17,056 bases of DNA, taken from a virus. The position numbers and the translations under genes are program-made. The stretch lies in UHGV virus genome UHGV-1593167; one strand, written 5' to 3'. Positions 1 through 17,056 of the stretch are shown one piece after another. The first letter of the stretch is position 1, and each line of letters opens with the position of its first letter. The notes under the pieces were generated by a model. That model was not told the origin of the DNA and searched no databases. It worked only from the letters and a program-made list of their open reading frames with translations.

Positions 1-36
1 AGCGGCAGGAGTCTATGAACACGTTTCAGTGAAACC

Positions 37-55
37 ATTTAAGAAAGTGTTCTGA
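37..55. repeat. Left copy of 19-bp direct repeat ATTTAAGAAAGTGTTCTGA; putative attachment-site core (attL/attR)
   Basis: Identical 19-mer at 37-55 and 17002-17020, bracketing an element with a tyrosine integrase just inside the right copy. Weaker similarity continues beyond the core (left 111-127 CAATAAATTAAAGGGCAC vs right 17031-17046 CAATATTTAAGGGCAC). Confidence 0.6.
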
Positions 56-173
56 TTTATTAGAAATTTGCACTTAAATCAAAAAGTTACGGACAATTCA
101 ACCACCAATCAATAAATTAAAGGGCACATTAAAGTACACAATATTTGTGCCCTTCTCTGTTTCTTTCCCGTTA

Positions 174-722
174 TCAGCTAGCTGGAAACTTTTTATACAG
201 AGTTGAGAGCCCTACTCCATACGTTTTTGATACGCTTTGTCGTGATTCACCGGTTGCCATCCGCTCCCCCATTTCCCGCCATTGCTCATCCGTGAACTTA
301 GGCCTGCGACCACCAACTCGCCCTTTTGCCCTGGCTACGGCCAGCCCTGCTAAGGTACGTTCGCTATTAAGATCAGATTCATATTGTGCTGCGGAAAGGA
401 TGTTACGAAAGTTATAGCGGCCGCTGGCTGTTTTGAGATCCACGCCATCGGTAATACTGCGGAAGTTGATACCCTTTTCCTGTAACTGCTGGAACATCAA
501 CAGCGCATGCAGAACGTTGCGGCCTATCCTGTCCAGCTTCCAGACCACCAGTTCATCCCCCGGCTGCATAGTGGCGATCAGCCGTTTTAGAACCGGCCGA
601 TTCGATTTCCTCCCGCTGGCATGCTCTTCAAAAATTTTCTCACAACCCGCTGACTTGAGCGCCGTTAGTTGCAATTCAGTGTCCTGGTGGTTTGTTGATA
701 CTCGGGCATAACCGTAAATCAT
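174..722 (-). CDS. pin: Serine recombinase, DNA invertase of the Gin/Hin/Pin/Cin family
   Basis: 182 aa from the internal ATG at 722 (MIYGYARVSTNHQDTELQ...), with catalytic-serine motif YARVST, WKLDRIGR and a C-terminal HTH (GVGLSTLYKK). SD AGGAG lies 7 nt upstream of this ATG; the longer track ORF (to 881) has no plausible start. Sits next to an invertible fibre segment. Confidence 0.9.
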   Translation of the reverse strand: MIYGYARVSTNHQDTELQLTALKSAGCEKIFEEHASGRKSNRPVLKRLIATMQPGDELVVWKLDRIGRNVLHALLMFQQLQEKGINFRSITDGVDLKTASGRYNFRNILSAAQYESDLNSERTLAGLAVARAKGRVGGRRPKFTDEQWREMGERMATGESRQSVSKTYGVGLSTLYKKFPAS

Positions 723-726
723 GGGA

Positions 727-753
727 TTTCTCCTGTTATGAAAACAGGAGAAA
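727..753 (-). promoter_or_regulatory. Perfect 11-bp inverted repeat (TTTCTCCTGTT / AACAGGAGAAA, 5-nt spacer) in the invertase leader; the 3' arm contains the invertase SD
   Basis: 727-737 is the exact reverse complement of 743-753. On the pin mRNA this gives an 11-bp stem with a 5-nt loop ending 4 nt before the AUG and containing AGGAG. Confidence 0.5.
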
Positions 754-781
754 CGGCGAAGCATCACCAGATTTTTGATGG

Positions 782-807
782 TTATAAAAAAGGTTGGTTT
801 GGGAGAA
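782..807. other. Invertase crossover site 1 (hix/gix-like 26-bp site) TTATAAAAAAGGTTGGTTTGGGAGAA, core TT at 794-795
   Basis: Resembles recalled hix/gix sites (half-site TTATCAAAAACC, 2-bp central core). Shares 15 bp (TTGGTTTGGGAGAAG) in inverted orientation with the site at 2659-2684. Lies about 60 bp upstream of the invertase gene. Confidence 0.7.
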
Positions 808-1284
808 GGCTCTGCATTACCTGTTGGTGTCCCTGTTCCGTGGCCTTCCGCCACTCCGCCAACAGGCTGGCTGAAATGCAACGGTGCGGTTTTTTCTGCT
901 GAAGAATACCCGGAACTGGCAAAGGCTTATCCAACAAATAAATTGCCTGATTTACGTGGTGAGTTTATTCGTGGTTGGGATGACGGGCGCGGTATTGACG
1001 CGGGGCGCGAAATTCTGTCTGCTCAGGGGGATGCTATTCGTAATATAACCGGCACATTTGGTAATGGACAAACCGAAGCTAATGCGGCTATTAGCTTTAA
1101 TACAGCGAGTGGTGTTTTTGTAAGTCAATCAGCACTTCGTAATACGATAGGTAACACCACAATCATTCCAAATACCCCAAACAATCCTCATTTAGTCAAT
1201 TTTGATGCTTCAAGAGTAGTGCCAACTGCCTCAAAGAACAGACCAAGAAACATTGCATTTAACTATATCGTGAGAGCAGCATAA
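795..1284 (+). CDS. Silent alternative tail-fibre C-terminal cassette (Sv'-like); promoterless, expressed only as a fusion after inversion
   Basis: Reading frame begins inside crossover site 1 with no independent start signals. Encodes typical fibre C-terminal motifs (LPVGVPVPWPS..., ...RNIAFNYIVRAA). Same codon phase across the core as the fibre gene at site 2. Confidence 0.7.
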
Positions 1285-1886
1285 TGGATAAAGCAATATT
1301 AAATAGTGGACTTGTTGCTACAAAGGCAGGGGATATTACCGTTTATAACTATGATGGTGAAACGCGGGAATATATTTCCACATCAACTGAATATCTTGCG
1401 GTTGGCGTCGGTATCCCGGCATGTTCTTGTTTAGATGCACCAGTTACACATAAAGCTGGTTATACAATTTGCCGTTCAGCAGATTTAAAATCATGGGAAT
1501 ATATGCCAGACCATCGCGGTGAAATCGTTTTTAGCACCGAAACAGGGGAATCAAAAGAAATCACAGCTCCGGGTGATTACCCTGATAATACAACCACTAT
1601 CGCCCCGTTAACGCCATACGATAAATGGGATGGTGAGAAATGGGTGACGGATACCGAGGCACAGCACGGCGCAGCAGTAGATGCAGCAGAAGCACAGCGC
1701 CAGTCGCTGATTGATACTGCAATGGCCTCCATCAGTCTGATTCAGCTGAAATTGCAGGCCGGACGTAAACTAACGCAGGCAGAAACAACCCGCCTTAACG
1801 CTGTGCTGGATTACATTGACGCGGTGACGGCAACAGATACCAGCACCGTGCCGGATGTCATCTGGCCTGAACTGCCGGAGGCGTAG
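1284..1886 (+). CDS. Tail-fibre assembly protein (Tfa/gpG-U family), partner of the silent cassette
   Basis: 200 aa; ATG overlaps the upstream stop (TAATG); C-terminal ...DVIWPELPEA typical of Tfa chaperones; position inside the invertible segment. Confidence 0.75.
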   Translation: MDKAILNSGLVATKAGDITVYNYDGETREYISTSTEYLAVGVGIPACSCLDAPVTHKAGYTICRSADLKSWEYMPDHRGEIVFSTETGESKEITAPGDYPDNTTTIAPLTPYDKWDGEKWVTDTEAQHGAAVDAAEAQRQSLIDTAMASISLIQLKLQAGRKLTQAETTRLNAVLDYIDAVTATDTSTVPDVIWPELPEA

Positions 1887-2298
1887 GCCATTCAATATCT
1901 GGCGCACCGGAAGTATCGACCAGCTCCAGTGCGTCCAGATAATCCAGCCACAAATTATATTGCGCCAGTTCCTCACCTTTCAGACGACCAATAGCCGCTT
2001 TACCAGGCCATTGTTTACTGTTCATATAATCGTTGGCCTGATTAATCAGTTGCTGCTTTTCCAGTTCGGCTGCAGCAATCTGTTCCTCATATGTTGGTGG
2101 TGGAATTTCAGACCATGCAGGAAAACCATTTTCTCCAGCGATACGGATTTTTCCTTTCGGCGGTAATCCGGAAAACTCAATATACACTTGCTCATCAACT
2201 TCAACAGCATCATCTGGCCATGAGTCAGCTTGAGTGTAATCCTCTTTCATCTCCAGCGGATAGAAAGAGTTTGTAGTCGCGGAATATATGTAATTCAT
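1858..2298 (-). CDS. Tail-fibre assembly protein (Tfa/gpG-U family), partner of the currently expressed fibre
   Basis: 146 aa starting MNYIYSATTNSFYP..., C-terminal ...DIEWPTPP; SD GGAG 6 nt upstream of ATG at 2298; 3' end overlaps the convergent tfa by 29 nt. Confidence 0.8.
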   Translation of the reverse strand: MNYIYSATTNSFYPLEMKEDYTQADSWPDDAVEVDEQVYIEFSGLPPKGKIRIAGENGFPAWSEIPPPTYEEQIAAAELEKQQLINQANDYMNSKQWPGKAAIGRLKGEELAQYNLWLDYLDALELVDTSGAPDIEWPTPPAVQAR

Positions 2299-2319
2299 TT
2301 TTCACTCCATATAGCTAAA

Positions 2320-3102
2320 TTAACAGCCTAACGCTAAAAATGAAGCGCCGAGGCCAGGAGTACTGGCTCTGGATATAAATTTAACCGGGTCGGGACTAAA
2401 ACCTGCACAGGCAATATAACCAACAGCCCCGCTATCTGGTGTGTAGTCTTGTGAGACCAAAACACGCAGACATCTGTTTGGAAATGCAATCGGGAAATGG
2501 GTTACTACATCCTGTGCAATGCCTGGTGCGCCGATTGAGCCCCACTGAAGAATAAAACCTGATGGTAATTTTTGATATCCAGTACCTGAAACAGAAAGCG
2601 TGAAGCTACCCATATCAGGTATCTGATTCGCCCCTGTCCCTACATTCCTTTTAGCCGCTTCTCCCAAACCAAGGTATGTGAGAATGTCAGCAATAGTATT
2701 TTTCCCAATAATGTCACGGCCAACAGAAGTTAAATCAGTCTGCGCTGCTGTATCATTTCCAGTGAAATATGGGAGTTTATTTGCACCTGTTGCGAGCCCA
2801 GCTAATGCCGACAGCGTGGCATCAAGCGCCTGGAAATCTTTCCCGAAAGCGGTCCCCATTTTGGATATAAACCCGTTCAGGTCTCCATCATCAAGCACAT
2901 CCAGCCCGCTTTTGTTGGCGGTGTACTGCGCCAACGCTGCCGCGATAAAGCTGGCTTGCCGAATAGCTTTGTTGACCTGTGCGCTGGATGCTTTACCTGC
3001 CGTAAACCCTGAAAGCAGAGCCGGAAGTGCTTCCCAGTCAGCTTGTGAGGTGACGTTAGCGTTCGGATCAAGCGCGAAAGGTTTAAAGTTGTTTATTGCC
3101 AT
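2320..3102 (-). CDS. Tail fibre protein: constant N-terminal part (about 143 aa) fused in the current orientation to variable C-terminal part Sv (2320-2672)
   Basis: Start chosen at ATG 3102 (MAINNFKPF...), coupled to the upstream stop as TAATG; the track's longer ORF starts at 3120 with a poor SD. Crossover site 2 lies inside the gene at the constant/variable junction (...[13 protein letters not shown]...). Confidence 0.75.
2659..2684. other. Invertase crossover site 2 (hix/gix-like) TTCTCCCAAACCAAGGTATGTGAGAA, core AA at 2671-2672
   Basis: Left half TTCTCCCAAACC matches the recalled hix/gix half-site pattern; inverted relative to site 1 with complementary core dinucleotide; located inside the fibre ORF. 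Confidence 0.7.
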
Positions 3103-3782
3103 TAGAGTATTGTCCCCCATGCTCCAACATCGAACCCGCCGATGTATTCGTTATCCATATCAAACCCAAAGAATTTAGAGCCTTCTGACGGTGTTTCTAC
3201 CGAAGGCGTTTCAACATCACCGGCCCATACGCCAGCTGATTTAACGGTGAGATAGCCCTGTTTGATAGCGGCGATCAGTTCGAGAGACACATCAGAAATA
3301 TCAGTTTCAGGGAAAACCCAGACCGAAATCGTCATGTCCTGGTTGTCGACGATCTGCATCCTCAGGCCTGAGCCTGCGGTAGCAGCGTCAAGGATGGGAG
3401 GCAGAGAGTCGTTCCGACCGTCCCAGTTGTTGATAGCGATTTTCGCTTTCAGAATGATGCGGTACGTCTCATCGCTTAGCGTCGTATAGCCAGAATCAGG
3501 ATCATATGGCCCTTGCCAGATGCCCTGGTCATACCCAAGCCCGTCAGTGTCCCAGCTGAAATAAACTCCGCTAATTGGCTGGCTGACTATGCGACTGCGT
3601 CCGATCCACAGACCGAGGATGTCGAGCTGTACACCGACAGCAGTATCGATATCGAAGGCTGTTATAAGCCCTGACATAGCGCTGGACACATCAATCAGCG
3701 GGCGGGTGCTCAGATCTATATGGTCAAAAAAGAGTGGCTTGGTAGCGTGGTAGTTAGTGATCAGTTCGGTGTATTTGCTCAT
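3102..3782 (-). CDS. Baseplate/tail protein, Mu gp48 / P2 gpI-like (DUF2313-like)
   Basis: 226 aa; sits between the J-like gene and the tail fibre; ATGA overlap with upstream gene; family recalled, not searched. Confidence 0.6.
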
Positions 3783-4978
3783 GAGGTCACCGTGATACTG
3801 ATATTCGCGGTGCTACAGGACGCTGAAGCATCATAGGCAATATCAATGTTTGATGCCGATACGCTGCCAGACGACTTACCGATCAGCAGGTCGGTAATAT
3901 CGTAATAGCGGGCATTCCCGCCGCTCACAACGCCGAGGTTTGCCGGGGAATAAATACGGCTCAGCAGAACGTCGTCGCCAATTGTTAGGCCATTTATATA
4001 ATCGGCAACAGCCTGTTTAATCTGCTCGCCGATTTGAGAGGTATAGCCGGTAAAAACTTTCAGGGTAATGGCTACGAAAATTGGCACATCGGTAGAGCGC
4101 GAAAAACTGATGACGTGAGGATTACCATAAGTATCCGGCACTGTGACAGAAGTTTTACCGTAAGTTGCGGTTCCCTGCCCTTTATTCCCCCTGATGGTCT
4201 GGGCTATCTCGGTAACATCCCCTCCATCGACGATGGCGGAAATAGAGTGTGGCGGCAGCCCGTTGCTGTCGGTTGCCCCAGTGTCGTTCTCATATAGTTT
4301 GTGACGTGTCACGCCAGCAACATTAGCGATAGCACCGTCGACACCTTCAAACGGTGTGATCGATGGTAGCGCGACGCTTTGCCCCTGCCGAATGCGCAGC
4401 TCTGCGTCGGTTTCGGCTGGTGAACCGACAGTAGCCGCAACTGGATTGGTTACCGACACCCAACCTCGGGTCGGGGTGTTGATAGTGGTAATAGTCCCGG
4501 CCAGCGCCGCAACCGAACCGCTATTCGCACATGTGGCCGTCACCAGCACAGTACCATCAACGCCGATCGCCACACTCGCTGGAAAATTCCAGATAATGCC
4601 GTTTTTATCCCGTGCGGAGCCATTCGTGATAGTCGTGCCTGCCGTACCGGTTAACAGAAGGTCAGCAGTAGAGTTTGTCGCTACTTTTCGCGTGATCCCG
4701 TTAATTTTCACATTGTTGCTAAGCGCTGCGGCCTGCGCTGTCGTCGGTGAAAAAGAGTTGTAGATCTCGATAGCGGTATTGTTAGCGTCATGCACCGCAA
4801 GAGCCACCAGCGCGACCATTTGCCCATCTTTGCTGTCTGGTTCGAGGTAGGCATCACTACCGTAAATCTGCCTGAAATAGCTGGTCAGTGTATCAAGGAT
4901 TGTCTGGTAATCAGGCGCACTAATCCCCTGGGCGGTTACCGTTGCCGATAGCCCCAGCGTGTCGAGGTTCAAAGCCAT
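3779..4978 (-). CDS. Baseplate J-like protein (Mu gp47 / P2 gpJ family)
   Basis: 399 aa; size and position after the W-like gene; family recalled from sequence character. Confidence 0.7.
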   Translation of the reverse strand: MALNLDTLGLSATVTAQGISAPDYQTILDTLTSYFRQIYGSDAYLEPDSKDGQMVALVALAVHDANNTAIEIYNSFSPTTAQAAALSNNVKINGITRKVATNSTADLLLTGTAGTTITNGSARDKNGIIWNFPASVAIGVDGTVLVTATCANSGSVAALAGTITTINTPTRGWVSVTNPVAATVGSPAETDAELRIRQGQSVALPSITPFEGVDGAIANVAGVTRHKLYENDTGATDSNGLPPHSISAIVDGGDVTEIAQTIRGNKGQGTATYGKTSVTVPDTYGNPHVISFSRSTDVPIFVAITLKVFTGYTSQIGEQIKQAVADYINGLTIGDDVLLSRIYSPANLGVVSGGNARYYDITDLLIGKSSGSVSASNIDIAYDASASCSTANISITVTS

Positions 4979-5332
4979 TTATGCCTCGCTTGTTACAGTC
5001 GTCTGGCCGTAGATTGTGTCAATGGAGGAAGTGAAGGTGACGCGACGGCTGGTGCCGTCATAATTGGTATCGAAGGAAAGAATCGACAGAACGCCCGGTG
5101 TATCCTGTATGCGTTCGCGTATGGCCAGGATGTAGACATCTGATCGCTGCTTCCCAAGCACTGACTGAACATACGGCGTGCCTTCCGTCAGATCGAGAAA
5201 CCACTGACCGCGCCACAGCTCGAAACGGGTTTTTACGGCCTGGGCGACACATTCCGGACTGTCGATAAGGAAAGTATCGTCACCCTGGCCGAAAGTGTAA
5301 TCGCCTTCAGTATCTTCGCGACGGTATCGCAT
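4979..5332 (-). CDS. Small baseplate protein, Mu gp46 / P2 gpW-like (gp25-like)
   Basis: 117 aa; TAATG coupling with the upstream spike gene; position between spike and J-like genes. Confidence 0.6.
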   Translation of the reverse strand: MRYRREDTEGDYTFGQGDDTFLIDSPECVAQAVKTRFELWRGQWFLDLTEGTPYVQSVLGKQRSDVYILAIRERIQDTPGVLSILSFDTNYDGTSRRVTFTSSIDTIYGQTTVTSEA

Positions 5333-6072
5333 TATTGCGGCCCTCCGGTAGTTCCCCCGCCAGTCTGTACTCCGCCATGTTTATGCGTGGCGACACTGAT
5401 ACCAGAAGCTGTTACGTCATTCGTTACCGTCACCGGCCCAAGCATCGTCGCAGTACCGCCGCTTTCTCCCATTCCCTGAGACAGGTTACCGTTAATCGTT
5501 ACGTTGCCGTTCAGCGTGATAGTCGGGGATGTGATTGTCGTTCCACCCTCAGCCGTAGCCGTAAGCTTGCCCGGCGTTTTAACGGTGATGTTATGCCCTG
5601 CTGCGACCTCTACGAACGCCGAGCCATCATCGGTTCGCAGCTGCGCGGCGCTGGTACTGATACCGCTGATTTTCTGCGCTTGCGACTGCGGGCCAACGAT
5701 GGCGAACGCATCAGATAAGTCATGCTGGCGCGGGTCGACGGTCTCCTGAACGCCGCCGCTCTGCCACCAGAAATCGATGCAACGGTCGGCAAAGATCAGC
5801 AGGCACTCGTCGCCTTCTTTTACCGGAAAGGTCAGCGTGCAACCGCCGCCGCGCGGGAAGATAACCGGCACATCCACCAGCGGTTTTAATTCGGTGGAGC
5901 CATCGCCAACAATACCGCGAAGCGCTACCTCTACTGTGCAGGTAACAGTGTCAGGATCGAACGACTGAATGATGCCGGGCATCGCTACGCGCATCTGGGT
6001 AGACACCGAATCGACAATGGCCTGCGCGGTCTGCTGCTCACCGCCGATCTGTGATTGAGTTGGAATTGGCAT
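5332..6072 (-). CDS. Baseplate assembly protein V / central spike
   Basis: 246 aa; N-terminal V-type domain and Gly/Thr-rich C-terminus (...HKHGGVQTGGGTTGGPQ); SD GGGGG 7 nt upstream of ATG 6072. Confidence 0.7.
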   Translation of the reverse strand: MPIPTQSQIGGEQQTAQAIVDSVSTQMRVAMPGIIQSFDPDTVTCTVEVALRGIVGDGSTELKPLVDVPVIFPRGGGCTLTFPVKEGDECLLIFADRCIDFWWQSGGVQETVDPRQHDLSDAFAIVGPQSQAQKISGISTSAAQLRTDDGSAFVEVAAGHNITVKTPGKLTATAEGGTTITSPTITLNGNVTINGNLSQGMGESGGTATMLGPVTVTNDVTASGISVATHKHGGVQTGGGTTGGPQ

Positions 6073-6080
6073 AAAACCCC

Positions 6081-6107
6081 CATAAAAAAACCAGCCGAAG
6101 CTGGTTT
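6081..6107 (-). terminator. Rho-independent terminator-like hairpin on the minus strand, directly upstream of the spike gene
   Basis: Stem AAACCAGC / GCTGGTTT with loop CGAA (6088-6107); on the minus strand it is followed by a run of 7 T (6081-6087 are A on the plus strand). Confidence 0.5.
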
Positions 6108-6294
6108 GGTATCAATTATCTCTTAGTAACTAAGCCACATCAGTGTGAAGTAAGGCTTTTCCGCTGCAATGGCACACATTCACAAGGTGTATTAGGATAT
6201 GTTTGCAACAAGTAAGCATTGAAAATCAATTTCAGCCATGAAGCCGCCATAGAGTGGACCTGCACCATCGCATTATTGACTACAGGAGTAACAA

Positions 6295-6585
6295 ATGGGA
6301 TTTAGATTTCGTAAAAGAATCCGGATTGCGCCCGGACTCGCGATCAACATTAGTAAAAGCGGAGTAAGCACTTCAATTGGTGGTAAAGGTTCCACCATTA
6401 ACATCGGAAAAAAAGGCGTAAAGATGACAAATGGCCTTCCCGGCACGGGGCTGTCGCATACCACTAACCTTTACTCTCCCGGGAAATCGACAGAAAAAAA
6501 ACAACTTACTCATAAGCAAAAAATAATTAGAAACATCCTGTTCGTAATTATTGTGTTTATTATAATTAAAGCTCAATATTTTTGA
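6295..6585 (+). CDS. Small membrane-anchored protein with DUF4236-like N-terminal motif and C-terminal transmembrane helix
   Basis: 96 aa, MGFRFRKRIRIAPGLAINISKSGVSTSIGGKGSTINIGKKG... (family recalled); hydrophobic ILFVIIVFIII near the C-terminus; SD AGGAG 6 nt upstream; opposite strand to the surrounding tail genes. Confidence 0.6.
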   Translation: MGFRFRKRIRIAPGLAINISKSGVSTSIGGKGSTINIGKKGVKMTNGLPGTGLSHTTNLYSPGKSTEKKQLTHKQKIIRNILFVIIVFIIIKAQYF

Positions 6586-6590
6586 CGCAT

Positions 6591-6616
6591 GCCCGCCTAT
6601 CTGGCGGGCTATTTTA
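6591..6616. terminator. Bidirectional terminator-like hairpin between convergent genes
   Basis: Stem GCCCGCC / GGCGGGC with loop TATCT (6591-6609), followed by a T-rich tract on the plus strand and an A/T-rich tract on the minus strand. Confidence 0.55.
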
Positions 6617-6944
6617 CTTTTCGGCAGTCGTATGTTGCATACTGACGCGGCGAATCCATGCTGGCTTGCAGCCACTGAGCATTCAGGATTGCTTTACCAT
6701 TACGGCCAATAAACTCCATTCCTACCCATCGCCCTGGTTGATTGGTCGCTATGCGCCATTCAATTTTGACGTTGTTATAATCACCGTCATTTTTAAGAAA
6801 TGTCACTTTTTGCGATTCAGGTTTAGCTCCGTTTACGCGAGCGAAACCATCATCAGCCCAATGGATTTTGAAATCACCACACTGAGAATCAGCAATAGCT
6901 TGGAAAGAAAATAATGCTGCAATGATAAAAATTACGAGTTTCAC
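6609..6944 (-). CDS. Small secreted protein of unknown function
   Basis: 111 aa from GTG 6944 (SD GAGG 8 nt upstream); signal peptide MKLVIFIIAALFSFQA; two Cys; AT-rich gene. The track's longer start at 6986 lacks an SD and would overlap the hub gene. Confidence 0.55.
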   Translation of the reverse strand: MKLVIFIIAALFSFQAIADSQCGDFKIHWADDGFARVNGAKPESQKVTFLKNDGDYNNVKIEWRIATNQPGRWVGMEFIGRNGKAILNAQWLQASMDSPRQYATYDCRKVK

Positions 6945-6954
6945 GTCCCGTACC

Positions 6955-8019
6955 TCAGTAGTTTGTTTTTTGCATAGCACCAGCATTAACTAAATCACGA
7001 CTGCCACGCGCAAAACACATCAAATCCATGTACCACGCCTGACCTCTGGTGTCGCCAGTATAGTCGATAGCTTTGACGATATAAACGCCATCTGTCGCAA
7101 TGCTGGCAGCCTGTGACGTTGTGCCGGTCAGTGCGCGGTTGCCGTTCTCTTCCGTTTCAGTGATACGCCCGGGCGACTGTGCGATTTCGCTATTGCCGAG
7201 CGCGGCGCGGTACACCGAAGCCTGATCGAGCTGGATAAGACCATTAATGCGGATGTTTGGGTTTATCAGGCACCGCACGTTTACGCCGCCGCCCATTGTC
7301 TGTTGCGGCATACCGATCAGGCCAGTATTGGCATTTAACACAATGGCTTCGTGAATATATTTATCCTCCGGCACCATCTGGACCTGTCCATCCACCAGCT
7401 GCCATGTCGCTTTGCACTGCGCAGCAATATTATCCATCACGTTACGGGTGGATGAGTAAATCGCGCGGCCACGAGGAAACACGGTATCAGGAAAATCGCC
7501 GGTAATGCCCTGTGTCACGCCGAACGCGTTGAAATCCTGCATCGTCGCCCGGTGCAGATCCGCAACGGTATAGCCAGCGGCAAGCGTGGTGATGGTAGTC
7601 GCGTAGAGGAACGCTTCGTGGTTACTGATGGCCTGAATCAGCACCCAGGAATCGGTGATGTTGTCCTTCCCGGTGACGGTGAAGCGAATATCACCGTCAA
7701 ATATCAGGCCGTAGTTCTGACCGTTCACCTGCCCTACCTGGTCTGGTGAAATCTCCCGGGCGACACCAACCTGGCTCGCATCAACATCCGGCGCAATACC
7801 GTCATACCCGGCAATGATGCGAATTTTTGCAAACTCCTGCCCCAGTATCTTGTTCGTGGTATCGGTCGAAAGGTTGTAAATTTTCACGTTTGCCACGCGC
7901 GGCCAGCGTGTATCTGCCCACTCGATCTGGAACGTGACCTTAAAATCAGACAGGGAAATACCCTGCCCGTTCTGGTCCAACAGCTGCAACTCAAAATGGC
8001 GCATCCAGTTAAGAGACAT
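6955..8019 (-). CDS. Putative baseplate hub / tail protein, assigned by position
   Basis: 354 aa; SD AGGAG 5-6 nt upstream of ATG 8019; lies between the tape-measure-like gene and the spike. Family not recognised with certainty. Confidence 0.45.
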   Translation of the reverse strand: MSLNWMRHFELQLLDQNGQGISLSDFKVTFQIEWADTRWPRVANVKIYNLSTDTTNKILGQEFAKIRIIAGYDGIAPDVDASQVGVAREISPDQVGQVNGQNYGLIFDGDIRFTVTGKDNITDSWVLIQAISNHEAFLYATTITTLAAGYTVADLHRATMQDFNAFGVTQGITGDFPDTVFPRGRAIYSSTRNVMDNIAAQCKATWQLVDGQVQMVPEDKYIHEAIVLNANTGLIGMPQQTMGGGVNVRCLINPNIRINGLIQLDQASVYRAALGNSEIAQSPGRITETEENGNRALTGTTSQAASIATDGVYIVKAIDYTGDTRGQAWYMDLMCFARGSRDLVNAGAMQKTNY

Positions 8020-8021
8020 TT

Positions 8022-8327
8022 CTACTCCTGCACGAAAATGAGGTGGCTGTATGTGCCGAGGTTGGTTTTGGTGGGCTCGTCTGGTGCGCCCTTATCGGTC
8101 GCCACCACCAGCGCACCATCAATGCCAAGCTGTGGATATTGTCGTAATAGGTTCACGCCGGTCAGGAGAGGTACGCCAGAAAGAAGCGCAGCACCGCCGC
8201 TATCCATCACGTCCATGATCCAGCCAGCCGCATCGCGCCAGATGATCCTGAGCGTATAGGTGGTATTGCCCAGCAAAACGCGGAACTGCTGATTGTCAGG
8301 AGAAAGCGGTATTTCGTTAAACTGCAT
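8022..8327 (-). CDS. Small phage tail protein, unknown function
   Basis: 101 aa from ATG 8327 (SD GGGGGA 5 nt upstream); coupled to neighbouring genes in the tail operon. Confidence 0.5.
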   Translation of the reverse strand: MQFNEIPLSPDNQQFRVLLGNTTYTLRIIWRDAAGWIMDVMDSGGAALLSGVPLLTGVNLLRQYPQLGIDGALVVATDKGAPDEPTKTNLGTYSHLIFVQE

Positions 8328-8328
8328 A

Positions 8329-8931
8329 TCATCCCCCGAATGCTGATGTAACGCTTCCGCCAAGCTGGCTCAGCAAGGATTCGTTTGGCGGTGTAGTGGA
8401 TTTCGTCCCGGAATTTTGCACCGCCGATGTGCTGACGCCATCCTGCATATCTGATTTATCAGCAACACTAACGCTCTGCGTTTGCGACATGATCACTTCA
8501 CGCAGGGTAAGCGTGCAGTTCAGCACGTTTTCGCTGGTTTTGTCCGTTGTCACCTCGATGGCTCGCACCAGCATATTGCTGTACACCCGCTTTCCGGTCA
8601 CCACATCGAACGGCACCCGAGAGGACTGGAGATCCAGCAGTTGCTGATAGGTCTCTTTCGGGCTTAGTCCGGCGCTGAGGCCGATTGAAGATGTATCAAT
8701 GAAGTCCAGCAACGAACCGCCACCAGCGAAGCCGCATTCCATTGTGACTTCGCTGGGGCGCTTATACGCATGATCGGCGATGAAGCCCGAAGCGCTATTC
8801 GTTGTTGGCTTCTCCACCGGGTGCTCAGTAATTTCGAGCGCATCAGAATGCTTTTCGGAGACGACCACGCTGGGGATCAGCAGGCCAATTCGCCGGGATT
8901 GCTGGCGAAAAATCGCTGATAAAATATCCAT
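8329..8931 (-). CDS. Phage tail protein, unknown function
   Basis: 200 aa; ATG 8931 overlaps the stop of the upstream gene (TAATG). Confidence 0.5.
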   Translation of the reverse strand: MDILSAIFRQQSRRIGLLIPSVVVSEKHSDALEITEHPVEKPTTNSASGFIADHAYKRPSEVTMECGFAGGGSLLDFIDTSSIGLSAGLSPKETYQQLLDLQSSRVPFDVVTGKRVYSNMLVRAIEVTTDKTSENVLNCTLTLREVIMSQTQSVSVADKSDMQDGVSTSAVQNSGTKSTTPPNESLLSQLGGSVTSAFGG

Positions 8932-10532
8932 TATCTCGGTCCTGCGGGGAGTTGCTGGGTTAACTGTGAATTCACGCCCTTTTGACGATCAACAGTCAAA
9001 CGGGCAGCCTCGCGCGGATCGGAAACGCCGTGGATGTTAATATTCGTTTCCTGCTGAATCACCGGGGCGCTGGTGGGCATGTTGCTCATTACTTTCGGAA
9101 TGTAGTTACGCGTTTCCTGCGGCATTAACCCCATGCCATAGCGCTTAACATTCCCGATCCCCCAGTTATATGATGCCAGTGCTTTGCTAAGGTCTCCACC
9201 GTTCTGCCGCAACAGCTGGCTGAGGTACTTAGCTGCGGCCTGAGCTGACTTTTGCGGGTCGAATACATCGTTTCCGCGAAGGCCCATGTCGCGCGCCGTA
9301 CCATCCATAAACTGAAACAGACCTTTCGCGCCTGCGCCGGACATGGCGAACTGGTTACCACCTGACTCGGTTATCGCCACACTTTTCAATAGACCAGCTG
9401 GAAGTTGATAAAGCGACTCAAGTTTATTGAACATTGGCCCCATCCAGTCGAGCAATACTTTGCCCTGGGCTGTGGCCCGTGGACGTTTGACTGATTGCGC
9501 AAACTGGGAGGGGTCACCCGATATATTTGGAGAGATTTCAGCAGCTCCAGCCGGGGAGAAAAATAAATTACCGATTTTGGCAATCCCGTCTGAGATTTTT
9601 TCAAGATAACCATTAGCAGCCTGCTGACGGTTTTTTATTTCATCTCTTTCATGCGGGGCAATTTCATTACTACGAACATGCTGTTCCGCCCCGGGAATGT
9701 CAGGCTGAACATTATCGCCATAAACGACGCCATTGCTTTGCGCCTGACGAATAATCTTACCTGGGCCACCATGCAGCCAATCCATCCATGCGGGCCATTC
9801 TCTTACCTCGCTAACATCTTTTCGCCCAAGGTCGGTTTTGATGCCAACCGTAGCAAGAGCATCACCAATGTTCCTTTTGGTATAGTCCAAAGATGATTTA
9901 GCACTGGCTTTTATGTTTTCACGATCTGAAACCAGGTAACCAGCATACGCTCCCCATAATTTAAGCCATGGAGGTATCGGAAGACCGGATATTTTTGCGA
10001 ATGCTCCCAATACTTTTGTTACCCATACCCCAGCGATGAAAGTAGCCAAAATTTCCAGCGAGTTCTGCCATCCACCAACAGAATCTTTCAGCCCCAGAAG
10101 CTTATCGCGCAGCCAGAGAATTGCCTTTTTCGCCTTTTCTATTGCAGGCTCCCACTTGGACCAGTCAATCAGGCTTTTACCGCCTTCTTTCCACGTCTGA
10201 TAATCGTCATAGAGTAATCCGATCGCCAGAATCAGCGTGGTGATAATTCCAATCGGGGATTTCAGGAACGCAGAATTAAGCAGACGCCATGCGACAAGTA
10301 GAGCACCGAATATTTTCAGCAGATTTTTACTGCCATCGTCAAGACGCTTCCACCAGTCGATGACAGAGCCAGCGCCCTGTATCAGCCGCCACGCCATTCT
10401 CGTGAATGCGTTCGCAAGCCAGATCACGCCTTTAATAACTCTGGTCAGCGTCTCTTCAATCTTCGGGAAATTGTCGAGGATGCGCCGCCGCAGGCTGTCC
10501 AGCGAACCAGCCAGGCCACCAGCGAAGTTCAC
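8931..10532 (-). CDS. Tape-measure-like tail protein fragment with hydrophobic segments and a C-terminal lytic transglycosylase (SLT) domain; probably 5'-truncated
   Basis: SLT motifs (ITESGGNQ..., GLFQF, SYNWG); hydrophobic helices typical of tape-measure C-terminal regions. The ORF opens with GTG directly after an in-frame stop and abuts an oppositely oriented operon. Confidence 0.55.
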   Translation of the reverse strand: MNFAGGLAGSLDSLRRRILDNFPKIEETLTRVIKGVIWLANAFTRMAWRLIQGAGSVIDWWKRLDDGSKNLLKIFGALLVAWRLLNSAFLKSPIGIITTLILAIGLLYDDYQTWKEGGKSLIDWSKWEPAIEKAKKAILWLRDKLLGLKDSVGGWQNSLEILATFIAGVWVTKVLGAFAKISGLPIPPWLKLWGAYAGYLVSDRENIKASAKSSLDYTKRNIGDALATVGIKTDLGRKDVSEVREWPAWMDWLHGGPGKIIRQAQSNGVVYGDNVQPDIPGAEQHVRSNEIAPHERDEIKNRQQAANGYLEKISDGIAKIGNLFFSPAGAAEISPNISGDPSQFAQSVKRPRATAQGKVLLDWMGPMFNKLESLYQLPAGLLKSVAITESGGNQFAMSGAGAKGLFQFMDGTARDMGLRGNDVFDPQKSAQAAAKYLSQLLRQNGGDLSKALASYNWGIGNVKRYGMGLMPQETRNYIPKVMSNMPTSAPVIQQETNINIHGVSDPREAARLTVDRQKGVNSQLTQQLPAGPR

Positions 10533-10553
10533 TCAGAAAAACTGGAGAACATC

Positions 10554-10760
10554 ATGGTTCATCAGCACTACGGTACACAGACAGTAAACCGCGGCGCAGT
10601 TCAGCCGGGGATGCTCGTCAAACACAAAGACTCAACCTGGACGGCATCAGCTAACGCTCGCGGACGTTTGTATCTGCATCGCGGCGTAGAAATGACTTAC
10701 ACCAAGGATTTGCTGGTTGAAGTTTATCTGAACGGTCTGGGGCATGGACTCAGCCACTAG
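10554..10760 (+). CDS. Small protein (68 aa), first gene of the early operon; possible Kil-type protein
   Basis: SD GGAG 6 nt upstream of ATG; occupies the position that kilR holds upstream of ydaE-racC-recE in Rac. Identity is inference from synteny only. Confidence 0.4.
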   Translation: MVHQHYGTQTVNRGAVQPGMLVKHKDSTWTASANARGRLYLHRGVEMTYTKDLLVEVYLNGLGHGLSH

Positions 10761-10771
10761 CGGAGGATGTC

Positions 10772-10933
10772 ATGTTAGACAAGAAATGCGGATATTGCGG
10801 CAAGCCGGTTAAAACGGAGGAAGTAATCAAGAGCACCCTTCTCTATCGCAACGGCTCACAGCTGGCGCGCAAAGAAAAAGAGTATTGCTCCAAACGTTGC
10901 GCTTCGCACGACCAGATGGCTCACGAAGGCTAA
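10772..10933 (+). CDS. Small zinc-ribbon protein (53 aa; CxxC...CxxxC), not in the ORF track
   Basis: MLDKKCGYCGKPVKTEEVIKSTLLYRNGSQLARKEKEYCSKRCASHDQMAHEG; SD GGAGG 4 nt upstream of the ATG; four Cys at positions 6, 9, 39, 43. Confidence 0.5.
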   Translation: MLDKKCGYCGKPVKTEEVIKSTLLYRNGSQLARKEKEYCSKRCASHDQMAHEG

Positions 10934-11071
10934 CGTAAAACCCGCGCAAGGCGGGATTCACGTCCGGTGCCACCGACCAAAGTTACACCGGAATTTATAC
11001 CAAACCAAAAAACATCCAATGGGCGCTATCTCTGGCCCGGGGATTCTAACACTCAAAAAAGAGGATCTCAC

Positions 11072-13981
11072 ATGGAATTTTTCCATCTGATAAAAGCCAG
11101 TCAGAAGTCTGGCAAGAAAGATGCAGTGATTTGGTTCACTGCGAAAAGTGTAGCGCGCGCCAATCTCCAACTCGATGTGGCACTGGAAGAAGCCGGAATT
11201 GAAGAAACTGGCCGCGGTAAAGATTATGCCAAACCAATCCGCACCGATTTCCCGGTATATGACGACCTGCCGGAAGAAGGCGCAGTGGATTACACCTGGT
11301 GCGAACGCTACGAACTGCAGAACGATGACCGCACCTGGCTGCCAAAAGTCACAGCTGAAAACTCTGACGAGAAAACGGCTCAGACCGTTGATAGTCACAT
11401 AACTACTGAGTCAACGCTGCCAGAAACCGCTGGCATCACGCTGGACGAACACGACGACGACTCAACCCTCTACCCGGTAGTGCAGATGCCGTTTCGTAAG
11501 CAACTGCTTTCCCAGTTCACCGCCGACGAACTGCGCCACCACGTAACCCGCGAAGAGTACGAAGCTATCGGCGCGCTGGAGATGGACACTGATAACAGTT
11601 ACGTCCAGAACTTGCTGTTAGCTGCTGAGAACTGCCCGGAAGTGAAGGGTTACGACACCAAAGACCTGTGGCGCTACACCGATGCCATTCGCAAAGTGTT
11701 CAGCCAGGACAAGCGTCACGAACTCGCGCTGGTACTCCGTTTCACCAGAATGTGGGCGGCTACTGATTACATTGACCGTGGCATCCTGGCGCGTGAATGG
11801 GCTGCCGGTAATCACATCAGTAGTGTTCAGCGTACTGATTCCGGAACCAATGCCAACGGCGGTTACGTCACTGACCGTGGACCTGATACATACCATACCC
11901 TTGACACTCTCGATTTAGAGATTGCATGTGCCCTTCTGCCTATGGACTTCAACCACTTCGAGATCCCGGGCAGCATTCTTCGTCGCGCTAAAGAAATCGT
12001 GACCAAAAAAGAAGAACCGTGGAAATCATGGAGCAGCATTCTGCGCAATCAACCCGGCGTTCTTGGCGTTAACCGCACAGCTATTTTTAACCTGATACGT
12101 ATCGCGCCGGAAAATATTCATCTAACTCCTGTCGCTCACCTGGAGTTTGTTAACCGGACCATGACTGCTGCGTTTAATGCTGCTGTTGAGTTATTGCCAT
12201 TGCATGAAGCTGAGCCCGCAACACAGGAAATTCCCCAACCTGAAAGTAAGGAGTCTCCACGCAAACCCTTCTGCACTCACGAAGAGAACCTGCAACGCGT
12301 ACGTGAAGAAGAAGCACGCCGCCGCGCAGAGGAAGCGACAGCACAACCACATAAAGCCGAACAAGAACTGGTTAAAAATGTCGGCAACGGAATATTCGAT
12401 GTTACGGCTTTACTGCAGAACTCAGCAACTCATGGCACGAAACAGGCTACGGAAACCACCAGCAATGTGCAGGTTCAAGAAACTGTCAGTGATGAAAAAA
12501 ATGTTGGTAATGAAATGCAGTCAGGCGAAAGCAGTCTGGAAACTGGTGAAGAGTCACATCCCGGCCAGCAGGCCGATGTAAACCAAAATACGGAATCTGT
12601 CGCTCAAAATAGCGATTCTGTAAACCAGACTGAACCAGTTTTGGCACACGTCGAGCCAGAGGCGCAATCTGACGAACAAGCTGTTTTTTACCCCGATTAC
12701 TTCGAGCCTGGGCGCTATGAAGGTCTGCCGAACGAGGTTTACCACGCTGCCAACGGCATCAGTTCCACCCAGGTAAAAGATGCGCGCGTTTCGCTGATGT
12801 ACTTCAATGCGCGCCACGTTGAGAAAACCATCGTCAAAGAGCGCTCCTCAGTGCTGGACATGGGAAACCTGGTACATGCGCTGGCGTTGCAGCCAGAACA
12901 GCTCGATGAAGAATTTAGCGTTGAACCCGTAATTCCGGAAGGTGCATTTACCACCACGGCAACGATCCGCGCGTTTATTGATGAGTACAACGCCAGCCTG
13001 CCAGCGCAACTGAGCGCAGACGATATCAAAGCTTTGCTGGATGAATACAACGCCACCCTGCCAGCGCTGGTGCCGCTGGGCGCTAGCCTGGATGAAACGG
13101 CGCAGAACTATATGGCGCTGCCAGCTGAATTCCAACGTATCGATGCAGATCAGAAGAAGACAGCAACAGCAATGAAGGCGTGCATCAAAGAGTACAACGC
13201 CACCCTGCCAGCGCAGATTAAAACCAGCGGCAGCCGCGACGCACTACTCGAACAACTTGCGATTATCAATCCTGACCTGGTCGCGCAGGAAGCTCAGAAG
13301 CTGCAACCGCTGAAAGTCTCTGGCACGAAGGCCGATCTGATTCAGGCCGTGAAGGCAGTCAAACCAGATGCAGTGTTCGCCGACGAGCTGCTCGATGCTT
13401 GGCGCAACAACCCGGAAGGGAAAGTGCTGGTTACCCACCAGCAACTTGCCACCGCGCAGGCAATTCAGTCAGCACTGCTCTCGCACCCGACCGCAGGCAT
13501 GCTGCTAACCCACCCGAGCCGCGCCGTTGAGGTGAGCTACTTTGGCTTTGACGAGGAGACGGGACTGGAAGTTCGTGTGCGCCCTGACCTTGAGATCGAC
13601 CTAGACGGCGTGCGTATCGGTGCTGACCTGAAAACCATCAGCATGTGGAATGTTAAGCAGGAAAGCCTGCGCGCCAGGCTACACCGGGAAATTATTGAAC
13701 GTGATTATCACCTGAGCGCGGCTATGTACTGCGAAACCGCAGCGCTGGATCAGTTCTTCTGGATTTTCGTCAACAAAGACGAGAACTACCACTGGATCGC
13801 CATCATCGAGGCATCCGCTGAACTACTGGAGCTGGGTATGCTCGAGTACCGCAAAGCGATGCGCAATATCGCAACCGGATTCGACACAGGTGAATGGCCA
13901 GCGCCAATCACTGCTGACTACACCGACGAACTGAACGACTTCGACCTGCGCCGCCTTGAAGCGCTGCGTACTCATGCATAA
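11072..13981 (+). CDS. recE: Exodeoxyribonuclease VIII (RecE) homologue: RecE-type N-terminal region, acidic disordered linker, C-terminal PD-(D/E)XK nuclease domain
   Basis: 969 aa from ATG 11072 (SD GAGG 8 nt upstream; the track's start at 10967 has none). N-terminal and C-terminal blocks match recalled Rac RecE (e.g. NEVYHAANGISSTQVKD; RPD...GADLKT). Confidence 0.75.
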   Translation: MEFFHLIKASQKSGKKDAVIWFTAKSVARANLQLDVALEEAGIEETGRGKDYAKPIRTDFPVYDDLPEEGAVDYTWCERYELQNDDRTWLPKVTAENSDEKTAQTVDSHITTESTLPETAGITLDEHDDDSTLYPVVQMPFRKQLLSQFTADELRHHVTREEYEAIGALEMDTDNSYVQNLLLAAENCPEVKGYDTKDLWRYTDAIRKVFSQDKRHELALVLRFTRMWAATDYIDRGILAREWAAGNHISSVQRTDSGTNANGGYVTDRGPDTYHTLDTLDLEIACALLPMDFNHFEIPGSILRRAKEIVTKKEEPWKSWSSILRNQPGVLGVNRTAIFNLIRIAPENIHLTPVAHLEFVNRTMTAAFNAAVELLPLHEAEPATQEIPQPESKESPRKPFCTHEENLQRVREEEARRRAEEATAQPHKAEQELVKNVGNGIFDVTALLQNSATHGTKQATETTSNVQVQETVSDEKNVGNEMQSGESSLETGEESHPGQQADVNQNTESVAQNSDSVNQTEPVLAHVEPEAQSDEQAVFYPDYFEPGRYEGLPNEVYHAANGISSTQVKDARVSLMYFNARHVEKTIVKERSSVLDMGNLVHALALQPEQLDEEFSVEPVIPEGAFTTTATIRAFIDEYNASLPAQLSADDIKALLDEYNATLPALVPLGASLDETAQNYMALPAEFQRIDADQKKTATAMKACIKEYNATLPAQIKTSGSRDALLEQLAIINPDLVAQEAQKLQPLKVSGTKADLIQAVKAVKPDAVFADELLDAWRNNPEGKVLVTHQQLATAQAIQSALLSHPTAGMLLTHPSRAVEVSYFGFDEETGLEVRVRPDLEIDLDGVRIGADLKTISMWNVKQESLRARLHREIIERDYHLSAAMYCETAALDQFFWIFVNKDENYHWIAIIEASAELLELGMLEYRKAMRNIATGFDTGEWPAPITADYTDELNDFDLRRLEALRTHA

Positions 13982-13986
13982 GGGGA

Positions 13987-15105
13987 ATGATGATGGAAAA
14001 CACGAATATCGTAACCGCTGAACAGCAGACTCCAAACACGATCTCAGCCAGCAATGCCATTTTCAACGTGCAGGCTTTAACCCAGCTTCAGTCTGTCGCC
14101 GGGTTGATGGCACAGGCAGCCGTAACGGTGCCTGAGCACCTCCGCGGCAATCCGGCAGACTGCATGGCCATCATCATGCAGGCGATGCAGTGGGGTATGA
14201 ACCCTTACGCCGTGGCGCAAAAGACGCACCTGGTTAACGGTGTCCTGGGATACGAAGCGCAACTGGTTAATGCGGTGATCTCCAGCTCAAACGCCATCGT
14301 TGGCCGCTTTCACTATGAGTACGAGGGCGACTGGTCGAAATGTGCCAGCAGCCGCGAGATAACCGTTAAAAAGCCTGCGAAAGGTGGCGGGACGTACGAC
14401 AAGAAAGAAATGGTACGCGGTTGGGAAAGTGCTGATGAACAAGGACTGTCGGTACGGGTAGGTGCCGTTATTCGCGGTGAAAGTGATATCACCTGGGGAG
14501 AGCCTGTTTTCCTCTCCAGCGTAATCACACGTAATTCTCCACTTTGGGTATCAAACCCGAAACAGCAGATCGCTTATCTGGCACTCAAATACTGGGCGCG
14601 CCTGTATTGCCCTGCAGTTGTTCTTGGTGTGTACACCCCTGATGAGATTGAACAGCGCACAGAAAAAGAGATCAACCCAACGCCGCAACGCGTTAGCCTG
14701 GCTGATATCTCAGGTGACACCGTCACAACCACGCAAAGCGCACAGGAATCGTCGGTAAATGTCGACTCTCTTGCCGATGATTTCCGCGAACGCATCGAAT
14801 CTGCTCAGGACGTGGAAAGCGCCAAATCGCTGCGTGCCGACATTGAAACGGCGAAAGCTACGCTGGGATCCGCACTATTCACCGAGCTGAAAAACAAAGC
14901 CGTAAAGCGTTATTACCTAGTGGATGCACGCAACAAGGTTGAGGAGGCTATTAAATCCCTGCCCCAGCCCGACGAGCCGCATGCAGCCGAACGGTTCGCT
15001 GAAGCCGAGCGCATGCTTGCATCTTCAAAGCGTCACTTAGGCGATGAACTGCACGATCAATTCAGCATCACCCTGGCGGATATGAAACCGGAATACGTGG
15101 CCTGA
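13987..15105 (+). CDS. RecT/Redbeta-family single-strand annealing protein with a long C-terminal extension
   Basis: 372 aa; core resembles recalled Redbeta/RecT (QWGMNPY..., LWVSNPKQQIAYLALKYWARL...); starts 6 nt after recE stop with three consecutive ATG. Confidence 0.65.
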   Translation: MMMENTNIVTAEQQTPNTISASNAIFNVQALTQLQSVAGLMAQAAVTVPEHLRGNPADCMAIIMQAMQWGMNPYAVAQKTHLVNGVLGYEAQLVNAVISSSNAIVGRFHYEYEGDWSKCASSREITVKKPAKGGGTYDKKEMVRGWESADEQGLSVRVGAVIRGESDITWGEPVFLSSVITRNSPLWVSNPKQQIAYLALKYWARLYCPAVVLGVYTPDEIEQRTEKEINPTPQRVSLADISGDTVTTTQSAQESSVNVDSLADDFRERIESAQDVESAKSLRADIETAKATLGSALFTELKNKAVKRYYLVDARNKVEEAIKSLPQPDEPHAAERFAEAERMLASSKRHLGDELHDQFSITLADMKPEYVA

Positions 15106-15143
15106 CGAGACCGGGAGGGGTAACCCTCCCTCAAGGAGATTAT

Positions 15144-15386
15144 ATGCGACTGATCAATCGAGGAAGTAAGCAATCACCTTTAGCTCGCCAAGCATGCGAC
15201 ATCGCGCTGGCAGCTCACTTGCAAACATATGGCGACTATGGGCGAAGCAAGATGAAAGAGACTTATACGGTGAAGGTTGAAGGCGTGAAAGTCTGGGTGG
15301 AGGTGGTGAACCGAAAGGCGAGCTACGTGGCCACAGCGATGACCGGCATGCGCCGTCTCCGCTCCCTGCCCGGGCAGGTTGGTTGA
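15144..15386 (+). CDS. Hypothetical protein (80 aa) between the annealing-protein gene and the Xis/AlpA-like gene
   Basis: SD AGGAG 6 nt upstream of ATG; co-directional with the early operon; no family recognised. Confidence 0.4.
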   Translation: MRLINRGSKQSPLARQACDIALAAHLQTYGDYGRSKMKETYTVKVEGVKVWVEVVNRKASYVATAMTGMRRLRSLPGQVG

Positions 15387-15427
15387 AAAAGATTTTGAAT
15401 GGCCCGAACGGGCAACTGGAGAGAGCT

Positions 15428-15625
15428 ATGGATGATATTTTGGTAACGTCAGACCTGACCAGTCGCTACAAAATTTCACGCAAAACCCTTTGGTCATGGC
15501 AAAGTGCAGACACAATGCCTCGGGGCTTCGTATGCCCGTTCCCACCCCCTGACTGGCCCGGCAACCCTAACCGCTGGCGCTCTGAGTCAATCAAAGAGTG
15601 GGAGGATAAAAAGAAGATAAATTAA
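15428..15625 (+). CDS. AlpA/Xis-family HTH protein (putative excisionase or regulator)
   Basis: 65 aa from ATG 15428 (SD GGAG 6 nt upstream). Motif [22 protein letters not shown] followed by a Trp/Pro-rich tail ending IKEWE, typical of AlpA/Xis-like proteins. Adjacent to the integrase. Confidence 0.6.
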
Positions 15626-16815
15626 CTGAAGGGCTCTCCGATGATCTCTTCAAGATGGCTCTGCCAAACGCGGAGCCAGTGTTTCTGATCATCGATATAG
15701 TCATGAAGGTTGTAATGCGCCATAACCCCCACCATCTGATGCCCGAGCAGCTTTTCAATTACGTGCGGCGGGCAACCTAACTCAGAGAGATTTGTGGCTA
15801 TCGTCCGCCTCATATCATGAAGCGACCACTCTGCCATACCTGTTCCATTCCAAATAGAACGGGCGTAATTGGATGCCACAGGTGAATGAACGGGCGAATC
15901 TTTGATCCCGCCATCAATTTTACGTTGTGAAGTCACCAGGTGATTGGTGTTTATTTTCTTGAGGTGATTTCTGACCAGGTTAACGGCGGCGTCTGAGAGT
16001 CCCCTTCTAATATGTACCCGAGTTTTATAACTGCCCGCAGGCACGACCCACTCATTATCATCCAATCGAAACCATGATCTCTCACTAAGTCGAATCTCAG
16101 CCGTACGGCATCCGGTAAGCATAATAAATTTCACCAGGAAAACGGACTCTATCGACATATGGCTTTTCAACCACTGATAGATTTTGCGCAGATCGTCATC
16201 GTCCATCCTGCGAGTTCTCTTTTTAGGCTTTTGCCCGACATCAGATGGCAGTAATCCCTCGAGTGGGTTTGAGGCGATCACACTTCTGTTAACGCAGAAC
16301 CTAAACGCCCGTTTGCACAGCGAAAGCATGTAATGAGCCATCACCCTGCTTTCTATAGAATCGAAGACGTTGATCCAGTGCATTTTCGCTGTGTTATCGA
16401 CTTTGACATTCTTCATCGGTTCGGCGATATGTTTCTCAAACACCTGGCGATAGTAATCGACTTTAACTAGCCCGTTAGCGATACAGTGCCTTTCAATCCA
16501 GTAATTGAACGCTTCGGCAACGGACATCGCTTCCTGTCGGGTCTGCTTATCCAGCTTCACCTGCTCTCGCGGATCCAGTCCCTCAGTTAACCAGTTTCTG
16601 AATTGTTGGCGACGCTCTCTTGCCTGGGTGATACTCATTGCAGGATAATCACCAACATTGAGTTTTACCGCTTTACCGGCCCAGCGATACCGATAGAAAA
16701 ATGATATTTTTCCGGCCTGGCTGATTCTGGCGTTGAGCCCGTGCGAATCAGAAATAATCTCGATATCATCTCTTTTCTTGCCGAGCGCCTTCCTGAGCTT
16801 TGTGTCGGTGATCAT
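15622..16815 (-). CDS. int: Tyrosine integrase, P4/CP4-57-like family
   Basis: N-terminal [10 protein letters not shown]... resembles the P4-type LTDTxIKAAK motif; C-terminal catalytic region has LHDMRRT and MAHYNLHDY (R-H-R-Y pattern). Start uncertain (16815, 16830 or 16872); none has a clear SD. Confidence 0.85.
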
Positions 16816-16820
16816 TGAAT

Positions 16821-16861
16821 GGGTACACATTTTTGTTTTTGGGTACACAAAAGTGTACACA
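16821..16861. repeat. Three direct repeats of GTACACA (two as GGGTACACA) in the integrase leader; candidate arm-type binding sites or operators
   Basis: GGGTACACA at 16821-16829 and 16841-16849, GTGTACACA at 16853-16861; between the integrase start and attR. Confidence 0.4.
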
Positions 16862-17001
16862 AAGTTGCCCACTCAAAGCTACACGCAATGTAACACTAGT
16901 TCGCAGAGTGTTATGGTTTACATCCTTGAAAGCCTGCTGGATAAGGGTTTAGCGTAACAGAACGTTTTTACGCGGAATTGTTCGTAATATGCCAAATGAC
17001 A

Positions 17002-17020
17002 ATTTAAGAAAGTGTTCTGA
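17002..17020. repeat. Right copy of 19-bp direct repeat ATTTAAGAAAGTGTTCTGA; putative attachment-site core
   Basis: Identical to 37-55; about 190 bp outside the integrase gene start. Confidence 0.6.
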
Positions 17021-17056
17021 ATAGAGATTCAATATTTAAGGGCACGGTTTTTGCAA

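Follow-up and report, generated by a model that had tools for sequence, protein, structure and literature searches.

A defective prophage at the phi80 attachment site, very probably left by one short-homology deletion in a ~41-kb mosaic parent

Phage phi80 integrates at yciI (PMC5727415). The phi80 group of lambdoid phages (phi80, mEp237, HK225 and mEpX1) shares with the locus described here both the pin-attP-int-xis arrangement and the attachment core at yciI; in mEp237 the same core, of 17 bp, is annotated as attP between pin and int. Two prophages of Escherichia coli K-12 also bear on the locus. In e14 an invertible cassette for the fibre C-terminus and tfa (the P-segment) lies beside a serine invertase, Pin, as it does here, and Rac, itself defective, has at one prophage end the gene order kil-ydaE-recE-recT-xis-int that is common to our locus. 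The window, by which we mean the whole stretch of 17 056 nucleotides analysed (UHGV virus genome UHGV-1593167), had been described in an initial annotation as one integrated element mixing Rac-like and e14-like modules, either a decayed prophage kept for its recombination and accessory genes or an element that depends on a helper. We conclude that it is very probably a defective (cryptic) prophage at the phi80 site, formed when one deletion at a short homology took the central ~24 kb out of its ~41-kb parent; of the two options the decayed prophage was the correct one.

A repeat search of the whole window found the 19-mer ATTTAAGAAAGTGTTCTGA in exactly two copies, in direct orientation, at 37-55 and 17002-17020 (the chance expectation for such a pair in 17 kb is ~0.0005). 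The element is thus bracketed, as initially proposed, by a perfect repeat, and has the invertase at its left and the integrase at its right edge. In the left copy, the attL core, positions 37-53 are the canonical phi80 17-bp core and positions 54-55 match too in this allele; the right copy, matching it, is the attR core. The left copy lies in the 3′-end of the host gene yciI (1-55, plus strand, translated as …VSVKPFKKVF*), at a site next to kch; the RefSeq end of yciI corresponds to position 55, and the stop codon TGA, at 53-55, is within the core. The repeat is the phi80 attachment core. A search of related genomes for an empty site with one repeat copy had been suggested as a check; the reconstructed site (flank, single core, flank) is contiguous in 5272 of the 5426 complete E. 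coli genomes; in many of them the identity is 100%. The core is single in attB, at the 3′-end of yciI, and doubled as attL and attR round the element, and the whole window is one integrated, defective element between att sites.

The genes next to attR form a phi80-type arm. On the plus strand we identified kil (10554-10760; cell-division inhibitor family, 100% amino acid identity to mEp237), genes found by similarity search for a ydaE-family small protein (10772-10933), a recE-family exonuclease of 969 aa (11072-13981) and a recT-family annealing protein of 370 aa (13993-15105), a gene for a DUF4060 protein (15144-15386, domain match) and the excisionase gene xis (15428-15625, 65 aa). Convergent with xis and beside the att site is int (15622-16872, minus strand), whose product is a phi80-type tyrosine integrase with Arm-DNA-bind_3 and Phage_integrase domains; its longest form has 416 aa, and the RefSeq call is 15622-16815. 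Int and Xis are identical to those of mEp237 at 416/416 and 65/65 residues, respectively, and the int-xis region has 99.9% nucleotide identity to the phi80 record X04051, the layout of which it also matches. As the arm from kil to int is 96% identical to mEp237 in nucleotides and 93-100% in amino acids, it belongs to the phi80 group, and the label ‘Rac-like’ given earlier to this early module did not stand.

At the other end, next to attL, is pin (174-722, minus strand), encoding a serine DNA invertase (182 aa, 100% amino acid identity to its mEp237 counterpart) with Resolvase (PF00239, 3.6e-39) and HTH_7 (PF02796, 1.5e-9) domains and the expected serine in the N-terminal GYARVST. Two 26-bp crossover sites, inverted relative to each other, follow it: the left site, TTATAAAAAAGG-TT-GGTTTGGGAGAA (782-807), has the half-site of the e14 sites of K-12, and the right site (2659-2684), in reverse complement TTCTCACATACC-TT-GGTTTGGGAGAA, has dyad symmetry at 10/12 positions. 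They agree at 20/26 positions and have in common one half-site and the central dinucleotide; the half-site with the centre, TTGGTTTGGGAGAA, recurs unchanged in both e14 sites of K-12. The tail fibre gene (2320-3120, minus strand, 266 aa) encodes a constant N-terminus, up to LGLGE, and a variable Gp53-like C-terminus that sits within the invertible segment; the tail-fibre assembly protein of this currently expressed fibre is encoded at 1858-2298 (minus strand, domain match). The alternative C-terminal cassette (808-1284, plus strand), with a Collar domain, has no start codon of its own in the present orientation. When the segment was flipped in silico, an in-frame fibre of 312 aa with the Collar C-terminus resulted; the alternative cassette also has its own assembly protein (1284-1886, plus strand), so that each cassette comes with a tfa and the two tfa genes are convergent.

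An adjacent invertase, paired inverted sites and an in-frame exchange of C-termini place the locus with the Din-family switches (Pin/e14, Gin/Mu, Cin/P1). At related loci we saw homologous segments in both orientations between flanks of 99.9-100% identity, the exact allele of the window being found in one orientation only. Judged by its sequence, the fibre switch is genuinely e14-type and appears structurally intact, and its earlier description as e14-like was fair, given the common half-site and an amino acid identity of 90.5% between the alternative assembly protein and TfaE (58% to StfE and 55% to PinE for the fibre and the invertase). Pin may still invert the segment, with no consequence for the host.

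Between the fibre and the phi80-type arm lies a block of tail genes on the minus strand. It starts with a baseplate wedge protein of the DUF2612/Phage_Wedge1 type (3102-3782) and a baseplate J protein (3779-4978), both recognized by domain matches; an identical J protein occurs in 446 blocks of the assembly collection. There follow a gp25-like sheath initiator/baseplate wedge subunit (4979-5332, profile match) and a central spike with the spike N-terminal domain and Apex motif (5332-6072). A moron-like DUF4236 gene (6295-6585, domain match) interrupts the block on the opposite (plus) strand. A terminator-like hairpin was seen just after this gene, at 6591-6609. Profile matches then identify a conserved tail-module protein (6609-6986, phrog_3443; 111 aa in the relatives’ version) and a baseplate hub (6955-8019, phrog_196, with a weak match to E217_GP41), and domain matches a baseplate plug of the Pam3_gp18 family (8022-8363) and a Dit-like baseplate protein (8329-8931). 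The last gene is a 5′-truncated tape-measure/lytic transglycosylase gene (8931-10529) with the C-terminal ~532 of 755 codons left; it aligns to positions 267-658 of the 673 of phrog_2276, and the first ~266 profile positions are missing. The initial annotation called this baseplate Mu-like, which holds in a generic sense only: when family names are set against a Mu gp44-48 type set, in which a P2 gpI/Mu gp48-type wedge protein would be expected, a generic spike, a gp25-like protein and Baseplate_J are present, and the wedge is DUF2612/Wedge1, the Pfam set as a whole consisting of Dit_like, Pam3 plug, E217 hub, sheath initiator, Baseplate_J and Wedge1/DUF2612.

The recombination genes, xis, the fibre, tfa and pin block and the baseplate block named at the outset are thus all present. 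The lack of head, terminase, sheath and tube genes was confirmed as well: none is among the window ORFs, with all long ORFs accounted for, nor are there, among the same ORFs, any lysis, replication, antiterminator or repressor genes, an absence that had gone unmentioned. PADLOC returned no matches in the window. The element would be unable to make particles, to replicate or to lyse its host. With its upstream promoter region deleted, the kil-recET-xis operon is probably not expressed, in much the same way that recET is silent in Rac; that neither kil-recET nor the tail genes are expressed we infer from just two things, the upstream loss and a consensus scan at chance level. Since xis is at the far end of this operon, excision is probably rare. 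A tailocin was considered and ruled out, with the sheath, tube, chaperone, tape-measure N-terminus and lysis genes all in the deleted DNA.

The window tracks the tape-measure gene up to 10529 and the kil-upstream sequence from 10516, the overlap (10516-10529) being a microhomology, CCACCAGCGA(A)GTT, with a perfect 10-bp block at 10516-10525 and 13/14 matches overall. The corresponding sequence is CCACCAGCGA-G-GTT in the nearest intact tape-measure allele (99.9% identity) and CCACCAGCGA-A-GTT on the kil side. On one side the junction lies inside the tape-measure gene; on the other it is 38 bp upstream of kil. Intact ~41-kb prophages at the yciI site (one of them 41 112 bp from attL to attR) carry both arms in the order and orientation of the window, with ~24.3 kb between them for the 5′-end of the tape-measure gene, tube, sheath, head, terminase, lysis, Q, replication and immunity; with respect to one of these prophages, H1, the deletion amounts to 24 263 bp. 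It follows that the mixing of modules, taken initially as a property of this element, belongs to intact prophages that carry both modules. With ~24.3 kb gone, including head, tube, sheath, terminase, lysis, replication and repressor functions, this is not a complete inducible phage.

The parent would have been a temperate phage of ~41 kb with lambda-like genome organization, combining a phi80-group integration and recombination arm (kil-ydaE-recE-recT-DUF4060-xis-int), an Omnitron-like contractile tail and head module, and an e14-type Pin-invertible fibre cassette beside attL. One illegitimate recombination between the two copies of the 10-bp perfect (13/14) direct repeat, in the tape-measure gene and upstream of kil, would have removed ~24.3 kb and left the distal end of the tail genes (baseplate, fibre, switch and pin), the distal early-left arm and both att sites; microhomology at the junction is the signature of a single deletion of this kind. 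The right arm is 100.000% identical over 6541 bp to another remnant, H3, and 99.985% identical to an intact prophage. The best left-arm relatives, the intact prophages H1 and H74, which keep the 24 kb and have 97-99.9% nucleotide identity to the tail, baseplate, fibre and pin block, have diverged right arms. Not one of the intact prophages in the collections reaches ≥99% identity to both arms, so we inferred the exact parent by combining two relatives.

The junction was found, at 99.97-100% identity, in five independent metagenome assemblies, one of them a 139-kb contig identical to the whole window, though the accessions of three of these samples look consecutive, which may mean that the samples are related. 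The window allele is in none of the 5426 complete E. coli genomes (0/5426). That the allele turned up in five samples could mean something beyond neutral carriage. Two other genomes have different internal deletions in the same prophage type at the same site.

One could suppose that the same deletion took place and that the remnant was then domesticated, selection having preserved it for recET/kil, for Pin, or as a store of fibre and baseplate sequences with which incoming phages could recombine. All of the 21 ORFs that remain are intact, those other than the tape-measure gene having the lengths seen in intact relatives; the allele recurs in the five samples; and the independent remnants H3 and H4, at the same site, and L014, at the lambda site, also retain their pin-fibre and int ends. 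Still, both ends survive any internal deletion, and, at 99.9-100% identity between the arms and intact relatives, decay has had no time to set in; the intactness of the ORFs is therefore uninformative on selection and the deletion too recent to show it. The absence of carriers among the complete genomes and the possible relatedness of three samples also count against selective retention, which we consider improbable; the initial suggestion that the prophage was kept for its recombination genes is unsupported. The cryptic prophage is an ordinary and recent one.

A related proposal, that the remnant is an excisable reservoir giving fibre, baseplate and recombination modules to related superinfecting phages, or mobilized by recombining with them, seems to us doubtful. 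It points to the matched att sites, the mEp237-identical Int and Xis, the intact Pin switch, the hypervariable fibre cassette and the promoter-less kil-recET operon, as well as to persistence in a circulating gut E. coli lineage (the five metagenomes).

A hybrid origin, by illegitimate recombination between two different elements (e.g. tandem lysogens, or a resident prophage and a phage superinfecting its host) instead of deletion within one prophage, is quite unlikely. The family is highly mosaic and the best matches of the two arms are in different genomes; against this, the arms have the native order and orientation of single intact prophages at the site, attL and attR are a matched pair, and an origin from tandem lysogens would give the same end product via the same kind of deletion.

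The dependence on a helper proposed at the outset, with excision by the element’s own Int and Xis and replication and packaging by an intact relative, we reject as very improbable. While attL, attR, Int and Xis are intact and both proteins exactly match those of mEp237, a viable phage, no replication, repressor/antirepressor, terminase, cos/pac-bearing or capsid-size gene is found among the 22 ORFs, the parent’s pac/cos region lies within the deleted DNA, and one boundary of the supposed element cuts the tape-measure ORF at the microhomology. The junctions of other remnants at the site differ from this one, which means that no compact architecture is conserved. Satellites of the P4, PICI or cf-PICI type have their own replication module, helper-responsive switch and packaging or capsid-redirection functions, none of which is present. 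Finally, a mis-join at a short repeat is conceivable for a window derived from a metagenome assembly, but has a negligible chance of being the explanation, the repeat of 10-14 bp being much shorter than the k-mers that the contig names indicate (k119, k127) and the identical junction recurring in five separate assemblies made by different pipelines.

Single deletion in an intact prophage thus remains our reading, and it makes the locus a clean, datable case of prophage decay, in which one microhomology-mediated event strips the lethal and particle-forming functions while both ends stay. The odd mix of modules traces to an intact mosaic phage family with a phi80-type integration arm and a contractile tail. 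In annotations the locus should appear as a defective phi80-site prophage whose tape-measure gene is a truncated pseudogene, and not as a novel kind of mobile element; beyond correct annotation its importance is slight.

Among known systems, intact E. coli prophages at yciI/kch (e.g. NZ_CM160084, NZ_CP062811 and NZ_CP063503) have the site, the gene order and the tail, baseplate, fibre and pin block of the window. Citrobacter phage Omnitron has the whole structural half in common with them (87-96% nucleotide identity) and differs in the early and integration half. The phi80-group phages, in contrast, are complete and have lambda/N15-type non-contractile tails, where the window has the baseplate of a contractile tail, with a deletion; their pin is an orphan beside only a 45-aa relic of the fibre segment. 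Like the window, e14 is a prophage decayed by deletion; unlike it, e14 has another integrase and site (icd) and no recET, and its wedge gene ymfQ is annotated with a DUF2313 domain rather than DUF2612. The proteins of Rac are distant (RecE 28% identical over 379 aa, in the N-terminal region only; Kil 34%; YdaE 40%), with no RecT, Xis or Int match at E ≤ 1e-5 and no nucleotide similarity between Rac and the window; as close RecE/RecT/Int homology and the Rac integration site, ttcA, are both absent, the window is not the Rac prophage. Other deletion remnants are those in E. coli TD225-C4 and TUM12355, which have the att site and int arm of the window (at 100% identity in TD225-C4) and keep both ends, but have other junctions (baseplate J joined to ydaT) and retain the immunity region that the window has lost. 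The phi80dlacZ prophage of the laboratory strain DH5alpha, of which our comparison covered the int arm and only that part, we take to be a further deletion remnant at the att80 site.

Exactly two copies of the 19-mer ATTTAAGAAAGTGTTCTGA, directly repeated, lie in the window (37-55 and 17002-17020), as the initial annotation had claimed when it described a perfect 19-bp direct repeat around the element; the match stretches to 22 nt if one mismatch is allowed, and the chance expectation for such 19-mer pairs in 17 kb is ~0.0005. At either end of the window the outermost 36 bases belong to the E. coli chromosome: the left flank is the last part of yciI, and the right one lies upstream of kch. A 91-nt query composed of the left flank, a single repeat copy and the right flank was found uninterrupted in 5,272 of the 5,426 complete E. 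coli genomes, in many with 100% identity; thus, the empty site with one repeat copy, which the initial annotation proposed to look for in related genomes, does exist. The xis-int-attR arm was present in 173 of the 5,426 genomes (about 3%). Rfam and tRNA scans of the window gave no matches, so the element is not tRNA-targeted.

In mEp237, a phage of the phi80 group, the attP annotated between the invertase and integrase genes is the same sequence as the window repeat: the canonical core, bases 1-17, is identical, and position 18 is A in mEp237 versus G in the window. This position falls within the yciI stop codon, where TGA (53-55) closes the frame …KPFKKVF; the attL stop in three related loci (L002, L006 and L007) is TAA versus TGA in the window, the only polymorphism of the att core. 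As G or A at position 18 gives TGA or TAA, the C-terminus of YciI is preserved on integration by either phage allele. The yciI gene has been reported as the phi80 integration site (PMC5727415), and, judged by its sequence, the repeat is the phi80 attachment core. In some strains (comparison loci L001, 1342-3091, NZ_CP035860; and L011, 15721-21200) foreign genes for a second serine recombinase, a DNA adenine methyltransferase and an HNH protein lie on the other side of yciI, at the expected position of tonB, which suggests a second insertion hotspot adjoining att80.

The genes claimed for the two edges are supported by domains: a serine invertase of 182 aa (174-722, minus strand; Resolvase and HTH_7) lies just inside the left repeat and a tyrosine integrase (15622-16872, minus strand; Arm-DNA-bind_3 and Phage_integrase) just inside the right one. 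Between them, gene annotation bore out the list drawn up initially: two tail-fibre assembly genes and two fibre C-terminal cassettes; baseplate genes for a DUF2612 wedge, Baseplate_J, a gp25-like sheath initiator, spike, hub, Pam3-type plug and Dit-like protein; a tape-measure fragment with an SLT domain; and, on the early side, kil, ydaE, recE, recT, DUF4060 and xis. No head, terminase, sheath or tube gene was found in the window, in agreement with their claimed absence, and neither was any lysis, replication, antiterminator or repressor gene.

Several of these genes have features of their own. The longest int frame opens at GTG, with no ATG (16815-16872), as the phi80 record X04051 (1986) notes; the RefSeq call is a 397-aa form starting at 16815. 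The central part of recE carries a 38-nt direct repeat in three copies (12971-13215; 82-84% identical, start-to-start spacing of 60 and 147 nt), and the RecE alleles have 969 aa in the window and 944 aa in NZ_CM160084. RecT (13993-15105) has 370 aa versus 269 aa in Rac; its domain occupies residues 39-228 of a longer, 372-aa ORF form (13987-15105), and the C-terminal extension of ~140 aa has no Pfam match. A DUF4236 gene (6295-6585, plus strand), with its own terminator-like hairpin at 6591-6609, is reversed within the baseplate operon between the spike and hub genes (region 6073-6608). In NZ_CP062811 this slot holds a gene for ‘effector-associated constant component EACC1’, and in other relatives other small ORFs; it looks like a variable moron/cargo slot. 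The small proteins and the unknown ones, the DUF4236 product included, gave no hits in a PADLOC scan.

Complete prophages occupy the same yciI/kch site in several E. coli genomes (41,112 bp from attL to attR in one of them) and contain both halves of the window, with order and orientation unchanged. The DNA that separates the halves there includes the remainder of a 755-aa tape-measure/transglycosylase gene and genes for a tail chaperone and the tube, sheath and neck proteins; it also encodes the head proteins with portal and TerL, the holins, an endolysin and a spanin, as well as Q, RusA, replication O and P, YdaT and a cro-like/cI-like pair. Pfam matches of their tail proteins include E217_gp31_N sheath, Phage_Tube_PhiTE, Phage_tail_terminator_9, Dit_like, Pam3_gp18, E217_GP41, Sheath_initiator, Baseplate_J and Phage_Wedge1. 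Across the whole structural half, nucleotide identity to the deposited Citrobacter phage Omnitron genome is 87-96%; a literature search on this phage found nothing relevant. The window thus owes its mix of modules to an intact phage family.

On the tail side the window matches the intact relatives from its left end as far as 10529, and on the early side from 10516 onwards to its right end. At the junction the closest intact tape-measure allele (99.9% over 830 bp) reads …CAGCCAGG-CCACCAGCGA-G-GTT-TGAGCC…, the intact prophages 38 bp upstream of kil read …GCGGCA-CCACCAGCGA-A-GTT-CACTCAG…, and the window reads …CAGCCAGG-CCACCAGCGA-A-GTT-CACTCAG…. The parental sites share, in direct orientation, a perfect block of 10 bp (13/14 overall), and the crossover lies within this block. 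Such a structure points to a single short-homology deletion, which may have occurred by illegitimate recombination or slippage. The initial annotation had offered a decayed prophage as one of its alternatives, and this proved right: the element is a phi80-site prophage with 24,263 bp deleted relative to H1, an intact prophage among the best left-arm relatives. In alignment with a 673-position tape-measure profile the gene remnant covers 267-658, the N-terminal third being absent; the opening GTG of its 533-aa ORF sits in kil-side sequence, so this start arose by chance from the join.

The ORF lengths equal those in intact relatives for all genes but the tape measure, and over 6,541 bp the right arm has 100.000% identity with that of the remnant in E. 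coli TD225-C4; it is 99.985% identical to that of an intact prophage. We consider the deletion to be recent, with no decay accumulated since. At the yciI site TD225-C4 and TUM12355 have prophages of this type with other internal deletions, whose endpoints differ (baseplate J joined to ydaT) and which leave the immunity genes in place. Internal deletions sparing both ends recur in this prophage family. An analogous remnant was seen at the lambda attachment site, beside ybhB and bioA (GCA_040336015.1, contig ABTCPO010000001.1, 5866-14593), where lambda-type int/xis is directly joined to a distal baseplate-fibre-pin block of the same tail family.

One could suppose that the two arms came from two different elements. 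A single intact parent matching both arms was searched for and none was found; in H74, which matches the left arm best, the right arm has diverged and is frameshifted in part. Still, single intact prophages already show this layout, which makes an internal deletion more parsimonious than a hybrid. The claim that the prophage was kept for its genes is unsupported, since with no decay after the deletion intact ORFs are no evidence of selection; domestication of the remnant is an unlikely reading, and we saw no evidence that supports it. The proposed dependence on a helper, as in a phage satellite, is rejected: the window has no replication, regulatory or packaging function, one boundary cuts a gene at a microhomology, and the junctions differ in other remnants. 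A tailocin would need sheath, tube and lysis genes, which the window lacks, and is thereby excluded. Finally, a mis-join in assembly is not credible, as the k-mers in contig names (119 and 127) far exceed the 14-bp repeat, and the truncated tape-measure product adjoining kil is recorded for five ENA metagenome assemblies, one of them with a 139-kb contig 100% identical to the whole window (ERZ27234081 k119_16802) and the other four with the junction at 99.97-100% identity. None of the complete E. coli genomes carries the junction; the 36-nt junction pattern GCCAGGCCACCAGCGAAGTTCACTCAGAAAAACTGG had no match in genome_contigs, which says little given its sampling of one genome per species.

The remnant left by the deletion would be unable to form particles, replicate or lyse the host. 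Its tail genes are left with neither the late promoter nor Q, and the genes from kil to xis stand without their 577-bp upstream intergenic region, which in intact relatives contains terminator-like hairpins and a TTGACA-N17-TTAATA site. No convincing promoter was created at the junction; a promoter/terminator consensus scan found 19 against 17.2 expected, a chance level overall that cannot settle expression. The repressor gene is also among the deleted DNA. Given its loss, the viability of the lineage and the inhibition of cell division that we take, from the family annotation, to be the action of Kil proteins, one can argue that the kil-recET-xis operon is not strongly expressed. The transcription of int would come from the att side, and the protein is the same as in a viable phage; excision is probably inefficient, as xis is at the far end of a promoter-less operon.

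At the other end, two 26-bp sites in inverted orientation enclose a 1.85-kb segment: the left one (782-807) is TTATAAAAAAGG-TT-GGTTTGGGAGAA and the right one (2659-2684), in reverse complement, TTCTCACATACC-TT-GGTTTGGGAGAA, the latter lying within the fibre gene at the motif LGLGE. An in-silico flip puts the Collar-domain cassette in place of the Gp53-like C-terminus and yields an in-frame 312-aa fibre; an exact-protein look-up of the 266-aa fibre returned no record. The flanks of the segment (pin, constant fibre and wedge) are 99.9-100% identical among related loci; the segment itself is hypervariable and is seen in both orientations. Both crossover sites of the e14 P-segment of K-12 are identical to the shared half-site and centre of the window sites, and TfaE, StfE and PinE have 90.5%, 58% and 55% amino acid identity; the label ‘e14-like’ was therefore fair. 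Structurally the switch is intact, and it is of the e14/Pin kind. Similarity to mEp237 and several relatives ends at 806-808, exactly at the left crossover site, which acts as a mosaic boundary (782-808). In mEp237 a 45-aa relic of the fibre segment (L005, 22459-22584; 67% identical) lies next to an orphan pin, and the invertase of the phi80 group resembles the remains of a fibre switch.

At the nucleotide level the right arm shares 96% identity with that of mEp237, a lambda-like siphovirus, with 100% identity for the Int, Xis, DUF4060, Kil and YdaE proteins, 99.7% for RecT and 93.5% for RecE. Rac of K-12 has a common gene order and distant protein similarity only (RecE 28%, Kil 34%, YdaE 40%), and comparison with the right arm gave neither a hit for RecT, Int or Xis nor a nucleotide match. 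‘Rac-like’, as this module was initially called, is thus an analogy, the correct family being the phi80 group. The element is ordinary: a known kind of prophage in a deletion allele not described before, at a classical attachment site.

Follow-up and report, generated by a model that had tools for sequence, protein, structure and literature searches.

The stretch of DNA analysed here, which we call the window, comprises 17,056 nucleotides of a virus genome (UHGV-1593167) and harbors on its minus strand a gene for a serine DNA invertase with a Resolvase N-terminal domain (PF00239) and an HTH_7 domain (PF02796). Two 26-bp crossover sites, both marked by a perfect 15-nt inverted repeat (794-808 / 2658-2672), bound a segment of ~1.9 kb that carries alternative tail-fibre C-termini and assembly genes (fibre/tfa cassettes); with these domains, inverted crossover sites and tail-fibre cassettes, the locus has the makeup of a Din-family DNA invertase system. 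The hairpin that is the subject of this report lies in the leader, which separates the start codon from the invertase-proximal crossover site. The features are as follows.

174-722, minus strand: serine DNA invertase of the PinL/HK225 type, 182 aa, with its ATG at 722-720
723-726, minus strand: spacer UCCC from the stem to the AUG, variable in length and sequence in relatives
727-737, minus strand: hairpin 3' arm AACAGGAGAAA, which includes the Shine-Dalgarno (SD) AGGAG at 734->730
738-742, minus strand: hairpin loop UUCAU, which differs in relatives (UUCAC, UUUAC, UUUAU and a 6-nt UUCACU)
743-753, minus strand: hairpin 5' arm UUUCUCCUGUU, which holds the anti-SD CUCCU
755-768, minus strand: small hairpin GGUGA-UGCU-UCGCC (predicted -6.7 kcal/mol), abutting the big stem on its upstream side
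782-807: invertase-proximal 26-bp crossover site, reading TTCTCCCAAACC-AA-CCTTTTTTATAA on the minus strand
2659-2684: second 26-bp crossover site, within the tail-fibre gene

An earlier note on this DNA, made from the sequence alone, had named the invertase gene pin, an assignment that we correct. The Pin protein of e14 (PinE) is, we take it, of the MLIGYVRV type, and the E. coli loci annotated as pinE that we fetched have this N-terminus and a leader unlike that of the window. The gene at hand belongs instead with phi80 PinL, HK225 and mEp237, in which the module of invertase, leader and crossover site is 93.8-99.8% identical at the nucleotide level. The invertase region has matches in 1952 of 5426 complete genomes, and the module is common in E. 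coli genomes. In one of the related loci (L006), the same segment lies beside the invertase in the opposite orientation; as both orientations occur in nature, some invertase must be made, and the L006 arrangement is direct evidence of natural inversion by an active system. A tail operon (baseplate J, DUF2612, gp53-like fibre, tfa) lies directly upstream on the same strand as the invertase, and the scan of the window found no convincing terminator between the two, just marginal terminator-like sites. A co-directional external transcription unit thus reads into the invertase gene, one of the features by which IS10-type control is recognized.

Several other elements of the window were observed in passing. 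About 20 nt past the invertase stop, at ~112-153 on the minus strand, GGGCACA...UGUGCCC followed by UUUAAUUUAUU is likely the invertase terminator, which the terminator scan missed because of its long loop. On the plus strand, a promoter-like TTGATA-16-AATCAT (9/12) at 695-722 overlaps the first invertase codons in antisense orientation and is directed into the invertible segment; RNA made from it would run antisense to the hairpin, and the element may be a mere by-product of coding constraint. Further away, at 10967-16872, are a RecE-like protein (Exonuc_VIII + PDDEXK, 1004 aa), RecT and a tyrosine integrase directly beside a tail-tip/SLT gene. The window lacks the head genes and the remaining tail genes, an arrangement suggestive of a prophage that has been rearranged or truncated.

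On the invertase-sense strand, the RNA reads 5'-GCCG UUUCUCCUGUU UUCAU AACAGGAGAAA UCCC AUG. Direct reading of the window bears out the perfect 11-bp inverted repeat with a 5-nt loop that the earlier note had described: 727-737 (TTTCTCCTGTT on the plus strand) is the exact reverse complement of 743-753 (AACAGGAGAAA), with 738-742 as spacer. As the note also held, the stem ends 4 nt before the AUG, these 4 nt being UCCC (726->723). The SD is positioned 7 nt 5' of the AUG. In context, a 12th pair of the G.U type (G754/U726) is predicted to close the stem. The invertase is the only long ORF that starts beside the hairpin, and this is the only perfect hairpin of at least 11 bp with a 3-8 nt loop across the 17-kb window; dinucleotide shuffles predict 0.05 such hairpins per window, with 4% of 300 shuffles containing one.

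The predicted stability of this structure is high. Alone, the 27-nt hairpin is calculated at -14.1 kcal/mol, or -15.4 kcal/mol with the closing G.U pair, and together with the small upstream hairpin at -22.7 kcal/mol; the 111-nt leader folds at a predicted -28.8 kcal/mol vs. -14.7 +/- 2.9 kcal/mol in shuffles (z = -4.9), with none of 200 shuffles equal to it. The predicted cost of opening the invertase SD is 14.0 kcal/mol, with a mean probability of being unpaired of 0.003, vs. 1.7-11.6 kcal/mol and 0.20-0.59 for 18 other ORF starts in the window, several of which are possibly mis-assigned. When the upstream leader was shuffled, none of 100 versions matched the occlusion of the real SD. The folding-energy calculation that the earlier note had proposed therefore came out in its favor, with a leader stem that is predicted to be stable and the sole SD buried in it, and on these energies the leader belongs among SD-sequestering hairpins. 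The dependence on the 5' end of the RNA is sharp: predicted occlusion is kept (>=11 kcal/mol) as long as the RNA starts no more than 2 nt inside the 5' arm, whereas an RNA starting at least 6 nt inside this arm would need ~4 kcal/mol or less, leaving the SD free. By this modeling, an mRNA would have to begin no further downstream than roughly the second nucleotide of the 5' arm to form the hairpin.

RNA thermometers such as ROSE and fourU likewise hold the SD in a hairpin, one with mismatches that melts at 37-42 C. The stem studied here is perfect and predicted not to melt, with an in silico probability of an unpaired SD of <=0.001 through 50 C and at most ~0.04 at 80 C; as the SD is predicted to stay paired even at 80 C, we rejected the thermometer. 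A covariance-model search of Rfam gave a best E-value of 8.7, far below the gathering score. We also considered a terminator or attenuator that halts read-through before it reaches the invertase gene. The small hairpin (769->754) with the U-rich 5' arm was indeed flagged as terminator-like by the scan, but it has just 5-6 bp, and several variants that retain the big stem have lost it or carry a weaker form. Downstream of the 11-bp stem comes UCCCAUGAUUUAC, which has no U tract, and the scan left this stem unflagged, so that it was rejected as an intrinsic terminator. We consider a terminating role very improbable.

The small hairpin is present in most leaders of this invertase type (hereafter Pin-type) and absent or weakened in four of them (L282, L339, L054, L238). 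Its third pair is CG in 13 variants, UG in 4 and UA in 1, and its variable loop usually contains a -10-like hexamer (GATACT, GATATT or GATGCT), which in the window is GATGCT at 765->760. The same loop includes an ATG (761-763, minus strand) situated 14 codons upstream of the invertase start in a frame open to 881. This ATG is in frame and probably unused; it is not conserved in other leader variants, and we dropped the idea of an upstream ORF with translational coupling. The frame that ends at an ATGA overlap was discarded too, having no start codon, and inspection of the leader variants revealed no conserved upstream ORF ending in or near the stem.

The relatives that we compared had been found by protein or by N-terminal coding pattern, so that retrieval was blind to the hairpin. 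Of 43 distinct Pin-type haplotypes, 42 have the stem and one, L317, lacks it; in a scan anchored on the N-terminus, it was found in every Pin-type leader of viral contigs and in all but one of those from metagenomes. Among the 42 stem-bearing haplotypes, nucleotide diversity is 0.036-0.041 in the arms, almost wholly at the outermost pair, compared with 0.17 for the loop, 0.39 for the spacer of 4-5 nt that leads to the AUG, 0.42 for the leader further upstream and, at invertase codon positions 1/2/3, 0.18/0.15/0.47. The arms are thus ~10-fold more conserved than adjacent neutral sites. The predicted stem energy stays within -14.6 to -15.4 kcal/mol in 16 of 18 leader variants, and the two variants with a single mismatch are at -11.8 and -12.4 kcal/mol, one of them gaining a G-C closing pair. 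Short inverted repeats do occur by chance, and a palindrome of this kind could in principle have no function; given the 0.05 expected per window and the conservation of its arms, this explanation is effectively refuted.

What the conservation reflects is less straightforward. The earlier note had proposed a comparison of related leaders for covariation, and covariation is thin. By formal counting, 8 of the 12 pairs are invariant and the outermost pair (UA in 15 variants, CG in 2, UG in 1) is the only compensatory one, the 12th pair being GU (16) or GC (1); the covariation score was matched by 4 of 500 column shuffles and by some slid controls, and whole-structure covariation statistics were merely marginally above controls. 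The note had taken conservation without covariation as speaking against its own reading and for a protein-binding site, and this is largely the pattern that we see; taken by itself, it would fail to tell an RNA stem from a palindrome that binds a protein. The G.U variants in the stem and the small hairpin fit an RNA read on the invertase-sense strand, since G.U pairs work on that strand alone, which makes this variation of the RNA type. At the same time, the arms appear to be constrained in sequence beyond the needs of pairing: given that third codon positions reach a diversity of 0.47, one would expect the six pairs outside the SD to show more drift, whether compensatory or to G.U, than they do. 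We surmise that either loss of stability is strongly counter-selected or the sequence is read by something, and our search for a candidate reader of the arms found none.

The possibility of such a reader bears on another explanation, namely that a dimeric protein, either the invertase or a host factor, binds the 27-bp DNA palindrome as its operator and represses or blocks transcription of the invertase gene, in which case the palindrome would overlap the SD only incidentally. The very strong conservation of the arms with almost no covariation is what an operator would show, the palindrome sits between the putative promoter and the gene, and its outer TTCTCC resembles the outer hexamer of a crossover half-site. 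The module also moves among lambdoid, P2-like and other prophages, which would leave only the invertase or a host protein as the reader. The invertase, however, is a poor candidate: against a matrix of 41 crossover half-sites, the palindrome half scores -4.7 bits, a value equalled by 12% of random 12-mers, compared with 9.5-14.8 bits for real half-sites, in which the inner AAAcc/AAAgg is the invariant portion. The shared outer TTCTCC had suggested a crossover pseudo-site with autoregulation by the invertase, which this matrix led us to reject, and the palindrome, at 25/27 bp, differs in length from a 26-bp crossover site composed of two 12-bp half-sites and a 2-bp core. Tn3/gamma-delta resolvase, a serine recombinase that regulates its own gene at res, is the model for such an operator, the controlling site being placed between the recombination site and the gene start; in contrast to that arrangement, the Pin-type palindrome is unlike the binding half-sites of its own invertase. 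As for host factors, the window has CTGT-N7-ACAG, off by one from the spacing of a LexA box (CTGT-N8-ACAG), and inspection revealed no G-N13-C frame for a Fis site, so that both sites were rejected. The loop varies in sequence and, in two leaders (L282/L358), in length, with the 6-nt UUCACU, a change poorly tolerated by a dimer site of fixed spacing, and the G.U-type asymmetries also argue against an operator, as does the lack of a second copy of the palindrome in the window. In L282 and L358 only, the 1-nt longer loop creates CTGT-N8-ACAG with LexA-core spacing, and the small upstream hairpin is missing there. With the leaders described next, in which the SD is paired despite the lack of such palindrome geometry, we regard the operator as unlikely.

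Leaders in which the sequence has been replaced are the most informative in this respect. The exceptional L317 (contig JACCDZ010383531.1, 1-210 reverse strand of the locus) encodes a Pin-type invertase 84% identical to that of the window and has a normal crossover site, with a leader unrelated in sequence to the window's. This leader nonetheless pairs the SD together with the nucleotides that follow it, stopping 1 nt short of the AUG (ACAUCACU(U)CC-N15-GGAGUGAUGU, predicted -11.7 kcal/mol) in a bulged 10-bp stem with a 15-nt loop, and opening its SD would cost 10.7 kcal/mol vs. 4.8 +/- 1.7 kcal/mol in shuffles, none of 200 shuffles being as occluded. Mu/D108 gin, P1 cin, e14-type pin and the P2-like hin-like genes belong to the same gene class and have an adjoining crossover site, with unrelated leader sequences. 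Occlusion beyond that of shuffled-upstream controls was found in the Eeyore leader, GUCACCU-N17-AGGUGAC (0/100 controls as occluded), in P1 cin (2/100) and in P2-like/e14-type leaders (L180, 1/100; Cartapus, 3/100). The stems of L317, Eeyore, cin and the P2-like leaders have 12-17-nt loops or a bulge and therefore cannot be dimer operators of the Pin-type geometry. Our main argument that SD occlusion is a selected property is that in these replaced leaders the SD is occluded again. We dropped the idea that occlusion is universal in the family: in 14 of the 19 non-Pin leaders tested, it is indistinguishable from shuffles; by this comparison, it is absent from Mu-like gin, Fels-2 (both with GTG starts) and several others, and the apparent 6-7-bp stem of L056/L061 is not significant. 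GTG starts are found in L084, L089 and L091 (Mu-like gin) and in L087 (Fels-2), and may represent a different route to low translation. A profile search of genome contigs with an alignment of 13 invertase sequences gave, among the matches listed, resolvase-like proteins of <=52% identity from many phyla, too distant to be of use for the leader.

Where transcription starts determines whether the hairpin is part of the native mRNA. No sigma-70 site on the minus strand passed a standard scan, and all predicted promoters are weak (2-8 bits). With a simple matrix, a weak candidate promoter of 4.5-7.6 bits recurs in Pin-type leaders, with its -35 (TTTATA/TTCAAA/TTGTAA; in the window TTTATA, 788->783) in the outer crossover half-site, a spacer of 16-19 nt, and its -10 (GATGCT/GATATT/GACATT/GATACT) within the small hairpin's loop. 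In 8 of 11 variants, the predicted +1 is the first nucleotide of the 5' arm; if this candidate is right, the native mRNA would carry the big stem as its 5'-terminal hairpin. By comparison, the best predicted -10 of the Eeyore and P2-like/e14-type leaders overlaps the anti-SD, with the predicted +1 after it. An extended -10-like TGGCAT(C/G)AT was noted 20-35 nt upstream of the start in L086, L085, L177, L180 and L181 (P2-like/e14-type), L084 (D108 gin) and L087 (Fels-2); in the P2-like leaders it overlaps the anti-SD, so that the predicted start falls after it, and such a start would restrict SD pairing to read-through transcripts, as in IS10.

These predictions bear on two more explanations. 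In the first, the hairpin acts as an insulator that silences only transcripts entering from upstream: late read-through from the tail operon would carry the 5' arm and hence be untranslatable, whereas a native promoter in or after the 5' arm would yield a translatable mRNA. The tail operon directly upstream on the same strand, the lack of a convincing terminator before the invertase, the free SD of an RNA starting at least 6 nt inside the arm and the predicted starts of Eeyore and the P2-like/e14-type leaders are all in keeping with this. Against it, the candidate +1 of most Pin-type variants leaves the hairpin in the native mRNA, we found no -10-like element placed to start transcription inside the Pin-type 5' arm, and the predicted promoters are weak throughout. 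We consider an insulator rather unlikely for the Pin-type leader, though the most probable of the alternatives to occlusion of the native message. In the second, the stem-loop at the 5' terminus shields a weakly transcribed mRNA from 5'-end-dependent decay or affects its processing, and SD pairing is a side effect. A hairpin at the extreme 5' end is a known protective arrangement, the ompA 5' stem-loop being an example, and the predicted +1 does coincide with the base of the stem; but the start is merely predicted, and a role in stability explains neither the inclusion of the SD in the stem nor the SD pairing of unrelated leaders with long loops. We find this improbable, and more so than the operator.

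Our preferred reading, to which we assign a probability of roughly 60%, is that a cis-acting hairpin in the 5' UTR occludes a strong SD, such that the invertase would rarely be translated. The 3' arm holds a strong, ideally spaced SD and the 5' arm would act as a perfect anti-SD, with further complementary bases to either side. The SD would, at equilibrium, almost never be single-stranded, and the 30S subunit would have to compete with a stem of ~-15 kcal/mol, resulting in rare initiation; rare initiation would in turn mean a constitutively very low supply of invertase. As the formation of synapses is limited by how much recombinase is present, the adjoining tail-fibre segment would then be inverted at a low rate. 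The earlier note had proposed that the stem limits translation and keeps inversion infrequent; burial of the SD and its conservation speak for this, and from them we infer that the native mRNA includes the 5' arm, that less invertase is translated and that inversion frequency is thereby set. As to the size of the effect, expression reportedly falls about tenfold per 1.4 kcal/mol according to de Smit and van Duin, and the empirical slope of Salis is said to be about 0.45 per kcal/mol. With a gap of ~9 kcal/mol between real and shuffled leaders, the predicted reduction would lie anywhere from tens-fold to many orders of magnitude, a range rather than a single value.

Sequestration of the SD is a classical mechanism. 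In leader hairpins of this kind, such as the initiation hairpin of the MS2 coat gene studied by de Smit and van Duin, expression drops steeply with stem stability. The Pin-type leader resembles them in having its SD in a stable stem, with stability here being predicted, and differs in that 1) the stem lies above the range of stability usually studied, and 2) its arms are conserved beyond pairing needs. Fold-back inhibition in IS10 and IS50, in which translation of transposase is said to be blocked on read-through transcripts (as described by Davis, Simons and Kleckner in 1985 and by Schulz and Reznikoff in 1991), offers a closer analogy: as in these elements, a DNA-rearranging enzyme would be kept scarce by pairing of its ribosome binding site with an upstream complement in a gene entered by a co-directional external transcription unit. 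However, the 5' arm of IS10 lies upstream of the native start, whereas the predicted start of the Pin-type leader is at the base of the stem, so that the native mRNA would be occluded as well; the IS10 geometry is matched more closely by the P2-like/e14-type and Eeyore leaders than by the Pin-type leader.

The hairpin itself has been recorded before. The phi80 pinL leader (GenBank JX871397) carries a type-2 version of it, CTTCTCCTGTT-TTTAC-AACAGGAGAAG, directly upstream of pinL, and the record annotates both arms as a repeat_region, the inverted repeat 'IR3', without a function. Our full-text search of the literature found no account of invertase leader hairpins, the sequence papers of the 1980s being outside its reach. 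Nor did the literature searched contain the functional reading, the statistics on conservation or the convergence among leaders, a prior description from the 1980s being possible; with the mechanism classical and the repeat already marked in phi80, the gain is incremental.

We tentatively speculate, at odds that we judge well short of even, that hiding the SD is a convergent design rule of tail-fibre invertases, with the non-occluding leaders using GUG. On this reading, at least four unrelated leaders (Pin-type, L317, Eeyore, P1 cin and part of P2-like/e14) each evolved a stem, which, depending on the transcription start, would throttle all translation or blind the enzyme to tail-operon read-through. 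Were this rule true, translation initiation, not transcription, would chiefly set the rate of phase switching, and the near-absolute conservation of the stem would point to a factor that opens it on demand. The hairpin could also serve as a compact natural part that limits the leakiness of recombinases in synthetic circuits. Inversion by Gin, Cin, Pin and Hin is a textbook model in which weak promoters are usually held to set the level of recombinase. A strong SD covered by a conserved stem of ~-15 kcal/mol would be a simple translational determinant of the frequency of host-range switching, one that would concern many E. coli prophages.

Follow-up and report, generated by a model that had tools for sequence, protein, structure and literature searches.

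That the invertases Pin, Gin and Cin invert tail-fibre segments has been known since the 1980s, and a switch of this sort is conceptually nothing new. One such switch, the P segment with its invertase PinE, lies in the cryptic prophage e14 of Escherichia coli K-12 (Plasterk & van de Putte 1985; PMC4272514; PMC12529663). Its crossover sequence, TTCTCCCAAACCAA at both sites, is shared with the locus described here, and qPCR and genome sequencing have been used to measure its inversion (PMC12529663). According to a 2025 report, the flip of the e14 P segment yields a chimeric fibre protein that blocks adsorption of phage T2. The G segment of Mu (with Gin) and the C segment of P1 (with Cin) follow the same plan of a constant fibre part joined to alternative C-termini with paired chaperones, a plan that also recurs at the locus described here.

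We analyzed a stretch of 17,056 nucleotides (the window, UHGV-1593167), which represents a 17-kb defective prophage remnant at the phi80 attachment site (yciI/kch). A first-pass annotation had proposed that an intact tail-fibre inversion switch, which could still work, persists in an otherwise defective element, and the defective nature of the element holds. We put the probability that the locus is an invertible tail-fibre cassette of the e14 P-segment type at roughly 85%, and its sequence suggests that the switch could indeed still work. The features are collected in Table 1.

Table 1. Features of the predicted inversion switch, in window coordinates.
Feature	Position	Strand	Remarks
DNA invertase, phi80-PinL type, 182 aa, full length	174..722	-	outside the invertible segment
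Invertase leader hairpin	727..753	-	pairs the Shine-Dalgarno sequence AGGAGA (plus-strand 729-734)
Invertase-proximal crossover site	782..807	.	core TT 794-795
Silent alternative fibre C-terminus (Sv'), tail-collar type	796..1284	+	Pfam Collar, E 1.4e-15
tfa', 200-aa tail-fibre assembly chaperone paired with Sv'	1284..1886	+	Pfam Caudo_TAP, E 1.7e-32
tfa, 146-aa chaperone paired with the expressed Sv	1858..2298	-	Pfam Caudo_TAP, E 4.8e-37; ORF list
Currently expressed variable fibre C-terminus (Sv), gp53-like	2320..2670	-	Pfam Gp53-like_C
Distal crossover site, within the fibre gene	2659..2684	.	core AA 2671-2672
Fibre constant N-terminal part (Sc)	2673..3102	-	outside the segment

Crossover sites and fibre cassettes

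The two inverted 26-bp hix/gix/pix-like sites are present as the first-pass annotation had described them, with their perfect 15-bp block and TT/AA cores, and its account proved right in all the details that could be checked. In a repeat search, the two arms of the repeat (794-808 and 2658-2672) are 15 nt long and 100% complementary. They form the sole perfect inverted repeat of this length between positions 600 and 3200, and by our own arithmetic approximately 0.003 perfect 15-bp inverted matches are expected by chance in 2.6 kb. Of the 13-mer GGTTTGGGAGAAG, the window contains exactly two copies, where 0.31 would be expected with up to two mismatches allowed.

Each site consists of 12-bp half-sites flanking a 2-bp core, and the two cores match. 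The distal site reads TTCTCCCAAACC-AA-GGTATGTGAGAA, and the proximal site, read as its reverse complement, is TTCTCCCAAACC-AA-CCTTTTTTATAA. The literature sequences of the hix, gix and cix sites were used for comparison. The outer half of the proximal site (782-793, TTATAAAAAAGG) is degenerate, with 6 of 9 consensus positions by our count; hixR likewise has CC beside its core. Each of the other three half-sites retains 8-9 of the 9 positions. Among these, the inner half of the proximal site (796-807) agrees perfectly with pix of e14, and the outer half of the distal site reads TTCTCACATACC on the minus strand. A search across the window for a third crossover site or additional cassettes found none, and the remaining half-site-like matches are isolated and near the level of shuffled sequence. 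Two half-site-like 14-mers in recE (10995 and 11224) were rejected as parts of the switch, being single halves in direct orientation without partners.

The two reading frames pass through the core in the same codon phase, as had been claimed from the shared GLGE. The minus-strand fibre gene reads ...CTT GGT TTG GGA GAA GCG... and the plus-strand silent cassette ...GTT GGT TTG GGA GAA GGC... (GLGEGSALPVGVPVPWPS), and in both frames the core occupies codon positions 2-3. The fibre gene follows genes for a DUF2612 wedge and baseplate J (3102-4978) and probably starts with the ATG at 3102; this codon shares bases with the stop codon upstream (TAATG), and the protein is then 260 aa long. This exact 260-aa protein is present in public collections on 9 contigs, and the 266-aa version is absent from them. 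The gp53-like domain covers fibre residues 184-266 (E 1e-14). The silent Sv' lacks both a constant part and an obvious ribosome-binding site; its stop codon overlaps the start of tfa' (TAATG), and tfa' and tfa are convergent with an overlap of 29 bp.

When the segment of about 1.9 kb was inverted in silico, Sv' joined the constant part in frame and a single open fibre ORF resulted, 312 aa long if it starts at the first ATG and 306 aa long if it starts at the likelier one (3102). The C-terminus changed from the gp53-like to the tail-collar domain, and the 200-aa tfa gene came to lie behind the fibre gene, both in line with what the first-pass annotation had predicted. Each alternative C-terminus has its own tfa and can be joined in frame to one N-terminus, which is the organization of a tail-fibre inversion cassette.

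In the mechanism that we propose, dimers of the invertase would bind both 26-bp sites and cut the TT/AA cores with a 2-bp stagger; one subunit pair would then turn by 180 degrees before religation, leaving positions 796-2670 inverted. The sequenced state would express the constant part with the gp53-like tip, followed by the 146-aa chaperone gene, and the flipped state would express the constant part with the tail-collar tip, followed by the 200-aa chaperone gene. The sites, frames, domain content, intact enzyme and flipped relatives are observed, and the occurrence of inversion in this strain, its rate and its control are what we infer here.

Both arms of the repeat lie within coding sequence, and one may ask if the repeat is only a conserved ...GLGE... 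coding motif, with the arrangement produced by homologous recombination or by chance. We consider this highly improbable because the nucleotide identity extends to synonymous positions, because the repeat continues, symmetric in the manner of hix, into the outer or non-coding halves, and because its position beside the invertase is conserved. The breakpoints of homology in other genomes also coincide with the sites. Finally, experiments show that e14 uses the same sequence for crossover: of the 16 bases in the published, experimentally defined e14 repeat TTGGTTTGGGAGAAGG, the repeat in the window shares 15 (PMC12529663).

Flipped states and cassette exchange in relatives

The gene order predicted for the flipped state exists in relatives. 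ET896 has the flipped arrangement at the same yciI locus, and in ECONIH5, with 96.4% identity in the flank, the alignment to the inverted window runs through the site without a break. At three loci (L009-L011) a 92.8%-identical cassette lies in the opposite orientation, with the gene order exactly as predicted. E. coli strain 'E14' has a 99.5%-identical cassette in the opposite state but in a different (e14-type) prophage backbone, and its homology to the window stops at 788 and 2695. The best match to the predicted flipped fibre is a fused E. coli protein with 96% identity. Both junction types are common beside this type of invertase in E. coli genomes; among the matches listed in the junction searches, no isogenic pair of strains with opposite orientations was established.

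Fibre homology to many other E. coli fibres stops at 2649-2658 or at 2695, and ET896 and ET846 carry different cassettes. Cassettes have been exchanged between unrelated prophage backbones, with the crossover sites as boundaries. The practical gain is one of annotation: where a fibre fragment with a 'missing N-terminus' adjoins a recombinase, as in many E. coli genomes, it is not a pseudogene but the silent half of a switch.

The sharing of the e14-type repeat also bears on which enzyme would flip the segment. Other Pin-family invertases (PinE, PinQ or similar) might act on it in trans, with the adjacent gene being a passenger. The repeat is the e14 target of both PinE and PinQ, and PinQ flips the e14 repeat efficiently although it is only 38% identical to PinE (PMC12529663); the near-identical cassette of strain 'E14' likewise resides in an e14-type prophage. 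We nevertheless regard flipping in trans as quite improbable, given the tight and conserved linkage of PinL-type genes to the proximal site. This site lies 54-97 bp upstream of the gene in most related loci, which points to use in cis. PinL-type invertases occur in at least 9 other genera, where most of the loci have the same proximal-site motif (AAACC-AA-CCTTT) 5' of the invertase gene, and several of these loci have a distal partner site 1.6-3.5 kb away.

The invertase and its relation to Fis

The invertase ORF is full length, as the first-pass annotation had stated. Its product contains Resolvase (Pfam, E 3.6e-39) and HTH_7 (E 1.5e-9) domains and is collinear over residues 1-181 with Gin (3UJ3, E 1.4e-56), its nearest solved structure; the match to gamma-delta resolvase has an E value of 4e-25. 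R7, S9, D64, R65 and R68 are conserved and align with those of Gin, Cin and PinE, and the active-site serine corresponds to Gin S9 and Hin S10. With a catalytic domain bearing the active serine, a C-terminal helix-turn-helix and a length within about 180-190 aa, the protein is a small serine recombinase. The earlier label of 'Gin/Hin/Pin-type' is appropriate for the mode of action but only loosely right for family membership. The invertase belongs to the phi80-PinL clade, a little-studied branch of flipping enzymes, and the label is loose because this clade appears to lack the features that define dependence on Fis and the enhancer. PinE, of a different clade, is 55% identical to the invertase in a gap-free alignment.

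The leader of the invertase gene forms a hairpin with a 12-bp stem in the minimum free energy fold of the minus strand at 700-800 (-28.8 kcal/mol, z = -5.1). An identical hairpin sequence occurs in five related loci, and the phi80 annotation calls the equivalent hairpin repeat IR3. Judging from the sequestered Shine-Dalgarno sequence, the hairpin probably limits translation of the invertase. A promoter scan returned matches at chance level and no convincing invertase promoter, and a search of the whole window against Rfam at gathering thresholds gave no match.

The Fis-contact patch of Hin (Q151, R154 and L155) and the basic helix-B residues K47, R/K48 and R/K51 were described as 'uniquely conserved among DNA invertases' (PMC3798978). 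These residues are kept in Gin, Cin and PinE (Q/R/L and K, K/R, K/R), whereas the invertase in the window has E150, E153 and R154 together with K46, R47 and A50 (Gin numbering), and these positions vary freely inside the PinL clade. In Hin, a helix-E gate (F105, H107 and M109) keeps the dimer inactive until Fis acts, and F106 is essential (PMC4513852). Hin F105N promotes inversion without Fis in vivo, and H107Y is a classical Fis-independent mutant. The PinL clade has an invariant GRYNFRNIL, in which Hin positions 105, 107 and 109 are occupied by N, R and I, and F106 is retained.

The recombinational enhancer is a 65-bp element with a Fis site at either end (PMC3798978), and in the P1 record its annotated extent is nt 19-90 of cin. 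In the window gene, G(-7) and C(+7) are both retained in the 15-mer at the proximal Fis-site position, GTATCAACAAACCAC. The counterpart of the distal Fis site has C and A in place of the G and C of gin, cin and pinE, and G(-7) is gone from every gene of the PinL clade, although we note that Fis sites are degenerate. Across 16 PinL-clade genes, a small sample of related sequences compared in search of a hidden enhancer, synonymous variation is low only at codons 8-14 and is normal at the distal Fis-site position.

The clade lacks the Fis-contact patch and the third basic residue of helix B, has apparently lost the distal Fis site, and has invariant helix-E residues (N, R and I) of the kind that makes Hin Fis-independent. 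For these reasons we tentatively suggest, with somewhat less than even confidence, that PinL-clade enzymes are a natural group of invertases, inverting tail-fibre cassettes independently of the canonical Fis/enhancer invertasome. If so, candidates for control would be the conserved asymmetric proximal site and a very low, hairpin-limited expression. A natural Fis-independent small invertase would, if confirmed, be of interest for mechanism and for genome engineering.

Hin and Gin alone are not a sufficient guide to the activity of an enzyme without the canonical Fis-contact residues and apparently without the distal Fis site. The same absences would fit a frozen fossil, in which the sites and genes are intact while the PinL-type invertase is inactive or essentially unexpressed and the segment no longer flips itself. 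The sequestered Shine-Dalgarno sequence, the lack of a clear promoter match and the degenerate outer half-site are in keeping with this. So is the result of looking up the exact flipped fibre (312 or 306 aa) in about 15 billion public sequences, where it was not found while the exact unflipped protein was. In ECONIH5 and strain 'E14', moreover, the neighbouring invertase genes are frameshifted or truncated, so such switches do decay. Still, a fossil appears unlikely to us: the full-length invertase keeps every catalytic residue, invertases are normally expressed at a low level, and close backbones show flipped arrangements. In addition, the clade is conserved across genera, with helix E invariant and the proximal-site motif maintained, which argues for selection on function.

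The prophage remnant cannot make particles, and therefore any present-day role of a working cassette would be indirect. Possible roles are the donation of fibre cassettes to incoming phages, the supply of invertase in trans and, as reported for e14, a block of phage adsorption by chimeric fibre proteins. The block of T2 adsorption by e14 makes it reasonable to ask if switches of dead prophages are retained as a host defence.

Comparison with described inversion systems

The switch in the window is a homologue of the P segment. Both have the same layout (constant fibre part, Sv, tfa, tfa', Sv' and then the invertase outside the segment), both reside in a defective prophage, and the segments are of similar extent (about 1.88 kb here and 1797 bp in e14). 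The tfa' region has about 89% nucleotide identity to the tfaE region of e14. The two elements differ in their chromosomal site (the phi80 att site at yciI/kch versus icd), in the fibre constant part and baseplate type (a DUF2612 wedge versus YmfQ/DUF2313) and in the outer half of the proximal site (CCTTTT versus CGTTTA). Locus, backbone and invertase identity rule out that the window contains e14 or the P segment proper.

In Mu too, the invertase is encoded beyond the segment, and about 55-60 bp separate its start from a crossover site upstream, but the core is AA here and GA in Mu. The Mu and P1 segments, at 3-4.2 kb, are much longer.

Phage phi80 has the same att site and integrase type as the window element. 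Its pinL (also in mEp237, HK225 and mEpX1) is an orphan 'DNA invertase' adjoining attP, and the nucleotide identity is 94-99% along about 34-808 of the window, so that the invertase gene, the leader hairpin and the proximal site are essentially the same in both. In phi80, however, inversion is impossible, because only a single site and remnants of a cassette (annotated as a tail-collar pseudogene fragment) are left, whereas the window has a full two-site segment and the fibre gene. The Citrobacter phage Omnitron (CP115737) has the invertase, both sites, both cassettes and the baseplate genes collinear with window positions 180-9059, in the same orientation and at 88-93% identity (88-92% for the switch module). 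Its unannotated record is deposited as a complete circular phage genome of 41.9 kb, in contrast to the remnant in the window, and its early and integration regions are unrelated to those of the window.

Set beside these systems, the switch is of an ordinary kind, as in e14, Mu and P1. Its sole unusual point is an invertase of the PinL branch, which, from its residues, may not need the usual host helper protein.

Crossover sites and reading frames

The components of the switch occupy the left 3.1 kb of the window (see table). A repeat search returned a single perfect inverted repeat of 15 nt (794-808 versus 2658-2672); by our own arithmetic, chance alone would yield about 0.003 perfect 15-bp inverted matches in 2.6 kb. 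The 13-mer core block occurs twice in the window, both times at the crossover sites, and a search across the window for a third crossover site found none. Read in one sense, the two 26-bp sites are TTCTCCCAAACC-AA-CCTTTTTTATAA and TTCTCCCAAACC-AA-GGTATGTGAGAA, and thus their core dinucleotides (TT at 794-795, AA at 2671-2672) are complementary, which is what a serine recombinase needs in order to invert a segment. In each of the two reading frames, the core occupies codon positions 2-3. In silico inversion of 796-2670 gave one open fibre ORF ending ...TYLGLGE-GSALPVGVPVPWPS...IVRAA, with the 200-aa tail-fibre assembly (tfa) gene directly downstream. The first-pass annotation had proposed the two inverted sites with their 15-bp block and TT/AA cores, a shared codon phase, an exchange of fibre C-terminus and tfa gene upon inversion, and a full-length invertase ORF. 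The repeat search, site alignment, reading frames and in silico inversion reproduced all of these, and the invertase ORF is complete with both of its domains.

Features of the switch and of the adjoining prophage genes (window positions)
Feature	Position	Strand	Remarks
Invertase ORF, 182 aa	174-722	minus	Pfam Resolvase + HTH_7
Spacer, 59 bp	between invertase ORF 174-722 and site 782-807
Crossover site, 26 bp	782-807
Fibre C-terminus, 5'-truncated, tail-collar domain	796-1284	plus	ORF 775-1284
Tail-fibre assembly gene, 200 aa	1284-1886	plus
Tail-fibre assembly gene, 146 aa, convergent	1858-2298	minus
Complete fibre gene	2320-3102	minus	last 83 residues = gp53-like C-terminal domain
Crossover site, 26 bp	2659-2684		within fibre gene 2320-3102
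phi80/mEp237-like integrase, DUF4060, RecT, RecE (right to left)	10967-16872

Two other kinds of repeat were seen. The convergent tfa genes overlap by 29 bp (1858-1886), and their conserved C-terminal coding sequences contain an imperfect 18-nt inverted repeat (1805-1822/1931-1948, 83%), which is a by-product of the homologous chaperone C-termini and not a site. At the 5' end of recE, two 14-mers resembling hix half-sites (TTATACCAAACCAA at 10995-11008 and TTATGCCAAACCAA at 11224-11237) lie 229 bp apart in direct orientation; they have no partner half-sites, are conserved in one relative (L002, 11687 and 11916), and probably reflect a repeat within the coding sequence or mere chance.

Flipped and possibly exchanged cassettes in relatives

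Several E. coli relatives carry the predicted opposite arrangement. ET896 has the same yciI locus as the window and an invertase region 99.9% identical to it, and in its related cassette pair the expressed position is occupied by the collar tip and the 200-aa tfa. In ECONIH5, the fibre and baseplate flank is 96.4% identical to the window, and the alignment with the in silico inverted window is continuous across the distal site. Among database proteins, the closest to the predicted flipped fibre is an E. coli protein (P0028) with 96% identity over all 306 residues. Its three contigs have the predicted order (collar fibre, tfa200, tfa146, gp53 fragment, invertase), with a cassette 92.8% identical to the window's in the opposite orientation. 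These draft contigs (L009-L011) stop inside the invertase gene, between 126 and 378 nt from its start; because all three do so, we suggest that the gene is present in several copies, a repeat at which short-read assemblies break.

The E. coli strain named 'E14' (NZ_CP121149.1, 1243283-1245189) carries a cassette 99.5% identical to the window's in the opposite state, within an unrelated e14-type (YmfQ/gp46/gp47) prophage backbone. Homology to the window begins at 788 and stops at 2695, that is, at the two crossover sites, which suggests exchange of cassettes between prophages bounded by those sites. In junction searches, invertase-collar and invertase-gp53 joints were both common in E. coli, and homology of many other fibres to the window breaks at 2649-2658 or 2695. 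Two results count against flipping. An exact look-up found the unflipped fibre protein in 9 public contigs and the flipped one in none, and the adjoining invertase is frameshifted or truncated in ECONIH5 and 'E14' (truncated in the latter). Judged from these comparisons, the segment is a genuine invertible cassette, and the switch is likely active at present in the window's strain.

The invertase clade and its control

The first-pass annotation called the invertase Gin/Hin/Pin-type. This holds in that Gin is its nearest solved structure (E 1.4e-56, collinear over 181 residues; gamma-delta resolvase, 4e-25) and the catalytic residues are kept, but the enzyme is 55% identical to PinE and belongs to a separate, non-canonical PinL clade. 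The 'pinL' invertases of phi80, mEp237, HK225 and mEpX1 are the same gene at the DNA level (94-99% identity). A scan of species-representative genomes found 14 relatives (62-88% identical, two short fragments besides) in Trabulsiella, Kluyvera, Pseudocitrobacter, Citrobacter, Erwinia, Morganella, Shimwellia, Apirhabdus and one MAG. In the Pseudocitrobacter vendiensis enzyme, the C-terminal DNA-binding domain has a recognition helix like that of Pin (IIYDVGISTLYRKFPA) together with the Q/R/L residues that make the Fis contact in canonical enzymes; the protein appears to have swapped this domain with a canonical Pin. The proximal site next to it is degenerate (AATTGAACG).

We aligned the PinL clade with Gin, Cin and PinE. 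Catalytic residues are kept throughout, and helix E is invariant within the clade and differs from the canonical form (GRYNFRNILSAAQYESDL versus GRFFFHVMGALAEMEREL). Where Hin has its gate residues F105, H107 and M109, the clade has N, R and I, with the essential F106 retained; in Hin itself, F105N allows inversion in vivo without Fis, and of the Fis-independent mutations H107Y is the strongest (PMC4513852). The Fis-contact patch of Hin, Q151/R154/L155, is reported to be a uniquely conserved feature of DNA invertases (PMC3798978); the window has E/E/R there, and the patch is freely variable across the clade. The third basic residue of helix B (Hin K51) is Ala in the window and variable in the clade. 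The window's counterpart of the annotated Cin enhancer (nt 19-90 of cin) retains a plausible proximal Fis 15-mer. At the distal Fis position, the G(-7) and C(+7) of gin, cin and pinE are replaced by C and A, and G(-7) is missing in every clade member. Synonymous variation, which is weak evidence, is low over codons 8-14 only and normal at the distal position. Helix E, the contact patch, helix B, the enhancer DNA and the synonymous variation together suggest that activation of the clade does not go through the canonical Fis/enhancer invertasome. That it is naturally Fis-independent is possible, although we lean slightly against it.

The outer half-site had been considered weak. It does depart from the palindrome, with CC for GG, but this looks more like a trait of the family than like decay, because the proximal site is AAACC-AA-CCTTT in most related loci, where it lies 54-97 bp upstream of the invertase start codon. 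In the leader, a 12-bp hairpin (727-753; z -5.1) has the Shine-Dalgarno sequence paired in its stem. Ahead of it lies a weak terminator-like hairpin (754-769), whose U-rich tail doubles as the 5' arm of the 12-bp hairpin. The two are conserved within the window's own subgroup (87-88% identity), and the phi80 equivalent of the leader hairpin is annotated as IR3. Both hairpins would hold invertase levels low and may act as an attenuator.

A defective prophage and its known counterparts

Relatives of the window lie between yciI and kch in E. coli. Its tail genes, from right to left, encode an SLT-domain protein, a Dit-like protein, plug, hub, spike, sheath initiator, baseplate J, a DUF2612 wedge and the fibre. 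These are distal tail genes only, of a myovirus-type module unrelated to the phi80/mEp237-like part. Because the 17-kb window lacks genes for head, terminase, tube/sheath, lysis, replication and immunity, the element was rightly described as defective. Similarity to fuller prophages of the same tail type ends at 10529, and 10529-10967 is a probable deletion or recombination scar that rendered the prophage defective. This interval joins two unrelated modules, with mEp237-like recE beginning at 10967; position 10529, where homology to Omnitron-type tail genes ends, falls within the SLT-domain (tape-measure-like) ORF (8931-10532) or at its start.

Citrobacter phage Omnitron has the same invertase, switch and baseplate block (88-93% identity) in a record deposited as a complete circular phage genome of 41.9 kb, whereas the window is a 17-kb defective element. 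In phi80, only one crossover site and cassette remnants persist. Like mEp237, HK225 and mEpX1, it has the same invertase, leader and single site (JX871397.1 versus window 34-856), followed in phi80 by only ~50 nt of gp53-type cassette and then a tail-collar pseudogene fragment. From its sequence, we read the phi80 pinL region as an orphan remnant of such a switch, in a siphovirus.

The closest counterpart is the P segment of the K-12 cryptic prophage e14. The window is not e14 itself, a candidate we ruled out; its ends match the phi80 attachment region. Both K-12 crossover sites share their inner 14 bp (TTCTCCCAAACCAA) exactly with both window sites, and window 794-808 matches the first 15 of the 16 bases of the published e14 repeat, TTGGTTTGGGAGAAGG (PMC12529663). 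The gene layout is common to the window, e14, Mu G and P1 C, and the tfaE-type chaperone region of e14 is ~89% identical to the window. Because of these likenesses we assign the feature to the P-segment type of tail-fibre inversion cassette; the e14-type sites, gene layout and flipped relatives all support the original interpretation as an inversion switch. Inversion in e14, for which there are sequencing and qPCR measurements, requires PinE or PinQ (PMC12529663), and both orientations are present in clonal K-12 cultures (PMC4272514). According to a 2025 report, P-segment inversion in e14 yields a chimeric fibre protein that blocks phage, which offers one concrete way in which such a switch could be worth retaining in a dead prophage. 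The switch type is already very well known, and the window adds one more example: effectively a P-segment homologue that differs in fibre, prophage backbone, chromosomal site and invertase clade.

What the first reader, a model, noticed from the sequence alone, without database searches (positions are those of the whole stretch)
6081..6950. AT-rich two-gene insertion (DUF4236-like membrane protein plus small secreted protein) splitting the baseplate operon
Between the hub-like gene and the spike gene, where tail operons are normally tightly coupled, sit two convergent small genes. One (6295-6585, plus strand) has a DUF4236-like N-terminal motif and a C-terminal transmembrane helix; the other (6609-6944) has a signal peptide. 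They share a bidirectional hairpin terminator and the region is visibly more AT-rich than the flanking tail genes (roughly 30-45% vs about 55% GC by eye). This looks like a moron. Neither protein matches a function I recognise, so it is the best candidate here for an uncharacterised envelope-associated exclusion or defence function.
Basis: partly seen in the sequence, partly recalled or inferred. Interest (0 to 1): 0.65.

Follow-up and report, generated by a model that had tools for sequence, protein, structure and literature searches.

The report
Layered accessory genes splitting a baseplate operon
Between the baseplate hub and spike genes of a defective E. coli prophage sit an old, nearly fixed gene for a small exported beta-barrel protein and a recently swapped-in gene for a small DUF4236 inner-membrane protein; they are ordinary in kind (phage "morons" in a cargo hotspot), probably serve the lysogen, and have no tested function.

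Summary
The window holds an AT-rich stretch (42% GC against 53-58% in the flanks) with two convergent small genes between the baseplate hub and the spike.

It is not one two-gene insertion.

- **slot1 (6609-6944, minus).** It is co-oriented with the tail operon and follows the hub gene in 73 of 77 close relatives and in 58 of 79 species-level relatives. These include the plaque-forming phage SEN34 and the wastewater- or sewage-derived phages Mulock, YP3 and RCIP0034. It encodes a signal-peptide protein predicted to be an 8-stranded beta-barrel. The alleles are old and were exchanged by recombination.
- **DUF4236 cassette (about 6096-6608).** It is one of at least 15 alternative cargoes in a hotspot bounded by slot1's stop codon and a conserved intrinsic terminator that abuts the spike start. 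It is present in 22 of 73 relatives.
- **DUF4236 elsewhere.** Small DUF4236 membrane proteins recur as optional genes in tail modules of unrelated phages.

The most likely role is lysogen-expressed envelope proteins that block superinfection. This is inferred, not shown.

Verdict: the moron reading is right for the DUF4236 gene and wrong for the pair. Interest is moderate.

The parts
6955..8019 (-). Baseplate hub gene. It is the upstream anchor of the locus.
   Evidence: PHROG 196 baseplate hub, E 1.3e-83; Pfam E217_GP41. Median identity to 80 IMG/VR relatives is 96%.
6609..6944 (-). slot1: gene for a 111-aa exported protein (PHROG 3443, labelled 'STY1065/STY2022 family' in one RefSeq record). 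The mature protein is about 93 aa and is predicted to be an 8-stranded beta-barrel with invariant Cys22 and Cys107.
6891..6944 (-). Signal peptide of slot1 (residues 1-18, predicted cleavage AIA|DS).
   Evidence: Read from the sequence: K2, the hydrophobic run LVIFIIAALFSF, and A16-x-A18. A16 is invariant in the 8-sequence alignment A1 and A18 is nearly invariant in the 36-sequence alignment A2. Some relatives carry a lipobox instead. No dedicated signal-peptide predictor was available.
6591..6619 (+). Intrinsic terminator of the DUF4236 gene: 7-bp all-GC stem followed by TATTTTACTT. It acts in the + direction only.
   Evidence: On the minus strand the hairpin is followed by ATGCGTCAAAAATA, which has no U-tract.
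6295..6585 (+). Gene for a 96-aa DUF4236 protein. Residues 3-55 form a Gly/Ser-rich six-strand beta-meander, followed by a Lys-rich linker and a C-terminal transmembrane helix (residues about 73-95). Predicted N-in, tail-anchored in the inner membrane.
   Evidence: Pfam PF14020, E 1.8e-20. AlphaFold2 pLDDT 78. Topology is inferred from DUF4236-TM-SH3_3 and DUF4236-FtsK_gamma fusions. 96-100% identical copies occur in 22 IMG/VR loci.
6096..6608 (.). Swap-in cargo cassette ('slot 2' of the hotspot). It carries the DUF4236 gene, its 187-nt upstream region and its terminator.
   Evidence: Homology with loci carrying other cargo stops at 6610-6613 (slot1's stop codon) and resumes at 6090-6107. GC 41.5%.
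6108..6294 (+). Non-coding region upstream of the DUF4236 gene. A promoter is presumed here but was not identified.
   Evidence: No + strand sigma-70 consensus hit. Only the RBS-proximal 25 nt or so are conserved with the Klebsiella, Hafnia and Pluralibacter cassettes. No Rfam match reaches its gathering score.
6081..6107 (-). Conserved intrinsic terminator (AAACCAGC-TTCG-GCTGGTTT plus T7). It ends about 10 nt before the spike ATG and closes the hub-slot1-cargo unit.
   Evidence: An equivalent hairpin plus T-run sits at the same position in every E. coli-type interval surveyed, including cargo-free ones, with at least 5 different but complementary stems. The layout matches the annotated HK97 gp15 moron terminator.
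5332..6072 (-). Spike (gpV-type) gene. It is the downstream anchor of the locus.
   Evidence: Pfam spike N-terminal domain, E 8.9e-42, plus the GpV Apex motif.

Best explanation
The interval holds two independent layers of accessory DNA at the hub/spike junction of a SEN34-like (Brunovirus-type) temperate myovirus prophage. In this window the prophage is a deletion remnant.

Layer 1 is slot1 (6609-6944, minus strand). It was acquired long ago and is now nearly fixed in the lineage. It is transcribed with the hub gene and encodes a Sec-exported beta-barrel of about 93 aa. Its deeply diverged alleles are exchanged by recombination.

Layer 2 is a cassette of about 0.5 kb (about 6096-6608). It carries an opposite-strand gene for a tail-anchored DUF4236 inner-membrane protein with its own terminator. 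It is one of many alternative cargoes at a recombination hotspot. The hotspot is bounded by slot1's stop codon and a conserved intrinsic terminator that abuts the spike ribosome-binding site.

Inferred mechanism, not shown:

- The units work as morons. They are expressed in the lysogen, and the terminators keep that transcription out of the spike and later tail genes.
- Late transcription, probably antiterminated in this phage type with lambda-like regulation, reads through the terminators.
- The products are envelope proteins that protect the lysogen from superinfection. slot1 would act in the periplasm against an incoming tail tip or its murein-lytic tape measure protein. The DUF4236 protein would act at the cytoplasmic face of the inner membrane to block genome entry.
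For: **Architecture (shown)**

- slot1 follows the hub gene on the same strand in 73/77 distinct IMG/VR and GenBank intervals and in 58/79 species-level loci. It is also there at about 30% identity in phages SEN34, Mulock and YP3.
- In several relatives the slot1 start overlaps the hub stop.
- The eight most divergent relatives (hub at most 51% identical) have a direct hub-spike junction. Several loci carry only slot1 between hub and spike. This gives the order: tight junction, then slot1, then cargo.
- Median identity to the window is 68% for slot1, against 96-98% for hub, Dit, plug, W and J. slot1 dS is saturated with dN 0.1-0.29. For the hub, dN is 0.026 and dS 0.18.
- Cassette breakpoints are sharp. 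Alternative cargoes include Phd/Doc, an EACC1-domain protein and several exported or membrane proteins.
- The terminator abutting the spike start is conserved, with compensatory stem variants. Its layout matches the HK97 gp15 moron (PMC3594210).

**Envelope location (predicted)**

- slot1 has a signal peptide and two invariant cysteines.
- Lipoprotein-fused slot1 variants exist. Eight loci carry a non-homologous exported protein at the same position.
- DUF4236 topology follows from fusion architectures.

**Hints toward a conflict function**

- Both genes are AT-rich.
- A tandem array of four full-length slot1 paralogues plus one truncated copy occurs in Serratia aquatilis.
[quoted passage not shown] In Faecalibacterium phage Epona a DUF4236 protein with an internal hydrophobic stretch is encoded between the repressor and the integrase; the C. 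difficile phiCD146 copy, also at the chaperone-tape measure position, has no transmembrane segment.
- Among 149 neighbours of about 41 distinct viral DUF4236 contexts, roughly 37 proteins match tail-tip, tape measure or baseplate families, about 10-12 match lysogeny or regulation families, and about 3-4 match head or packaging families. These totals are summed from the family tallies.
Against: - No function has been tested for either family. PADLOC gives no hit. The literature library has one incidental mention of DUF4236.
- No promoter was detected for the DUF4236 gene, and expression in lysogens is unknown.
- slot1's tight coupling to the hub gene fits late lytic expression as well as, or better than, lysogenic expression.
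- The conserved DUF4236 domain is predicted to face the cytoplasm. That is not the obvious place to meet an incoming tail.
- slot1 alleles show no association with spike alleles (adjusted mutual information, AMI, 0.03, p 0.13). With hub, Dit and plug nearly invariant, a specificity matched to the phage's own tail is not supported at this scale.
- Fold matches are generic for both proteins.
Confidence: 0.6

Rival explanations
1. One reading: the two genes form a single two-gene moron that was inserted together and works as a pair, for example a membrane protein with its secreted partner.
For: The genes are adjacent, convergent and both AT-rich. The same pair is adjacent in Klebsiella phages RCIP0034, GZ7 and RCIP0098.
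Against: - slot1 occurs without DUF4236 in about 70% of close relatives and in 57 of 58 species-level loci that carry slot1.
- DUF4236 occurs with four different slot1 allele clusters and with the 296-aa lipoprotein-fused form.
- DUF4236 also occurs in tail modules that lack slot1 altogether.
- Homology breaks exactly at slot1's stop codon.
Confidence: 0.04
2. slot1 is a lytic-cycle factor rather than a lysogenic-conversion gene. It would be a late-expressed periplasmic protein that the phage needs or benefits from during infection. Examples: it could protect the infected cell or the progeny from the phage's own murein-lytic tail tip, modulate lysis, or stop progeny being lost on cell debris. 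A less likely version is that it takes part in baseplate assembly.
For: - Same strand as the hub gene, with a 10-nt gap here and overlapping stop/start in relatives.
- Near-fixation across the lineage, including phages recovered as virions.
- Purifying selection.
- The tape measure protein carries an SLT domain.
Against: - It is absent from the eight most divergent relatives, which have a direct hub-spike junction, so the baseplate does not need it.
- It is replaced by non-homologous exported proteins in 3 of 77 close and 8 of 79 species-level loci.
- Its composition is foreign to the operon (GC3 37% against 62%).
- Tandem paralogue arrays and allele swapping next to nearly invariant structural genes are unusual for a structural or assembly protein.
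- A cleaved signal peptide argues against incorporation into a tail assembled in the cytoplasm.
Confidence: 0.22
3. The DUF4236 protein is not an entry blocker. It would be a small membrane-active toxin or abortive-infection effector, or a membrane-stress or holin-like modulator. Its beta-meander would oligomerise at the inner face of the membrane.
For: - It is small, tail-anchored and has a basic N-terminus.
- The cytoplasmic beta-meander matches only barrel-wall and sheet fragments, so it may need to oligomerise.
- The same hotspot carries toxin-antitoxin and EACC1 conflict genes.
Against: - No partner antitoxin gene is present in the cassette.
- No PADLOC hit.
- The gene is stably carried at 96-100% identity in many genomes.
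- The family includes non-membrane architectures, such as phiCD146 and FtsK_gamma fusions.
Confidence: 0.18
4. The ORFs are decaying or non-functional passengers of a defective prophage.
For: The prophage in this window is a remnant of about 17 kb. It lacks head, sheath and tube genes, and its tape measure gene is truncated.
Against: - Both ORFs are intact and full length relative to their families.
- slot1 alleles have dN/dS far below 1.
- The DUF4236 domain has 13 invariant positions across 47 homologues.
- Both genes are present in complete prophages and in isolated phages.
Confidence: 0.03

Closest known systems
HK97 gp15 moron (Juhala et al. 2000; Cumby et al. 2012; reviewed in PMC3594210)
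   Same: - A small inner-membrane protein gene is inserted inside a tail operon.
- Its composition differs from the neighbouring genes.
- It is followed by a GC hairpin plus T-run that abuts the next tail gene's start.
[quoted passage not shown]
   Different: - There is no sequence similarity (BLASTP finds nothing at E up to 100).
- gp15 is YebO-like with an N-terminal transmembrane segment. DUF4236 has an N-terminal beta-meander and a C-terminal anchor.
- Here the gene is on the opposite strand.
- Exclusion has been demonstrated for gp15 and is untested here.
Periplasmic or outer-membrane superinfection-exclusion proteins encoded near tail genes: T4 Spackle (inhibits the gp5 tail lysozyme), T5 Llp, phi80/N15 Cor (from my own knowledge; Cor is also covered in PMC3594210)
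   Same: - A small exported protein, or a lipoprotein in some slot1 variants.
- It is encoded beside the genes of the cell-penetrating tail tip.
- The tape measure protein of this phage carries a murein-lytic SLT domain that could be a target.
   Different: - No sequence or fold relationship was found.
- Spackle is helical, whereas slot1 is a beta-barrel.
- No phenotype or target is known for slot1.
Accessory-gene and defence hotspots of temperate phages, such as the P2 Z/fun and tin/old loci (Rousset et al. 2022; bioRxiv 10.1101/2024.10.15.618418)
   Same: - Fixed flanks with highly variable cargo.
- Cargo includes toxin-antitoxin and conflict-system domains (Phd/Doc, EACC1).
- The hotspot lies next to a baseplate gene.
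   Different: - It belongs to a different phage lineage (SEN34-like).
- The hotspot lies inside the baseplate operon, downstream of a quasi-fixed exported-protein gene.
- It is closed by a terminator that abuts the spike gene.
- Most cargo has no recognisable defence domain.
Avidin/streptavidin-like and calycin 8-stranded beta-barrels
   Different: - Biotin-binding residues were not examined.
- Nothing here points to ligand binding.

Membership tests
Moron (independent accessory transcription unit in a phage genome, after Juhala/Hendrix) | Present in some closely related phages and absent from others, between conserved genes. | tested here: met
   - DUF4236 cassette: found in 22 of 73 complete IMG/VR intervals, with sharp breakpoints and cargo-free loci L084 and L086.
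- slot1: met only at depth. It is absent from 8 distant relatives that have a direct hub-spike junction.
Moron | Nucleotide composition differs from the neighbouring genes. | tested here: met
   GC is 41.5% in the cassette and 42.6% in slot1, against 53-58% in hub and spike. GC3 is 37-38% against 62%.
Moron | Has its own terminator. | tested here: met
   6591-6609 plus U-tract serves DUF4236. 6107-6088 plus T7 closes the hub-slot1 unit and is conserved with compensatory stem variants.
Moron | Has its own promoter. | tested here: inconclusive
   No + strand sigma-70 consensus was found upstream of DUF4236. A 9/12 match on the minus strand at 7085-7057 lies upstream of slot1, but the total hit count is near the shuffle expectation. 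The upstream region is poorly conserved across cassettes.
Moron | Expressed from the repressed prophage. | not testable with these tools
   This needs RNA-seq, 5'-RACE or reporter fusions in lysogens.
Pfam PF14020 (DUF4236) | HMM score above the gathering threshold over the full domain. | tested here: met
   73.6 bits against a cutoff of 27, covering residues 3-55 and model positions 1-54 of 55.
PHROG 3443 (phage protein family of unknown function) | Full-length profile match. | tested here: met
   E 3.6e-44, residues 3-111 against profile positions 6-114 of 115.
HK97 gp15 / YebO superinfection-exclusion family | Sequence homology to gp15 or YebO. | tested here: not met
   BLASTP of the DUF4236 protein against HK97 gp15 gives no alignment at E up to 100.
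HK97 gp15 / YebO superinfection-exclusion family | Blocks genome entry of superinfecting phage without blocking adsorption. | not testable with these tools
   This needs plating, adsorption and DNA-entry assays.
Known anti-phage defence systems (PADLOC-DB 2.0) | Match to any defence-system protein model. | tested here: not met
   No hit at E up to 1 for either protein.
   - Pfam, NCBIfam and PHROGs give only families of unknown function.
- BFVD gives nothing at E up to 0.001.
Periplasmic lysozyme or transglycosylase inhibitors (MliC/PliC/Ivy, T4 Spackle) | Homology or specific fold match, plus inhibitory activity. | tested here: inconclusive
   [not shown]

The most novel reading that the evidence does not exclude
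slot1 and its positional analogues would be an unrecognised, lineage-wide class of periplasmic superinfection-immunity proteins. They would be directed at the membrane-attacking tail tip (spike, hub or the SLT-bearing tape measure protein) of SEN34-like myoviruses. They would diversify by allele swapping and by tandem arrays, as polymorphic-toxin immunity genes do.

Separately, tail-anchored DUF4236 proteins would be a widespread new family of inner-membrane genome-entry blockers. They would spread as morons among the tail modules of unrelated temperate phages.
Probability: 0.25. Interest if true: 0.65.

Novelty: new member of a known kind. Interest (0 to 1): 0.45.

Why it matters
If the inferred functions hold, two uncharacterised protein families would gain a role in phage-phage competition.

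- DUF4236 relatives are encoded on more than 545 IMG/VR viral contigs. No functional study of the family was found in the paper library searched.
- The PHROG 3443 barrel, with the non-homologous exported proteins found at the same position, accounts for about 66 of 79 species-level loci of this prophage type across Enterobacterales.

The hub/spike junction of SEN34-like prophages would also become a mapped hotspot for finding small envelope-acting exclusion or defence genes. Most of its cargo is currently unannotated.

If the functions do not hold, this is still a clean example of layered moron acquisition inside a baseplate operon.

Tried and rejected
- **Family searches.** PADLOC and NCBIfam gave nothing useful for either protein.
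- **PDB sequence profiles.** slot1 gave a marginal avidin hit and nanobody noise. DUF4236 gave nothing.
- **Profile search of 1.84 billion representatives.** The slot1 family is small (66 clusters). The only long hits are Gram-positive repeat surface proteins (Flg_new, MucBP), judged spurious.
- **Rfam.** The scan of 5800-7300 gave only sub-threshold hits on the terminator hairpin.
- **Promoter search.** No conserved promoter emerged from aligning the regions upstream of DUF4236 cassettes.
- **Allele association.** slot1 alleles show no association with spike alleles (AMI 0.03, p 0.13). The spike clustering was coarse, so this is weak evidence.
- **Literature.** DUF4236, STY1065 and SEN34 searches returned no functional data, and the SEN34 paper has no virion proteomics.
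- **Rejected readings.**
  - The ATG at 6986 as the slot1 start: homologues align to the GTG at 6944.
  - The minus-strand ORFs 6140-6268 and 6273-6464: they are conserved only as the antisense of conserved DNA.
Full report
**Setting**

The window is an E. coli prophage inserted next to tonB-yciI. It is 99.7% identical across the finding to E. coli WEM25.

The tail and baseplate genes run on the minus strand in this order:

| Gene | Coordinates |
|---|---|
| SLT-domain tape measure protein | 8931-10532 |
| Dit-like protein | 8329-8931 |
| Plug | 8022-8363 |
| Hub | 6955-8019 |
| The finding | 6081-6950 |
| gpV-type spike | 5332-6072 |
| Sheath initiator (W) | 4979-5332 |
| Baseplate J | 3779-4978 |
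| Wedge, tail fibre and an invertible fibre segment | downstream of 3782 |

The lineage is that of Salmonella phage SEN34 (Brunovirus), a plaque-forming temperate myovirus with lambda-like regulatory genes.

**Check of the observation**

- The 96-aa product of 6295-6585(+) matches Pfam DUF4236 at 73.6 bits against a cutoff of 27. AlphaFold2 (pLDDT 78) predicts a six-strand beta-meander, a linker and a C-terminal helix at residues 73-95.
- The 111-aa product of 6609-6944(-) starts at the GTG that homologues and PGAP support. It has a classical signal peptide with predicted cleavage at AIA|DS. AlphaFold2 (pLDDT 83.8) predicts an eight-stranded beta-barrel.
- GC is 42.1% over 6081-6950, against 53.3% in the hub and 57.9% in the spike. 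GC3 is 37-38% against 62%.

Two details need correcting.

- The hairpin at 6591-6609 has a U-tract only on the + strand, so it terminates the DUF4236 gene only.
- A second terminator lies on the minus strand (6107-6088 plus T7) and ends about 10 nt before the spike ATG. Its strength is judged from conservation across relatives; its stem has 8 pairs with 4 GC, against 7 all-GC pairs in the first hairpin.

**The two genes are not one insertion**

The secreted-protein gene, called slot1 here, matches PHROG 3443 over its full length (E 4e-44).

In GenBank phages and E. coli genomes a homologue sits directly after the hub gene on the tail-operon strand. In several cases its start overlaps the hub stop. 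The gene that follows slot1 differs from locus to locus.

A survey covered 80 IMG/VR loci whose hub is at least 83% identical, plus the GenBank loci. It gave 77 distinct hub-to-spike intervals:

- 73 have slot1 in this position.
- 3 have a 241-262-aa lipoprotein in its place.
- 2 (L084, L086) have slot1 and nothing else between hub and spike.

A species-level survey covered 79 GTDB loci across Enterobacterales, with hub identity of 42-96%:

| State of the hub-spike junction | Loci |
|---|---|
| slot1 homologue directly after the hub | 58 |
| Non-homologous protein with a signal peptide or lipobox in that position | 8 |
| Direct hub-spike junction, in the most divergent relatives | 8 |
| Locus truncated just after the hub | 3 |
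| Unresolved | 2 |

slot1 is also present at about 30% identity in SEN34, Mulock and YP3.

The junction therefore evolved in steps. A tight hub-spike junction first gained slot1, which became nearly fixed, and later gained variable cargo.

**slot1 alleles are old and are exchanged by recombination**

- Across the 80 close relatives, median protein identity to the window is 96-98% for hub, Dit, plug, W and J, and 97% for the spike. For slot1 it is 68%.
- Between slot1 alleles, dS is saturated while dN is 0.1-0.29. For the hub, dN is 0.026 and dS 0.18.
- These are anciently diverged alleles under purifying selection that are swapped by recombination. They are not genes evolving fast in place.
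- Some alleles are 296-299-aa fusions in which an extra domain carrying an N-terminal signal sequence, with a lipobox in some loci, precedes the barrel.
- Serratia aquatilis carries four full-length slot1 paralogues plus one truncated copy in tandem. They vary in the N-terminal half of the barrel and are conserved in the C-terminal half.
- The family is small: 66 clusters at 50% identity among 1.84 billion representatives. The named hits of the first search are all Enterobacterales.

**The DUF4236 gene is the real moron**

- Homology between the window and loci with other cargo stops at 6610-6613, which is slot1's stop codon. It resumes at 6090-6107. The cassette is about 0.5 kb.
- It is present in 22 of 73 complete IMG/VR intervals at 96-100% identity, next to slot1 alleles that are only 64-98% identical to the window's. 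It occurs with 4 of 6 slot1 allele clusters.
- About 20 of the roughly 40 complete E. coli genomes that match both the hub and the spike gene carry it.
- Alternative cargoes include:
  - a Phd/Doc toxin-antitoxin pair;
  - an EACC1-domain protein;
  - a protein with an N-terminal hydrophobic segment and a Mu-F-like C-terminal region;
  - several exported or membrane proteins;
  - many proteins with no annotation.

**A conserved terminator closes the unit**

- Every E. coli-type interval, including the cargo-free ones, has a GC hairpin plus a T7-8 run that ends 10-12 nt before the spike ATG. At least five different stems were seen, and each stays complementary.
- There is no room for a promoter between this terminator and the spike gene.
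- The layout is the same as in the prototype HK97 gp15 moron, where the annotated terminator ACCCGC...GCGGGT-T8 abuts the tape measure gene start (PMC3594210).

**DUF4236 proteins elsewhere**

The architecture of a DUF4236 domain, a low-complexity linker and a C-terminal transmembrane segment, 90-110 aa in all, is widespread. Two fusion types place the DUF4236 domain in the cytoplasm: DUF4236-TM-SH3_3, and DUF4236-FtsK_gamma, which has no transmembrane segment.

Contexts sampled:

| Host or phage | Position of the DUF4236 gene |
|---|---|
| Klebsiella, Hafnia, Pluralibacter prophages | Same slot as in the window |
| Leclercia lambda-like prophage | Between the tape measure protein and gpM |
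| Pseudomonas syringae prophage | Between gpK and gpJ |
| Faecalibacterium phage Epona | Between the repressor and the integrase |

At least 545 IMG/VR contigs encode a relative.

One search scanned 149 neighbouring proteins from about 41 distinct viral contexts. Summing its family tallies gives roughly:

- 37 proteins matching tail-tip, tape measure or baseplate families;
- 10-12 matching lysogeny or regulation families;
- 3-4 matching head or packaging families.

There is no sequence similarity to HK97 gp15.

**What the proteins are not**

- PADLOC and NCBIfam give nothing.
- BFVD gives nothing significant.
- PDB sequence profiles give a marginal avidin hit for slot1.
- Rfam finds nothing above threshold.
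- The literature library has no functional study of DUF4236, and no virion proteomics was found for this lineage.

**Interpretation**

Shown:

- Two layers of accessory DNA.
- A cargo hotspot with defined boundaries.
- Two terminators.
- Predicted envelope location for both products.
- Purifying selection on both genes.

Inferred:

- Both genes are moron-type units whose transcription in the lysogen is confined by the terminators.
- Late transcription reads through the terminators. This is plausible because SEN34 has lambda-like regulation.
- The products exclude superinfecting phages.

For slot1, these features fit an exclusion or immunity role best:

- The position is always filled by an exported protein, homologous or not.
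- Alleles are swapped next to nearly invariant structural genes.
- Tandem arrays occur.

Its coupling to the hub gene, however, keeps a late lytic-cycle role open (rival, 0.22).

For DUF4236, recurrence as an optional gene in unrelated tail modules and in a lysogeny module supports an accessory role that benefits the host. A role as a toxin or abortive-infection effector is the main rival (0.18).

**Verdict**

The thing is a known kind, namely morons in an accessory-gene hotspot, built from two uncharacterised families. Interest is moderate. The hotspot and both families can be tested directly by simple plating assays, but nothing here is mechanistically surprising yet.

Noticed in passing
window 10500-16900, junction near 10516-10532: The prophage in this window is a deletion remnant of about 17 kb. 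The tape measure ORF is truncated (533 aa here, 755 aa in WEM25). It is joined directly to YdaE/RecE (10967-13981), RecT (13987-15105), DUF4060 and the integrase (15622-16872). Head, sheath and tube genes are missing. None of the 5,426 complete E. coli genomes spans the junction. In complete relatives the same two regions lie about 27 kb apart.
   Followed up: partly
window 6081-6107 (-); the same position in L010-L089; HK97 locus L195:1599-1623: A terminator hairpin plus T-run abuts the spike RBS in every E. coli-type relative, with at least five compensatory stem variants. Its layout, and partly its sequence (ACCCGC...GCGGGT, T7-8, ATGG), resemble the HK97 gp15 moron terminator in front of the tape measure gene.
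   Followed up: yes
L154:4592-7245 (Serratia aquatilis): Four full-length slot1 paralogues and one truncated copy lie in tandem after the hub gene. Each has its own signal peptide. They differ in the N-terminal half of the barrel and are nearly identical in the C-terminal half.
   Followed up: partly
L030, L031, L036, L048, L054, L060, L064-L066, L089, L118, L130: slot1 variants of 288-299 aa carry an N-terminal signal sequence (a lipobox in L089, L118 and L130; a plain signal peptide in L031) and an extra domain of about 185 aa fused in front of the barrel. In L039, L056 and L063 an unrelated 241-262-aa lipoprotein replaces slot1.
   Followed up: partly
hub-spike intervals of L005, L027, L034, L068, L089, L047, L055 and others: Alternative hotspot cargoes include:

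- Phd/Doc toxin-antitoxin;
- an EACC1-domain protein on the opposite strand;
- a 258-263-aa plus 123-131-aa gene pair whose second protein looks HEPN-like by eye (no Pfam hit);
- a membrane protein with a Mu-F-like Cys-rich C-terminus;
- larger inserts of 2-2.5 kb encoding KilA/ANT-like proteins (judged by eye; these cargo proteins were not scanned against any library).

Most cargo has no annotation.
   Followed up: partly
window 188-2298: There is an invertible tail-fibre segment. A Pin/Hin-type recombinase lies at about 188-736(-), by correspondence with WEM25. Two oppositely oriented tail-fibre C-terminus and assembly-protein sets follow: 775-1284(+) with 1284-1886(+), and 1858-2298(-).
   Followed up: no
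[not shown]
   Followed up: partly
proteins P0100, P0110 (Vibrio, Photobacterium) and P0146: DUF4236 is fused to a transmembrane segment plus a periplasmic SH3_3 domain in 167-aa proteins. In P0146 it is fused to an FtsK_gamma winged helix with no transmembrane segment. Both architectures indicate that the DUF4236 module is cytoplasmic.
   Followed up: partly

Follow-up and report, generated by a model that had tools for sequence, protein, structure and literature searches.

Intact KilR-family and YdaE-family genes at the head of a recombination operon in a yciI-kch prophage remnant, left without their promoter

The prophage remnant and its deletion junction

The stretch of DNA analysed here (the window, 17,056 nt, from the virus genome UHGV-1593167) carries two short adjacent genes, kil and ydaE, on the plus strand ahead of recE and recT. 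The features that define the locus are as follows:

8931..10532, minus strand: truncated tape-measure/lytic transglycosylase (SLT) gene, encoding residues 224-755 of a 755-aa protein, with the SLT domain
10516..10529, no strand: deletion junction, a 14-bp microhomology (CCACCAGCGAAGTT), from a four-way DNA alignment
10544..10547, plus strand: Shine-Dalgarno sequence of kil (GGAG), read from the sequence, 6 nt before the ATG and kept in all intact relatives
10554..10760, plus strand: kil, encoding a 68-aa KilR-family protein, from the open reading frame (ORF) listing and family profiles
10762..10766, plus strand: Shine-Dalgarno sequence of ydaE (GGAGG), which begins 2 nt past the kil stop codon and ends 5 nt before the ATG
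10772..10933, plus strand: ydaE, encoding a 53-aa YdaE-family protein with a putative Cys4 zinc finger (C6, C9, C39 and C43; C-terminal DQMAHE)
11072..13981, plus strand: recE (exonuclease VIII family, 969 aa), from Pfam Exonuc_VIII and DUF3799
13987..15105, plus strand: recT, from Pfam RecT (E 2.5e-36)
15622..16872, minus strand: tyrosine integrase gene at the prophage end beside kch, from Pfam Phage_integrase and Arm-DNA-bind_3 and from the kch neighbourhood of related genomes

The whole window is a prophage remnant lying between yciI and kch, an integration site that is also used by phi80-like phages. On the left the window begins with the 3′ end of yciI, and on the right it stops slightly past the integrase gene, which adjoins kch. 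The minus strand of positions 1-10529 encodes a module for the baseplate and fibres of a contractile tail; from position 10516 on, kil-ydaE-recE-recT-DUF4060-xis follow on the plus strand, and then int on the minus strand. At the yciI end, a DNA invertase gene (Pin-like recombinase, 174-881, minus strand) lies beside oppositely oriented segments of tail-fibre and tail-fibre-assembly genes (775-2298), an arrangement that, as in the phi80 and mEp phages, suggests a host-range switch by inversion of tail-fibre genes. The start of recE was placed at the ATG at 11072 on the basis of the mEp237 and RefSeq annotations and the reading frame, and is supported by a Shine-Dalgarno sequence. The ORF listing runs recE back to a GTG at 10967 (1004 aa); this N-terminal extension overlaps the region of an IsrB-like RNA (window 10967-11071, see below) and is probably not translated.

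The truncated SLT gene is divergent from kil, 21 bp away, and its product shares 99% identity with the last 532 residues of the 755-aa protein that a related genome (L005) encodes intact. The match to the tail module stops at 10529 and the match on the kil side begins at 10516; the overlap between them is a microhomology, its sequence being common to the intact tape-measure/SLT gene and to the kil leader of intact relatives. The junction lies 25 bp upstream of kil, with the tail module to its left and the early-left operon to its right, and the deletion, which reaches into the middle of the tape-measure gene, took the genes for immunity, replication, lysis and the head. We found this junction in no complete E. 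coli genome of the collection searched. It is present in five independent metagenome contigs (L010-L014), one of them of 139 kb, and it therefore marks a real lineage, not an assembly artefact. In E. coli TD225-C4 (L004, 6535-7502), a related prophage that also lies between yciI and kch has an independent internal deletion, where a truncated baseplate gene is joined to a truncated ydaT, and because of this second deletion, repeated prophage decay at the site seems common.

The kil gene, its product and its expression

The initial annotation placed ORFs of 68 and 53 codons at 10554..10760 and 10772..10933, both on the plus strand, and these coordinates proved to be exact, with 11 nt separating the two genes. 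That both ORFs are very short, and that the surrounding 3-kb region is overlapped by 31 ORFs of 30 aa or more, would favour reading them as chance open frames or mis-called genes without a product. The probability of this is negligible, as it is refuted by the profile matches, the Shine-Dalgarno sites, the synonymous bias and the occurrence of each exact protein on at least 1000 public contigs. Proteins identical to the two products include gp33 (Kil) and gp32 (YdaE) of phage mEp237, and they are encoded by many E. coli prophages. Compared with HK225, kil differs at 14 nucleotides, 11 of which are third codon positions, corresponding to 10 synonymous and three non-synonymous codon changes; compared with L021, there are 10 synonymous changes and no non-synonymous one. 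The ydaE alleles of two loci each differ by three synonymous and no non-synonymous changes. Since the alleles differ mostly by synonymous changes, this pattern of codon substitution indicates that both genes are under purifying selection. There is no start codon upstream of 10554 in the kil frame of the window, and the longer Kil proposed by two 116-aa database entries (P0001 and P0002) was rejected as an over-extended call through the in-frame leader of intact loci.

A resemblance of the 68-aa protein to KilR had been put forward as uncertain, and it was borne out by the searches. The kil product is 34% identical over 61 residues (BLASTP, E 1e-12) to K-12 KilR, the one KilR that has been studied by experiment, and its residues 1-67 match PHROG 294, 'Kil protein for bacterial septation inhibition' (E 2e-34). 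The Pfam label PF27398 (KilR) is precomputed on the identical protein and is carried by every homologue of the kil product in the large protein collection. PF27398 and PF27493, the latter discussed below, are newer Pfam models and were read as precomputed labels; the Pfam copy that we searched predates the KilR model PF27398, and in it no family, lambda Kil included, was found for the 68-aa protein at E values up to 1. Neither the 68-aa nor the 53-aa protein matched the PADLOC defence-system models at E values up to 1, and a PDB sequence search gave nothing for Kil. With the NCBIfam model of Rac KilR (NF008465 / PRK11354), the kil product scores 60.4 bits (E 1.3e-16), and because this is below the 92-bit cut-off, the protein is placed by its sequence in a sister subfamily of the KilR family and not as an orthologue of the Rac protein. 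The family is narrow, comprising 80 clusters at 50% identity among 1.84 billion representatives, and the subfamily of the window protein is the commoner one in this survey. No experiments on this Kil subfamily were found in the searchable literature; a paper on O157 that names KilR 74 times was set aside as a source of such data, as its KilR is the Rac-type allele. RefSeq, Pfam, NCBIfam and PHROGs already have names for the two proteins, which are products of ordinary, catalogued prophage genes, and as a discovery the finding is of low value.

The AlphaFold2 model of Kil (pLDDT 81.8) has six strands within residues 8-59, while residues 1-7 and 60-68 are largely without regular structure. In this model, Kil is an SH3-like beta-barrel core (8-59) followed by a flexible C-terminal tail, which is the small beta-rich architecture of KilR; an AlphaFold3 prediction of KilR likewise comprises a beta-sheet core flanked by disorder, over seven residues at the N-terminus and 12 at the C-terminus (Marepalli et al. 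2025, PMC12482147). The core of the window protein ends at L59, which is aligned with L61 of KilR, leaving a tail of nine residues (NGLGHGLSH). Among 31 diverse representatives of the family, the usual tail has nine residues and the form L(D/N)xxGxPxxx, the 12 residues of Rac KilR being the exception, and the tail of the window protein departs from the family form in having G-H-G in place of G-x-P.

KilR activity depends critically on the tail. Removal of all 12 residues abolishes toxicity, progressively shorter tails being progressively weaker, and KilR lacking the last three residues is still toxic and filaments cells, with no rounding or MreB mislocalisation, while replacement of these three residues by alanines restores the dual effect (PMC12482147). 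The toxicity of KilR is suppressed by extra FtsZ, and KilR expressed alone from a plasmid is fully toxic (PMC12482147). From the homology with Rac KilR, we infer that the window Kil inhibits FtsZ-dependent division as KilR does; if expressed, it would block the formation of the FtsZ Z-ring, leading to filamentation and eventually to the death of the host. The tail of the window protein has the length left in KilR without its last three residues, with a different sequence. Because the tail has nine and not 12 residues, Kil may be a division inhibitor only, lacking the MreB and rounding effect of full-length KilR, a prediction that applies a rule derived from truncations of another protein (Rac KilR, 34% identity). 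With its naturally nine-residue tail, this subfamily lends itself to testing the tail-length rule that was put forward for Rac KilR.

Many kil alleles in the databases are frameshifted or truncated (P0083, P0085, P0090, P0091, P0103, P0109, P0112 and P0115 in alignment A2), as expected of a gene that is costly to the host, and these alleles are consistent with a toxic gene having been inactivated repeatedly in resident prophages.

The 68-aa protein could instead have diverged functionally from KilR, having another target or no toxicity, so that 'Kil' would be an inherited annotation. The score below the Rac-KilR cut-off would fit such a divergence, as would a critical tail that differs in both length and sequence and the fact that the identical protein is still called 'hypothetical protein' in some RefSeq genomes. 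However, conservation with KilR extends over the entire core and the two proteins share a predicted architecture, the nine-residue tail is the family norm, the many broken alleles fit a host-costly gene and the position in the operon is that of kilR, which makes a functional divergence improbable in our judgement.

In intact relatives, the region upstream of kil consists of the terminator of the upstream genes, a promoter (TTGACA-17-TTTAAT, approximately 280 nt upstream of kil) and a leader of approximately 240 nt. This leader is nearly invariant among phages that are otherwise mosaic (L002, 5740-6038; also L001 and L015-L021) and may be a regulatory or attenuator RNA. An Rfam search with the leader of the relatives returned no family, only chance-level matches and a terminator, and BLASTN detected no homology between it and the region upstream of Rac kilR/KilS. 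The window retains the last 38 nt of the leader (10516-10553), upstream of which lies the antisense strand of the truncated tail gene. A consensus promoter scan gave one weak plus-strand site upstream of kil (10176-10204), and over both strands of the region, two promoter-like sites were found, compared to 1.2 expected by chance. Since the deletion removed the promoter together with most of the leader, kil is probably silent, and kil and ydaE, judged from the sequence of the locus, are intact and probably not transcribed in the window. This reading rests on the missing promoter and leaves room for spurious antisense transcription through the truncated tail gene. In Rac, the long 5′-UTR of kilR has its own promoter and gives rise to the KilS sRNA (PMC8175672), and in K-12, residual kilR transcription is also held down by Rho and NusG (PMC5793797, PMC12482147). 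The suggestion in the initial annotation that the 68-aa protein would be conditionally toxic thus probably does not apply in situ, as the native kil promoter is deleted. In summary, the locus would illustrate how a host keeps an intact toxic phage gene, a microhomology deletion having taken its promoter and leader.

YdaE, recE and an IsrB-like antisense RNA

The 53-aa product of ydaE matches the NCBIfam YdaE model (NF041288) with 94 bits, against a cut-off of 35, over profile positions 1-50 of 50, and the identical protein carries the precomputed label PF27493:YdaE. The identity with K-12 YdaE is 40%, and C6, C9, C39, C43, D47, Q48, M49, A50 and E52 are invariant in 20 members of the family. 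The cysteine arrangement noted in an earlier assignment as a zinc-ribbon protein is confirmed (C6-x2-C9 ... C39-x3-C43, all four being invariant), but the predicted fold is not that of a classical zinc ribbon. In the structural model, C39 and C43 lie at the N-terminus of a helix preceded by a beta-hairpin, and the closest folds are eL24, Rlp24, TRASH, MYND and the YacG treble-clef fingers, so that YdaE is predicted to be a treble-clef/TRASH/eL24-like finger. The Pfam copy searched gave sub-threshold zinc-finger matches alone for YdaE, and the PDB sequence search gave marginal matches to the eL24 motif. The RefSeq product name of K-12 YdaE is 'zinc-binding protein', and the window YdaE presumably binds zinc. 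The YacG models miss their cut-offs on YdaE (13.8 bits versus 25.5 for PF03884, and 15.1 versus 79 for NF002362). It is very unlikely that YdaE inhibits DNA gyrase in the manner of YacG, or another DNA enzyme, as a phage factor used alongside RecET.

The spacer between ydaE and recE contains a candidate small RNA on the opposite strand, with the following features:

10935..11036, minus strand: IsrB-like small RNA, antisense in the ydaE-recE spacer, its 5′ end placed from the promoter-like site
10955 to 10941, minus strand: terminator-like hairpin and U-run, at the end of the IsrB-like RNA
11043..11071, minus strand: promoter-like site GTGAGA-17-TAGAAT with an upstream TG (extended -10), from the consensus scan

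The Rfam isrB model (RF01386) matches approximately 100 nt of the spacer with 27 bits, below the gathering score of 35 (E 0.0034 over 241 nt), compared to 99 bits for the genuine isrB of Gifsy-1, which occupies the same slot and strand; the experimentally identified isrB-2 maps between STM2631 and sbcA (PMC2330248). Three stem-loops are predicted for the window RNA (-36.8 kcal/mol, z -2.2), which is antisense to the recE 5′-UTR, and the promoter-like site overlaps the ribosome-binding region of recE on the opposite strand. The block was detected by blastn in 74 of 80 YdaE loci, and its conservation extends to mEp237, HK225, PHB10 and Klebsiella phages. Within it, the internal hairpin CCGGUGUAACUUUGGUCGGUGGCACCGG is conserved, the hairpin CCGGUGUAACUUUGGUCGG... 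does not vary and compensatory changes are seen in the aligned terminator stem, and the TAGAAT hexamer is kept in mEp237, HK225, a Klebsiella phage and Gifsy-1. The hairpin at 10941-10955 was also considered as a terminator of kil-ydaE or a nut-like site; this was rejected because its U-run is on the minus strand, and for the same reason we assign it as the terminator of the IsrB-like RNA.

We compared the neighbours of ydaE among the 80 best YdaE loci from viral contigs, a sample that is biased to close relatives (85% identity or more). RecE follows YdaE in 79 of these loci, the exception being a locus without downstream sequence, and Kil precedes it in 55. Of the 73 loci in which the spacer between the ydaE stop codon and the recE ATG could be measured, 69 have one of 138-144 nt. 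Among individual genomes, a YdaE homologue precedes recE in Rac, mEp237, HK225, Gifsy-1 (STM2630), PHB10 and a Klebsiella phage, and in four of these six Kil is present as well. The near-invariable linkage to recE in this sample of close relatives, together with the presence of Kil in 55 of the 80 loci, speaks for YdaE as a part of the recombination module and not a companion of Kil. YdaE would then be, from its co-occurrence with recE, a protein-binding accessory of this module, and its near-obligate linkage gives experiments a specific direction. In two loci (L015 and L022, 3386-3889 in each), a gene for a 167-aa HNH_3/AP2-domain protein, homing endonuclease-like, is inserted between ydaE and recE.

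Alternatively, Kil and YdaE could be a functional pair, in which YdaE neutralises, potentiates or chaperones Kil as part of a toxin-partner module. Wherever both genes occur, they are neighbours in the same orientation, and they are so close in the window (the 11-nt gap) or overlapping in Rac (by 1 nt; kilR 8009-8230, ydaE 7839-8009) that translational coupling is suggested. In addition, an in-frame, full-length Kil-YdaE fusion of 124 aa occurs naturally in a cluster of 56 members from Phytobacter diazotrophicus and others (P0184). Against such a pairing, YdaE occurs without Kil in 25 of the 80 loci as well as in Gifsy-1, PHB10 and Klebsiella phages, KilR is toxic by itself from a plasmid (PMC12482147) and the fusion could be the mere loss of a stop codon between neighbours. 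We therefore regard a dedicated Kil-YdaE pair as quite improbable, more so than a functional divergence of Kil. A single further sequence (P0104) has the first 29 residues of Kil fused to YdaE.

The observations on both genes could also be joined in a wider proposal, to which we give limited credence and which is offered as a tentative one: ydaE, the IsrB-like RNA and recE would form a conserved RecET unit in which Kil is optional, and Kil with its nine-residue tail would act on division only. YdaE would here be an accessory or regulator of RecET and the antisense RNA would gate recE, the ydaE-recE spacing being fixed at 138-144 nt. If this were true, the dual FtsZ/MreB activity of Rac KilR would be derived, arising from its three-residue extension.

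The explanation that we favour, and consider likely, is that kil and ydaE head the early-left operon of a lambdoid prophage, that kil encodes a KilR-like Kil protein and that the promoter of the operon has been deleted. The two genes would be the first of an operon kil-ydaE-recE-recT-DUF4060-xis in a prophage with a Rac-like early region, encoding a cytoplasmic Kil and, in YdaE, a Cys4 zinc-stabilised mini-protein. In intact relatives, the operon would be driven by its own sigma-70 promoter approximately 280 nt upstream of kil; in the window, a microhomology-mediated internal deletion has removed this promoter and all but 38 nt of the leader. Both genes thus remain intact, with products identical to those of the viable phage mEp237, but would most likely be transcriptionally orphaned.

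Comparison with known systems

Lambda Kil, a 47-aa FtsZ inhibitor that depends on ZipA, is an analogous small cytokinesis blocker from the early-left operon of a lambdoid phage. No sequence relationship between it and the 68-aa protein was detected (Pfam, E up to 1), and unlike KilR, lambda Kil does not disturb MreB (PMC12482147).

The candidate antisense RNA resembles IsrB of Salmonella Gifsy-1 and Gifsy-2 (RF01386) in its slot directly upstream of recE/sbcA and on the opposite strand, in its length of approximately 90-100 nt, in the CUUUGGUCGGU hairpin loop present in both and in its Rho-independent terminator. It differs from IsrB in that it scores 27 bits against the gathering score of 35 and in that the 5′ third is not alignable.

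The Rac prophage provides the closest comparison for the two genes. KilR of Rac (b1352, 73 aa), an FtsZ inhibitor that at high level disturbs MreB, belongs to the same family as the window Kil (PF27398 / PHROG 294); the core is conserved end to end at 34% identity, both proteins have a predicted beta-barrel with unstructured N- and C-termini, and the 12-residue tail of Rac KilR (GRDGLPVKAESW) contrasts with the nine residues of the window protein. In their native contexts, both genes have a long leader and their own promoter, from which KilS is made in Rac and to which the leader of approximately 240 nt corresponds in the relatives of the window. Unlike Rac kilR, the window kil is without a promoter and most of its leader, and the leader of the relatives is not detectably homologous to that of Rac. 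YdaE of Rac (b4526, 56 aa) is likewise of the same family as its window counterpart (NF041288 / PF27493), with four cysteine ligands and the DQMAHE motif, the first cysteine pair being CxxC in the window and CxxxxC in K-12. The synteny with Rac claimed in the initial annotation holds for the order kil-ydaE-recE-recT, which is that of NC_000913.3, but not for racC, which is missing from the window. In both prophages, kil is thus the first gene ahead of ydaE-recE-recT and ydaE lies between kil and recE, while the gap between ydaE and recE, which in Rac (kilR-ydaE-racC-recE-recT) is filled by racC, is occupied in the window by the IsrB-like sRNA.
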